A DNA stretch of 64,000 bases from Microbotryum violaceum (lineage: Eukaryota). Below the pieces are notes generated by a model. It searched no databases. It saw only the letters and a program-made list of their open reading frames with translations, and was not told the DNA's origin. A program made the translations under genes and the position numbers. Shown in pieces: positions 1 to 64,000 of this stretch; positions within the stretch are counted from its first letter, which is position 1, and each line of letters starts with the position of its first letter. Location of the stretch: contig CDLV01000005.1 in NCBI GenBank assembly GCA_001244265.2, positions 2,914,001 to 2,978,000 on the forward strand, in the 5' to 3' direction.

Positions 1-57
1 TGTTCAACCTTCAGCGATCCGTTGTCCGCTACTGCAGCATCACTCACCCGTAGACTC

Positions 58-1519
58 ATGTCATCGGCGCATACTTGGATCCCCAGCTCAATCGCCATCC
101 CTTACATCACCGCCGCGTTTGCGCTGCTCGTCACCTCGATCGTTGTGCTCATGAGTTTCCTTTGGCGTCGTCGGATTGACTTCTCCGGCAAGGTGCGTCG
201 CCTTTGAGGCAGTTCGAGCGTACAAAAGGAGGAGAAGAGCTACAGGTACAGACACTGATGCCTTCTACGCATCCAGCACTGCTACATTGGTGGAGGCTCC
301 GAGGGGCTCGGACTCGCCCTCGCCTGTCTGCTTGTGGAGCGCGGCGCCCACGTCTCGATCGTTTCGAGAAGCAAAGTAAAGTTGGAGGCGGCCCTTGCAC
401 GCATAGAGGTCAGTGCAAAGACAATATGCTGCGTTCTGGTGCTGGTCGTATGGTCCTGGTTGTAGCTTTTTGCCGCAGCGAGTGCTGACCTTATTCGCTT
501 GCACCCACTGCAGACCCATCGCCAGTCACCGAGCCAACATATCGCCTCTTACGCGTGCGACCTCACTTTGGCCGACGATGCCGCAGCGACCCTGAACCTG
601 GCGTGTGAAAAGCTTGGAGAGGCGCCGGATTTCGTCTTTGCGTGCGCTGGCGGGACGATCCCTGGTTTTTTTGCCGACCTCGAGGCCGAGAGTCACTGGC
701 AAGGCATGCAGTGGAACTTCAAGACCGCACTATGCACGGTCCATGAAGCCACACGACGTATGCGACAAGAGGGAAAACCCGGAAAGATCGTATTCACGGC
801 CAGCGTCTTGGCTATGATGGGGTTTGCGGGCTACTCGGCGTACACGCCTAGCAAGTACGCAATTAGGGGTATGTGTGACAGACGCTGCGTTTTGACAAAC
901 ACTCTACCACCGTCGCTCACGTAATATTAATCTTGAGTCCAGGACTGGCCGAGACCCTTCGAAACGAACTGCAGATGTATGGCATTTCAGTCCATCTTTT
1001 CCTGCCCGCAACGATCCTGTCGCCCGGTTTTGTCGAGGAGCAAAAAGTCAAACCGGCCATGACCCGCAGAATCGAAGGACCCGACGTGGGCCTGACTCCC
1101 GAGGTAGTAGCCGCGCACATGATCCGAGGTGAGCAACGCGCGAGAGCTTTAATTACCCGTCCCTACATCTGTTCGGGATCTCTGACTCTGACCACTTTCT
1201 CTATCTCATATGATCAGGCTTGGACCGTGACAACTTCTACATCACGTATGAGCCTGTTGGACACATGCTGCGAAATAGTCGAGGCATCACCCCGCGTAAC
1301 AATGTACTCATTGATACGCTGTGGGGTATTGCCGGAACGGTAGGCTTGTAGCAATTGTCCATAACAGATAATCGAGAAGCTGATGAAAGATTCCTTTGCC
1401 TTCGATATTTGCTGCAGATCGCCTTTCCAATCTGGCGCAGGATATCCCCTGATAGCGAGGTTCGAGCGGAGGCAAAGAAGATTTTGGGTGCGCGCAAGAT
1501 GCAAGAAGGCTCTAGCTAG
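58..1519 (+). CDS. TSC10: 3-ketodihydrosphingosine reductase (SDR family), multi-exon
   Basis: N-terminal hydrophobic anchor, GGSEGLG Rossmann motif after the first GT..AG intron, YSAYTPSKYAIRG (YxxxK) catalytic motif, GLAETLRNEL, PATILSPGF; spliced frame ends TAG 1517-1519. Confidence 0.85.
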
Positions 1520-2401
1520 GGTACATAGCTCGGGGCTCGTCAATACTGCACCACCCACTAGAGCCTATGCACATCCCCATTTTTAATACAGTCTTTCCCA
1601 GATCAGAGCATACGGCTTCGCAGATGGAATAGGAGGTCTCATCATTGGCCCGCACAGGTTTGAGAAGCGGGAGTAGAGAGGGTTTGAAATGCGCTAGGTT
1701 CTTACGAATGAGGCACTACAGTGGAGTGGAGCGACGAGGATTCCGCCTGCAACACGATCATTTAGATCTTAACTATAGTCTAATATTTCTCCCATATCCC
1801 AGTCGTATAGCCCCGGCTGCAAGATCCCCCCTCTGCGGCGAGGACTATTTTATCGGGCGTCGACAGTCAAACCAATTCGGCGGGGTCGTGTATTATCCTC
1901 AGTGTGTGCCAAGAAGAATCTTGCCGGTAAATCTCGAAGTTTCCTCCCCCATGATCTTGCCGAGATATATCCTACCCCTTACGTGATTGGGTCCAACTTA
2001 GTGACAACGAGGACGCCGAGTTCGTGCCGGCGTGGGCATCCCTACCCCCACACTGCCACCTCAGAAAAGCCTGATAAGACGAGACGGAGCCGCGGCCGTC
2101 GTTTAGCTGAGCTGATCATTCAGACCCACCTCCACCTGCTACACAGCAGCTGGGGCGCAGGACCGACATCACCGCCCTACAGTACTCGAGGACTCGGAGG
2201 TGTGCTCGACAACCCCACCAGGCGCGCGCGCGAGTTTCGTCCGATGCACATTTACCATTAGCAATTCGTCGCTGGAGTACCGACAATTAAGTTTCGTAAA
2301 CCTTCAGCCTCTAAACATAGCTTCGGGGTCCGATCGATCGTAACCGCGCTCAGTCTCCGCCTTCTTCGTCCTTCCCTGTAACCACCTTGAGTGTTCGCAA
2401 A

Positions 2402-2683
2402 ATGAAGCTCCATCTCTTCTTGTCCTATCTACTCGCCTATCTTCTCTCCATGGTCCTCTCTCTCCCTCAACCGCTGCCTCAACAGCTCACGCTTGTCGAC
2501 CCGACGGTACTAGGCGTCGAAGGCCCAAGTGGCGCTCCATCATCGCCCGGACTCCGAGCGGCGTTGCTCAGTTGTCCATCGTTCAAAGTGAGATGTGTGA
2601 GGGGCCATTGGCCTACAGGGATTGTCGGGGATGTGAGTAAATGTCATCAGAAGATCTTTGAGCTTGGTCGTGTGTCACGATGA
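2402..2683 (+). CDS. putative small secreted protein (exon structure uncertain)
   Basis: ATG 2402 followed by signal-peptide-like MKLHLFLSYLLAYLLSMVLSLP; several Cys; possible splice donors. Confidence 0.35.
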   Translation: MKLHLFLSYLLAYLLSMVLSLPQPLPQQLTLVDPTVLGVEGPSGAPSSPGLRAALLSCPSFKVRCVRGHWPTGIVGDVSKCHQKIFELGRVSR

Positions 2684-2983
2684 CACTGACGATCTTTTCC
2701 TTGCGAATGACTCAGATCGGCGCTCAACCTTTCAAACGCGTAGGAATCAGATGCAATCAAGCTCATACCGCTCGTAGTAAGCCTGGTAGCAGGACCATAT
2801 AATCCATACAGTTGAAAAATGCCGAATGACTGGCCTACTTTCTTTTTCATTTTCCCGCCGAGCGCAGATACGCGAATGTGCAACTTTGTCTTTGAGGAGC
2901 AGTGTGAGGGCCAGTGCGAGGCGTATGGCCCGATTCCTTTCTGAGATGTGACGTGGGGGGCGATGTCATGTTTTTTTTTACTC

Positions 2984-3032
2984 TGTGTGCTTGTGCGTGT
3001 GTGTGTTGTGTGTGTGTGGGTGGGCGTGTGGG
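2984..3032. repeat. imperfect (GT)n microsatellite next to a T9 run
   Basis: tgtgtgcttgtgcgtgtgtgtgttgtgtgtgtgtggg. Confidence 0.8.
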
Positions 3033-3402
3033 TAATGATACGCCGTATGGGGATCCGAGAAACTCTTGTTGGGACTTTTGTTCGAAGGGTCACCGTGACT
3101 GCACTGCATCCCCGAAGCCGAGGCTGCAGGAACCAGCAAGCGCTCCGAGTTGAAAATCTATATTCCTTCTGCGTAGACTCTGACACAATTCTACCCTTGT
3201 TCGGTGCAAGCCGGTACCGCATTGCCCCTCGACGAGCCGTGAACATGCGGGCTTCAGGCTTGTTCTACTAGTAGATGCCGCACGATGACGGCACAGGACG
3301 GGGCCTGTCGACAGTTGACGAGCACGAGATAAGCTTGGTTCGAAAGCTCCCTCTTTCAATCTTATCCTTCTCTTTCTCTATCCTCGGACACCCAAAGTAG
3401 CC

Positions 3403-4775
3403 ATGATCGAGCTTGAACCCCCCACAGGATCCGGAGCAGACGCTTCAACGCCTGCCAAGACGTGTGAGGTAAGGCCCTGGAACATCGGACTCCGCACCCC
3501 AAGTTGAGCGTGATTCCCGGCCCGGACTGATTTGCAACTCAACATTGACTACTAATACCACCAGGCATGCCATCAAGGGTCGGTCCTACCTGGAACGCCA
3601 AAGGGAGTGATGAGTGAGCACGAGCTGGGTGGGTTGAAGTATTACTTGGCTAAGGGAGAAGGGGAGGAGAGGAACAAGGTCATTGTCATGTGAGTTGGAG
3701 GCCGGAGCACATGTTGGGCAGGGCCTTACCGTCCCGGGCCTCCCCCCACTTGAGAGGTTTACCGGTTGCGGCTGTGAGACTAAGGCTGTTGAGGTTCTCT
3801 GGGTGTGCTAACTCGATTGGGATATCTTCCTTGGAACCAATGCGATGGACATCTTTGGCTTCTCCATCCCCAACGCCAAACTCATCGCCGATCAACTCGC
3901 CAAGGACACCGGAAGGGACGTCTATGTCCCGGATTACTACAAAGGTAAGTCATGAAATCCCTTCAGCGAATTATGTATCTCGAAAACGCACGCTGCCTGA
4001 CGAATCAAATTCATACTACCTTTCGGCGCAAAATTGTTCATAGGCGACCTCGCCCCCGCCTCCAAGTTATCCCTCTCGAGCTTCCCCCAAGCCCAACTAA
4101 CTCTCTTGACGAGGGCCAAGAATCTCGTTGCGACCGTGTATACCTTCGTCCGACATGTTGGGGTCGTTTGGGCTTATAGGAATAGGGCGGGGGTGTTGGT
4201 GCCGAGGGCCAAGGAGGTGAGTTTGGTCGAGGAGCACAGTCTTGAGCGGATTGCAGTTGGACGCCGAACTGATCTGTGAATTGATGCACTTGTAGTTCTG
4301 CGAAGCGCTCAAGAAGGAGAAAGGAATCGAGCGCATCGGAGCGGTCGGGTACGTTCGTTACCTGCTCTCAGGCTCATCTGCCCAGCCCACATACCTAGCT
4401 CACTTCACTCCCCATCCACCAGCTACTGCATGGGCGGCACCGTCGTCTGTCTCCTCGGCGGTATGCCCGACCACGTCATCGACGTCTGTATCATCGCCCA
4501 CCCCGGACCTCTCAAAGTTGACGACTTTAGGAGGCTTGCGCTTCCGACGGTGGAGGGGATGAAGGAGAAGACGGAGGTGAGGAGGTATGAGGGGACTGTG
4601 CATGGTCAGTCTAGCAAGATACCTGCGATTAATGAGAGACAAGTAGGTGGCTAACTCGAGGGTACGATTTTGCTCAGGCTTCGCTTCGAGGGCGGACTGG
4701 ACCGACCCGGACAACAAGGTCACGTTTGAGCAGGCGCTACAACAAACGGTGAACTTCTTCAAGGAAAACTTGTAA
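3403..4775 (+). CDS. dienelactone hydrolase family protein (AIM2-like), multi-exon
   Basis: Spliced G-Y-C-M-G-G nucleophile motif, IAHPG, YEGTVHGF; N-terminal C-x-x-C-x-x-G..GTPKG; stop TAA 4773-4775. Confidence 0.8.
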
Positions 4776-5015
4776 AGGTGTAGGGGTTTGTTTGGCTCTA
4801 TAGTGGCTTGTTGTAGGTATATTTCGACATTCTGAAACAAGAAATTTTGCTGCGATGGTCATCCGTGAGGACGGAGCCGGCAGCCTGGGGATTGATGGAC
4901 TTGAGCCTGGCCCATGGTCCTCGCTGGATCCAAGGGAAGTTGGGTATAGATTTCCAACGACGGAAGAAGGTTGCACTACCATATGAAAGGGATATATTAA
5001 GGCAAAACTGTGGAA

Positions 5016-7941
5016 TCACGCCGACCTGCGGCTCGAGGGGAGAACAAGTGTATGTACCTTTTTTCTGCGAGGAAGCACGGTGAGAGAAAGTGCGTGAGTG
5101 AGAGTGACTGTGAGAGGTAGTATTGGTGCTATGAAAAGAGGGTGATAGGAATGAGCGTGGAATGTTCCGGGGCGGGCCGCGCGATAGGGGGGCGGGAACA
5201 TGGGATCACGGCTGGTGGGTGCTATGCTTTTAAAGGGGGCCAGCAATCTGCCAGCGGTGGAGACGTAGGGGGCGTGAGCATCTCGAACAATTCCACTCGG
5301 TTATGCTATCCAAGAACTCACATCTCTGCATCTGAATCTGACAAATCGCCGACCTCGCCATGTTTCCCCTCTGTCTCGCCCGATCCACGGTTGCGCACTT
5401 CAAAGCTGTCTTGTACTCCCGGTCCACGACCGCATCACCCCCGGGGTATCCTTTCATGGCGTTCGCTTGGACAGTGTTGAGGAAGGCCTCGGTATCCGAA
5501 ATGGAGTACTCCATTTGAGACGTTTTGGTGTTGGTCGAGTAGCCCGAGTGCGGGACGGGGGCGTTGGGCAGGTAGATTAGGATGGGGTCTGTCAGACGAA
5601 AGGAGAAAGCGAATCAGCGCGTCTTCAGTGCTTTGCCCTCGAAAAGTTGGGCTACATTTACAATTCCCAGGTTTGTCAACACGCGCATCCTTTACGTTGC
5701 ACCCGAAAAACACGGGCCTCCTCGTCAAACCCCCCATCAAAAAATCGTATGGTTTTGAAGGCACAGGCGGGAAGTCACTGTACCCGTTCGCTGTGCGGTT
5801 AATACGTTCCCACGTTCGATGTAGCGACACACCGTTCGGCCACGACATTTTAGTATCTTGCGAGGCATCGATCGCAAAGATAGTGTCGAGTCGGCGCGCT
5901 TTGACGAGAAGGGGCGCCAAAGGGATGTTTTCGCCGCTGGGAGCAGGAACTTAACACGGTGAGAATCGAGTCTCCAACACGCTCGCATTCCCTGGGCCGG
6001 GCGGGCTCAAGGCTCACTTCATTCCTCCGTCGGTCAGGTACAGGTTTTTATTTTCAGCGCTCTCAAAACGGCGGGACCCCATGAGACCAGAGTTGTAGCC
6101 GTAAAAGGTGTTCGGGACTACATTAGGCAAGAGACGCATGTCAGTCACGGTGCGTCGCAGATTCGCAGCGAGCTTGACTATGGAATTACTCAGAGGTATC
6201 GTGGACACCGGACTGACCTTTGGAAGTTAAAATGTCCAATTTTTCCTCCTTAGAGACCCGGTGAATGAGACTGAGGAGCCTTCGGAACGTTTTCATGTCC
6301 GGCTGGAGCATGCTCTCAATGGCGGTGAACAATCCCGCGCTACAACCCATGATGAAACTGGCTGAATCGAAGCCGTTGACGCAGGTACGAGCCACCCCTG
6401 TTTGGGTTTGTTCCACGTAACTCCCCATGTATTCGGTCGGAATGTGAGCAGAAAGGGAGGGGTCGAATGACCCGAAGGAATAGGGGCTGATCTCAAAGAC
6501 CTGCGCGGAAGATGCGCGCGTTAGAGACTCGAAGGCAGGATTTTGGCGAACAGCTTAGTTGCTAAGCGGAGATCTGGTAGGCTCCTTACCGTGTTTATCG
6601 CAGGGATGTAATCATGCACAACTTTGAACTGGTCCCAGGGCCGGACGCGGGAAGTGGTGGTGACGATGGGGTATGGCATCTCAAACTCCTTGAACTTGCT
6701 GGTCGAATTGATGGCATCGAACAAGAGACCCTGGAATCGATACGAACAAGAGCGGGTGTCTCAGGAGATTATGCAGATGTTGATCAGATTGGTTCAGGAA
6801 GCTTACATTGTCGTTCGGTGCCAACTGGCTGAAAAAGCTAGCACGCGTTGTGCCCGGCAAGAAATGATGGCCAAGCAAGCGACCTGCGAGTGGTTGGGAA
6901 TGGTTTCCAGCACATTCTGAGAGCGAGGCTCTAAAATCCAGCCAATGCTTACCCCAGTAATCAATGAGCGTCACAGAGAAGTGGGCTCGGTTTTTTTCAT
7001 GCAAATCACGGATGATGTTGGCGTTAAAAGGGATCAAATGCTTAATCGAGGGAAAAATCAGGTTAAAGTCCAACTTCCAGCCGGGCGCTCCGTTCTTTCC
7101 CAAGACGATGTCGTAGATACTCGTGGGACCCAAGTTGGACGTCGCGAGTGAGGTGATGGCCCATGAGCCGCCGGAGAGGCCGGTCATGTAGGCCGACAGT
7201 TGGAGGACGGGCGCTGCATGGCTTCTGGATCGGCTGTCGAGTGCTGAGAGTGTCCCGGCGCAGTACAGGCTCGCTCGAAGACCGCCTCCCGAGCATGCGG
7301 TACCGCTGATGATGCGGAAAATAATTCTGTCAGACGATGCGCTCACTCGACCGCAGCTCAATTCCGAGACTTCTGTTCACTCACATCCTCGGCTCGTGCT
7401 TGACAATCGTAGCGATCTGAGCGGTGCTGTACCCCGTATCCTGACCATTCCCCAGGTACTTCAAATACAGCGGTTCTAACACCTTGTTCCATCGCGCAGC
7501 TTGATATGTCGCTTCACGGCTCTCGAGGAATTGGTTGCCTGCCAGTGGAGATCCCGTGCTCTTTACCAAGGGACCGTCGGTCGGACAACGCACACGTCGA
7601 GGTGCATCTGCAAGGGCTCAGCAAAGAATGAAACCCACTGTAGTCAGCGATTAATCTGCTCCGATCATAGTCGAAGGAGCACGTGTAATGCATTTTAAGG
7701 GGCGGAGCCACGGATCGTTGGTCGGTTCGCAAGCTCGGTCTATACCAGTCCATACCGGTCGACGACCGGCCGCGCTTGTGAAAAGGGCCTCCTGTCCAGG
7801 TATGACTCACAGCTCGACCCTTGACCGTTGACGGCGCAAATCCATAAGACCGAACCTGCGATTCCGCCCAGCGCCCACATACTGAATCGTTTTGGAGAGG
7901 TAGAGAGGTAGTTGGGAAGTCAAGAGGGGTAATGGAGACAT
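5016..7941 (-). CDS. lysophospholipase / phospholipase B (PLA2c domain), copy 1, multi-exon
   Basis: SGGGLRA, GLSGGSW nucleophile, CVNGFDSASFIMG, LTDGG, IFAIDAS, WPNG, spliced C-terminal RYCW; start codon uncertain. Confidence 0.85.
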
Positions 7942-8874
7942 GGCCTGACTTTTTGGGAGGGCCCTAGTCAGGCAGGAGCTACAAACGACCACCGAACGAG
8001 TCGGGCTTCACACAGGGCGCCAACGTTTCGTGAACTTAGGGGACAAATCCGGCCCCTAAACCTCGACCACGCGGGGGCGCTCGCGAACGGCGATTGCGGA
8101 AATCGATCTCCGGGTCTAAACGAATACGCAATGGGTTGCCAAAGTCACGGCAGGCAGTAGTGCTCACATCCTGATGTAGTCCTTGCAAACACAGCCATAA
8201 ATTTTATCCAGCAAAGTGCGTGCCATTGACTGCAGCATACTCATGATATACTGACATTTCAAATGCTATATAGGGGCTCCTTTGTTCGTCGGCCCACCCG
8301 TCGCACGTTGCTCCGCATCACCGCTCCCTCAGATCTTTGAGGATATTGACAAAACTCTCACCAATGTACCTATGCAGTACAGAAAAAGCACTGAAAGTGA
8401 TTTTCGGCTTTGCGTTGTACAGAAAAAGCATCGAAAGAAAACTGGCCCTCGCTGTAAGGGTTTGATCCCTCAAAGGTCGCGAGAACTGCTACAATCGACT
8501 GTTGACGTGTTCGGTTCGTTTCAGGTTGATCGCGTCTAAGTCGTCTAAGTTGTCTAAAGGAAAGAAAGACTATCCAAAGGTAGTGGACAAATCCATTCAA
8601 ACGAGAGGAGAGCAAGTTGTCTCAGTTGTGGGCAAGGCCCGTGGGAGGGGCGCACCCCTCACACTCGCGGACCGACTTGAGCGCCGTCCGTCACCTTTCG
8701 TCCACTGGGAGGCAGAAGACGAAATGGTGATATCAGGTGACAACTATTGAGTGATTAGTTCTGGCTAAGAGAGTGTTAAAGTCTCCAACAGTTTTCGCTC
8801 CGCGAGGCCAAGAAGGGTGGGCCGCGCCTGCCTGCGTCGAGCCCGCCGCCGAGTTCGTTCGCGTGCGAAGGTTT

Positions 8875-10430
8875 TGTTTCTTCGCGCCTTTCCCTCCTGG
8901 CCTTCACTGCTTTTCGCCACCCTTCACGCCAGCGTCCCCTACTCGACGCTCTCCTCGATTCTTGTTATCGCCCATCCACATTACAACAGGTCACCGTGAT
9001 CATGCCACCACGCAGGGCGGTGAGGAGGATGCTCAAGTGGAGGTTGCAGTCGCCAATGAGGCGGCACAAATGAGCATCTAGTAAGTCGTTCCTATACCAT
9101 CTGTGCCAATCCTGCTACTTTTGATAAATGCGCTCAAATAGGCCCGAACGTAAACGCACTGGCCCCGCCTCGGTTAACTCAGGCGCTCATCCGTTTGTCG
9201 AAGAACCGGCGTATCGCAAAGTCGGTTACAGCTACAGCGAGACAGTCTCATTACTTCTCACACTGGCTGGTGGCATCTTGGTCTCGTGACATGTTCTGCA
9301 GTTCCGACCTTACCGCCTCGATCGCTACTACTGCCGCCGCCGTCGAGCCTGATCGGGTGGAACCGCTTGCAGCGCTTTCAGGAGTCGTATTCACCGACAG
9401 ACGGCTTCAACGGGGCGGCCTGTCCGACGAAGACATCAGAAACGATCTTTTCCTACTGTCAGACGAAGAGGATACTAACAAAGAGGCTGCTGTTGGTGAT
9501 GTCTTCGACAAAGACGTCGAGATTGATCATCTCCTACTGTCAGACGAAGACGTTGCAGAAGTCATTGCGAACAGCAGCCTCTTTGTCTGACAGTAGAAGA
9601 GGATCGATTCTGCTGTCTTGGTCGGACAGGTCGTCCCGTTGAAGCCGTCTGCCGGTGAATACAACTTCGGAAAGCGCTGCAAGCGGTTCCACCCAATCAG
9701 CGGCGGCAGTAGTAGCGATCGAGGCGGTAAGGTCGGAGCTGCAGAACATGTCACGAGACCAAGATGCCACCAGCCAGTGTGAGACGTACTCACAATGTAT
9801 CCCTGTAGATGTAACTGACTTTGCGATACGACGGTTCTTCTGCAACGGTTGAACACCTGAACTAGCCGAGGCGGAGCGACCGCGTTTTCGTTTGGGCCTA
9901 TTGTAAGATCAGTTATCGTAAGTACCAGGCCTATTGGCACAGATGGTACAGGAACGATTTACTGGGTGCTCATTTGTGCCGCCTCATTCGCGACTGCAAC
10001 CTTCACTCGAGCAAGCTCCTCACCACCCCACGTCGACTTCAACGCCACGTCGATTCAACGCCACGTCGATTTCAACGCCACGTCGACTTCGACGCCACGT
10101 CGCTGAAGCGCTGATGCCCGACTGCACCGAAGCCGTCACCGCGCGTTTGGCGATGGATTGCCGGGACTTGAGCCGAGTCGCTTGTACTTGTTTCTTGACG
10201 GTGCGCTGGTCTCGCATGTCGTTTGGCGTATCTTGCCTGGCGGCGGTGGCCATACCAACTCCGGCCGAAGCCGCTCGCAGAGGTCTGCGTGGGGGGCATG
10301 ATTACGGTGATCTGTTGCAATGTGGATGGGCGATGACAAAGATCGGGGAGAGCGTCAAGTAGGGGACGGTGGGGTGAGGGTGGCAAAAGGCAGTGAGGCA
10401 GTGAAGAGCAAGAGGGAAAGGCGCACAGGG
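8875..10430. repeat. large imperfect inverted repeat (arms ~8875-9465 and ~9585-10430)
   Basis: 9295-9390 is the reverse complement of 9660-9750; 9020-9110 of 9930-10020; 8880-9005 of 10295-10430; right arm carries an extra ~270 bp. Confidence 0.9.
10028..10102. repeat. minisatellite, ~4 copies of CCACGTCGA(C/T)TTCAACG
   Basis: Directly visible tandem 17-18 bp units. Confidence 0.85.
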
Positions 10431-10619
10431 GTGCGCTGGTGTGGCTCGGATGGTGCCGAAGGTCGGTCCCCCCTGGCACAGCTTTTGGACAGCGATTTGC
10501 GCGTGCTGGCTTGGTCTCGGGTGTTCCTCAACCTCCCGCTCTCCACCCGCTCCGACGTACAGGCACGTGGCCTCATCTTTGGGCTTCACCACCTCGAAGA
10601 GGTCGCCATATGGTATGGC

Positions 10620-12200
10620 CCTATTCAGAGGCAGCTTTGCAGGCTGTAATCGGGTATTCAACCATGTTCGCAGTCTCGAAAAGCACAGGAGCACTCACTA
10701 CTATCGAGGCCGACCACCTACTGGCAGCCTGTTAACGTCATCGGCTGCTGAACGACATCATCTGCACTTTCTCGCACAACAACGGGCTCGTCAAGCGTAT
10801 GTTCACCGACTCCGTAGGCGACAGTCGAGACTCAGAAACCGTGGCATCGATCCGGACAGCTCCGATTCCAGCGGCGGCGACAGCGAAGACGACCCCTCAA
10901 GCGACAGTTCAGCTGACTCCGACGACGATCGTGCCCACGACGATCGACCGGAATGGGAGTACCGTCAGAAAAGAAAGATCCGAGTAGACGACCTCCGCTT
11001 GCAGGCTGGGCTCGTCGGGCCGATGGAGAATTGTGTCACGAACACACTCCGCCCCCGACCGTTCATCACGCGCATCTGTTCGACGAGAACAACGTCTTCT
11101 ATCCATTCCGGGACGGAGGACCACAGGTGGGCCTACGCCTGTCCGGCCCACTTTCAGCCTGCAAGCGGATGTCGTTCTACTCGAATCTTTCTCTTCTGAC
11201 GGTACTCCCATTCCGGTCGTTGTGGGCACGATCGTTGTCGGAGTCAGCTGAACTGTCGCTTGAGGAGTCGTCTTCGCTGTCGCTGTCGCTGGAATCGGAG
11301 CTGTCCGGATCGATGCCACGGTTTCTGAGTCTCGACTGTCGCCTACGGCGTCGGTGAACATATGCTTGACGAGCCCGTTGTTGTCCAAGAAAGTGCAGAT
11401 GAAAACGCTCAAGTAATGTCACTTATTCCCTTGCTCATCATCTACGCCACGTCTTTTGAGGCGACATCTGACGATGTGGACAATATGGAGTTTGCATACG
11501 ATGCCTACATGTTTGTGAGTTGATGGTCACTGACTACGGGACGAATGTTGTGCTCATCTCCGTGCTTTCGCACCTCAGCTGATCAGAAACACGTACGCTC
11601 GCTGTCGAAACATCGATGGCAAGATTGAAAAATTGGATTTCAATTGGCCGCGTCTACACGCCGTATCGCACTACGCTGAGTGGACTAAGAAGTGGGGTGT
11701 TTTGGTGCACTCGGATACGAACATATCTGAGGTCAGTTTCCGAGTTGCATGTGTTAGTCAGTTGGACATAACTCTAACCCACTATGTCGATCACAGCGAG
11801 CCCATATCGACACGGTCAAGGTTGCGTGCAGAGCCAGCAACAAGTGCAACACCGCCTCACAAATTATCAGGTACTCCAGACGAGCCGATAAGCTCAGATC
11901 CTTGCGGAACGTTGTTGATCTCGACAGTCATGTGAAGTCCACAGGCAATCGAGTGATCTTCTCAACACCTGAACCACTCCCGCATACTTTCTACCTTCCC
12001 AGGCGACCTTGTGAGTGTCTGAATCCTGCTTGTACGTTGTTGTTAACCGGAGGGCTCACTCAAATATATCTCCTATTCAGCTGGCAATAATCGGCGCGTA
12101 ATTGCCATGAGGGCTTTGGAGGTTGCTTTCAAGCAACCTGTTCTCCTCAAGCTCGTACGTCTCGCACGTGTGCTGCAATTGCCCTTGATCCCCTGGCCAA
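10620..12200 (+). mobile_element. degenerate Plavaka/CACTA-like transposase relic
   Basis: DFNWPRLHAVSHYAEWTKKWGVLVHSDTNISE resembles the FNxPKLHxxxHY..G....T...E C-terminal motif; degenerate C2H2-like GCNRVFNHVRSLEKHRSTH upstream; termini not found. Confidence 0.55.
10759..11401. repeat. inverted repeat, ~250-bp arms (10759-11008 / 11155-11401) with ~145-bp spacer
   Basis: Both strands translate to near-identical HLHFL.QQRARQAYVHR..RRQSRLRNRGIDPDSSDSS peptides. Confidence 0.9.
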
Positions 12201-13970
12201 TGATGAACTAATGCTTTTGCTCACTAGTAACACAGACCGCAGCCTATTTCCTCGCCATTGGACTCTTAAGGGAACAGGTCGGAACCCTTGGCGATCTTCA
12301 CGGGAAATGGTTCCTCAGCTTCAAAGTCTCGAATCGCAACTTCAAGACAAGTCTGAGAAGACGAGGGACGATGCGGGTGAGCTACTGAGGAACACATTGC
12401 CCGGCTCTGGTCACATCAGATTGATTCATGTTGTCTGCCCACAGGAACCATCACTCATGTTATTCGAGTGACCCCTCGCTACAAGCATGGAAACGATAGT
12501 GGATACAGTGCTTGTTACGATCGTGTCTTTGTGCACAACTGTGCGCCTATGGGCAAATACCACAAGCATGTCACTTTCAAAGACCGCGCCTGACACTTCC
12601 TCCTCCCTTTCACAATTCTCCGGTTGAGGGGTGTTTTCTCTGTGGTTGTCGAAGGGACTTGCCAACACTCTGCATCGGAGATGAGTTTGAATGGGTGAGT
12701 GGACACGGGAACGGTCCCGTGTCCAGACGTTGGGCTTAGTAGTAGTCTGATATTCCAAATGCTATAGTGCCCTAATAGTGACCAAAACTTGGCGGACCTG
12801 TAGCCTGTCTTGCGGAAACGCTGGTTAACCCCTCTTCAAATCCTTAATCGAGGGTCTCGCGCGTGCCCAGTTTGCTGATTGGCACGAAGTCCGGTAGGTG
12901 CCTTGTATGCGCGTCTAGAGCAGCTTGAACGTAGCAGATGTCATATAACGTCTTCTCTTTACCCTTCTATTGTATTGCATGTGTCTACCACACCCAATTA
13001 CAACGAGAGAATGACCGCAAAGGTTACAAGTAACCCACTAATTACTAATATGTCTGGTAAGTAGTATTTCAATTTACTCATCGATTCCACAATCGTTCTG
13101 GCACCATCTCGGCAGTCCCAGCCCCGTGCCCAGACCGCTGTCAATTCCGGGAACCATCCCAGGATGATAATCATTCCACGGCCAGCCCGCGGGCGTCCCG
13201 ACCCCGTCCCAGACCCATCCTCAAAATACAACCCCCTTTTTGCAAGTTGCCTTACTTCCAAATTCTTTCGATTTGGCGAGATCGCCATTCACCCAATTTA
13301 CTTTCGTCGACTCGCTGCATCACTTTCCATGCGACGAGGCAGTTTGCGCCGACCAAGCAAAAGCTAGAAGTAGCATCGAAGAAAGTATGGTTGACAAAAA
13401 AGTTCCTGCTCGGGATGACACCGGGAAAGTTCTGATTGATGACGGAGCCTGAGTGCGAGAGTCGGAGAGGGTGGCGGTGGCTAAATGCATTTCTTGTCCT
13501 TACGGTGTTTCATACACCGAGCGCATTGGGCCGAGTCATCGGCCAAACGTCCCTCGTTCGAGCCGATGAACGAGTGACGGCACCAAGGTCTTGTAGGCTG
13601 GCAGTTGTCTCCGACCATACCTGCATTTTTGAATCACACCTCCAATCGGTTTGGTGACGGTGCAGACTCTCTTATTGGACACCGCAATCCATCGAGCATT
13701 GCTGATCACCGTGACTCAGGGGCAACTCTCTTACTTCCTGATCTTGAGTGACTTTTTGAGACAATCGAATGCATACTTTCAGGAGATGATACTGACTTGA
13801 CATGTATGAATAAGGAGATGTGAATGATTGGCTCGCGAGGGCAGGCCGGAATAAATAACGGATGGGCAACGCGGTGTCACACTCCCAGGCTGACGAGAAT
13901 GAGCGGCGCCCAGGGAGCGATCCAATCGATCCGATCAAGGCACGTCTATAAATGCGAAGGAGAGTGTTGC

Positions 13971-16965
<2,995 letters not shown>

Positions 16966-17497
16966 TGCTTGATTATTGGGAGTCAGGTCGAGGGTGAGAC
17001 CGGGAGGGACAGGGAGAGGGCCTTTCTCCGCCCCCTGAAGCCCGGAGACGCAAGGCGAGGCGCTCAAACACGGCAGACTCACTTGTCAGCACCAGTTCAA
17101 AGACATCTCAGTGTGAGACCAGATGGCTTCAGAATTGGAAGCCTCTCGGTCGGTGCCCCGCAAGCCCCAACAATTGGGTCACTACACTGGCACAGGCATT
17201 TAAAACCCGGTGCAAAGACTCGTTCAACATGAAGTTGCACGGAAACCTAAACAGGTCTTTAAATTTACTTCGCCGTCTGCTAGTTCTACTTGGTCGTACG
17301 TTTCCGACCTTTCCCCTGTCCGGTTTCGTCCGAGAACTCTTTCCCGAGAACTCTTGGTCGAAGTGTTGCATCCGCAATTGAGTCTTGTGGACATACTAGT
17401 AAACTCAACCCCGCCGCCCCCAAGAAATTATGCTACAGTTCAGTCACACATCGCGACTTCCCTGAGCACCGCCGGTGCCCATCCACAAAAAAAGGAC

Positions 17498-17581
17498 CGA
17501 CCCTTGCCGGGATTGAACCGACGATATCCTCCTTGCAGCAAAAGCCGGAGGGAGGTGGGTTAACCACTTCCCCAAAGGGCC
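17498..17581 (-). tRNA. tRNA-Arg(CCG) with short intron
   Basis: GGCCCTT/AAGGGTC acceptor stem, D arm GGG-AAGTGGTTAA-CCC, CCTCC/GGAGG anticodon stem with CT-CCG-G plus ~11-nt intron, GTCGG-TTCAATC-CCGGC T arm, downstream T7 terminator. Confidence 0.85.
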
Positions 17582-17636
17582 TTAACTCCTCTGTGACCGA
17601 GGCGGCTTTATTAAAAGCCTTTTCTCGCTCCCTTGT

Positions 17637-17819
17637 GAGCAACCGCTTGGCTAGGGCATTTGAATCCGAATCTCGGATTGGTGGACTTGGCTCGTTTCTC
17701 GCACTTTTGCGGGCGGTTTGTGTTATCATCGTAGTCTTCCATCTAGTTTTTTTCCGTAGGCCAAAACAGGGGGAACAGGAACTGGGGGCAATATGATGAA
17801 CGTTTTCTACAAAAAAAAA
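17637..17819 (+). mobile_element. LINE family A 3' tail only (unit 1)
   Basis: Near-identical to 19991-20162, ends TTTTCTAC-A9. Confidence 0.9.
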
Positions 17820-18044
17820 GTCGTTCTTGGGACGTGAAGCGGCAGCAGTACTCACCGCCCGTTGGAGTCCGCGTTAGGTGCTCGGCGGGTTTTGATCTGC
17901 GCAGCGCTCTTTGCGCGCAGGGGTTTGACTTTCACCCAACTGCTTGCCGTCGTTGCTTTATAACCTCCTTTAGCCTTTTTGTAGCGGTCCCAGCCAACCC
18001 GAAGGATTGCAATTTATGAGCCCCAGTCAAAAAAAAAAAAAAAA
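17820..18044 (+). mobile_element. LINE family C 3' tail only (unit 2)
   Basis: Near-identical to 28359-28563, ends CCCCAGTC-A16. Confidence 0.9.
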
Positions 18045-20179
18045 TCGTTCGCTCGTCGTCAAGGCCGCAGGCGAGTCGCTCGAGTGGATCGGCCTCCCCT
18101 TCGACCCGAGCGGCGACACCGAACTCGCCTACGCGAATCTCATCGAACGCCTCGAGGCGACGCTGGAAGGGGTTCAGCATCGCTGGCTCACACACCACAC
18201 CCGTGCCTTTTACGTCAATCGGTACGCCATCCCCAAGATCCTGCACTTCCTTGCAGCCGACATCCCGCCGCCCGAAGTCGTCAAGAAGCTCGATGACATG
18301 CTCGTCGATTTCGTCCGTGGGGGCAAGGGCAGGACCAGCTACGGCAGAGATATCGTGTTCACAGCCAAGCTCAAGGGGGGACTCGGGGTGATCAGGATGC
18401 AGGACGTCGTGGACGCGGTTGCGGCACGGATCTGGGACGTTCTTCTCGGCGGTTCGGGCGCGATCTGGCAAGGACTTGCGCGCGTGGCACTCCAGCGAGC
18501 TCAGTCCGACCTCGACCTGGCCACCGATCTCTGGCCACATCCATCCACTCCCATCCCCAGCGACCTCCATCCCCGATGGCGAGCAGCATTGGGGGTTCCG
18601 AAACAGCAAGACGCGCAGGTCAACCCGAGGACCTTGACCACCGCGAACCTGCTCGCGCTTCCCACCTTGCTCGGCAGCCTCCACACCCCCATCAGAGGGA
18701 GACAGACCATCGACGCGGTTCATATACCTGACTACCTTCGTCTCCAGGGCTACCCGAAGGTGGCGGATCTCTACCGGCGCGAGTTGTATGCGGGTGGGGG
18801 GTTTCACCTTTGGACGCCGCCGGCGGATGTGCTCGGCGACAACAGCGAGTACGATCGACGCGGGCTCCCGCAGCGACTGGCAATCGCGGCCTGGTACCGG
18901 TTCACTGTCGATCGACACAAGAACACGCCCTTGGCGGTGGCGGTGGCGGCAGGACGGCTCAACGTGCCTCCCCGGATCGGCACCAGCGCACCGCAGCCGG
19001 ACGACCTCAGGAGCTTTTGGAAGGCGGTCAACTCGAAGGCACTGACGGCGAGGGAGAGGGAAGTTTGGTTCAAGCTGATTCTCCGCTTCACCCCGACGCG
19101 CAAGCTGCAACACCAACAGAATCACGACACTTCTCCCGCGTGCCTCGTCTGCGAGGCGCCGGTGGACGACACCGACCACTACTTTTTCGACTGCGTTGAC
19201 TCTGGGAACGTTTGGATCGCGGCAAGGAGCGTGCTCTGCGACGCACTGGGGCTCGACACGATCGACAACACGCATTACACGGCTGTTCAACGCATGTTCG
19301 GACTTCCGAAGCTCAAGGCCAGTCTACGCGATCAAGAAGGAGCGGGGAGGACGATCGAAATATTCACCGGGCTGGTCTTGGAGATGATCAGCAGCGGGAG
19401 GTGGGGGATGCAGAAGTGGGGACGAAGATGGAGGGTGTTGTGAGGAGGAGGATCATCTTGGAGGAGAGGTTGAAGCTGAGGGCGGGAGGAGCTTGGGGGA
19501 GGAGAGGGCAGTAGAGGCTGGGTTCGACTTTCCCCCCACCACCACCACACACACACACCAAATTCTCGTGACATCATTTTCTCCTACTGTACACTAAATA
19601 GATCGCTTTCATCTTTCATTTGTTACAGGTTCACCGTTGCGGATCATGGACCATCTCGCGATTTGGCGTCGACTCGGTGTGGCTCGCGCTCTTCGGCTTC
19701 GGGGTTCTGAGTCAAGGGAGGGATCAGCGGACACAGGCAGAAAGTCGGCTTTGAGGGGCCAGGGACTGCTGATGGGGGAGGTTTTGAGGGACCTTCACCG
19801 CGTCTTGTTGTGACTGAGCAGAGACTTGGAGCGTCGAGGGTCGTGGTGGTTGCGCAGTCGTGCTCTTGTCTTCGTCTCGACCGAGTGGGAAGTGGCTGTG
19901 GGGTGGGCCTTCTGTCGTTAGTACTTTTCTTTTCTTTCTCTTTTTTTTTCTCTTCATCTCTCTTTCTCTCTCTCATTAGTCTCCTGGGGGGAGCAACCGC
20001 TTGGCTAGGGCATTTGAATCCGAATCTCGGATTGGTGGACTTGGCTCGTTTCTCGCACTTTTGCGGGCGGTTTGTGTTATCATCGTAGTCTTCCATCTAG
20101 TTTTTCCGTAGGCCAAAACAGGGGGAACAGGAACTGGGGGCAATATGATGAACGTTTTCTACAAAAAAAAAAAAAAAAA
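18045..20179 (+). mobile_element. LINE family A, 5'-truncated (ORF2 C-terminus plus 3' UTR; unit 3)
   Basis: KGGLGVI thumb-region motif, CLVC..DDTDHYFFDC zinc motif; start matches 39430-39615; poly(A) tail. Confidence 0.9.
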
Positions 20180-20196
20180 TCTACAAAAAAAAAAAA

Positions 20197-23100
20197 GCGA
20201 ACACCCACGACGCTCTCTCCAAGCTTGTGAACGAGCGAGCAAGGCAGTCCCGGATCAGGGCGCACGTTCCCGAGATTGCATCCGAGGAACGTCTCAGTCG
20301 TCCGGTACATGCCAAACTGGCTGCTCGGTCCCGCGATGTGAAGTTTCAGAGTATCCGGCTCGCTGATGGCGAGCTCACCACTGACATGGAGCGCACGCTC
20401 GAGCACACCCATTCTCATTTCCAGCAGCACTACCTTGTCGAAGCGAAGGATCCGGAACAGGTCGTGACGATGCGGGATGAGCTCTTGGGACCCATCAGAT
20501 CAGCAAGACCTTGTGACGACCCGCTTTCCGACGCTCGCTTCCTTCGGCGCTTCTCGAATTCGCACGTCGACATTTTGGCCGAGCCCATCAGCGAGGCCGA
20601 GGTGCTCGCAGCGATTCGAACCACGCACGAAGGTCGATCTCCGGGTCCTTCAGGGGTCCCCTATGAGATGTATCGAGCCTGCCCCCTGCTTTGGGCCCCT
20701 CTCTTGACTCGAGCCTACAACGAGCTGATTACTCGAGGCTCCCTTACTCCACAACAGAGCCAGGCCAATGTGCGCCTCTTGTTCAAACACAACAAACCTG
20801 GTGCAGCGCGGTGCGACCTCAAATCGTATCGTCCGATCACCTTGCGGGAATGCGACTACAAGATCTTCACCAAGGTCTACGTGGCTCGTCTGAACCGGAT
20901 CCTCCCCGATGTTCTTCCGGCCGGACAGCATGGGTTCGTCAAGGGGCGAAGACCAGCGGACGCGGCTTTGCATCTGCGGCTCCTGATCGATGAGATTAGG
21001 GGTCGTGGGGCAGAGTTCCCGACAGCAGCGCTCCTCTCCCTGGATCAGAGCTCGGCTTACGACATGGTCGAGCACGATTGGTTCTTTGCGGTGTTTGAGG
21101 CTCTCGGCGCGCCGGAACCTTTCCAGCGCGTCTTGCGGATGCTCTACAACGGCGAGACGTCCACAGCGCGGTACATTGTCAACGGTTTCCTCACCGAGAC
21201 GGTGCGACTCCTGTGCGGTCTTGGCCAGGGCGATCCTCTCTCTTCTTCTGTCTGGGATGTGGTATTCCAACCCTTCCTTGATTCTCTCAGTCGACGCAAC
21301 ATTGCGCTGACTATCACTCTTCCGGAGCTGGCTCATCGTCCGCAGACTCGATGCATCACCAATTTGGCGTTCGCGGATGACGCCGTCGTCGCTGTTGCTG
21401 GGCCGGAAGCTATTGCTTCGCTCGAGGCGCTAGCTCGGGATTGGCGACTCGCGACAAACGGACGTCTAAACACCGACAAAACTGTGGTGATGCCATTGGG
21501 CGCGACGTTGTGGGATCGCGCGGACTTGTCCAAACTGTCGTTCGTGGCACCGGACGAGTCTCTTCCCTGGATCGGTCTCCAGTTTGCGCCTGACGGCAAC
21601 AACAGGCTGGGATTCCATGATCTTGAGCGAAGGGTTGATCGAGTGATTCTATCGGTGCGCGACCGATGGATGACGCACCATACCCGGGCTTTCTATCTTA
21701 ACCGCTACGGCATCTCCAAGGTGCTGCACTCTCTCTCCGCCGACATCCCGCCATCCGACGTGATCAAGTCGATCGAGCGCAAGCTTGCTGACTTTGTGAA
21801 GGGAGGCCCGCGGCGCAGCGACTACAAGCAATCGGTCGTCTTCACGGCACGGGCGCGAGGCGGTCTCAGCGTCGTGAGCATCCAGGATGTGGTGGATTCA
21901 GTCTCGGTACGGATCTGGGATGTGCTGGCCGGCGGGTCAACTGCGATTTGGGGCGATCTGGCTCGGAGTTCCATCCGGCGAGCGCTTCCGACCTTTGACT
22001 TTGCTGCGGATCTGTGGACGTGGAGGAACGCCGACGCACCCCGGGAGCTACATCCCGCTGGCGAGCGGTGCTCTCGGTCGCTGAACGCTACCCTGCCGTC
22101 GTCGATCCTGCCAAACTTTCGGTCTCCAATCTTCTTTCTCTTTCCCCCCTCCAACCGGGTCTGCATGACTCGCGGGCGTTCTCGGAGCAGGATAAGCGTT
22201 TGGCGAAGCATTTCAGTTTCGAACGCACCATCGCTGACATCTATGCTCGAGCTCAATACCCCGCAGCTCCAACGGTGCCCTGGACCCCTGAGAAGCATCC
22301 CCAAGGCGACGGCTCGGAGCTGTCCAACCTTTGGCAATGGAAGCGCGATCAAGTCCAGGCGTGGATCCAGGTCGCAGGCGATCGCTTCATCCCGCCGCTT
22401 CCGCCTCCTGTTCCCGTCCTCGCACGTCGACCACCCGTCATTCGTGTCGTTGGAGCACCTGGAGCCCGGGCCGGCGGTCCCCTCGAGCACATCTTGCCCA
22501 GAGCGACTCCGGTCGGCATGCCTGATCAAAGACTTCCCCTCCCCTCCGCCACCTTGCTTGCTAATCAGTGGAGAATGTTGAGCTTGGACAGACCCTACAC
22601 CATTGCGCGACTTCGACGCGTCATCAACCATCGACGTTTCGACGACACACAACGCCCTGGATCACTCGCCACACCCAAAGAAAGGCGACTCTTCTGGGGT
22701 GGTTCCACACCGGGCCCGCCACGGCCCGCGAGCGCGAGGTGCACTTCAAGCTGGCGTACCACTTCACGCCAACGCGGAAGCGCCAGTTTGTGCAGCGGCA
22801 TGACGACTCGGCCTGCTGCCTTGTGCAGGCATGCAGCCTGGCAGGGGTGGAGGATGACTTTACTCACTTTTGGCATGATTGCCCTGACTCTTCTCAGTTT
22901 TGGCAAGCAGCTAGGTCCATTATCTGCGACGCGCTGGGGGTCGTGTCGATCCTCGACCTCGACTACACGGCACTTCAGATCGAGCACGGCCTCCCTCGAC
23001 TGCGCGCTCGCCTTCCGACGTCGAAAAAGCGTCCAATCCGCGCCTTCATTGCGCTGGCGCTCGACACTCTCAGCAACCGACGCTGGGATCTCCATCGCCA

Positions 23101-24567
23101 CGCCAGAGCGATGTCGAGCATGGACAAGGAGATGGCGGGACTGAAGGAGAGGTTGGACCTCAGATTGGCGCGATGAAGTAGATGTCCCTCCCTCCCTATC
23201 CAAGCAAAAACCAAACCCCCAAAAAATCACAAGTCCCTTTTCCCTCCTTCTCAATCTCCAAAATGTCTCCCAAACACGCCAGAATACTGAACCTGTTTTC
23301 TCTCGCTCTTTTTGCCATTCCTCCTCATAGGCTTTCGTACTCCCCAGGAGCCTCGGGTTCTTTGCGCCGGCGGGCATTGTCGCCCTTGGTTCGAGCTTCT
23401 GCCACATCACGATGACACACAGCGAAAACGGATCCCCTTGGCCCTCTCCTGGACTATACCGTGAGTTTTCCACTCCTCTCAAGGGCCGGGTCTGTCTTCT
23501 CTTTCGGTCGAGCGACCCCGTGATCTCCTGTTCAAGGCCGGCACAAACTGCCTGCGTGGCTCGCCTCTCCTTGCTTTGCTGCTCGCTCGGAGTCGCGGCC
23601 GCGCGGCGGGTGACTCGGGTACCGAACCGCCATACACATCCACACTCGAGCGAGGTCCCACCCAATGACATCACCGTCGTGGGCCTCATGCTCCTTCTTT
23701 CCCCAGTATCTGCGGTGATTGGGAACCACCTGCACGTACAAGGGGACTCGAGTGTGCGTTCCGAGATTGGGAGTACGCCGCAGGGAAGCGAGGCCCCTGC
23801 GGAAGGTATACCCCGCCCTTGTCTCCAGCCGCGCGCCGGTGTTGACGGCCACCCGCCCGCGCTGCAGACCGAGGCGTGTCCAATGGACTGTCACATGCTC
23901 CGTGACTTTCCCCGGAAATCTCTGGATTGTGTGTCTTTGTGCGAAGTAGGCCTGTTTCGCAGTTGCAGTCATTGAAATGGGGGTGATCTGGGGTCGTGCG
24001 GTCGCGAGGGGGGCCGACTTTGGTAACCGAAAAGGGGTTTTGGAATCCGCGGTGGAGATCCAGCGCAGACGGGTACAAGGGGTATGTGATTGCTGCGGTC
24101 GCAGGGGGTTACATTCCCCCTTTGGACCACGTGAATCATTTGGATTGAGCGGGATGTTTGTGCCATCGGAGGCCTTGTTCGACGCGTCTCAAAGAATTAA
24201 GGGGCTTCAAGGAGTATGGCGGTCTCAGGGGGGGCTGAAGTCAAAAGATCGAAGAAGGTTCAACTGTACGACTATAATCGGATTCGCCTGTACAACACAT
24301 GTACCATCACCAACGACTCATCCATCTTTTCCCGATTCCTTGTGTATAATCTTCAACCTTCCTTTCATTCGTCTCTGGGAGGGAGCAACCGTGGGTGGGG
24401 GGGACTTGAACTCGGATGTATCGGGTTGGTCTGTTCTGCTAGTTACAACGCATCAAGCGGCGGTTGTGGTCATCATCGTGCATGCTGGGTAGCATCTCCT
24501 TTAGTTCCATAGGGGGTTTTCTCGTCTTGCAAATTAACGATGAGTTTCATACAAAAAAAAAAAAAAA
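20197..24567 (+). mobile_element. LINE family B, 5'-truncated, RT domain through long 3' UTR (unit 5)
   Basis: [52 protein letters not shown]-terminal C..C..HFWHDC; frameshifts near 22060 and 22700. Confidence 0.92.
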
Positions 24568-24989
24568 GTAGCTGGGGCTTGGCTGCGGCCTGTTAGTCCC
24601 TGGGGACCTCTACCTCCGGCTTCGACCCCCTCCCTTGGCCCCTCGGGTGTGTTCCCCTCCTCTCTGTCTTAGTATTCCTGGTTCTCCGTATCCCCAGTCG
24701 TGACTTTCTGTATACTCTCCCCCTTCTTTCTCTAGGCGCTCTTGCCTGGTTTTCGAGTATCTTTGCTCCCGCTCTTGGGACGTGAAGCGGCAGCAGTACT
24801 CACCGCCTGTTGGAGTCCGCGTTAGGGGCTCGGCGGGCTTTGATCTGCGCAGCGCTGTTTGCGCGCAGGGGTTTGACTTTCACCCAACTGCTTGCTGTCG
24901 TTGCTTTATAACCTCCTTTAGCTCTTTTTGTAGCGGTCCCAGCCAACCCGAAGGATTGCAATTTATGAGCCCCAGTCAAAAAAAAAAAA
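24568..24989 (+). mobile_element. LINE family C 3' UTR fragment (unit 6)
   Basis: Matches 28156-28563 plus poly(A). Confidence 0.9.
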
Positions 24990-26834
24990 TGCGAGGTGCA
25001 CTTCAAGCTGGCGTACCACTTCACGCCAACGCGGAAGCGCCAGTTTGTGCAGCGGCATGGCGACTCAGCCTGCTGCCTTGTGCAGGCATGCAGCCTGGCA
25101 GGGGTGGAGGATGACTTTACTCACTTTTGGCATGATTGCCCTGACTCTTCTCAGTTTTGGCAAGCAGCTAGGTCCATTCTCTGCGACGCGCTGGGGGTCG
25201 TGTCGATCCTCGACCTCGACTACACGGCACTTCAGATCGAGCACGGCCTCCCTCGACTGCGCGCTCGCCTTCCGGCTTCGAAAAAGCGCCCAACCCGCGC
25301 CTTCATTGCGCTGGCGCTTGACACTCTCAGCAACCGACGCTGGGATCTCCATCGCCACGCCAGAGCGATGTCGAGCATGGACAAGGAGATGGCCGGACTG
25401 AAGGAGAGGTTGGAGCTCAGACTGGCACGATGAAGTAGACGGCGCTCCCTCCCTACCCAAACCAAAACCAAAAAAAAAAAAAAAAAAAAATCAAAAAATC
25501 ACAAGTCCCCTTTCCCTCTTTCTCAATCTCTCCACTGTCTCCCAAAAACGCCAGCATACTGAACCTGTTTTCTCTCGCTCTTTTTGCCATTCCTCATCAT
25601 AGGCTTCCGTACTCCCCAGGAGCCTCGGGTTCTTTGCGCCGGCGAGCATCGTCGCCCTTGGTTCGAGCTTCTGCCCCATCACGATGACACACAGCGAAAG
25701 CGGATCCCCTCGGCCCTCTCCTGGACTACGCCGTGAGTTTTCCACTCCTCTCAAGGGCCGGGTCTGTTTTCTCTTTCGGTCGAGCGACTCCGTGATCTCC
25801 TGTTCAAGGCCGGCACAAACTGCCTGCGTGGCTCGCCTCTCCTTGCTTTGCTGCTCGCTCGGAGTCGCGGCCGCGCGGCGGGTGACTCGGGTACCGAACC
25901 GCCATACACATCCACACTCGAGCGAGGTCCCACCCAATGACATCACCGTCGTGGGCCTCATGCTCCTTCTTTCCCCAGTATCTGCGGTGATTGGGAACCA
26001 CCTGCACGTACAAGGGGACTCGAGTGTGCGTTCCGAGATTGGGAGTACGCCGCAGGGAAGCGAGGCCCCTGCGGAAGGTATACCCCGCCCTTGTCTCCAG
26101 CCGCGCGCCGGTGTTGACGGCCACCCGCCCGCGCTGCAGACCGAGGCGTGTCCAATGGACTGTCACATGCTCCGTGACTTTCCCCGGAAATCTCTGGATT
26201 GTGTGTTTTTGTGCGAAGTAGGCCTGTTTCGCAGTTGCAGTCATTGAAATGGGGGTGATCTGGGGTCGTGCGGTCGCGAGGGGGGCAGACTTTGGTAACC
26301 GAAAAGGGGGTTGGACTCCGCGGTGGAGATCCAGCGCAGACGGGTACAAGGGGTATGTGATTGCTGCGGTCGCAGGGGGTTACATTCCCCCTTTTGGACC
26401 ACGTGAATCATTCGGATTGAGCGGGATGTTTGTGCCATCGGAGGCCTTGTTCGACGCGTCTCAAAGAATTAAGGGCCTCAAGGAGTATGGCAGTCTCAGG
26501 GGGGTCTGAAGTCAAAAGATCGAAGAAGGTTCAACTGTACAACTATGATCGGATTCACCTGTACAACACATGTACCACCACCAACATTTCTTCCATCGTT
26601 TCCAGATTCCCCGTGTATTATCTTCAATCTTCCTTTCATTCGTCTCTGGGAGGGAGCAACCGTGGGTGGGGGGACTTGAACTCGGATGTATCGGGTTGGT
26701 CTGTTCTGCTAGTTACAACGCTTCGAGCGGCGGTTGTGGTCATCAACGTGCATACTGGGCAACATCACCTTTAGTTCCGTAGGGGGTTTCTCGTCTTGCA
26801 AATTAGCGATGAGTTTCATACAAAAAAAAAAAAA
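24990..26834 (+). mobile_element. LINE family B, 5'-truncated (unit 7)
   Basis: Highly similar to 22734-24567; poly(A) tail. Confidence 0.9.
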
Positions 26835-26997
26835 TGTGCTCGGCGGGTTTTGATCTGCGCAGCGCTCTTTGCGCGCAGGGGTTTCACTTTCACCCAACTG
26901 CTTGCCGTCGTTGCTTTATAACCTCCTTTAGCTCTTTTTGTAGCGGTCCCAGCCAACCCGAAGGATTGCAATTTATGAGCCCCAGTCAAAAAAAAAA
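26835..26997 (+). mobile_element. LINE family C 3' tail (unit 8)
   Basis: Matches 28412-28563 plus poly(A). Confidence 0.9.
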
Positions 26998-28575
26998 GTG
27001 TTATTTCGGTTCCCAGGGAGGGAGGATCGTGTCAAGCGTTTCCGTGATGGGACTTCTCAGAGCGATAGGAAGCGCTTCTGGAGATGGCTTCATGACCGGT
27101 TTGCGTCTGCTGTGGAGCAGGACACCCACTGGCGGCTCATGTACGACGTGACGCCGACGCGCAAGAGGCAGCATACTCAGGGTCATGCCTCTTCGCCGAC
27201 GTGTCTGTTCTGCGGCAACGATGCAGCGGTCATCGAGACGGTGTCGCACTACTTCTTCGAGTGCGCGTACTCGACCAGCTTCTGGGGTGGGGTGCTTCGC
27301 ATTCTGTTCGACAAGCTGGGCATCGAGGATACCGACGTCGATCCGTCGACGTTCACTCCGGAGCAGCTGACTATGGGGCTCCCCTTTTGCGGGGTCGTGG
27401 GAGAACGACCTCGAGATGGATGTGGGTTCGGCTGGCCTGCGCGATCGGCTTCCAGCGGCTGCACCTGCTCCGCTGGCGCGTTCATCAGCGGTTCGAGCTG
27501 GACAAGGTCGTGGCCCCTCCCTCGCTCCCCAGTGCACTCAGAGCGTTCGAGCGAGATTTTCTCTCTCGAGCGGGTTTTGTTCCTGGGGCTCGAGATTGGG
27601 AGGTGTGATGACCGAGTTAAGTCCTTCCTTCCCATTTTCCTCCCTCCTTTCCTCCCTTCTTTTTCGGAGGTCGACTTCTCTTTCAGAAGCTGACTGTCTT
27701 GAAACTTGTTGCGCAGTGGAAGGCTGCGCACCTCTCCCTCTCTCTCTCTCTCTCTACTTTGCGCAGTAGCGGTTTTCGTTCTTGGATGGATCGGCAAGCC
27801 AGTACGATCGTCTTTGCGTTGGAGGCTTTGTGAAGTTTTTCCCTCTCCTTTCCCCCCCTTTTTCCCTTCCCTTCCTCTTCTCGTTCCTGTTGCTCGGTTG
27901 TTGACTACGCTTCAGCCACTTCTCCTTTACTCCTAAGCCGTGTGTTGGATTCCGTTGAATGGTTCGTTCGTTCGCGTTGGTCAAGATCTACGGCATGGCT
28001 CGGGAAGGAAGGTCGCTCGTTTCTGGTCAATATCCTCCCGTCAACGCGAGGCTCGTTTCGTTGTACTGGATCGCTTTTCTCTCGGCCCCGACGGCTCAAC
28101 AGCCAGCACTCGAGATTCAGCCAAGGGAGGACATCAGGCGCTGTCGGGGTGACGAGTAGCTGGGGCTTGGCTGCGGCCTGTTAGTCCCTGGGGACCTCTA
28201 CCTCCGGCTTCGACCCCTACCTTGGCCCCTCGGGTGTGTTCCCCTCCTCTCTGTCTTAGTATTCCTAGTCCTCCGTATCCCAGTCGTGACTTTCTGTATA
28301 CTCTCCCCCTTCTTTCTCTAGGCGCTCTTGCCTGGTTTTCGAGTATCTTCGCTCCCGCTCTTGGGACGTGAAGCGGCAGCAGTACTCACCGCCCGTTGGA
28401 GTCCGCGTTAGGTGCTCGGCGGGTTTTGATCTGCGCAGCGCTCTTTGCGCGCAGGGGTTTGACTTTCACCCAACTGCTTGCCGTCGTTGCTTTATAACCT
28501 CCTTTAGCTCTTTTTGTAGCGGTCCCAGCCAACCCGAAGGATTGCAATTTATGAGCCCCAGTCAAAAAAAAAAAA
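26998..28575 (+). mobile_element. LINE family C, ORF2 C-terminus plus ~1-kb 3' UTR (unit 9)
   Basis: TPTRKRQH..CLFC..IETVSHYFFEC zinc motif; poly(A) tail. Confidence 0.88.
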
Positions 28576-28592
28576 TCTACAAAAAAATAAAA

Positions 28593-28987
28593 ATTGCTGA
28601 GGTGGAGGTTTTGAGGGGCCTCCACCGCGTCTTGCTGTGACCGAGCATAGACTTGGGGCTTCGTGGGTCAGGGTAGTTGCGCAGTCGATCTCCTGTCTTT
28701 GTCTCGACCGAGTTGGGAAGTGACGGCAGGTTGGGCCTCTTGTCGTTAGTCAATTGTTTTATTACTCTTTCTCTTTCTCTCTCTCTCATTCGTCTCCTGG
28801 GGGGAGCAACCGCTTGGCTGGGGCACTTGAATCCCAAGTATCGGATTGGTGGACACCGGCCCGTTTCTCGCATCTTGCGGGCGGTTTGTGTTATCATCGT
28901 CGACTTCCATCTAGTTTTTTCCGTAGGCCAAATAGGGGGAACATGAATTGGGGGCAATATGATGAACGGTTTCTACAAAAAAAAAAA
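28593..28987 (+). mobile_element. diverged LINE family A 3' UTR (unit 11)
   Basis: Homologous to, but clearly diverged from, 19770-20162; ends TTTCTAC-A11. Confidence 0.85.
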
Positions 28988-29871
28988 TGGGAGCCATGGC
29001 AGGCGGACTGGTGCACGGTCACATTGACTTCTACTGTCCCCTTCAATTGATTAAACAACTGAAGCCAACCAACTTAATCAATTGTTCAACTCGTGACCGA
29101 TCTTAGTTTGCCTTGCGGCAGTGACAGACGCTACCAAATCAGAGACTGACGAGCGTGTAATCCAACCGTGGAGAGAAGACAACGGTTGGTGCGCATCGCC
29201 AGGCTTCACTAAACAAACGCGCGCTTCTAATCAAATAACCGATAGCCGCCTTCCTGCTAATCCTCAGTCACAACACGCCAACTGTACGTACATCTAGCAA
29301 TACGGCTACTATCATATGCAATTAACTGACGGTTGGACGATGGCTCAACTGGTTCCTTGGGCGAGAGTTCCACCCGTGGTCCGAGCAATGGCATGTCATG
29401 CGACATGGTGAGCAGTTATCCTGCAAGTCTTTATGCTTTTCCTAGATCGTGTTCACCAGGATTTTGGTTCTGATAGATCACACACACGTATGGTGGGCAG
29501 CCGCTCAAAAATCCAAGACAAAGCCGACGACAGCACGAGAACGGTGATCACATTCTCACGGACTGGTTCAATTTGGATGCCAATCACGATCAAGGAACGT
29601 TCCCGACTCCCCGAGCATGATTGGGTCGTGACTTTGGTGTCGCTTCGTGTTTTCTCTCTTCAACTCGCTACTCTACCCAGATGTCTTTACCCTTCAAGGC
29701 TCACCACCTCAAACTAATTGAGTGCACCGTCACTCTCCTTGATATATCAGTCGCGACATGGTTTCCTTGCAGTTGCATAGTCACTCCTTACAGTCCTATA
29801 TACTCTCGCTTCGCTTAGAAATGTGATACATTCAACAAGGTGCACGATGTAGAGATACGCAAGAGCATCGA

Positions 29872-32800
29872 TCAGCGAGACATGAAACCACCCCCTTTGG
29901 TGATGTCGTACCTCGTCCCTTCTTGGACTTCTGCCATCCGCGGAACCTGTGGTATCTCCGAACCAGGTCCCCCACCCAGCAGCTCCGCAAGCACGCGATC
30001 CCTTTCCCTCACTCCAGCCTCCGAAAATTCCTCCTCTTCCATAACACCCTCTTTCTCCACCGTCCTCCGTTGTTGAGCGTCGATGAGGGATCTTCGGACG
30101 CCTGCGCCGGCGAGATCGATCGAACCGCCCGGGACGATTCCTTGGGCGGGGTCTTGGAGGGGTATTGCATCGATGTCGATGGGGCGGTTGAGGATCGAGT
30201 CGAGCACGACGAGTGCGCCGAGCTTGGAGACGACTGAAGGAATAGAGAGGTTTCAAGGCGGTTCTTCCCTAAGGAAATCAGCTCCCACGGCTCACACTCA
30301 CTCGTATTGGCTCCCGAACACATGTGGGAAGCGACGCAGGATGGACACCCTTCGGTGCATATACAATTCGCGATCGTATCTGCTGCTTGCCGTATCAGTA
30401 CGGATATGTGATCGAACGCCTTGGCACAGATCCCTCCCGACATGCCGGCCGAGTCATACAGGATCAATCTGCGCAAGGACGGTCAGTTCTAGATCAGCGC
30501 CGGGGCGTAGTGGATGGTGGAAGAGAGCACGATCGCTCACCTCGCCGGTCGTTTTCGACTACTAGGCATACTCGCAAACTCCTTCTCAGGCTGTTTACAC
30601 TCCGTCCTCACGTCACCTTCGGTGCACATCGCGACGATGGGGGTCAAACTCATCAACGCATGTTCGGCCGCATGGATCGACGCGGCGGGGTGAAGGTTCT
30701 TTAACAAGAGGATTTCCAAGGCTGAGGCCGGGACGTCGATCCAGAACCCGTGGGAACGGCGGATGAAGGGTGGGGAGGAAATGTCGACCGTGTCGAGGAT
30801 GTTGTTGCGCTTGTCGGTTTTAAAGTAACCGAAGACGATCGAGGTAACTGCAATTCCGGGGGAACTTGAATGAGTCACTAGGACAATGGTGGTAACTTGC
30901 GGATAGAAACGTACTATCGACAAGACCATACGACGCCGTACACGGAGACCCTGTGATCTCCCGAATGGTCAAGGGCTCCAAGGGGTCGATGTTGGTAAAG
31001 TCACGTTGGCGTGTGCGCCATTCCACCTGCGCAAGCTCGACCCGCGCAATCTTGCGATCGTGATTGACCTCACGAACGAGGAATGTCCTGCCCATGTGGT
31101 GGTAAATCGCACCCTCGTACGTCGTAAAGATAGCCCGACTCGTCTCAATCTCCTCCATGACCTCGTGCCTTCCTTCCGAAATGTCAACAATCGTATACGA
31201 GTCCTCCTCCGTACTCCTAATCGGCACCGCCTTAGCGGGGTAAGGTTTATGCTTCGGATGACAATGGTAGAAACCTTCTTCATCCACGACGAGGCGATCT
31301 CTTACCACGCGTGCTAATTCGGGTCCGAAGTAGTGTGTATCGACTTCGATTTGGATGGGCATCTCGTCCGCTGCGCATTGGAGATGCGCTTCCATGACGA
31401 TCGGGTTCGTCAGATCGATGCCCAGTTCACTGAAAGGCGAAGTAAAAATCTGATCCGGGTTCCGAGCGTAATGCTGGTCCAAAGGCCAAGGGTCGCAGAT
31501 CAGCATCGCTAGAGAATCCTTGTTGCGTCGACCGGCTCGTCCCGCTTGTTGCCGAAGACCGGGGAGCGTGTAGGGGAATCCGACGGTGATTACCGCGTCG
31601 AGGGATCCGATATCGACGCCTAATTCGAGCGCGGTCGTGGCAATTACCCCGAGCAGTTGGCCGGAGAACATTTCTTGTTCAATGCGACGACGATCCTGTG
31701 GATCTGACATTTCAGCCTTCCTTTTCCAAATAGATTAAGGGTCCTTGATTGAATACTCACAGCAGCGCTGTACCCAGATCGATAAGACATGACACGGGAG
31801 GCCATATCACTGCGCCCTTCGACCATAAGATCCGTGCGGACTTGTCGCATCAACAGCTCACATTGCGCGCGAACCTGAGGGTAGTATCCCGAGTCAGCTT
31901 GTTCAGCTGACAAGTGGGTACAGGATGAACATATCTCACCTTGCAGAACACGATTGCCCGAATGCCTCGGTCCATCAAGAACCGGAAGATCCTCGATGCT
32001 TCGTACATGTTGTTGATCCGTCCTTGTTTGGGATCTTGGTCATCGATAAAAGGTGGGTTCCAGATGAGATATTCCTGCGCATCAAAAGCTGACATCCGTC
32101 AGCCACATCTACGGCAAAGAGAGCCCGACTCACTTTCTTCCCCGTCGGCGATCCATCGACATCAACGACCACAACATCTTCCAGTCCAAACATCGTCTGC
32201 ATGTGTTCCTTCGGATTTGCGATCGTTGCACTACACGAGATGAACTTGACCTTATCATTCCCCACCGCTGCGCAGATCCTCCTCAACCTCCGCATGATGA
32301 AGGCGACGTGGGATCCGAATAGTCCGGCGTAGTAATGCAACTCATCGACAACGACGAATTTGAGGTTGCTGAAGTAGCGGCGCCAGCGTTCTTCGCGGGG
32401 GAGGATGGTGAGATGGAGCATGTCCGGGTTGGTGAAGATCTGTCAAGTCGGGCATCGGCTCCCAAGTCAGTGATCCGCTATTTGGGTGCAGAAAGAAAAG
32501 AACACACAATGTTCGCATTCTCTCGCAGGTAGTCTCTGTCTTCCCGGTGAGTATCACCGTCGAACGTCGCGATCTGCCGTTTGGTACTCATGCCAGTGAG
32601 TCACCGTGCACGTCCTTTCCATCTGAGCCCGGACCTCAAGCCTCACCTTGACATCTTCCAATCCTCCACAAGCAGCCAACAACTCCGCCAGCGCGCGTTT
32701 CTGATCTTGCGCCAGCGCCTTAGTGGGAAATATATACATCGCCGTCGCATCGTTATCCTTCTCCAACTCCTTCAACGCGGGAAGTTGATAAATGAGGGAC

Positions 32801-34636
32801 TTTCCGGATGAAGTGGAGGTGGATACGATGACGTTGTGGCCTGCATCGAGGGTGTTGATTGCTTGGGCTTGGTGGGAATACAGTTGGGTAATTTTTTTGG
32901 TCGTGTAGAGGGCGTCCCAGACGGAGGTGGAGAGAGGGAGGTCGAGATCGCCTAGGGGAGGTTCGAGGTTTCATCGTCAGCTCAGGATCGCACGAACAAG
33001 CGCTAGAAAGGGAACATACCATACACGCCCTTGCGAGCATCAAAGATCCTATGTCCATTCTCAACGATCTGTCCCCTATACTCCTTCTGATGCATCAACT
33101 CGATCACAATCTTCTCAATACTCGGCCTCCGGTCCGGGTTTCTCTGATAAAACTCGAGATCCTCCTTCTTCTCGGGTAGACGTTTCCTCTCCACGTCTTC
33201 ATCCCTCGGCTTGACAGGAAGATTATCATCTGTCGCTGCGAGCAAAAGAGTGACGGGATCTTCGGGTGGTACGGCCGCTGCACAGGCTACGAGAAGCTCG
33301 GATACGGCGGTGGAGAATTTGGCATTCCTTCGTTCGATCAGGGACGTCATGGACTCCTTCGAATATTGTGGGACCTTATCGGATGAGCTGCTTCGGACGG
33401 GCGTTTTTCCCTCGGCGAAATTTTGTCTCTGCATCTCTTGTTGATGTTTTTCCTGCTTCTTGCGTCTGAGGCTCAAGCGTCACGTGAGCAGCCTTGAATT
33501 CTGCTTCATCTCCCAAGACAATTCGCGCCACTCACTGCCACTTCCTCGTGATCACTTTCCCGACCCCGTTACTTGACTTGAGCTCCCCATCATTGAACGA
33601 GAACGTTAAAACGACCGATTCTTTCTTATTATCACCACCTCCAACCTCTTGTACTTGAGCAGCCGCCTCAGCATACGCCCCGTCCAGTTCCCTCGCTTTC
33701 TTCATCCGTCTTGACCGAGCATCGTCCTCTGCTCCATCGTGACCGGATGGGTTGGCGGAGGTGGAATGAATACGTAACATCTCGGCGTCAATGTAGGCAA
33801 AGGTGATGAGTTGAGGAAGAAGTGATTTGATTTGCGCAATGTCGTGCATCTCGAGGGGTCTGCGTTGTGAGACCAGTGTGTTCTTCAGGGGAAGAACGAG
33901 GTGTGAGAGGAGAGGAGAGGATAGGCTCACCTCTTTATGAGGGATTCGACGGATCCTTTGAGGATGTCGAACGTCGTAGCCAAAGATTTACGCGTCTGTA
34001 CGAACGTGTAGACCGTATTGAGTGCCTGGTCGTACAAAGAATGGTCAGCCGCTGGCAAAGGAACCGATGCCTCCTCCCCGCGAATGTCAAATTTCGACGC
34101 GGCCGACGCGATGTCAAGACGCGCGGGTGCCCCACCTTGAACGTCTTTTCCAACTTGACGAAATGAGGTGGGAACTCGACCGAGGGGATGAACTGCAATT
34201 CCTTTTGTTTCCCCTTGGATTGTTTTGTCTTGGCTGTCGTGGCTTTGGTCGTCTTGGGTCGTTTTGGAGGCGGAGGGGGCAAAGCCGAAGCTGAGGAGGC
34301 CCGGTCAGGATCGTCGTCTTCGAGATCGAGCGCGTTCGAATCGAGCGAGCCTTCCCGCAGCCGTCGTTGAGCCAGTGTCGTAGCAGAGACCGAAGGGCGA
34401 CTGATTTGTCCATTCAACTCAACCGTGGTGGAGGGGAAAAGGCCCGTGACCATGTCCATCTCATCCGAGTCGTCATCGTCGTCGTCGTCATGGGAGAGAA
34501 AGAAGGGGGCTTCCTGGTTCGAGCGCGTAGGCGGAGTCGGCGCCGGTAAAGGGGTGGTGATAAGTCCACCGCCTACGTTGCCCATGGGTGGCTTGCGTGC
34601 GGTCCATCGCTTGCGTGCGCCCGAGGGAGGTGCCAT
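29872..34636 (-). CDS. HRQ1: RecQ4/MrfA-like DEAH helicase with DUF1998 Zn domain, multi-exon
   Basis: LYSHQAQAI, TSTSSGKS, FPTKALAQDQ, VVDELHYY, SCSATIANP, TTALELGVDIG, QQAGRAGR, CICTEGCPSC. Confidence 0.9.
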
Positions 34637-34808
34637 CGTTTTTCGCGGTCGGGTCTGGCCCGGCCCCACACGCTATACGTGCGGAGGAGAGCAAGCAGCG
34701 CACTGCAGCGCAACAGCGAGCGCGCCTTGGATGAGCTACCTCGTCTTTCGTCTCCTCCTGTCTCCTCCTTGTCCAGAACCCCCCTACTCGCTCCCTCTGC
34801 ATCATCCC

Positions 34809-35433
34809 ATGGCGGTCCTCCCGAGACTGCTGATCCAACTCGCCTCACTGGGCTTCCTCTACTCGGCCTTTATCGCATGGGATGGTCAGTCCAAGACCCG
34901 CGTCGATGGTCCCTACTCGAGGCTTGTACTGATAGATTCGATTTCATTCCTACACAGCTCGATCTTCAATCAAAGCCGAATGGATCCCTCCACCTTCGCA
35001 TCGTTTCTCTCAAGCTATCCCCTTACCTCTACCCGTACGTTGGCGCTTCGCCTTCGTGAGATTCGGAATGACTGCTCTTCTCCGACTGCTCCGACTGCTC
35101 CAGCTGACCCGTCCCACCTCTGTTGCATCTGTTTACACAACAGGTCATATTACAAGTCCTAGCTGCGTTCGCCCTCCTCACAATAGGCCTACTCTGGTCC
35201 GCCAATTCGTTGGCCAAGATCTCGTGGGCAAGTGAGATGGCCGACAAGTACGTTCCTCTTGCTCTTTGGGGACCCGCACCTACCTTCACGCTATCCAAAA
35301 AAAAGGGTGCCGTTCTCATCTCCCGTATGTTGTGCTCCCCCATAGGACCATCGACACGCAAGACTCGACCCTCGGATTCCGGAACGTCAGGACAAGGGCT
35401 TCAAAGCTGTTTCAAGATCGGTCATCGTCATGA
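34809..35433 (+). CDS. EMC5: ER membrane complex subunit 5 / MMgT-like small membrane protein, multi-exon
   Basis: Two hydrophobic segments (..FLYSAF..; VILQVLAAFALLTIGLLW), LAKISWASEMADK then spliced TIDTQDSTLGFRNVRTR; TGA 35431-35433. Confidence 0.65.
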
Positions 35434-35555
35434 GCCCGCGTCGATATGAAACAGGCTGGGCAGGTCTAGAGGACTACTGTACAAGGGTGGATGTAATAGC
35501 AAGAACGGGTGGATCGATGACTCGAGAGTGGTCCGGATCAGCACGAGTTGAAAAA

Positions 35556-35723
35556 GGGTTCGCTCAATCCCGTGCCTTGCGGCCTCCAGGCCCGAGTAGT
35601 TGGAGTAAGTGTAGGCAGAAGTGACGCATGTGGTATCACCTCTCGACAATCCAAAGGAAGGAGTGGGTCACTCGTGCACCCTCGACATATTCCCTTTGGG
35701 GACCTGATACGAGCATAGAACCC
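35556..35723 (-). ncRNA. unclassified structured RNA candidate (~168 nt), Pol III-like terminator
   Basis: Terminal helix GGGTTC..GCTC / GAGC.GAACCC followed by TTTTT; inner helices CAGGTCC/GGGCCTG, CCAAAGGGA/TTCCTTTGG, AGAGGTGA/TCACTTCT; GCC-GCAA-GGC tetraloop; G-U pairs favour the minus strand. Confidence 0.55.
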
Positions 35724-35988
35724 GTCAACTTGCTCGGCGGTCAGCACGACCCGCAATCACGAGCTGAAATTTCGAGAGCTTGATCGACAATCGAGCGCCG
35801 GGACCCTGCCGGAGTGGATGGGCTTTTTGCCGTCTGGAGACTGTTGTCGGGTAGTACTGCCAGTGAGCAAGTCCAGAAGCTACTACAGCAGCGTTTGAGT
35901 GGCTCGCCTAGACTCATCGATTTGGTCGTCGGGGCGCCGGGCCGCTCAAGCTGAGAGCGTTGAAACGTTGAAATGAAAGCTGAGCTAG

Positions 35989-38900
35989 CGCCGAGCGATC
36001 GCATCACAGAATCGCTTTGCCGGGCTCGAGGTTGAGGGACAGGAGGAAGCGGTAACTGGTCAGAGCGGACAGGGGCCGGAGGAATCGGGGGAGGAGGATG
36101 CTGGTGATAAGGCGGATGACGAGGACTCGGAGGACTCGGAGATGGAATCGGAGATGGAATCGGAGATGGAATCGGAGATGGATTCGGAGGCGACCGCGAA
36201 AACGGAGGTCATCAAGACTGAAAGCGAGGACGAGTCGGTTTTAGAGGACCGCAGAGGATCCGATGGAGAGGTGACTAGTGAGGATGAGGTGATGGCGGAT
36301 GGAAGGGGCGAAACAGAAGGCAAGGTGGCGACGGAGATGGAGGAGGAGGAGGTGGCGACGGAGGTGGACAATGTGGACGAGGCAGGGGGAGCGACAAAAG
36401 CGGAGAACGCGGAAGCGACGGACTTAGGGGAGACGAACAGGCTGGACAATGACGACGACAGCGACGCAACAGCAACCGCCGCCACCGCTTCCCGCGAATC
36501 GACACCCCACGAACCAACCCCACCTTTGTCACCCGAAACTCTTGCCAAGTCGCTTCGCGAGGGGGAGGAGTGGGACAGGATCAGAGCTAACTGGGTTGAG
36601 CAGGCACGACTCGAGCGGGACCAAAGCATCGAGAGGAGGCTCAACGCTGAAACCCCTTTGGTGCGTCACAACTTTGCCACGTGGGATGAGGACGGTGAGA
36701 TACGTTCCATCAATATCAGGGGGACCGCTTCGAAGTTCAAAAAGCCGGTAATGAAGAGGTCGCAGACTGCGGCGGACCTCAGTGACCCGAGTGACGAACC
36801 GACCGACGCCAAGCGAGTGATCATCAAAGGGAAGAGCCGCGTCGTTGTCAAGGATGGAACAGAGGGGCGGAGGGTGACGAGGTCGATGTCAGCGGCGGCG
36901 GCGATGCCGGTTGGCGTGACGAGAGTGGACCGAGGGAAAGCAAAGTGGGTAGCCGAGGAGAAAAGATGGTCCGACCACGAGCCCGAGGACGATGTCCTGC
37001 CCGCCCTTCCCCTCTTTGAGGACGTCACCACCGCCAAGAGCGCTTCGACCTCAACTACCCATTAATGGTTAAGCACACCATCATCACCTGGAACGTGAGG
37101 AGGGGCATGGGGGTCCCGGAGAAACGACGTGACATTTACAACTACCTATCCCTTTTCAAAGCATCGGCCATTCTCATACAAGAGCACTTCATCAGACCGC
37201 ACCTCTGGCAACTCATCAAGGACGAGTACGAGGGCAAGCTCTTCATCAACCAACATTGTCTGACTCTAATTCCGGCTGACTCCCCCCTGATCGACGCCGA
37301 GCTCTTGCGCACCCACTCGGCACTCGACCGACGGCCGGCTCCTCGTCACGTCCTTTCGACTGCGGGGCGACATCAAAATTCTAGAAATCAACAACGTTTA
37401 CGCGCCCGTTGACCCAAAGCAACGAGCGAAATTCTTTGACAAACTTTTATTTCACAAAACACAGAAATCCCACCTCCGACTCCTTGGCGGTGATCTCAAC
37501 GACTGCCCGCGCCCAGAAGTCGATCGGCGGAACCAAAGTCGGCGCGGCCACCACTGGCCAATCCTGATCGGCAAGCTCGACTCGGCCTACACGGACTGCA
37601 TCCGCTACAAACACCCCATCACCCCATCCTTCACTCGACCTAATCCCAATCGCAAGCGACCCAACTCCTTCTCCCGGCTTGACTACTTTCTCCTGCAACG
37701 GACACACCAAAAAAGACTCGATCAGGCCTCGACGATCTACGACTATCCCAAGGAGCTTTCCGATCACCGACCGGTCTCGATTGTGCTGGCTCTCTCAGAC
37801 AATCCTGATGCGACCCTCCCACAGCTCAGCCTACCTACCACATCAAACCAACTACATCGAATCAACACCACAACCTTTAAGACGGTGGAATTCCAGCGGA
37901 TGATGGAAGGATGGTTGGAAGGGGCAAGCGGGGAGGAACCGGTGGGGAAGCTCGAGGTCATTCTGAAGGCGTGCAGGGATAGGGGTGGGGAGATGGCGAG
38001 GAGGCTGCATCGGGAGCGGACGGAACGGATGGAGTATTTGGTGGGGAGGGTGCAGGATCTGGAGGCGATACCGGAATGGGGGGAGGCGGAAACGGCAGAA
38101 TGGACAAGGACGTCCGAGGAACTCAAGCGGGCGGTCAAGGAGCGCGCGTGCCTACTCCGGATCCGAGCCCACGTACCCGAGATCGCCTCCGAGGAACGAC
38201 TGTCGCGGCCGGTCCACGCCAAGCTCGCGGTGCGGAACTCGGACTCCAAGATCACAGCACTGCGCTTGAGCAACGGAGAGCTAACGCATGACATTGATGT
38301 CGCTCTTGACCACACGCAGGCGCATTTCCAGCGCCTCTACCGCATCGAGCCTCGTGACCCGGACCGCGTCGACCGACTTCGGGACAAATTCCTCGCGCCG
38401 ATCAGGGCGGCGCGGACTTGCGACGACCCGCGCTCGGATCCTCTCTTTCTGCGCCGACTCTCGGAATCGCAGATCGACTTACTCCAGCGACCAATCACCG
38501 AGGACGAGGTCGTGGCCGCGATCGGGACGACGCACCCGGGGCGATCGCCGGGACCGTCGGGCGTGCCCTACGAACTCTACCAGACCGCACCCAAGGCATG
38601 GGCCAAGGTGCTGACCAAGGCCTACAACGCGATGATAGAGCGAGGCTCACTCTCTCCCAAGCAGGGCCAAGGACTCGTGCGCCTCATCTTCAAGCGACAC
38701 AAGAAGAATGCTGATCGCGCCGAACTTTCGGCGTACCGGCCGATCACCCTGCGCGAGTGCGATTACAAGATCTTTACCAAGGTCTATGTCGCCCGTTTGA
38801 ACCAGATTCTACCCGATCTCCTCCCGCCGCAGCAGCACGGATTCGTCAAGGACCGCCGATCGGCTGACGCTGCACTACACCTTCGTCTCCTGATCGAGGA

Positions 38901-41310
38901 AGTTGGCGCGCGCAGGACCGAGTTCCCCGCGGCCGCACTCTTATCTCTTGACCAATCGTCCGCCTACGACCTCGTCGAGCATGACTGGATCTTTGCCATC
39001 TTTGACGCTCTGGGCGCTCCTGCCACCTTTCTTCGCGTGCTGAGGATGCTCTACTCGGGTGACTCGACCTCGGCCCGCTACATCATCAATGGGTTCTTGA
39101 CGGCGCCGGTGCGACTGACGTGTGGGCTCGGCCAAGGGGACCCGGCGTCGTCGTCGATCTGGGACATCGTGTTCCAGCCGTTCCTGGATGCTCTACATCG
39201 TCGAAATATCGCGCTGAATCTCTCCATACCTGCACCTCATCCGTACCCACAGAGCCGCGCCATTACATCACTTGCTTTTGCCGATGACGTTGTCGTCGCC
39301 GTCGCGGGCTTGGAGTCACTCAACTTGCTCGATGACCTGGCGCTCGACTGGAGGCATGCAACGAATGGCCGGCTCAACACGGACAAGACGGTCGACCTAC
39401 CGATCAGACGCCGCTGGGAGGGGCAACGCCCGCTCGTCGTCAAGGCCGCAGGCGAGTCGCTCGAGTGGATCGGCCTCCCCTTCGACCCGAGTGGCGACAC
39501 CAAACTCGCCTATGCGAATCTCATCGAACGCCTCGAGGCGACGCTGGAAGGGGTTCAGCATCGCTGGCTCACACACCACACCCGTGCCTTTTACGTCAAT
39601 CGGTATGCCATTCCCTAGCTCTCGCACTTTCTTGCAGCCAACATCTCACCGCCCCACGTGATCGCGACGCTCGACCGCATGCTTGCCGATTTCGTCCACG
39701 GAGGCAAGCACCGGCACGACTAGGGGGATGAAGTCGTCTTTATCACCAAATCACAAGGGGCTTTTGGGTGATGTTGACGGAGGACGTTGTGGACTCGGTC
39801 GTGGCCCGGATCTGGGAAGTTCTTGTCGGTGGATCCGATGCCATCTGGCAGGGACTAGTAGCTCGCGCATCGCCCCAACGTGCACGCCCCGACTTCGATT
39901 TGGCCACGAATCCCTGGCCAGACTCAAGCACCCCCGTTCCCTCCCGTTCCCGACGATTTACATCCCCGTTGGCAAGCCGCGCTCCAGGTCCCGAGGGCTT
40001 GCAACGCGCAGGTCAACCCGAGAACACTGACCACCGCTAACTTGCTCGCACTCCCGACCAAGCTCTAGAGCCTGCACTTCAATTCAACTGCAGGAGAGTG
40101 CCCTAGTTGAGACGAAGTGCGTGGCTGCCGTTTTTTCGAGATCTGTCCCAAAGTAGCCGACCTGTACCGGCGCGAACTCTACGCGTGGACGCCGCCAGCG
40201 AATGTGCTCAGCGACAACAGCGAGTACGAGGGCGCCCGCAACGAGAGGCAATAGCGGCTTGGCACCGATTCGTGATCGATCGACACCGGGCGACACCCTT
40301 GGCGGCGGCTGTAGCAGCGGGGCGAGTGAAGTTGTGAACGTGCCTCCCGGGACCGGCACCAGCGGCCCGCTCGACGCGATCATCCCCAGGCCCGTGGCTC
40401 GCTTCGCGATGGAACAGCGCTTCCCGTGCCCGCTTCTTCCTCAACACCCAACGCTGTACGAACTGCTGAATATGTCCCGCCGGTACACGATCCGTCGCAT
40501 CCGACGGGTTCTGAACGCAAAGAGTTTTGCGAATACGCTCGGCCGCAACCAAGCTCCGTAGCCGGACGACCTCAAGGGCTTCTGGAAAGGGGTCAACTCG
40601 AACGCGCTAACGGCACGCGAGAGGGGGGGGGGGGGGGGATGGTTCAAAGTGATTCGACGGTTTACACCAAATGTAAGCATCGGTTCTTGCAACACCATGA
40701 CACCTCTCCAGAGTTATCTGCGGAGCGCCGGAGGACAATCGACCACCACTTCTTTGACTGCTTCGACTCGAAGGATGTATGGATGACAGCAAGGGATGTT
40801 TTTTTGCGATGCGCTCGGACGCTACACGATCGAGGACGAACCCTACTCGCCATGCTGCGACTCTTTGGTGTTCCCAAGCTCAAGGCTTACCTCAGCGAAC
40901 AAGAAGGCCCAGACCGAGCGCATCGCAAAGAAGGCCCCTTCCCGCCATATGTTCTTCGAGTTGAAACAGTCGATGAAATGGTGGACATTGTTGTCCTCCG
41001 CAATCCGAAGACAAGACACACTGGAGAGGTGTCATTGTGTTGTAAGAAATGTCGCTTGCGTGTTGTTGTAAAGCGTCGAATCAGTTTGAACCACCCCTCT
41101 CGCGTGCCGTCAGCTCGTTCGAGTTGACCCCTTTCCAGAAACCCTTGAGATCGTCCGGCTGCGGAGCTTGGTCGCGGCCGAGCGTGTTTGACGATCGAGG
41201 ACGAACTCTATTCGCCCACTGCGGCGACTCTTCGGCCCTCCCAAGCTCATGGCCAAACGCAGCGACGAACATGAAGGCGCAGACAGGACGATCGAGATCT
41301 TCACAACTTC
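35989..41310 (+). mobile_element. LINE family A, near full-length but degenerate (ORF1 part, APE endonuclease, RT); rearranged 3' end without poly(A)
   Basis: ORF1-like acidic frame with NRFAGL ending 37065; ORF2 from 37065 with TWNVRRG, IQEH, NNVYAP, GGDLND, RLDYF, SDHRP, LAFADD; frameshift ~37330 and stops from 39616. Confidence 0.88.
40925..41189 (-). repeat. inverted duplicate of LINE segment ~40535-40810
   Basis: Minus-strand peptide NTLGRDQAPQPDDLKGFWKGVNSNELTARE mirrors plus-strand 40532-40622. Confidence 0.85.
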
Positions 41311-42605
41311 ACGTGCTGCCCTCCCCCCTTCCCCCCTCAAAACATATAGACAGACTCTCAAGTGAGAGTAAACATTTGCCATCACTCTCCATCTGCGGGG
41401 GCCGTGTGGTCTGTATTGGCCATGTAGGGCCAGATTGTTATCCTTACGAATCCTTCACATCGAAATTGCGAACTTGTGCCCTCGAGCTCGTTCGGAAATG
41501 TTAAATTCGGTCGAATTCTCGCTGGCATTGCCGGCGCGCTGGCGGGTGCAAGTGCAGCGCCAAGATCGACTTCATACAGCTATATTCCGTAGCGTTCAGT
41601 AGACGAAGTACCTGATTGGAGAGCGTTTCCATAGGGGCCCATCGAGGGGCCAAGAATGTTACGCGGAACACCGCTCGGTTCTGGTACGGAAGCTGCGTGC
41701 CCGGAGCGGGTCTCATCCGGAACTGCTTCGGACGCGAGGCTGGGATAAGATTGTGCCGACAATCTAAAAATTGCGACAAGTTTTGTTACGATGTAAAATG
41801 TAGAATTTTGGCTTGTGAAGGCGCATGCGCGGTGTTCAGGGGTAAGCTCCGGCTTCTCGCTAGATGTCCGACGTGAAATCGCCGGTTCATCGAAACGGGT
41901 CAACGATTCAGTGTGCGATGCCGACCAATATCGTGGGGATAGGAGCAGCTGCGATCGGGGGGTTTTTTTGTCGAAAAGGGTGACTTAGCTCAACCTAAGG
42001 AGCGAACTTTCTGCGCTGGTCGACCATCGCCACCAGTCTATATCGCACCGTATATACGTTCCTCCTTTGCGTCATCATCAAAGTCGATCGTTCCCTTAGA
42101 ACCACAGGCGGAGGCTCGGCGCGAGTCACTTTACACCAAAATCGCGCGGCGGTGTCGCAATGTCGCGTGCCTAGAGTGCGCCAGCTGCAACGCCGCTGTC
42201 GAGCTCTACTCCATCCACCGCATCCACCCCATCAACGAAAGCCGACTCGCTTTGAGGCGCGTGCTGGTCGCCGCACCCAGAGCCTACGTCCACCTCTGCG
42301 ACCACTTTTCAACAAAAGACACCTGTCGACGCGCTCGCCTTTGCTGCTGGTCGGACGCTGCTGGCGGTGCTGACTGTGAGCCACCCGTCGAGCCGACCGG
42401 ACGCTCGAGCGGCAGGCTGCCAGACGCTGCCTGCCTGCCGGCCTGCCGTACGGCCCGGTCGGCGCGCGCCTCTGAAAGCCTCTGATCAGCGCTCGATCAG
42501 TACTCAGTACTCAGCGAGCACCACCAACCACCGACCCGTAACTCGAGCAGGAACCCGAGCAGGCCTTTCAGCTGCACCGGATCGCCGGCCGGCCTCGACC
42601 CCGAC

Positions 42606-45600
42606 ATGAGGTCGGTGCGCCAACGAGTGCACGCCTTCGCATGGCTGCTCTTCGTATGGCTCGCCACCACGACCACCACCTCGACCACGATCCCAGCCCA
42701 GGTCGCGGCCGGGAAGTCGCAGCGCGGGACTCGTGACCCGCGGTCCGCCTTCGCAGGGCCATCAGCCGCCGACGAGGCAGGTACAGCCCTCGCATCCGCC
42801 ACAGACCACAACAACATCGCGACCGTCGATCTAGCCAAGGCCAGCTCGTCGTCCTTCGTACCCGTGCCAGCTTCGATCCTGCGCAAGGGCGTGCTCGGCC
42901 ATCGTGCTTCGGTCGTCGAGTCGTTCCGGTTCAGCGCACCCCCCTTTGTGGCCCGCAACTCTGCAACTTCGGCCACCGACCCCAAGAGGAGCTCACCACC
43001 ACCACCCGAGACCTCGTTCGAACCCTCGGTCGATGACATGACCTTGTCGCCGATCGTGCTCGTCGTCACCGTCGACGGCCATGTTCACGCGCTCAAGCGC
43101 GATACCGGCGACTGGTTGTGGACGCTGCACGATGATTCGGGTCATGCCGTTGGCGGGAAAGGGGCCAAGGATGTACCGTTCGGCAGTCCCCTCGTTTCGA
43201 CTCGCAAGGGAAGACCGCCGACCGCGATGATGCCATCTAGGAGGGGCAACTCGTCCCTTTCGCCTGATCCGATCTCGGCTGCTGGAGAAACGCAGACTCA
43301 AGCTCGGGCCCCTTCTTCCGTAGGTGGCGAGTCATTCGACCCCGTGGACGACGAGCTGTACGTGATTGAACCCACCGCCGGTGGTCAGATCTACCTCTAC
43401 GATCGAAGTCAAAAGGACGCTGGTGGGGTCAAGCTCGAAAAGCTGCCGCTCTCGATGCAGGAGCTCGTCGCGCTCTCGCCGTTCACTTTCCCCTCGGACT
43501 CGTCGCGCATGTTCATGGGCGGATCCGACAGCAAAATTGTCGCCGTCGACCTTCGTTCGGGACGCTTGGTCGGTGTCTTTGGTTCCGGAGGCGCGGCGTG
43601 GTGCGAATGGGACCCGACCAAGGTCGGCGTCAAGCCGGACTCGGAATGCGACGATGAAATTTCGAGACGGCCCCAGGATTTGCTTTACATGGGTCGAACA
43701 GGTGCGTCCGAGGAGCCTCAGGACCCGCTTTTTCAGTCTATACTGATGCCCGTGTCTTCTATGACTCATAGAATATACGTTATCGATTTATTCGAAGACG
43801 TCCTCCGTCCCGATCCAGACGCTCACTTACACGACTTATACGTCCTCGGCCCTCGGCATCGCTCTCCAATCACAATGGACCCACACGCCCGATAGTCTCT
43901 ACCTGCAACCGATGCACGATGGATCGCTCGTCTGCTTCAAGGTCGGCGAACCCGGTATCAAGTGGTCCGTCTCGTTCGATGCACCCGCGGTTTCGGTCTT
44001 TGACATCGCCCTCCCGGCCGCGTCGCCCGAGAACAGCGACGAACCCAACCGAGAGTTCGACGCGCCGCTCATGTTTGAGCAACCGCACCCTCTCGTCGTC
44101 GACGGTCTGCCCCTCGACTTTCATCGGTGGTCACAGTTGCCCGACACGACGTACGTCGGTCGCGTCGGCGATGGCTTGTTCGCAATGAGCCGGGATCGCT
44201 ACCCTCTGACGCTCTTATCGCCCTGGGGTGCACTCGACGGGTCGACTCCGGATCGCGAGACGCTTGAACCGGGACAAGATGGTGAAGAAGCTCTAGATGG
44301 AGAAATGGGACCCCAGCAGCCTGTGTGCCAAGGCCTGGACTGCCTCGTTGGACGCTATCCCGTTCTCGACTCGCATATTGCCCCTGTCGGCCCCGACAGT
44401 GCTATCGACCCTCCCACGAGTCGACTGCTCATCGATGGGCCGAGACAAACGGGACCGTCCGTACCGAGCATTCCCAATCGAACCTCTCCGCTACCCCGCA
44501 GTCGATCGTCGGTCCTTGGCCAGGTTCTTGCCCCGTTCATAGGCGGAGAGAGTAATGGCGTCGTCGTGATTCTCTTGCTTGCGATCTTGGGCTACTTTTA
44601 CGCCAGGAAAGCCTCGGGCCGATCTTCGAATAGTTTAGCCGACACGGTCAACACGTTCATGCAGCGCATCCGACCGGATCCCGCTGTCGTTGAGTCAGCA
44701 CCCAACAAAACGCGCGCAACAGTTTCTTCATCGAAACAAATGCCTCCCAAGCCATCCTCCGACACGGTAGAGGTACTCCCCCCCTCTCCTGTTCCCATCC
44801 TCTCCGCCGAGGAGCTGTCCAAGGCGCTCCTTCCAGCCATCACTCTCTCACCGCCGATAGGAGTGAGCGGCACAGTACACAGTCGAGGCACGTCCCTTTC
44901 CTCGCCGAACTTGGTCTCCACCAAAGACCTGCCCCCCTTGCCACCTCCAGACGATGATGGGGAGGGGGAAGGTAACGACTCGGACGGGAAGGACGAAGTC
45001 GAAGATACGCCACGGAAAAAGAGTCGACGGCGGAGAGGGAAGAAGCATAAGAAATCCGCGATGGGGGAATTGAATGCGTTGGGGGGATCGTCCATCTCCA
45101 AGGGGACGAGTTTGGAGACTTTGTTGGTGGGTGAGGTTGGCGGGGTTGGGTCACAGGATTTAGGGGCGATCACGCTGTCGGAGGTGGAAGTGAAGGAGGA
45201 GAATGGAGAGGAGGGGGACAATACGTTGAAGAGTGTTGGGCTGCATTCGGTGGAAGGGTTGAACGTGTCGGACACCATTTTGGGTCAGTCAGATTTCTTG
45301 CTGGATCCCATGTCCCCGATGGGAGCCTACTGACAGCCTATTTCCTGACCGTGGCAATGCAGGTTATGGATCCCACGGCACGGTTGTGTTGCGAGGAGAG
45401 TTCCAGGGGCGGGCAGTAGCCGTCAAGCGGCTGCTCAAGGACTTTGTCACCATCGCGACGCACGAGGTCGCGCTACTACAAGAGTCTGATGACCATCCCC
45501 ACGTCATTCGGTACTACTGCAAGGAGCATCGCGACACGTTCCTCTACATTGCACTCGAGCTGTGCCCCGCATCGCTATTCGACCTGATCGACCAGCCGTC

Positions 45601-46739
45601 TTCGTTCCCCGAGCTCGTTCCGCTCTTGGACCAGAAGCGAGCCCTGCGGCAGATCACTAGCGGTATTCGACACTTGCACAAGCTCAAGATCGTGCATCGC
45701 GACATCAAGCCGCAAAACATTCTCGTCTCGACGTCGAAGCACCACGGCGGACTGAGGATGCTCATTTCGGATTTCGGTCTGTGCAAGAAGCTCGATGTCG
45801 ACGAGAGCTCGTTCCAACAAACGATGAATCATGCCGCCGGCTCGTTTGGTTACCGAGCGCCTGAGGTGCTGCGAGGTCTGGTCGATCCCGAGCAAGAATC
45901 GGTCTCGAGTACACCTTCGAGCAGTACGCAGAACTCGCCGTCGCGGAATCGAGGGAGCAGTAGCAGCAGTTCGGCGGGTCTTTTGACGGATCCGAGCATG
46001 CGGTTAACGAGGTCGATCGACATTTTCTCGTTGGGTTGCATCGTCTACTACGTCTTGACGGGTGGGGAGCACCCCTTTGGTGGTCGCTATGAGCGCGAGA
46101 TGAACATCCTACTGGGCAAGATTTCGCTCGAGCGATTGGATGGTCTCGGTGAAGAAGCGATCGAAGTCCAAGACCTTATCTCACGGATGGTCGCCACCGA
46201 TCCGCGCGAACGACCGTCCGCCGAAGCCGTGCTGTTGCATCCCTTCTTCTGGAACGCGCAGAAGCGACTCTTGTTCATCTGCGACGCCAGTGATCGGTTC
46301 GAGATTATGGAACGCGATCCGCCGACACCGACCTTGGTCATGCTCGAGTCGAGGGCGATCGAGATCGTTGGCGACGATTGGCAAAAGGCGATCGATCGTA
46401 ATCTTTTGGACAACTTGGGCAAGTACCGCAAGTATGATGGCAAATCCGTCAGGGATCTTTTGAGGGTGCTCAGGAATAAGGTGGGTCGCGCGGGCTGATT
46501 TCGCTCCGGGCGGCGTTCACTGATGCTGAACATACGCTCATCCCTCACAGAAGCACCACTATCAAGATCTACCGGATTCTGTGCGACGGAACCTAGGTGA
46601 ACTGCCTGGCGGATTCCTATCCTACTTTACCCTGCGGTTCCCGCACCTGCTACTGCACGTCTACGACACGGTCGCGACCCACCTCCACGACGAGCCCATG
46701 TTTGCTTCCACTTTCAGTATTCCAGATGAGGAGCAGTGA
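42606..46739 (+). CDS. IRE1: IRE1 ER stress sensor kinase/endoribonuclease, multi-exon
   Basis: Signal peptide, luminal domain (VTVDGHVHAL), TM segment, GYGSHGTVV, VAVKR, ESDDHPHVIRYY, HRDIKPQN, DFG, KEN domain DLLRVLRNKKHHY; TGA 46737-46739. Confidence 0.95.
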
Positions 46740-47232
46740 TCTCCTTTCTTTTCCGTTTCTCTTTAACGAATTTTAAATGGTTTGTCTTTTGTGTGTTGTC
46801 TATCTGTCCCTCATCTTGCCCTGTTCTGCATTTCGTTTCCGCGCGCACCTTCAGTCCTCGAATCGTCTGTGAGCCTTCTCCCGGGTCCCGCTTGTTCAAA
46901 TGTACCTATGGACATAGCGCGCCCTCGTTTTTTCTTGGTCTTTTTTCGTTATAAGCTTGTGTTACTCTTTGCGTATGTCAGCATATGTATAAGCATTGCG
47001 CCTCACGAGTCTGGACTCTGGATCGATCGGCGTTAATCGAATGAGCGTGGCGAGATGCCAGGTCTCGGCCGAGAAGCTCGTCGGGCCGTTGCCGAAGTTC
47101 GGCGTTGCCCCGGGCACTGATCGATACTGATCGGAGGCGACTTTCCTTTTTCGCTCGTTGCCTTCTTGCTACGTCCTCCTTCCGCACTTGTCCGCTTTAC
47201 CCGCCGGGAACCCCCGTAGGATACCGACTAGG

Positions 47233-48705
47233 ATGTCGGAAGGTACACCTTTGCAACCGCCCACTTCGATCCTAATCGTCGGTTGTGGCTGTTTCGGCGC
47301 CTCGACGGCTTTATCCCTACTCCGTGGTCGATACTCGAACTTTCCCCAACTCATCACCATCTTGGATCGCAGTGCGACACCACCCGAAATTGACGCCGCT
47401 TCCTCCGATATCAACAAGATCGTTCGTCAAGATTATGCCGATCCTTTATACGCTACTCTCGCTATTAGAGCGATCGATCGTTGGCGAAAGGATCGTGTGT
47501 ACGAACCTAATTTTCATGAATGTGGAGTGCTCGTTGCGGCTCGTAAAGGGACTAAGAATGAGATTTACGTCAGGAAAAGTTACGGGTTGAATAAGGAGGA
47601 ACAGAGGAGGTCCGAGGCGGCGGAGAAGAAGGTGTGGGTCTTGCAAGGGGAAGGGATGTGGAAGGAGGTTTATGGTAGGGTGCCGCAGATCGTGCGGAAG
47701 AAGGAGTTGGAGAGCAATACAGCTTGTGAGTTGGCGAGATTCGGGGTAGGAGACTCCTTTTCGAGGCTGAGGGAAGATTCTTTTTTCGACCGACAGACTA
47801 CAATGAAGCCGGAGGATGGGCCGATTCGCGTCAAGCGGTCGTCGACGTCGTTTCAATTCTACGCTCCTCCGGCGTTCACTTCATTCAAGGCGAAGCCCAA
47901 TCCCTCCTCTACGCGAACGATTCCCGAACCGTTCAGGGCGTCAAATTGATCGATGGTCGCACACTGACAGCCGATTTGACCATCTTGGCTTCCGGAGCAT
48001 GGACGAGTCGACTCTTGCCCGAATTGGGACACGAGCTCGTTCCGACGGGACAAGTGATCGGGACGATTCAATTGGATCAGAAAGAGGCCGAGTTGTATCG
48101 TGATGCACCGGTGTCTTTATTCCTCGACACGGGCTTGTAAGTCAATACATGCACAAAACGCACAAGAATTTGCACCACTGAAAACGATTCCTCTCTCGCT
48201 TAAAAATTCTTGTAGCTATTCATTTCCACCGACCAAAACTGGCCTCGTCAAATTCGCGATTCACTCCGCCGGCTTCCTAAACCCGACCCCTACCCTCCCC
48301 AGCACCCCTCGAACAACTCTCTCACCAGGCTATGAGACGCAACAAATACCTCTCTCTGCCCGCACCGAAATGATCGAACAATTGGCTCGGGTTTATCCGG
48401 CTTTACAAAAGAGGGACTGGAAGGGTAGTAGGTTGTGTTGGTATACTGATCGTAGGACCGGCGATTGGTTGATCGATTATGATCCTTCACGTGAGGGACT
48501 CTTCGTGGCGAGTGGGGGAAGTGGTCATGCGTTCAAGTTCTTTCCGATTCTGGGCGATTTGGTCGTCAAACGGTTAGAGGGAAGCTTGGAAGAGGAAGCG
48601 AGTAAGGTGTGGAGTTGGAAAGGGGTGGAAGGGAGGGTGGATCAGAGTCGCGAGGGGAGGGAGACGAGTCAGATTTTGGAGGGGGAGAGGGAGGCAAAAT
48701 TGTAG
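47233..48705 (+). CDS. FAD-dependent sarcosine/pipecolate/fructosyl-amino-acid oxidase family
   Basis: IVGCGCFGASTA, AASSDINKIVR, SGAW, RLCWYTD, GGSGHAFKFFP. Confidence 0.88.
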
Positions 48706-49082
48706 AGTGGAAGTTCTTAGGTATAGCTTGGTCAATCGTTGAATGTAAGCAATTCACACCTGGATGCACAAAGGCTGGCTAGGATTAAGACAGGGGCCTC
48801 GATCAAGGGCTCCACAACACGCAACAGGAATAGCATCGGTTCATAAGAGCCATCACAAGAACTATGGAAAAGAGAGTGCATGAAGAACTAGTTGCTGCAG
48901 AACAGAAAGCGGAACAGGAAAAAGGAGAGTATATGCGAGTATTAAAAAGCGAGTGAAGGAGATTTTGAATAGAGAATGGTCATACTCAGGTCGGGGAGTT
49001 TTAGTGATACAAAACGAAGAAAATGGAATGTCTCGTCTTTAAATGAGTTTTCGTGATCGAAGACCATAGCCGAGCCATTTCA

Positions 49083-52000
49083 TCATCTCCCATGCCCATA
49101 ATCAGGCCCGTTATAAGCACTCGGGTCGACCCAATTATTGTTGCGGTTCGATTGCTGATACACTTGCGGTGGTGGAGGAGGGTAATGTCCGTTTTGGTAC
49201 GCTTGTGGTGGAGGAGGGTAATGTCCGTTTTGGTACGCTTGTGGAGGAGGTGGACCATTGTGAAAACCTCCTCCGGTGGGGGGTCCACTAGGGACGGCGT
49301 ATTGTGATGATGGTACGGTGCCCTTTTTGTTCTTGCGCGGTCGAAGAGATTGACGGGGGCAGAAGCAGCAGCGGAGGAGGGCGTAGATAATGCCGAGTAC
49401 CAAGAGGCCGGCGACGATGGTTACGGGGATGGCGACTATGAAGATAGGAGAAATCGGATCAGATTCCTTCTCGAGACAGGATTGAGAGATCAAAGCAGCG
49501 GTAGATGCGACAACTCACTCGTCAGATTGTTACGGTACCAGCCTTTGGCGGTGTCAAGCACCGAGCCAGCCTCACAGTCGCCATCGTTGCATCGACCACC
49601 ATCTGTGAAAGCTCCCAAAATCAATACCTTCTCGCTCATGAAGTGGGAGCAGCGACTTGCGTCCCAGAGACTCACATCCACAAGGCGTCCCATCTCGATA
49701 GCTTTGATCGAGCACGACACAACTTGCTAGGCTGGAAGGGTTCTGGCAAGTGATTGAGCAGGACGAGCTCTGCAATACGTGCCGATACATGAACCTGATC
49801 AGTCTCCACCGCACGAATGGACGCACGACCCAAACATGAACTGACCGTGGCCCTACACGAGCTCGTCAAATTCAACGACGTACCCGCATTCTGGCACTGC
49901 AGCGACTGACTCGTGCACATTCCCGTCGCGCACGCCAACCCGTCATCCCCACAGCTCGTCCCGTCACTCTGATACTTATCTTCCGGGCATTCCGCTGTCA
50001 AGCCCGAACACGTCTCGGCGATATCGCAGCGCTTGTCAATGGCGGCGCGACATACGGTCCCGTTGGAAGCTATCTGACAACTGTTGCAGCAGAGCGAATT
50101 GAGGGACGAGCAGACGGCACCGGAGACAAATTTGCAGGTCGAGGCGTCGCAGCACGGGTCGGTTTGGCCTCCCGGATCACATTCTTCACCGGCTTCGAGG
50201 ATGCCGTTGCCGCATGATTCGATCGAGATGATGGAAGGGTTTCCCGTTGCTCCTGGCACGCGCAAGCAAGATGTGTTGAGCGAGTTACCGAGCGCGTAGC
50301 AGATGTTACCGATCGAGCAAAGTGAGAACGCAGACGTGTTGCGTGCCGAGACTGGGGACCTATGAGCGCAAGCATCCTTTAGCTTGATGCTTACCACAAA
50401 TTGAACAACAAGGCTACTTTGACCCACATGATGTAAGCCGCGTTCGCATTGCACGTCGAAGTCGACAATGGGCAGCACGCCTGGTTGAGTGAGCAGCCGG
50501 ATGCACAGTCGTGGACGGCACTGTAAGGACGGTCAAAGCCGTTGAGCGGGAGAATCACCAACAACCCCTGATCGAACTCACCCAAAGTTGTGACCAATCT
50601 CATGCGCAATGACCTGCCAGGTGTTCCTCGTCAAGGTCGTCACACCCGTACCGCTCGTCGTTTGACCGTCACTCGTTACAGACGAGACACGACACAGCTG
50701 ACCAAGCCAAGCGACGCCGACCTCGCTGCCCGTCGAGCAGTTGCTCAACAAGTGCCACAGACCCGCACCGTCTCCACCACCCTTATTTGAACGCCATTGC
50801 GAGAAGACGGAGAGACGATCGTTAAGAGCCAGGCCGGGTCCACCACCTTCTGGGCACCCGACGTTCCAAGGGTAGCTCGCGTCGACTTGGGCCGTTGTGG
50901 TCGGGCACGAGCCGGATTGAACATTAAGCTCGACGATGCCGAGCGAGACGTTGAAGCTCGCTTGGTACAGGGTTGAGGCGCTGTTGAAGTCGGTGAGGAT
51001 CGATTCGCGAGCCGCAGCGGGGGAAGAGAACTGTGCGGTGAAGGTACAATCGGAGGCTACACCGACAAAGACGACGCGACGCGAGCGAGGACATCCTTGC
51101 GTCGATCCAATCGAGTTGATAAAGTTGGACGAGGTCCCGGTGCCGCCAGAGATGTCACCACCAGATTGTCGCTTGACCTTTCGGCGAGGTGGGTAGGAGG
51201 AGACGATCGCGCCTCGGTCGACGAGTGCAAAATCCGAATCGAGGGGTGAAGAACGAGACGGAAGACCAAAAAGACCATGGACCCAAGGTGTGGTGACGTC
51301 GGCGAAGACGGACTGATCGAGTGCCGAAGCGAGCACGGGGTGGTTCGGGTCCGTGTTGAATGCGAGTGTATCATGACCACACCCGGATTCCAAAGCCGCA
51401 TCGGAAAACCGTTCAGGGTCAGGAATCGGAGACCGACGCTTGCGCAGACGTTCAATGTGCTCGACGGGGGAGAGTGTATCCCGTTCTCGAACGATGACCA
51501 TTCGAGGCAGAGCCGTGGCGAGCCCTCGTTTGGTGAGGATCCGCGGTGGTTCGGGATCGTCCATGTCCTTAACGGCCAAGTACCTCGGAGTCGAATGAAT
51601 TGTGTACGCATCGCCATCGATCGAGTAACTGCCTTGAAACTCGAGTTCGGCGTCTTCGTCATTCAATTGAGAGCTCGGCACGAGAATCTTGGCCCATCCT
51701 CTACCCTCGTTGGCGAGATCCCTGACGACCCCAGCCTCTTCCTCCCTGATCCAATCCTCGACGTCACCTCCGGGAGGGAGGATCACACCTTCATAGACGC
51801 GCACCTCGTGACGAGCCAACACCGATTCGGTCGTGTGCCGACGCCCCGTCAGAGCGTCGGTGTGTGTCTCGACGAGCTTGATGCCATCGGGGTGAACGAT
51901 TGAAGTGCTCGGTCTCAGTGCTAGGTGCAGTGATTCGTTGTGGGCTTGGAACGAGAGGATGAAGCGGTCGTCCCATCGGAGGCGGGTTGATGCCGAAGAG

Positions 52001-52296
52001 TCGTAATTGTCGTTGGCAATTGAGGCCGAGGCTGGGTCCGAGTCAAGTACGGTGCCAGTTCCACTTCGGGTTGGAGGCAAGGCGCGGCGCCGTGCGCGTC
52101 GATCGGACAAAGCCGCGCCCGTCCCCTCGGCCTCAGCGACGGCAGCACCAGCCGAGCGAGCAACTATACGCGTTTGGATGTGCAAAGGATGCGACAACGC
52201 TCGAGGGTGAAGGATCCGTGGCGGTGGAGAAGAAGCGTAGGAGACGGTCACGAACAAGGTCGCGATCGCGGCGGTCATGACGAGCCATGGTGACAT
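49083..52296 (-). CDS. ADAM-type metalloprotease (M12B + disintegrin + Cys-rich + TM), multi-exon
   Basis: Signal peptide, GVAWLGQLC, AHEIGHNFG(A)VHD, CGNGILEAGEECDPG, CDIAETCSG, TM helix, Pro-rich repeat tail. Confidence 0.9.
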
Positions 52297-53379
52297 GATC
52301 CAGTGGGTCGATGACCGGCTTGAACGAAGCCAAGACGAACACGAGCGCGGCCGGCTCAGTCGGTGATCGACAATGGCCTCGTGCGCCTGACGTGGCGGTT
52401 CGTCAAGGCACCGCATCTAGTCAGAGAGCGGAAGCGAAGGGCAGCGAAGGGCAGCGAAGGGGAGGAGAGGAGAGGGGCGATGAAAGAGGAGAGGAGCAAG
52501 ATTGTCTTCAACAACGACGAAAGATGCACCTCCACAAAATCGAGAACGGCACGGCCGAGGCGACCGGCAGGCGATGCAGTGCACCCCACCACCTCCCTCA
52601 CAAGCTCAAGCGACACCAAGCGCCAAGAGTTTTTCTCCAGGCATTTGCTTCACCTTGGCCTCACACGCCGTCATCGACCGTGACCTTGTTCGGATTCGAC
52701 CCCGTTCAAATCAGATTCTTAACATCGGCGGAAAGCGAGGATTCTACCTTCTGGCTTGAAAAACGAGTTGACGAACGGGCTTATATCCGAGGAGGTTGGC
52801 TAATCAGATCGAAGGACGACCGCTACCGCGGATCGGCCCCGGCTCGCACGGTCCCTCCCCTAGGCGGATTACGTCACCCCGAGCTCATCATCATGCAGTG
52901 AAGGCTCTCCGTGTTACTCATCTGCGATCGAAATCTGCCCAATTTACTCACAGCAGTCCTATGTTGCAGTCCACGAAGATACTCGACTGATTTCGACTTC
53001 GGGGTAAATTCAACTCACGGATTCACAACCCGCGAGGCGGTGCACAGCTTGTCTCGGATTGACTCGTCAGACCCTCCGTCCCTGGCTCCTGACAAGTTCT
53101 CTGGGCACTCCTCCCAGCTGGAGGATCCTTACAGTAAGCCTTGTTCGGCCAATCAGCTCGACTTCCAGAACCTGGTACTTGGACCACCATCTTGGTCCGA
53201 TTTGACTGAAGAGATGTGCTCGCAACACTTTAGTGTAGCATTCTTCTAGGTCGACATCTCTTTAGTGGCGAATCTCGCCAATCCTTCGGCCGGACTCGAT
53301 GCCCTCTAAAAAGTAAACAAATTCGATTCGAAACATCCTGTCTACAAGAAATACAAACACCCTCCCCTCTATCCACTCT

Positions 53380-54988
53380 CTAAGCCTCCTCCGCAACCTG
53401 CTTCTCCAACTGCGCCTCAAAAGCATCCCTCGACACCCCCGCCGGATCGAAATAAGGTCGATCCCCTACCACAACGGCACGATCTCCCGCACGGTATTCC
53501 TTGAAGTCGAAGGTCGCGAGGTGATTCACGACCGAGTTGTCCCAGATTGCGACGTTGTTCTTGGACCAGTGGTATTTCACGTGGGTGTCTGATAAAAGGG
53601 CACAGGGGAGGATTAGGATTGGAGACGAAAGGGGCGATTAAGCTCATTTGTAAATTCTAATAGCTCACCGTGAGATTCGTGTTGCAGTCGGAAGAGATAG
53701 TCCAACAAGACCGCAGACTCGTCGTATGAGAGCTGATCAATCTTGGTCGTGAAAGTTTTGTTGACGTAGAGCGCATTCAGACCCGTCACTACAGAATACG
53801 ACACACTCAAGACCATCAGCCATCGAATCTTCCTCATCTCGGCATTTGAACTGAATTGTACTCACCAGGATTCGTCCTCACGATAGGATGCACAGCCCTG
53901 AACGCCCCACCCTGATTATCCGGCGAGCCCCTTTCGGCCGTCCTCAATTTGTACCCATTCTGCGCGGCCTGTTCCCTGAACCTCCAAGCATCATGCGTCG
54001 CCGTCAAACCGGAAAGGAACGCTTGCAAAGGAGGGGTTAGACGATCGTAGGCCGAGTAGTTGGACGACCAAAGGGTGTCGCCGCCAGTTTTGGGGAGCGT
54101 GTGCATTTGCAAAATCGTGTAGAGTGCCGGCTTAGGCTCGAACGAGACGTCGCTGTGGGAGGGCGGGAGCACAAGTTTTCAGCGAGGGCATTGGGAACAG
54201 CGTCTTCATAAAGCACATACGAGTGCCATCCTTTGGACGTCAACCCCGAATCTGCGAACGAGATTTGCCTCCCCTCCGCATCAGGCTTGCTCGAGATCTT
54301 GCCCAAGGGAAGACCCGTCTCGGTCAATTCCTGCGTTGGATGGATGTGCAACGTCGACGATTCGGGTTTGCCGGCTAGTTCACCGAGACGAAGGGCGATA
54401 CGACCCAAGTCTTCGGGTTTCAAGTCAAATTGGTCTTGGAAGAAAACGACACCGTTACGCGAGACTGGGGAAAAGGAAGATGGCGTGCTTATGAAAATAA
54501 GCTCCTGACGATCGGACGTGGGTCTCTGTCGAGTACTGACTGGTGATGGCAAGGTCACGAAGAACATTATCTTGTTCCTGTTGAGGCAAAGCACGGATTT
54601 CGGAAAGGCGAACGGATTTGGCGAACTCGACTCCGATAGCCGGGGTTAATTGCACGCGACTGAGGGGAGCAAGTCGGGCCAAGTGCGCAAGTCGGGCGAG
54701 CGATGACGAAGTGGAGGAGGGAGATGACGAACGAGGGAGGGCGCGCGTCGAGGAAGATGGAGCAAGGAAGTGTGCGAGAACGTGTCAGTGGGAAATAATG
54801 TAGCTTTGTTCCACCCACCATCAGGTAACTCACGGGTACTTGACCTCATTCAAGGCGCCGGACAGTTCCAAAGGCTTGCGCTGCAGGCCAGAGTCGAGCC
54901 CGGCATCCGAGGCGGGTGGGGTCTTGTCCTTGCCCCTCAAGTTAAGCGTCTCAAAGACTTGGGTTACGGAGCTCGTTACGGAAGGCAT
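53380..54988 (-). CDS. TauD/TfdA alpha-ketoglutarate-dependent sulfonate dioxygenase (JLP1-like), multi-exon
   Basis: LTPAIGVEF, RNGVVFF, LHIHP, WHSDVSFE, GGDTLW, HPIVRTNP, VAIWDN..NH. Confidence 0.9.
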
Positions 54989-56281
54989 CTTGAGGGTAGG
55001 TATTATATGAGTGGAAGGCCAAAGTTTCGAATGGAGTGCAGGGAAAGGGAGGGAGTGAAAAAGCGAAGGTCGTGCGATCACAGCATTTTCGGTTTCATAG
55101 CCTGCCCGGTCGCTTACCGATGGAGCGATGGCGTGCGCGACGAAAAGTGGCGTGCGCGCTCCCAGCTGCAGGGGGGCGACAGCCCGACGGCGGAAAGGAT
55201 CACGTTAGCTCCATTTGAAGCGTCATTCACCTCCTTTTTGGCGTCGATAGGTTCTTGGCAAGGCGTCTACACAGTAGACAGGCGGTAACACCTCGTCAAT
55301 GTACTGACAAAGCCCCTGAGGGTCACCCGACGCCGCTGCCGCCGCCGGTGGCAGTCACGTGCAGCACCCCTTCCCCCACATCGACGGCGAGATGGGGCAA
55401 AAGCGCATACACTCACCTCGCTGCGGAGCATCGGCGCGTGTCAAGCGTTGCCCTGCATTGCGCCTCACTAGTGAGCATCGCCGACTCGGAGATTCCATAG
55501 AAAAAAGTCACCGCAGAGAAGCGTAATCATTTAGAAACCTCCCCATCGACGCATCTTTCAATGCGTGCGTAGCCTTGTTTCGATGTTTCTCAAGTCTGAA
55601 TTTAGGCATTTAGGCGCAAGCCGAAGCGGCAACTTGCAAAACCCGAGCCAATTCCAGGAGCGAGCTTGAGGAGCATCGACTTCATTGACTCCTAGTGCCG
55701 GCGTTTGCAAAAGGGTGCCTAATCTAGATGCAGTTGAAGCTGAAGGCGAAAATTCGAAAGAACTGAAAGCACTCGGTGAGATCACCGGGAATGTAGGGCG
55801 GCACAGGACGTTGAGAGCGAGGGCCTGGGACTCAGGGGATGGAACAAGCCAAGCGCAACTCAACTCCCCGTACGGGGCAGTACGGGGCAGTAGTTCTAGG
55901 CCGAGCTTAATGGCTCTTGAAGTGACGGGCTAGAGATACCGATCGGTAAGACAAGTGGAGCAGAAGGTTCCTGACGGCACTGCACACGGTTATCAACGGA
56001 AGGGAGATGAGACTCAACGCAAAAGTGGTAAAAGCCTAAGCTACGAAGACTAGTTGAAAGGGTTTCACGCAGCGCGCAGCGCACAGCGGAGGCGCTCTGG
56101 GCCTCTTGACGCACAAGTTATGTGGAGAAAATCGGGAGAACGACTTTATGAAGATACTAGACAAGGAGAGGAGCGAAATGCGAAACGTGAAATGTGAAAT
56201 GTGCAATGACGTTCGACGACTCCGGAGGCGGGAGGTTTGGAAGTCAGACGCCATCGAGGACAGTTACGCTTCGAAGGTCCT

Positions 56282-56354
56282 ATAGATCGCAGCGCATATT
56301 GCGTCATATTTTCTAGGGCATATAGACCGCAGCGCATATTGCGTCATATTTTCT
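56282..56354. repeat. two tandem ~39-bp direct repeats
   Basis: ATAGA(T/C)CGCAGCGCATATTGCGTCATATTTTCTA occurs twice. Confidence 0.85.
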
Positions 56355-56658
56355 ACCGCATTCGTTGTGACGATTTCTGTCCAGTAGGTGGTCGGTTGGT
56401 CAGCACAAATGTTCCGAAGGCCAGCTCGTCGCCCAGGCTGGACCATCCGTCCTTTGACTCCGAGTAGCCGACCATCACTCACGCGGTGTGGAATCCCCAG
56501 AATTTCATGTCATGGCAATGTCCGTGCCACTTGTCGATACAATCTTGTTCGAGGTCTGGAACGAAATAAAAGTCTCCATAAGATTGCGCGCACTCGTTAC
56601 TCCCCTCAAGGTAAAAAATAAGCGAATTACTGCGGCGAAAAAGGGAGAGCTTCAGAAT

Positions 56659-57055
56659 TCAAAACGCCGTCTTGCCCCTTTCGTCTCCGGAAGCGAGGGA
56701 AGTTCCGCTGTGCGCGTACTCTTTGATCCTGATCGGGATTTGATCTTCTAGCGCTTGAAGGCATGTACAGTAGGACCCGGTACACCATGGATCATTGCTC
56801 GGAACCCTCCTGAGGAAATAAGAAGCGTGTTCGTCAAAAGTCGAGCCTAGAGGAGGCCGTTTCGAGTACACGGCAGGGCCCTCAGCAGGGGCCTATAAGT
56901 TCCCAAAGCCTGGAGTTCAGGAGTGGCTACATTCACTCCCCATGCGTCCCGGTCGTCCAACAATCGGGTAGGTTGGTCAGATTCTCATCGAGGCCCTGGG
57001 CGTTCACTTTTGAGGAGATTAGGACGGCCAAAAGGCTGATAATATGAATCTTCAT
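56659..57055 (-). CDS. putative small secreted Cys-containing protein (probably 2 exons)
   Basis: MKIHIISLLAVLISSKVNA signal-like start; candidate GT..AG intron ~56937-56893; downstream exon with WCTGSYCTC. Confidence 0.45.
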
Positions 57056-58099
57056 GTGTGGCGAAAGGGTTGGAGCTCGTCGGCACTGGAAGTCGGCTGA
57101 GAACAGACAAAGGGAGCGAGACTGGTAGTCGTGCAGAAGGGAAAGGGAAAAGACGAACCTGGCTAATCGAGTCGAACGCGTCGAGACGGTGAAGCGGAAC
57201 CGGCTGACTTTGCCGGAAGCGATTGCTGGCTGCGAGTGGTAAGTGGACCGGTCGGGGAACTTGCGCTTAAAAGCTTTGGTCACCGTTCGCGTTCATTGTT
57301 CGCGTCCGGTGCCGTCAAGCGCCCCTATCCTTGCACCGCCCTGAAGCGCGAGTCAAACTTCTTTCCGCGGACCGTGTCGCAGAGGCCGGCATGACTTGTT
57401 TAACACGACTAACCCAAGGCGAGCCCTAAATCGAACTACCCCTGAGACAGGTTGGGGTCACTGAATTTCGAATGTCTCCTGTACTTCACCGCACCTAATA
57501 AAGCGTTCGAACTGACCGGATTGACGCCGTGCGAAGCGAAAGCGGCCGCCAGCCCCTCGATCTTCGGAAGACCATGATTTGTCAAACAATGTAAAGGCTC
57601 CTAAGGATTCACGTCCGTTGATGCGAGCTGTGTTTAACTTCTCTCCTGTCCTTCGCAGAATTGACACACGGCCCGATGAGTGCAAGCCTTGGCAGTGCGC
57701 TTGAACGTGTGCATGGTAGATTGCACCAACATCACAACATGAACACGGCCAAAACGAAAAGAGGAAAAAGTAAAAGTAATGTCGCCCATTCTACTATCTA
57801 TCATATCGTCATCGCAATCCAAAGGCCTAAGAAAACTTTTGAACCCATGTGCGAAACAAGGGCGGCCACAATGAAGAGATTGGGTTCTTGTCTAAATCAT
57901 TGTAATGACGCCAAGGTGTTAACGCGCCCCCGGAGGAGGCGACGGGTCCCTGAACTTCTGACGGAGTAACACCGATTGACAGCGTCAGCTAGTATTACTA
58001 AGAACGTACCATGGAACGGGTAAGCAGCACCGAGTTTGCGAGTCAGTTCGGTTCACATGAATGAGGCGTGTGAATGTGCCAAACGTTAATGAACATTGC

Positions 58100-59300
58100 A
58101 GACAACGAGATCGAGCCAGAGCTGGGGTGTAAATGCATAAGTTGAGATCACTCGACATCGCCCATGTCAAAGTCCGCGTCTGGACGAGTTTGTGTTCGCA
58201 TGTGGTCGTCAGCGCCGGGGACCCACGCGCGTTCACCGAAGTCAGCTATAAGAAGTGGTCTCAGTTGACGTTGAGAGATCGGGACTTCCGAAAACGACTT
58301 GGGCGCGAGACAGCCTGGCTAGGCGTGGTGAATGTGCCCATTACTGAGAGACATGGGAATCAAATGGCATGGAGTGTCGGTATTCCCCCACAGATCTTTC
58401 ACAGTCGGAAGAGCGTTGCAAACCACGATTAGATGACTTTTTGTCGTTGGCCTAAACGGTATCTGCTTGGTCGAGAAACTCGTCCTTGATGTGCCCAAGG
58501 CTGTGAGATACCTCGTCATCGCAACGGTGAGTGTAAATCTGCAGAATTGACGGTGACGAAGAGGGTGTACATATGGAATGCGTTGACGTATCCGCGGATC
58601 TCATTCCTCATGTCGAGCATCTGCGCAGTTGTGCCGTGAAGTTTGTTTCCGAAACTTTGCAATTCCGCCAGAATATGGTTGATATGCTTCTCTGCTTCTG
58701 TTGTTGCCTTGTACCTTTTCGTGTCCTTGAATTTTTTGATCATTTCGGACACAAAATCCACGTCGATTATGAGCAGTGCTGCTCCGATTTGAGCCACCTT
58801 CTCTGTGGGACCCGAAAAGCGAGTTGGCGAAACACTTCTCGTCCGCGGCGGAGCATGTTCGAGACGATGAATGGGAAAGACGGGTCGCATCGAAATCGCT
58901 GTCGTATAGATTGAGCAAATGGTTGACTTGCTCGTCCAGAGAAATCTTGAGGTTGCGCTCGACACAGAAACCGAGGAGACCAAATGGATCGAGGTGTGGC
59001 CACAGCTCTGAGAGCACGAGCTCGTACGAGGGTTCCCACAAAGGGGCGTCGCCTGTCGGAATGACATAGGTGGGCTTGTCCTGGTTGAGATAAACGGAGA
59101 GCTTTCTCAAAGAACAGCCATAAGTGAATTGGTTAGTCGGTAGGGGTGGCGGCACATAGACGTGTTCGAATACTGGTTCATCAGAGTCGTTATGCAGTGC
59201 GCTGTTGCGTAGCCTTCAAAGAGCGATGAGGTTGCTTCCACGATCTCTGCGGTCACCGAATTCGCCAAAACTACGTCGGGCACGAGAGAGTCTCCGCGAT
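58100..59300 (-). mobile_element. Helitron Rep-helicase N-terminal relic, frameshifted
   Basis: LWPHLDPFG..GF, ISLDEQVNHLL, FRCDPSFPFIVSN, MRNEIRG, LFVTVNSADLHSP resemble Helitron_like_N-region motifs. Confidence 0.7.
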
Positions 59301-59632
59301 TTGTCGATCCGATACTTGGGGAGCAACCCAGACGGAAGACGAAGTCGAAGTGGATGCTGAAACCGCCGTAGAAGCTGGAGAGGTCGGGTTGAGCGCACCC
59401 GGGCCGGAACCACATAGCAAGAAAGGGCAAAACGAGGCGACCGTTTAGACCGGTGCCACACCTGGCCGGGAGGTTCGTCACGGTTCGGCGCGCGCGCGCG
59501 AAGTAGTTTTTCACGGTGTGGGACCTTGAGAAGCGTCCATGACGGTGTGGGCGCTTGAGGTGAGGTTGGTCACCGTGCATTCACTCGGTCCAAAGGTGGC
59601 AACTTGGTGCTCAGGTTTTTCGGATTGTGCCG

Positions 59633-59740
59633 AGGTTCTCCAACTTCAGTATGAGGTTCTCTAACTTCGGCGTCAGGTTCTACAACCTCGGTGTTAGGTT
59701 CGGTAACTTCGGAGTCAAGTTCTCTAACTCCTTGCCGAGG
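59633..59740. repeat. 21-bp minisatellite, ~5 copies (AGGTTCTCTAACTTCGGNGTC)
   Basis: Directly visible; heptad peptide periodicity in translation. Confidence 0.85.
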
Positions 59741-60247
59741 TCGCCAATGGTTCAAGACCAGGGGTCGGATTGCGCACAGTTCGCTTCGTTTACCAAGGGT
59801 GGAAGACCGGTCGAAAAAAATTGCACTCCTGAAACCTTTTTGATGCGGTGGACACGTTCATAGTACACTGTATTGTTGGATCTTTTTTAACTGGCCGTAG
59901 CATAGGATTTCTGAGTATGCAAAACAAACCGAAGATCTACTGAGATACAGTGGGCAGTCTGGCACACGGCAGAAGCGACGTCCGTTCGTCTTGACTGATA
60001 AGCATCTGTGTACAGGATCGAGTAGCTCTAAGCTCTTCATAGGGTCCACGGCACAGTACAGTGCTGGGGCGGCTGAGATAAGGTTTCTTCTGGTGCCGAT
60101 GGACCATGTCTCGGATGTCAGAAAATCGGGCTGTTTTGCTGCAGGTGTCGACTCGAAAATTGACATCGCGCCAGCGCTGCGCCTGCGACAGCCCGCGACT
60201 TGTTGGAACCAACGATGATCCCGAAATGATCAACAAAAGAAGAAGAA

Positions 60248-60319
60248 CGGCTGGACCAGGAGTCGAACCTAGGTCGCTTCCATTAATCGGAAAAGCTTTG
60301 ACCACTAAGCTATCCGGCC
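60248..60319 (-). tRNA. tRNA-like gene with non-canonical anticodon loop (GA-TTA-AT); pseudo-tRNA or suppressor-like
   Basis: GGCCGGA/TCCAGCC acceptor (one mismatch), TAGCTTAGTGGTCAAAGC D arm/A box, TTTCC/GGAAG stem, CTAGG-TTCGACT-CCTGG T arm/B box, downstream TTTT. Confidence 0.75.
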
Positions 60320-60394
60320 CCTGATATCAGTGCAAGGTCTACTAACACCTTCAACTCGACTGACAGGTTTCGGCACGCAGCCCCGACCTCCAAT

Positions 60395-61735
60395 GTGATC
60401 CGAGTCATTATGGATGGTCCTGGATCACCCAGAGGTCCTGTACAGATCGCGCTTCGCAAGCACTTTGGATTGGCCGAGACCCCGTTCATGTTCGCGCGGC
60501 CCGAGGGCGTCGTGCTTGACCCCGAGGTTGAGAAGCTTTTCTCGAAATGCGTGAAGCTGAACCCGGTTGTGACAAAAGCCACGAAGAGGTTCCCGATCGC
60601 TCGTCACATGTACGAGCTTGTATTCGAATCCGACCAAGCCTGTCTCGAAGCCGCTGCAGCGGGCCCATTCTCTCACCACGGCAAGGAGATGGTTACCGAG
60701 CTCCCCAGCGCCTCTCCCCTTAACCACGTCGTTCAGGTGCGATTCACGTTGCCCTCCTCCTCCAGCGCCACCCCCGCTTCCGTGCTCCGACAATCTCTCG
60801 ATGATGCTCTCACCCTTTCGTTCGGCCGCGCAGGTCGTACGCAAGGTTATACCCTGATGCAATTACAGCGGGGCCTCGCGGTCGATCCGAATGGAGATCC
60901 GATGGCCATGACCGAAGACGGGTTCCACTGCGCGTACCTTCGCTTACATGCTGATCTTTTCCAAGGCTCTACCGAGACGCAGAAGGCTGCGCTCAACGCC
61001 GCCTTGCCACAAGAGATCGAGATCCTGGGCGCCAAGTACGGCTTGCGACACGAATTCGAGACGCACTACTGCGCCGTGTGCGATCGCGCCGGACACCAGT
61101 GGGGCGCTTGCAGGAAGCCGGTTTCGACTCCGGCCACCGCCGCCCCTGTTCCGGGGGCCTCGACTTCGACTTCGACCACGGGCTTCCGAGTTGCTGGGAA
61201 GAATGGGAAGCACGGTGGGCCTGCCGCATTGAACTCTCGTGCCTCTGGCACGAACATGATCCAGCTGGGACCTCGTGCTAACCCTGCAGGTGCAGCGACC
61301 GGCAACAAGGACGATGCGAACGACGACGACGGCGACGACGACGACGACGGCGGCGGCGAATCGGTCGCTTCGACCGAACCGGAGGGCGGCGACACTGGGA
61401 AAGAGACGTTGACCCGTGCGACCACGGGCCCAACAAAGGAGACGCAGACGACGACAGCGGCGCCCGTTTCGACCCCGACCTCTCCTTCGCCTTCTGCTTC
61501 TGCTCCGGCATCGCCTTTGTCCGGTGGCACGTCGGAATCATCGGCAACCTCGACGACCTCGATAGCCTCGACGAGTCCTCGACGCCTTCGTTCGAGCTCG
61601 GCACCCGGCAACCGACGTGTCACCCGGGCGGGATCCGCCATGATCCTCGGTGCATCAGGGGGTGACGGCTCAGGGGGTCACAGGTCCGAGATGACCGAAT
61701 TCGAGGGGGGCGGCGCTGATCCAATTTATTCATGA
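60395..61735 (+). CDS. LINE ORF1 (gag-like, CCHC zinc knuckle), probably 5'-truncated
   Basis: CAVCDRAGHQWGAC knuckle, low-complexity C-terminus; stop overlaps ORF2 start (ATGA). Confidence 0.8.
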   Translation: MIRVIMDGPGSPRGPVQIALRKHFGLAETPFMFARPEGVVLDPEVEKLFSKCVKLNPVVTKATKRFPIARHMYELVFESDQACLEAAAAGPFSHHGKEMVTELPSASPLNHVVQVRFTLPSSSSATPASVLRQSLDDALTLSFGRAGRTQGYTLMQLQRGLAVDPNGDPMAMTEDGFHCAYLRLHADLFQGSTETQKAALNAALPQEIEILGAKYGLRHEFETHYCAVCDRAGHQWGACRKPVSTPATAAPVPGASTSTSTTGFRVAGKNGKHGGPAALNSRASGTNMIQLGPRANPAGAATGNKDDANDDDGDDDDDGGGESVASTEPEGGDTGKETLTRATTGPTKETQTTTAAPVSTPTSPSPSASAPASPLSGGTSESSATSTTSIASTSPRRLRSSSAPGNRRVTRAGSAMILGASGGDGSGGHRSEMTEFEGGGADPIYS

Positions 61736-64000
61736 TTGAGTCCCTCACCGTGTTAACGTTCAACGTCCGATCGATCAAGAACGCAGTCAACCAAGTTAAA
61801 ATCATCCGCTATCTCAAAACCCTTCGGCCGGCCCCTGCGGCCATTCTCCTGCAAGAGCACCACCTCAGCTACAACGCGTCGCGCGAAGGCTTCGAGAGTG
61901 CTTGGCCAGGGGCTTGTATTCGTTTCACTCCTCATGTCCTTACCCTCATACCCGATGGCTCACCTTTGGCGGGCCATCTCCTTTCCTCTACCCCGGTCGT
62001 CTTTGCAGGAGCTCCTCGTCTCGACGGTCGGATTCTGCGCTCGGTGTTTCGTCTTGAGGAGCTCGATGTTGAGATCATCAACATGTACGCGCCGGTACAG
62101 GAGGACGATCGTCGCGACTTTTTCGGGCTCCTGCATTTCAACGCCCCGAGACCCAAGACTCTTCGGATCTTGGCCGGCGATCTCAATGATTGTCCGGATG
62201 TATCGGTCGACCGAGTGTCCATCACCGATCGCGCTTGGACTCCTGTATCGCACTGGCAGACCTTGCTGTCAAAGATCGCGTTCAAGGCACTCGACACGGT
62301 CCGACATGTCCATTCTTGCACCCCGCATTCACTCGTCCTCACTACCGTGGTAGAGGGGAGGAGCGAAAGATTTGCTCGTGGTCGCGGATCGACTATATTC
62401 TTGTCCAATGCAGTTGGGCAAACCGGTTGTTGAGCGCTTCTACGCTCTTCGACGCGCCCTGTTCGGACCACAGACCTGTAGTTGCGACTTTCGCATTGCC
62501 TACGTCGAACGCTGATGCCGAACCCCCCTTTCTCTTCCCTCTACGAGCGATTTCATTTCGAGGCTCAACCCAACGGTCTTTGACGATCAAGACTTTGTCG
62601 CATCGATTCCCGGGGTCATCGACGAGGTCTATCGAAGGCTCGAGGGGACCGCTCCGCTCGGCGACGTCTATGACGCCGCTCTGCGGGCGGTTGCAGTCGC
62701 TGGCCATGCACGATACCGCTCGACTCGTGCCGACATGCGCCGACTGCGGGCCGAAAGCCAATCCGTCATGGAGGCTTTGGAGGCACGCGGTGAGCACATG
62801 AATGAGGCCGAGCGCGATGCGTATGCTTTTGCCAAGTCGCGGTTGGACCAGTTGGCGGTAAAGGAGGCTCAGTGGCTGCGCATTCGTGCGCGTGTGCCGT
62901 CAGTCGACTCGAGGGAAGGTCAATCGGCAAGCATTCGCACGCGTCTCAACCGCCGGAGTCGCCAGACGAGCATCGTCTCGCTGGAGGATGTGGATGGCAC
63001 CGAGACCGTTGACATGCAGGAGGCGCTGGGCATTGCTTCACGGCACGCACAGTCGCTCTTCACGCCGGACCCAGCTCGTGGCGACCCGACGAACCCACGT
63101 CGGTCCCTGCTCGACCCTATTCGCGCGGCGAAATGCTACGATGACGACCGCTCGGACCCTACGTTCGGTCGTCGGCTGCCTCGTCAAGCGAGAGTGGCGC
63201 TTGACGAGCCCTTCACCCTCCTCGAGGTTGAAGCGGCGTTGAAGAAGACGGATTCGGGGCGATCACCGGGGCCCTCGGGCATTCCGTACGAGCTCTTCAA
63301 GGCGCTGCCAACCTACTTTGCTCCCAAGCTGTTGGATTTGTTCAACTCGATTTGGGAGGGGGGTAAAATGACGGCGTCCTTGGCAGAGGGGCTGGTGCGG
63401 CTTTTGCCCAAGAACAAACCGGGGGCCAATCTGAAATCACTGGGGGCATATCGACCGATCACACTGCGCGAGACGACCTACAAGGTCCTCAGCAAGGTCT
63501 TGGTGGCGCGACTCAATGGGGTGCTCGGCGAGCTTTTGCCGCCGGCGCAACACGGGTTCATGCCATCAAGACGTTCAGCAGACGCGGGAAGTCATCTCAC
63601 TCTCCTTCTCGAAAAACTCAAGTCGCTAGGCACTGAAGTTTTTCCCGAGGGCGCCCTCTTGTCCTTGGATCAGCAGAGCGCGTACGATCGGGTCGATCAC
63701 GCATGGATCTTTGACGTCTTCGAGGCCTTTGGCTTTGGTGAGCGTTTCATTTCCCTGCTGCGCGCTCTGTACGATCCCGAGACTCTGGGGGTGCGCTACC
63801 TCATCAATGGGTTCCCCACGGAGTTGGTGCGGTTGCTGTGTGGTCTCGGTCAGGGGGATCCCCTCTCGTGCCCGGTTTGGAACATCACGTTCCAGCCCTT
63901 CCTCGACGCCCTCGTTCGGCGCGGGATCGCGCTCGACCTGCAGAAGGTGTGGCCAGGGGGGCCGCGTGCGCAGCTTACGCATCTGGCGTTTGCCGACGAT
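61732..64000 (+). mobile_element. LINE ORF2 (APE endonuclease + RT), frameshifted, runs off the window
   Basis: TFNVRS, LQEH, NMYAP, AGDLND, SRIDYI, SDHRPV, SPGPSG, YRPITL, GLGQGDPLS, LAFADD at window end. Confidence 0.9.

Follow-up and report, generated by a model that had tools for sequence, protein, structure and literature searches.

LINE copies lying about 55 bp upstream of two tRNA genes in a Microbotryum genome: possible Pol III-guided integration resembling that of the Dictyostelium TRE5 elements

Among published elements, LINEs whose integration is position-specific but sequence-independent are known only from dictyostelid amoebae, and a 2018 review tabulates TRE5, TRE3, NLTR-A and NLTR-B alone (PMC5911963). 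TRE5-A has its 5' end facing the 5' end of a tRNA gene at a distance of 47+/-3 bp (PMC5391098), and the non-LTR element NLTR-B of the dictyostelid Polysphondylium pallidum lies 39-64 bp upstream of tRNA genes (PMC5911963). In Dictyostelium, tRNA targeting depends on contact between ORF1p and TFIIIB (PMC5911963). Ty3, Ty1 and other fungal LTR elements also find their sites through the Pol III machinery (PMC5911963), but these elements insert by means of an integrase, a chemistry with no relation to target-primed reverse transcription, and their positions differ from those of the LINEs described here, with Ty3 at the transcription start and Ty1 up to ~1 kb upstream. Human LINE-1 shares with the present elements an APE endonuclease, poly(A) tails and 5' truncation, and is their nearest relative with a solved ORF2, but it has no preference for Pol III genes and its ORF1 is of another kind (Transposase_22, unmatched here).

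The window analysed (the whole 64-kb stretch), from an anther-smut fungus, contains three LINE loci, all on the (+) strand and with Exo_endo_phos, RVT_1 and zf-RVT domains (Pfam); LINE protein homology in the whole window is confined to positions 17768-28987, 35992-41317 and 60377-64000. The reading that we favour, with a probability of roughly 0.6 and from two loci, is that these LINEs integrate under the guidance of the Pol III complex, in a TRE5-like manner that evolved independently in a basidiomycete. [quoted passage not shown] The position would be read from the Pol III pre-initiation complex, at the upstream edge of the DNA bound by TFIIIB/TFIIIC, and not from the DNA sequence, by a logic like that of TRE5 but arrived at independently. 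Head-to-tail arrays of 5'-truncated copies beside the tRNA gene would then result from target-primed reverse transcription at one spot, either repeated or from several templates.

Table 1. Small-RNA genes, spacers and LINE copies in the window
Feature	Positions	Strand	Evidence
tRNA gene, 11-nt intron	17498..17581	(-)	ARAGORN -i; Rfam tRNA 47.2 bits; B-box scan
Spacer, 55 bp, tRNA-Arg 5' end to LINE	17582..17636		sequence
Unit 1, 182-bp family X 3' tail, poly(A) end	17637..17818	(+)	self-BLAST
Unit 2, family Z 3' tail (...CCCCAGTC + A16)	17822..18045	(+)	self-BLAST
Unit 3, 5'-truncated family X: ORF2 C-terminus with zf-RVT, 3' UTR, poly(A)	18046..20180	(+)	Pfam, homology
Mini-copy, 17 bp, X tail end (TCTAC + A12)	20181..20197	(+)	sequence
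Unit 4, 5'-truncated family Y, RT onward	20198..24567	(+)	Pfam, homology
Unit 5, family Z tail, 423 bp	24568..24990	(+)	self-BLAST
Unit 6, 5'-truncated family Y	24991..26834	(+)	self-BLAST
Unit 7, family Z tail, 162 bp	26836..26997	(+)	self-BLAST
Unit 8, 5'-truncated family Z: zf-RVT, 3' UTR, poly(A)	26998..28576	(+)	Pfam, homology
Second mini-copy, X tail end	28577..28594	(+)	sequence
Unit 10, family X tail	28595..28987	(+)	self-BLAST
Locus 2, family X copy	35997..41317	(+)	homology, self-BLAST, Pfam; loose end in run X6
tRNA-like gene	60248..60319	(-)	ARAGORN; Rfam 46.5 bits
Spacer, 54-57 bp, tRNA-like gene to LINE	60320..60376		homology start + sequence
Locus 3, family Z copy	60377..64000	(+)	Pfam, homology to gene models

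ARAGORN and Rfam find two tRNA genes in the window, both on the (-) strand, which differ from each other in sequence and are intact as neighbours of the LINEs. ARAGORN reads the first as Gly-CCC with the intron at 35/36. The canonical position of introns in eukaryotic tRNAs is 37/38, and with the 11-nt intron placed there instead the loop becomes CU-CCG-G, intron, A, so that the gene is tRNA-Arg(CCG) if the canonical position applies. Its B box is GGTTCAATCCC (B-box scan), and a T7 run starts 5 nt past its 3' end. The second gene has an intact A box (TAGCTTAGTGG) and B box (GGTTCGACTCC) and a T4 run downstream, together with an aberrant anticodon loop (GAUUAAU, with A33 in place of U33 and the 'anticodon' UUA) and a C4-A69 mismatch in the cloverleaf. 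A functional nuclear tRNA would be expected to form a cloverleaf with a sense anticodon and U33, which this gene does not encode, and it is perhaps a pseudogene. A Helitron fragment lies close to it. B boxes and downstream T runs can be read in both genes, a consensus A box only in the tRNA-like gene. In TRE5-type targeting a functional B box is required.

The first base of the LINE array at 17637 and the 5' end of tRNA-Arg at 17581 are separated by exactly 55 bp (self-BLAST and sequence), with the junction at 17636/17637, and at the tRNA-like gene the first LINE base at 60374-60377 follows the 5' end at 60319 after 54-57 bp. The first-pass annotation had already reported a 55-bp distance to a tRNA-Arg and a tRNA-like gene ending at 60319, and on these points the sequence, ARAGORN and Rfam bear it out (with Arg(CCG) at the canonical intron). 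It had also placed ORF1 sequence within ~75 bp of the second gene, where it was right about a close junction but not about its length or content: the family ORF1 is missing its first 106 codons in this copy, which does not begin at the ORF1 start, and the homology of the copy to 13 of the 18 matching gene models opens at window residue 25-27 (nt 60374-60380), which therefore sets the shorter spacer. In both divergent pairs the LINE lies to the right of the tRNA gene and its 5' end faces that of the tRNA, so that both tRNA genes in the window have a LINE at the kind of distance seen for TRE5 (a narrow range, ~40-55 bp upstream) and in the same strict orientation.

The spacers bear no relation to each other (equally good alignments come from 278 of 500 shuffles; that of tRNA-Arg carries TTTATTAAAAG at -26..-36), and the insertion points share no motif and have no A-run. 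The copies that abut the spacers belong to different families, X at tRNA-Arg and Z at the tRNA-like gene, and are 5'-truncated at differing internal points, and it is therefore the target, not the element's end, that sets the ~55-bp distance. A search across the window for the absent 5' part of the family Z copy did not find it, which argues that the tRNA gene did not insert into a LINE. No target-site duplication longer than 3 bp is visible at 17636 / 28988 or between array units; the sole candidate, TGTGAGCAA / TGGGAGCCA, matches at 7 of 9 positions and overlaps element sequence.

X, Y and Z are three related, Microbotryum-specific, L1-like LINE families with an N-terminal ORF1-like part bearing a CCHC knuckle, an APE endonuclease, an RT and a C-terminal zinc finger. 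The APE and RT domains (Exo_endo_phos, RVT_1) stand in this order in the window ORFs and in the full-length gene models P0005, P0066 and P0059, and the gene models hold the ORF1-like and ORF2 parts in one frame. In the PDB, ORF2 matches human L1 ORF2p best (E 1e-22, RT region), and of the label 'L1/Tx1-like' given earlier we keep only APE-type and L1-like. Among 97 matches in a search for relatives, the 67 strong ones include no named organism beyond Microbotryum-like, and the matches from outside Microbotryum reach at most 33% identity, with none from Dictyostelium. Searches with the ORF2 alignment confirmed none of 184 pattern matches in JGI metagenomes and none of 49 in GTDB genomes, and an exact 24-nt family Z tail had no match in metagenomes.

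The array beside tRNA-Arg consists of 11 truncated copies from the three families, joined head to tail. All 11 units end in an A-run and start at varied internal points, the hallmarks of target-primed reverse transcription, and each internal junction passes from poly(A) directly to a truncated 5' end with no duplication. The tail in unit 1 differs from that of unit 3 by no mismatch and one gap over 182 bp, over 619 residues unit 4 is 99.8% identical to gene model P0042 at the amino acid level, unit 6 matches the 3' part of unit 4 at 95% identity, and unit 10 is the most diverged X tail (84-90% to the others). The tRNA-proximal unit 1 thus looks young and the distal unit 10 old, an order contrary to what founder-first insertion into poly(A) tails predicts, and from which we infer that the array grows at its tRNA-proximal end. 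We regard it as slightly better than an even bet that several Microbotryum LINE families take the transcription complex of tRNA genes as a ruler and insert repeatedly at -55 in one orientation, and that tRNA genes carry growing stacks of truncated LINEs, with the youngest copy adjacent to the gene, in a system of independent origin. The right boundary of the array is at 28987/28988, and sequencing runs X5 and X11 have loose ends at 28988; before this point the loose end resembles an X tail in which CACACAT takes the place of poly(A), a resemblance too short for an orthology call.

A second allele of the tRNA-proximal junction is present in public sequencing data. A contig of run X1 at single-copy depth (41.8) covers 16500-17634 with 2 differences and joins the flank at 17634-17637 to LINE position 19846-19849, whereas the window joins to the equivalent of 19991; the flank breakpoint is the same (within 3 bp) and the element breakpoint is different. 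The reuse of the flank breakpoint fits recurrent integration at one spot, and could also represent a deletion that by chance ended at the junction. The flank contig of run X11 matches as far as 17636 and then has 68 letters without a placement; it is ambiguous because 17637-17819 also fits 19991-20171. A joint 20117>28839 of uncertain genomic place occurs at single-copy depth in runs X1 and X6; it was left out of the evidence, as were stretches without cover, among them 35843-36499, where run X11 has low depth.

Arrays of this anatomy might also arise from ordinary L1-type integration without Pol III guidance, through nicking at T-rich sites, especially within the poly(A) tails of earlier copies, and survival in harmless spots such as the upstream regions of tRNA genes. 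All the internal array junctions are of the form that this predicts, and such junctions of poly(A) with truncated copies are also to be expected from template jumping by the RT. Head-to-tail concatenations occur in 14 of the 67 listed Microbotryum-like gene models, so that LINE arrays are common, and locus 2 lies away from any tRNA. We consider this explanation improbable, since it leaves without a cause two independent first junctions of nearly the same distance and like orientation, at insertion points that have no A-run, as well as the young proximal and old distal units and the identical flank breakpoint of the X1 allele.

An explanation about equally unlikely in our estimation shares all of the geometric evidence with Pol III guidance and dispenses only with the tether: the endonuclease would cut DNA that is accessible or bent where the nucleosome-free, TFIIIB-bound region upstream of active tRNA genes ends, and no element protein would bind Pol III factors. 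The ORF1 parts, which have no match in Pfam (Transposase_22 included) and no recognisable targeting domain, and for which an AlphaFold model is poor (mean pLDDT 45), are compatible with it. The strict orientation and the spread of 2-3 bp are probably tighter than accessibility usually yields, and the Dictyostelium pattern depends on the ORF1p-TFIIIB contact (PMC5911963). That the Pol III complex serves as the ruler, and that an element protein reads it, is what we infer from the position; a contact of these LINEs with TFIIIB might be supposed purely by analogy.

Locus 2, a family X copy, lacks ~405 N-terminal codons and its poly(A) and is frameshifted, and its 3' end is rearranged by an inverted duplication (40535-40818 vs 41185-40914). 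The neighbourhood of this copy has no detectable Pol III gene (Rfam at E<=10 over 35000-36300, 0 matches). The first-pass annotation had counted it as a third LINE, ~265 bp from a structured RNA at 35723. Neither Rfam nor ARAGORN nor folding upholds that RNA (its fold z-score is +0.58, and 141 of 200 shuffles fold equally well), and the 82 calls of low-threshold ARAGORN over the window, with kilobase 'introns', are noise. Its picture of three (+) LINEs, each facing a (-) small-RNA gene, accordingly survives in the three LINEs and at two of the three genes; its proposal of Pol III-guided, sequence-independent targeting agrees with the position, orientation and unrelated flanks at the same two loci and does not fit locus 2, because no Pol III gene can be detected there. 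At locus 3 the remainder of ORF1 with its CCHC knuckle extends to 61735, the endonuclease occupies 61720-62433 and the RT 62516-64000; there are at least 2 frameshifts, and the window end cuts the copy.

That the two junctions are unrelated accidents or local rearrangements in a transposon-rich region is very unlikely. The Helitron fragment and the rearranged locus 2 point in that direction, and the finding was chosen post hoc out of many windows. The chance that 3 random sites would hit both tRNA genes in divergent geometry at -45..-65 is ~1.6e-7, and even with a loose criterion (<=200 bp, either strand) it is ~2.3e-4, both values being post hoc. The M. lychnidis-dioicae assembly is also poor in tRNA genes and LINEs (134 tRNAs, LINE cover 0.93%; PMC4469406). 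Sequence-specific targeting by recognition of a DNA motif that the upstream regions of these tRNA genes contain by chance has a precedent in certain APE-type LINE clades that are sequence-specific for small-RNA genes, but is scarcely credible here, where the spacers and insertion points have no common motif, the tRNA genes are intact and mutually different, and there is no sign of the single defined target, usually inside a small-RNA gene or repeat, of Tx1-type or R-element insertion.

The proposed integration guided by the Pol III complex has its closest parallel in TRE5-A/B/C, tRNA-gene-targeted L1-clade elements of Dictyostelium discoideum, which resemble the Microbotryum LINEs in a distance of ~50 bp (PMC5391098), independence from flank sequence, 5'-truncated copies with additional nucleotides at 5' junctions, and an APE, RT and zinc finger layout (PMC5391098, PMC5911963). 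The Microbotryum LINEs differ in their basidiomycete host, in the single frame of their gene models and in their long mixed-family head-to-tail arrays; TRE5-A reportedly makes target-site duplications, whereas none are visible here. The range of NLTR-B includes 55 bp (PMC5911963), but this amoebozoan element has a single ORF and is likened here by position, not by sequence.

Our search of the literature (supplementary TE-tRNA distance tables lay outside its scope) turned up no fungal precedent for LINEs upstream of tRNA genes in this geometry, in keeping with the earlier remark that no description from basidiomycetes was known, and the divergent ~55-bp arrangement is apparently new for fungi. 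If the reading is true, it would be the first non-LTR case outside the dictyostelid amoebae and would show that non-LTR elements have evolved the 'safe-haven' solution at least twice. Such a case would also offer a second, genetically tractable system for how a host complex aims a target-primed reverse transcriptase, and for comparing how TFIIIB/TFIIIC might position an APE endonuclease and RT. Beyond this, work on targeted insertion has a general interest in proteins that steer reverse-transcribed DNA to harmless genomic sites. The same reading would account for the mixed head-to-tail arrays of Microbotryum LINEs. The arrays matter for annotation too: among Microbotryum 'proteins', many with lengths of 1,400-3,500 residues are gene models that read through such arrays.

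The N-terminal flank peptides of 16 other copies, a weak test, include none that is convincingly tRNA-like. B-box-like motifs appeared only in copia-derived peptides, and we rejected the reading of tRNA genes from flank peptides either way; ad hoc back-translations of the flanks of P0063, P0054 and P0055 were likewise unconvincing. In 5 gene models, LINE pieces adjoin copia or gypsy pieces.

LINE protein homology is confined to three places on the + strand (17.8-29.0, 35.99-41.3 and 60.38-64.0 kb), as the first-pass annotation had it, apart from a short inverted LINE piece at the second of them. At two different tRNA genes, members of two LINE families, truncated at two different points, abut the gene in equal orientation and at distances that agree within about 2 bp. 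[quoted passage not shown] At locus 3 a full-length ORF1 had been assumed, but the ORF1 of family Z begins with MPDPPG..., 106 codons upstream of where this copy starts matching. Of the 18 gene models covering the locus 3 start, 13 begin to match at window residue 25-27 and extend upstream of it with conserved LINE sequence. By sensitive tblastn the LINE starts at 60374-60377, and the 5' part of ORF1 that it lacks occurs nowhere else in the window. The copy at locus 3 is therefore truncated at its 5' end as well, with a junction 54-57 bp from the 5' end of the tRNA-like gene (60319). The two spacers between tRNA 5' end and LINE show no relationship (an equally good alignment arises in 278 of 500 shuffles), in agreement with the first description of the flanks. 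The tRNA-LINE geometry is real at two of the three loci and far beyond chance (P ~1.6e-7 that three random sites hit both tRNAs in the divergent geometry at -45 to -65). The LINEs share the window, of 64 kb and 55.7% G+C, with ordinary fungal genes.

Features of the window, with the pieces of the locus 1 array in order (X, Y and Z are three related L1-like LINE families)
Feature	Position	Strand	Remarks
PLA2_B lysophospholipase, paralogue 1	5351-7376	-	80-86% DNA identity to paralogue 2, ~9 kb apart
PLA2_B lysophospholipase, paralogue 2	14131-16393	-	
tRNA-Arg	17498-17581	-	
Locus 1, LINE array	17637-28987	+	11 pieces
Array piece 1			X tail, 182 bp
Array piece 2			Z tail, 224 bp
Array piece 3			X, 2.1 kb
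Array piece 4			X tail end, 17 bp
Array piece 5			Y, 4.4 kb
Array piece 6			Z tail, 423 bp
Array piece 7			Y, 1.8 kb
Array piece 8			Z tail, 162 bp
Array piece 9			Z, 1.6 kb
Array piece 10			X tail end, 18 bp
Array piece 11			X tail, 393 bp
HRQ1 helicase gene	~29.7-35.1 kb	-	
Locus 2, LINE	35997-41317	+	
IRE1 kinase/RNase gene	42.5-46.5 kb		
FAD oxidoreductase gene			
ADAM-like metalloprotease gene			
Helitron_like_N fragment	58516-59106	-	E 5.9e-07; ~1.1 kb past the 3' side of the tRNA-like gene
tRNA-like gene	60248-60319	-	
Locus 3, LINE	60377-64000	+	

The tRNA-like gene is the sole tRNA detected by default ARAGORN and at the Rfam gathering score (46.5 bits), and the gene at 17498-17581 appears once ARAGORN allows introns, with 47.2 bits in Rfam under permissive filters; beyond these genes no sequence in the window passes any Rfam threshold. 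ARAGORN labels the latter gene Gly-CCC and puts an 11-nt intron at 35/36. Introns of eukaryotic nuclear tRNAs lie at position 37/38, and with this canonical placement, which gives CU-CCG-G, the gene reads as tRNA-Arg(CCG), in keeping with the Arg identity originally proposed for it. The tRNA-like gene has a textbook A box and B box and a T-run downstream. Its anticodon loop reads GAUUAAU, with A33 and a "UUA" anticodon, where U33 is universal in tRNAs, and there is one acceptor-stem mismatch. The most apt description is a tRNA-like gene, possibly a pseudogene, that is still competent as a Pol III promoter; it represents a tRNA gene in decay or an unusual one of suppressor-like type.

In position and orientation the Microbotryum elements resemble TRE5, the tRNA-targeted non-LTR elements of Dictyostelium. 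For TRE5-A, a distance within 47+/-3 bp is reported for 59% of 98 copies in the genome and for 85% of 34 de novo insertions, and the 5' junctions often carry extra nucleotides (PMC5391098). Target-site duplications are reported for TRE5-A, whereas none is seen in the Microbotryum elements, and no Dictyostelium protein occurs among the 97 matches to the locus 2 ORF2; these are among our reasons for not filing the elements in the TRE clade. The tRNA-targeting non-LTR elements in the table of a 2018 review are only dictyostelid (TRE5 at 40-54 bp, TRE3, NLTR-A, NLTR-B at 39-64 bp), and its text ascribes TRE5 targeting to ORF1p-TFIIIB contact together with B-box dependence (PMC5911963). We consider a TRE5-like reading the best explanation of the window, with a probability of roughly 60%, and by analogy a Pol III tether may itself direct these LINEs. 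We reject sequence specificity in the style of Tx1, given the unrelated flanks and the intact tRNA genes. The first-pass annotation knew of no basidiomycete precedent, and our check of the full-text literature, with subscription journals and Repbase reports outside its scope, turned up no description of tRNA-gene targeting by a non-LTR element in fungi; the absence of such a precedent is not proven. The Microbotryum genome paper gives tRNAs only as counts (PMC4469406), and the word "tRNA" has 0 occurrences in the main text of a 2023 paper on Microbotryum TEs.

Part of the HRQ1-side flank is present in 20 of 21 public sequencing runs (7 studies, three organism labels), and the contigs of four runs (X1, X6, X5 and X11) were compared with the window over 16500-36499. 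Contigs of the LINE parts have 10-100 times the word depth of the flank in all four, which fits multi-copy families, although summed depth does not equal copy number. One X1 contig (record 1), of single-copy depth (41.8), matches 16500-17634 with 2 differences and ends in 30 letters of LINE sequence from 19846, of which 3 letters fit either side. In the X1 strain, the element that abuts the tRNA-Arg spacer has its first base ~143 bp closer to the 5' end of family X than its counterpart in the window, yet the flank breakpoints coincide within 3 bp. The X1 allele can be read as a separate or further integration at that spot; a deletion, one end of which would fall exactly at the junction, is less likely.

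Self-BLAST and direct reading resolve the locus 1 array into head-to-tail pieces, every one of which terminates in an A-run, with the truncated 5' end of the next piece directly after it and a few extra bases at four junctions (GTCGTT, TCGTTCG, T and T). Duplications are absent between pieces, and around the whole array none exceeds 3 bp; the right boundary of the array (28987/28988) is confirmed by loose ends in runs X5 and X11. These junctions are compatible with three mechanisms of growth: repeated integration at a fixed -55 by blunt or near-blunt cleavage, newcomers entering between the spacer and older copies; a single event with serial template jumps of the RT; and integration into the poly(A) of earlier copies, with the founder leftmost. 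Over 182 bp the proximal X tail shows 0 mismatches against the X tail of piece 3, whereas the distal X tail has no more than 84-90% identity to either, which favours repeated integration at -55 or template jumps over insertion into poly(A). The proximal end is also the part of the array that differs in run X1, and the positions of the extra bases are those expected of non-templated additions at 5' junctions or of additions during template jumps; the order and mechanism of growth are inferred. By our own reading, 14 of 67 Microbotryum-like gene models are head-to-tail concatenations (e.g. X>Z, Z>X). The published M. lychnidis-dioicae assembly is given as having only 134 tRNAs and a LINE coverage of 0.93% (PMC4469406). 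If hundreds of copies are in competition for about 140 tRNA targets, frequent arrays would be a natural outcome, but poly(A) insertion would produce them too. To the right of the array, a joint of opposite strands at 29146/29284 is present in all four runs and suggests a small inverted-repeat structure or an inversion polymorphism in the region downstream of HRQ1.

The pairing proposed for locus 2, with a structured RNA at 35723, is not supported: around this position Rfam gives nothing even at E<=10, ARAGORN makes no credible call, and the folding is not unusual (z +0.58). Family X homology begins at 35992-35998, and a multi-copy contig of run X6 departs from the window just before 35997, carrying upstream codons of family X. 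The locus is a rearranged old copy that lacks ~405 N-terminal codons, is frameshifted and has a scrambled end without poly(A), in which the zinc-finger region is partly duplicated in inverted orientation (40535-40818 vs 41185-40914, 78% identity) and a G17 run occupies 40623-40639. The locus stands as an exception, or it has been rearranged too far to be judged. Its junction is spanned by contigs from X1 and from X6, and the insertion is therefore shared within organism label A. Run X5 has 33 other letters in place of 69 bp of the acidic SEMESEM repeat in the ORF1-like region (36153-36223), a repeat length variation among family copies or species.

For the locus 2 ORF2 there are 67 strong relatives (identity roughly 40-97%), every source-named one of them from a Microbotryum species, and the next matches reach <=33%; the window therefore derives from an anther-smut fungus (Microbotryum, Pucciniomycotina), and the families are Microbotryum-specific in the database searched. 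They were defined against full-length gene models (X, P0005, 2,082 aa; Y, P0042, 1,949 aa; Z, P0066, 1,797 aa), and each has an ORF1-like N-terminal part, which comprises a CCHC knuckle and a long linker of acidic or disordered character, followed by an APE-type endonuclease, RT and a C-terminal zf-RVT finger. The closest solved structure is human L1 ORF2p (E 1e-22), with R2 behind it (5e-16). Full-length models such as P0005 and P0066 carry the ORF1-like part and ORF2 in one continuous frame and the window copies in different frames; the native elements may have just one ORF, or the models may splice across a frameshift. In two other models, P0055 and P0060, 45 residues upstream of the ORF1 start match 27990-28156 (62-73% aa), inside the 3' UTR of family Z, and the homology stops within ~6 bp of the start of a 423-bp tail unit found within 28155-28576 and also alone at 24568-24990. 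Either the 5' and 3' UTRs of family Z share a module, or this point is a hotspot of truncation and nested insertion; TRE5-A is described as sharing its B-module between both UTRs (PMC5911963). Three further models, none of them in the window (P0023, P0047 and P0048), share one end peptide of copia origin (...WLWTWGARVSY), joined in each to a piece of family X; the truncation points of the three pieces are X333, X1245 and X1250. With the same copia end and three truncation points, LINE copies therefore recur beside that end, and LINEs and copia elements perhaps use the same landing sites.
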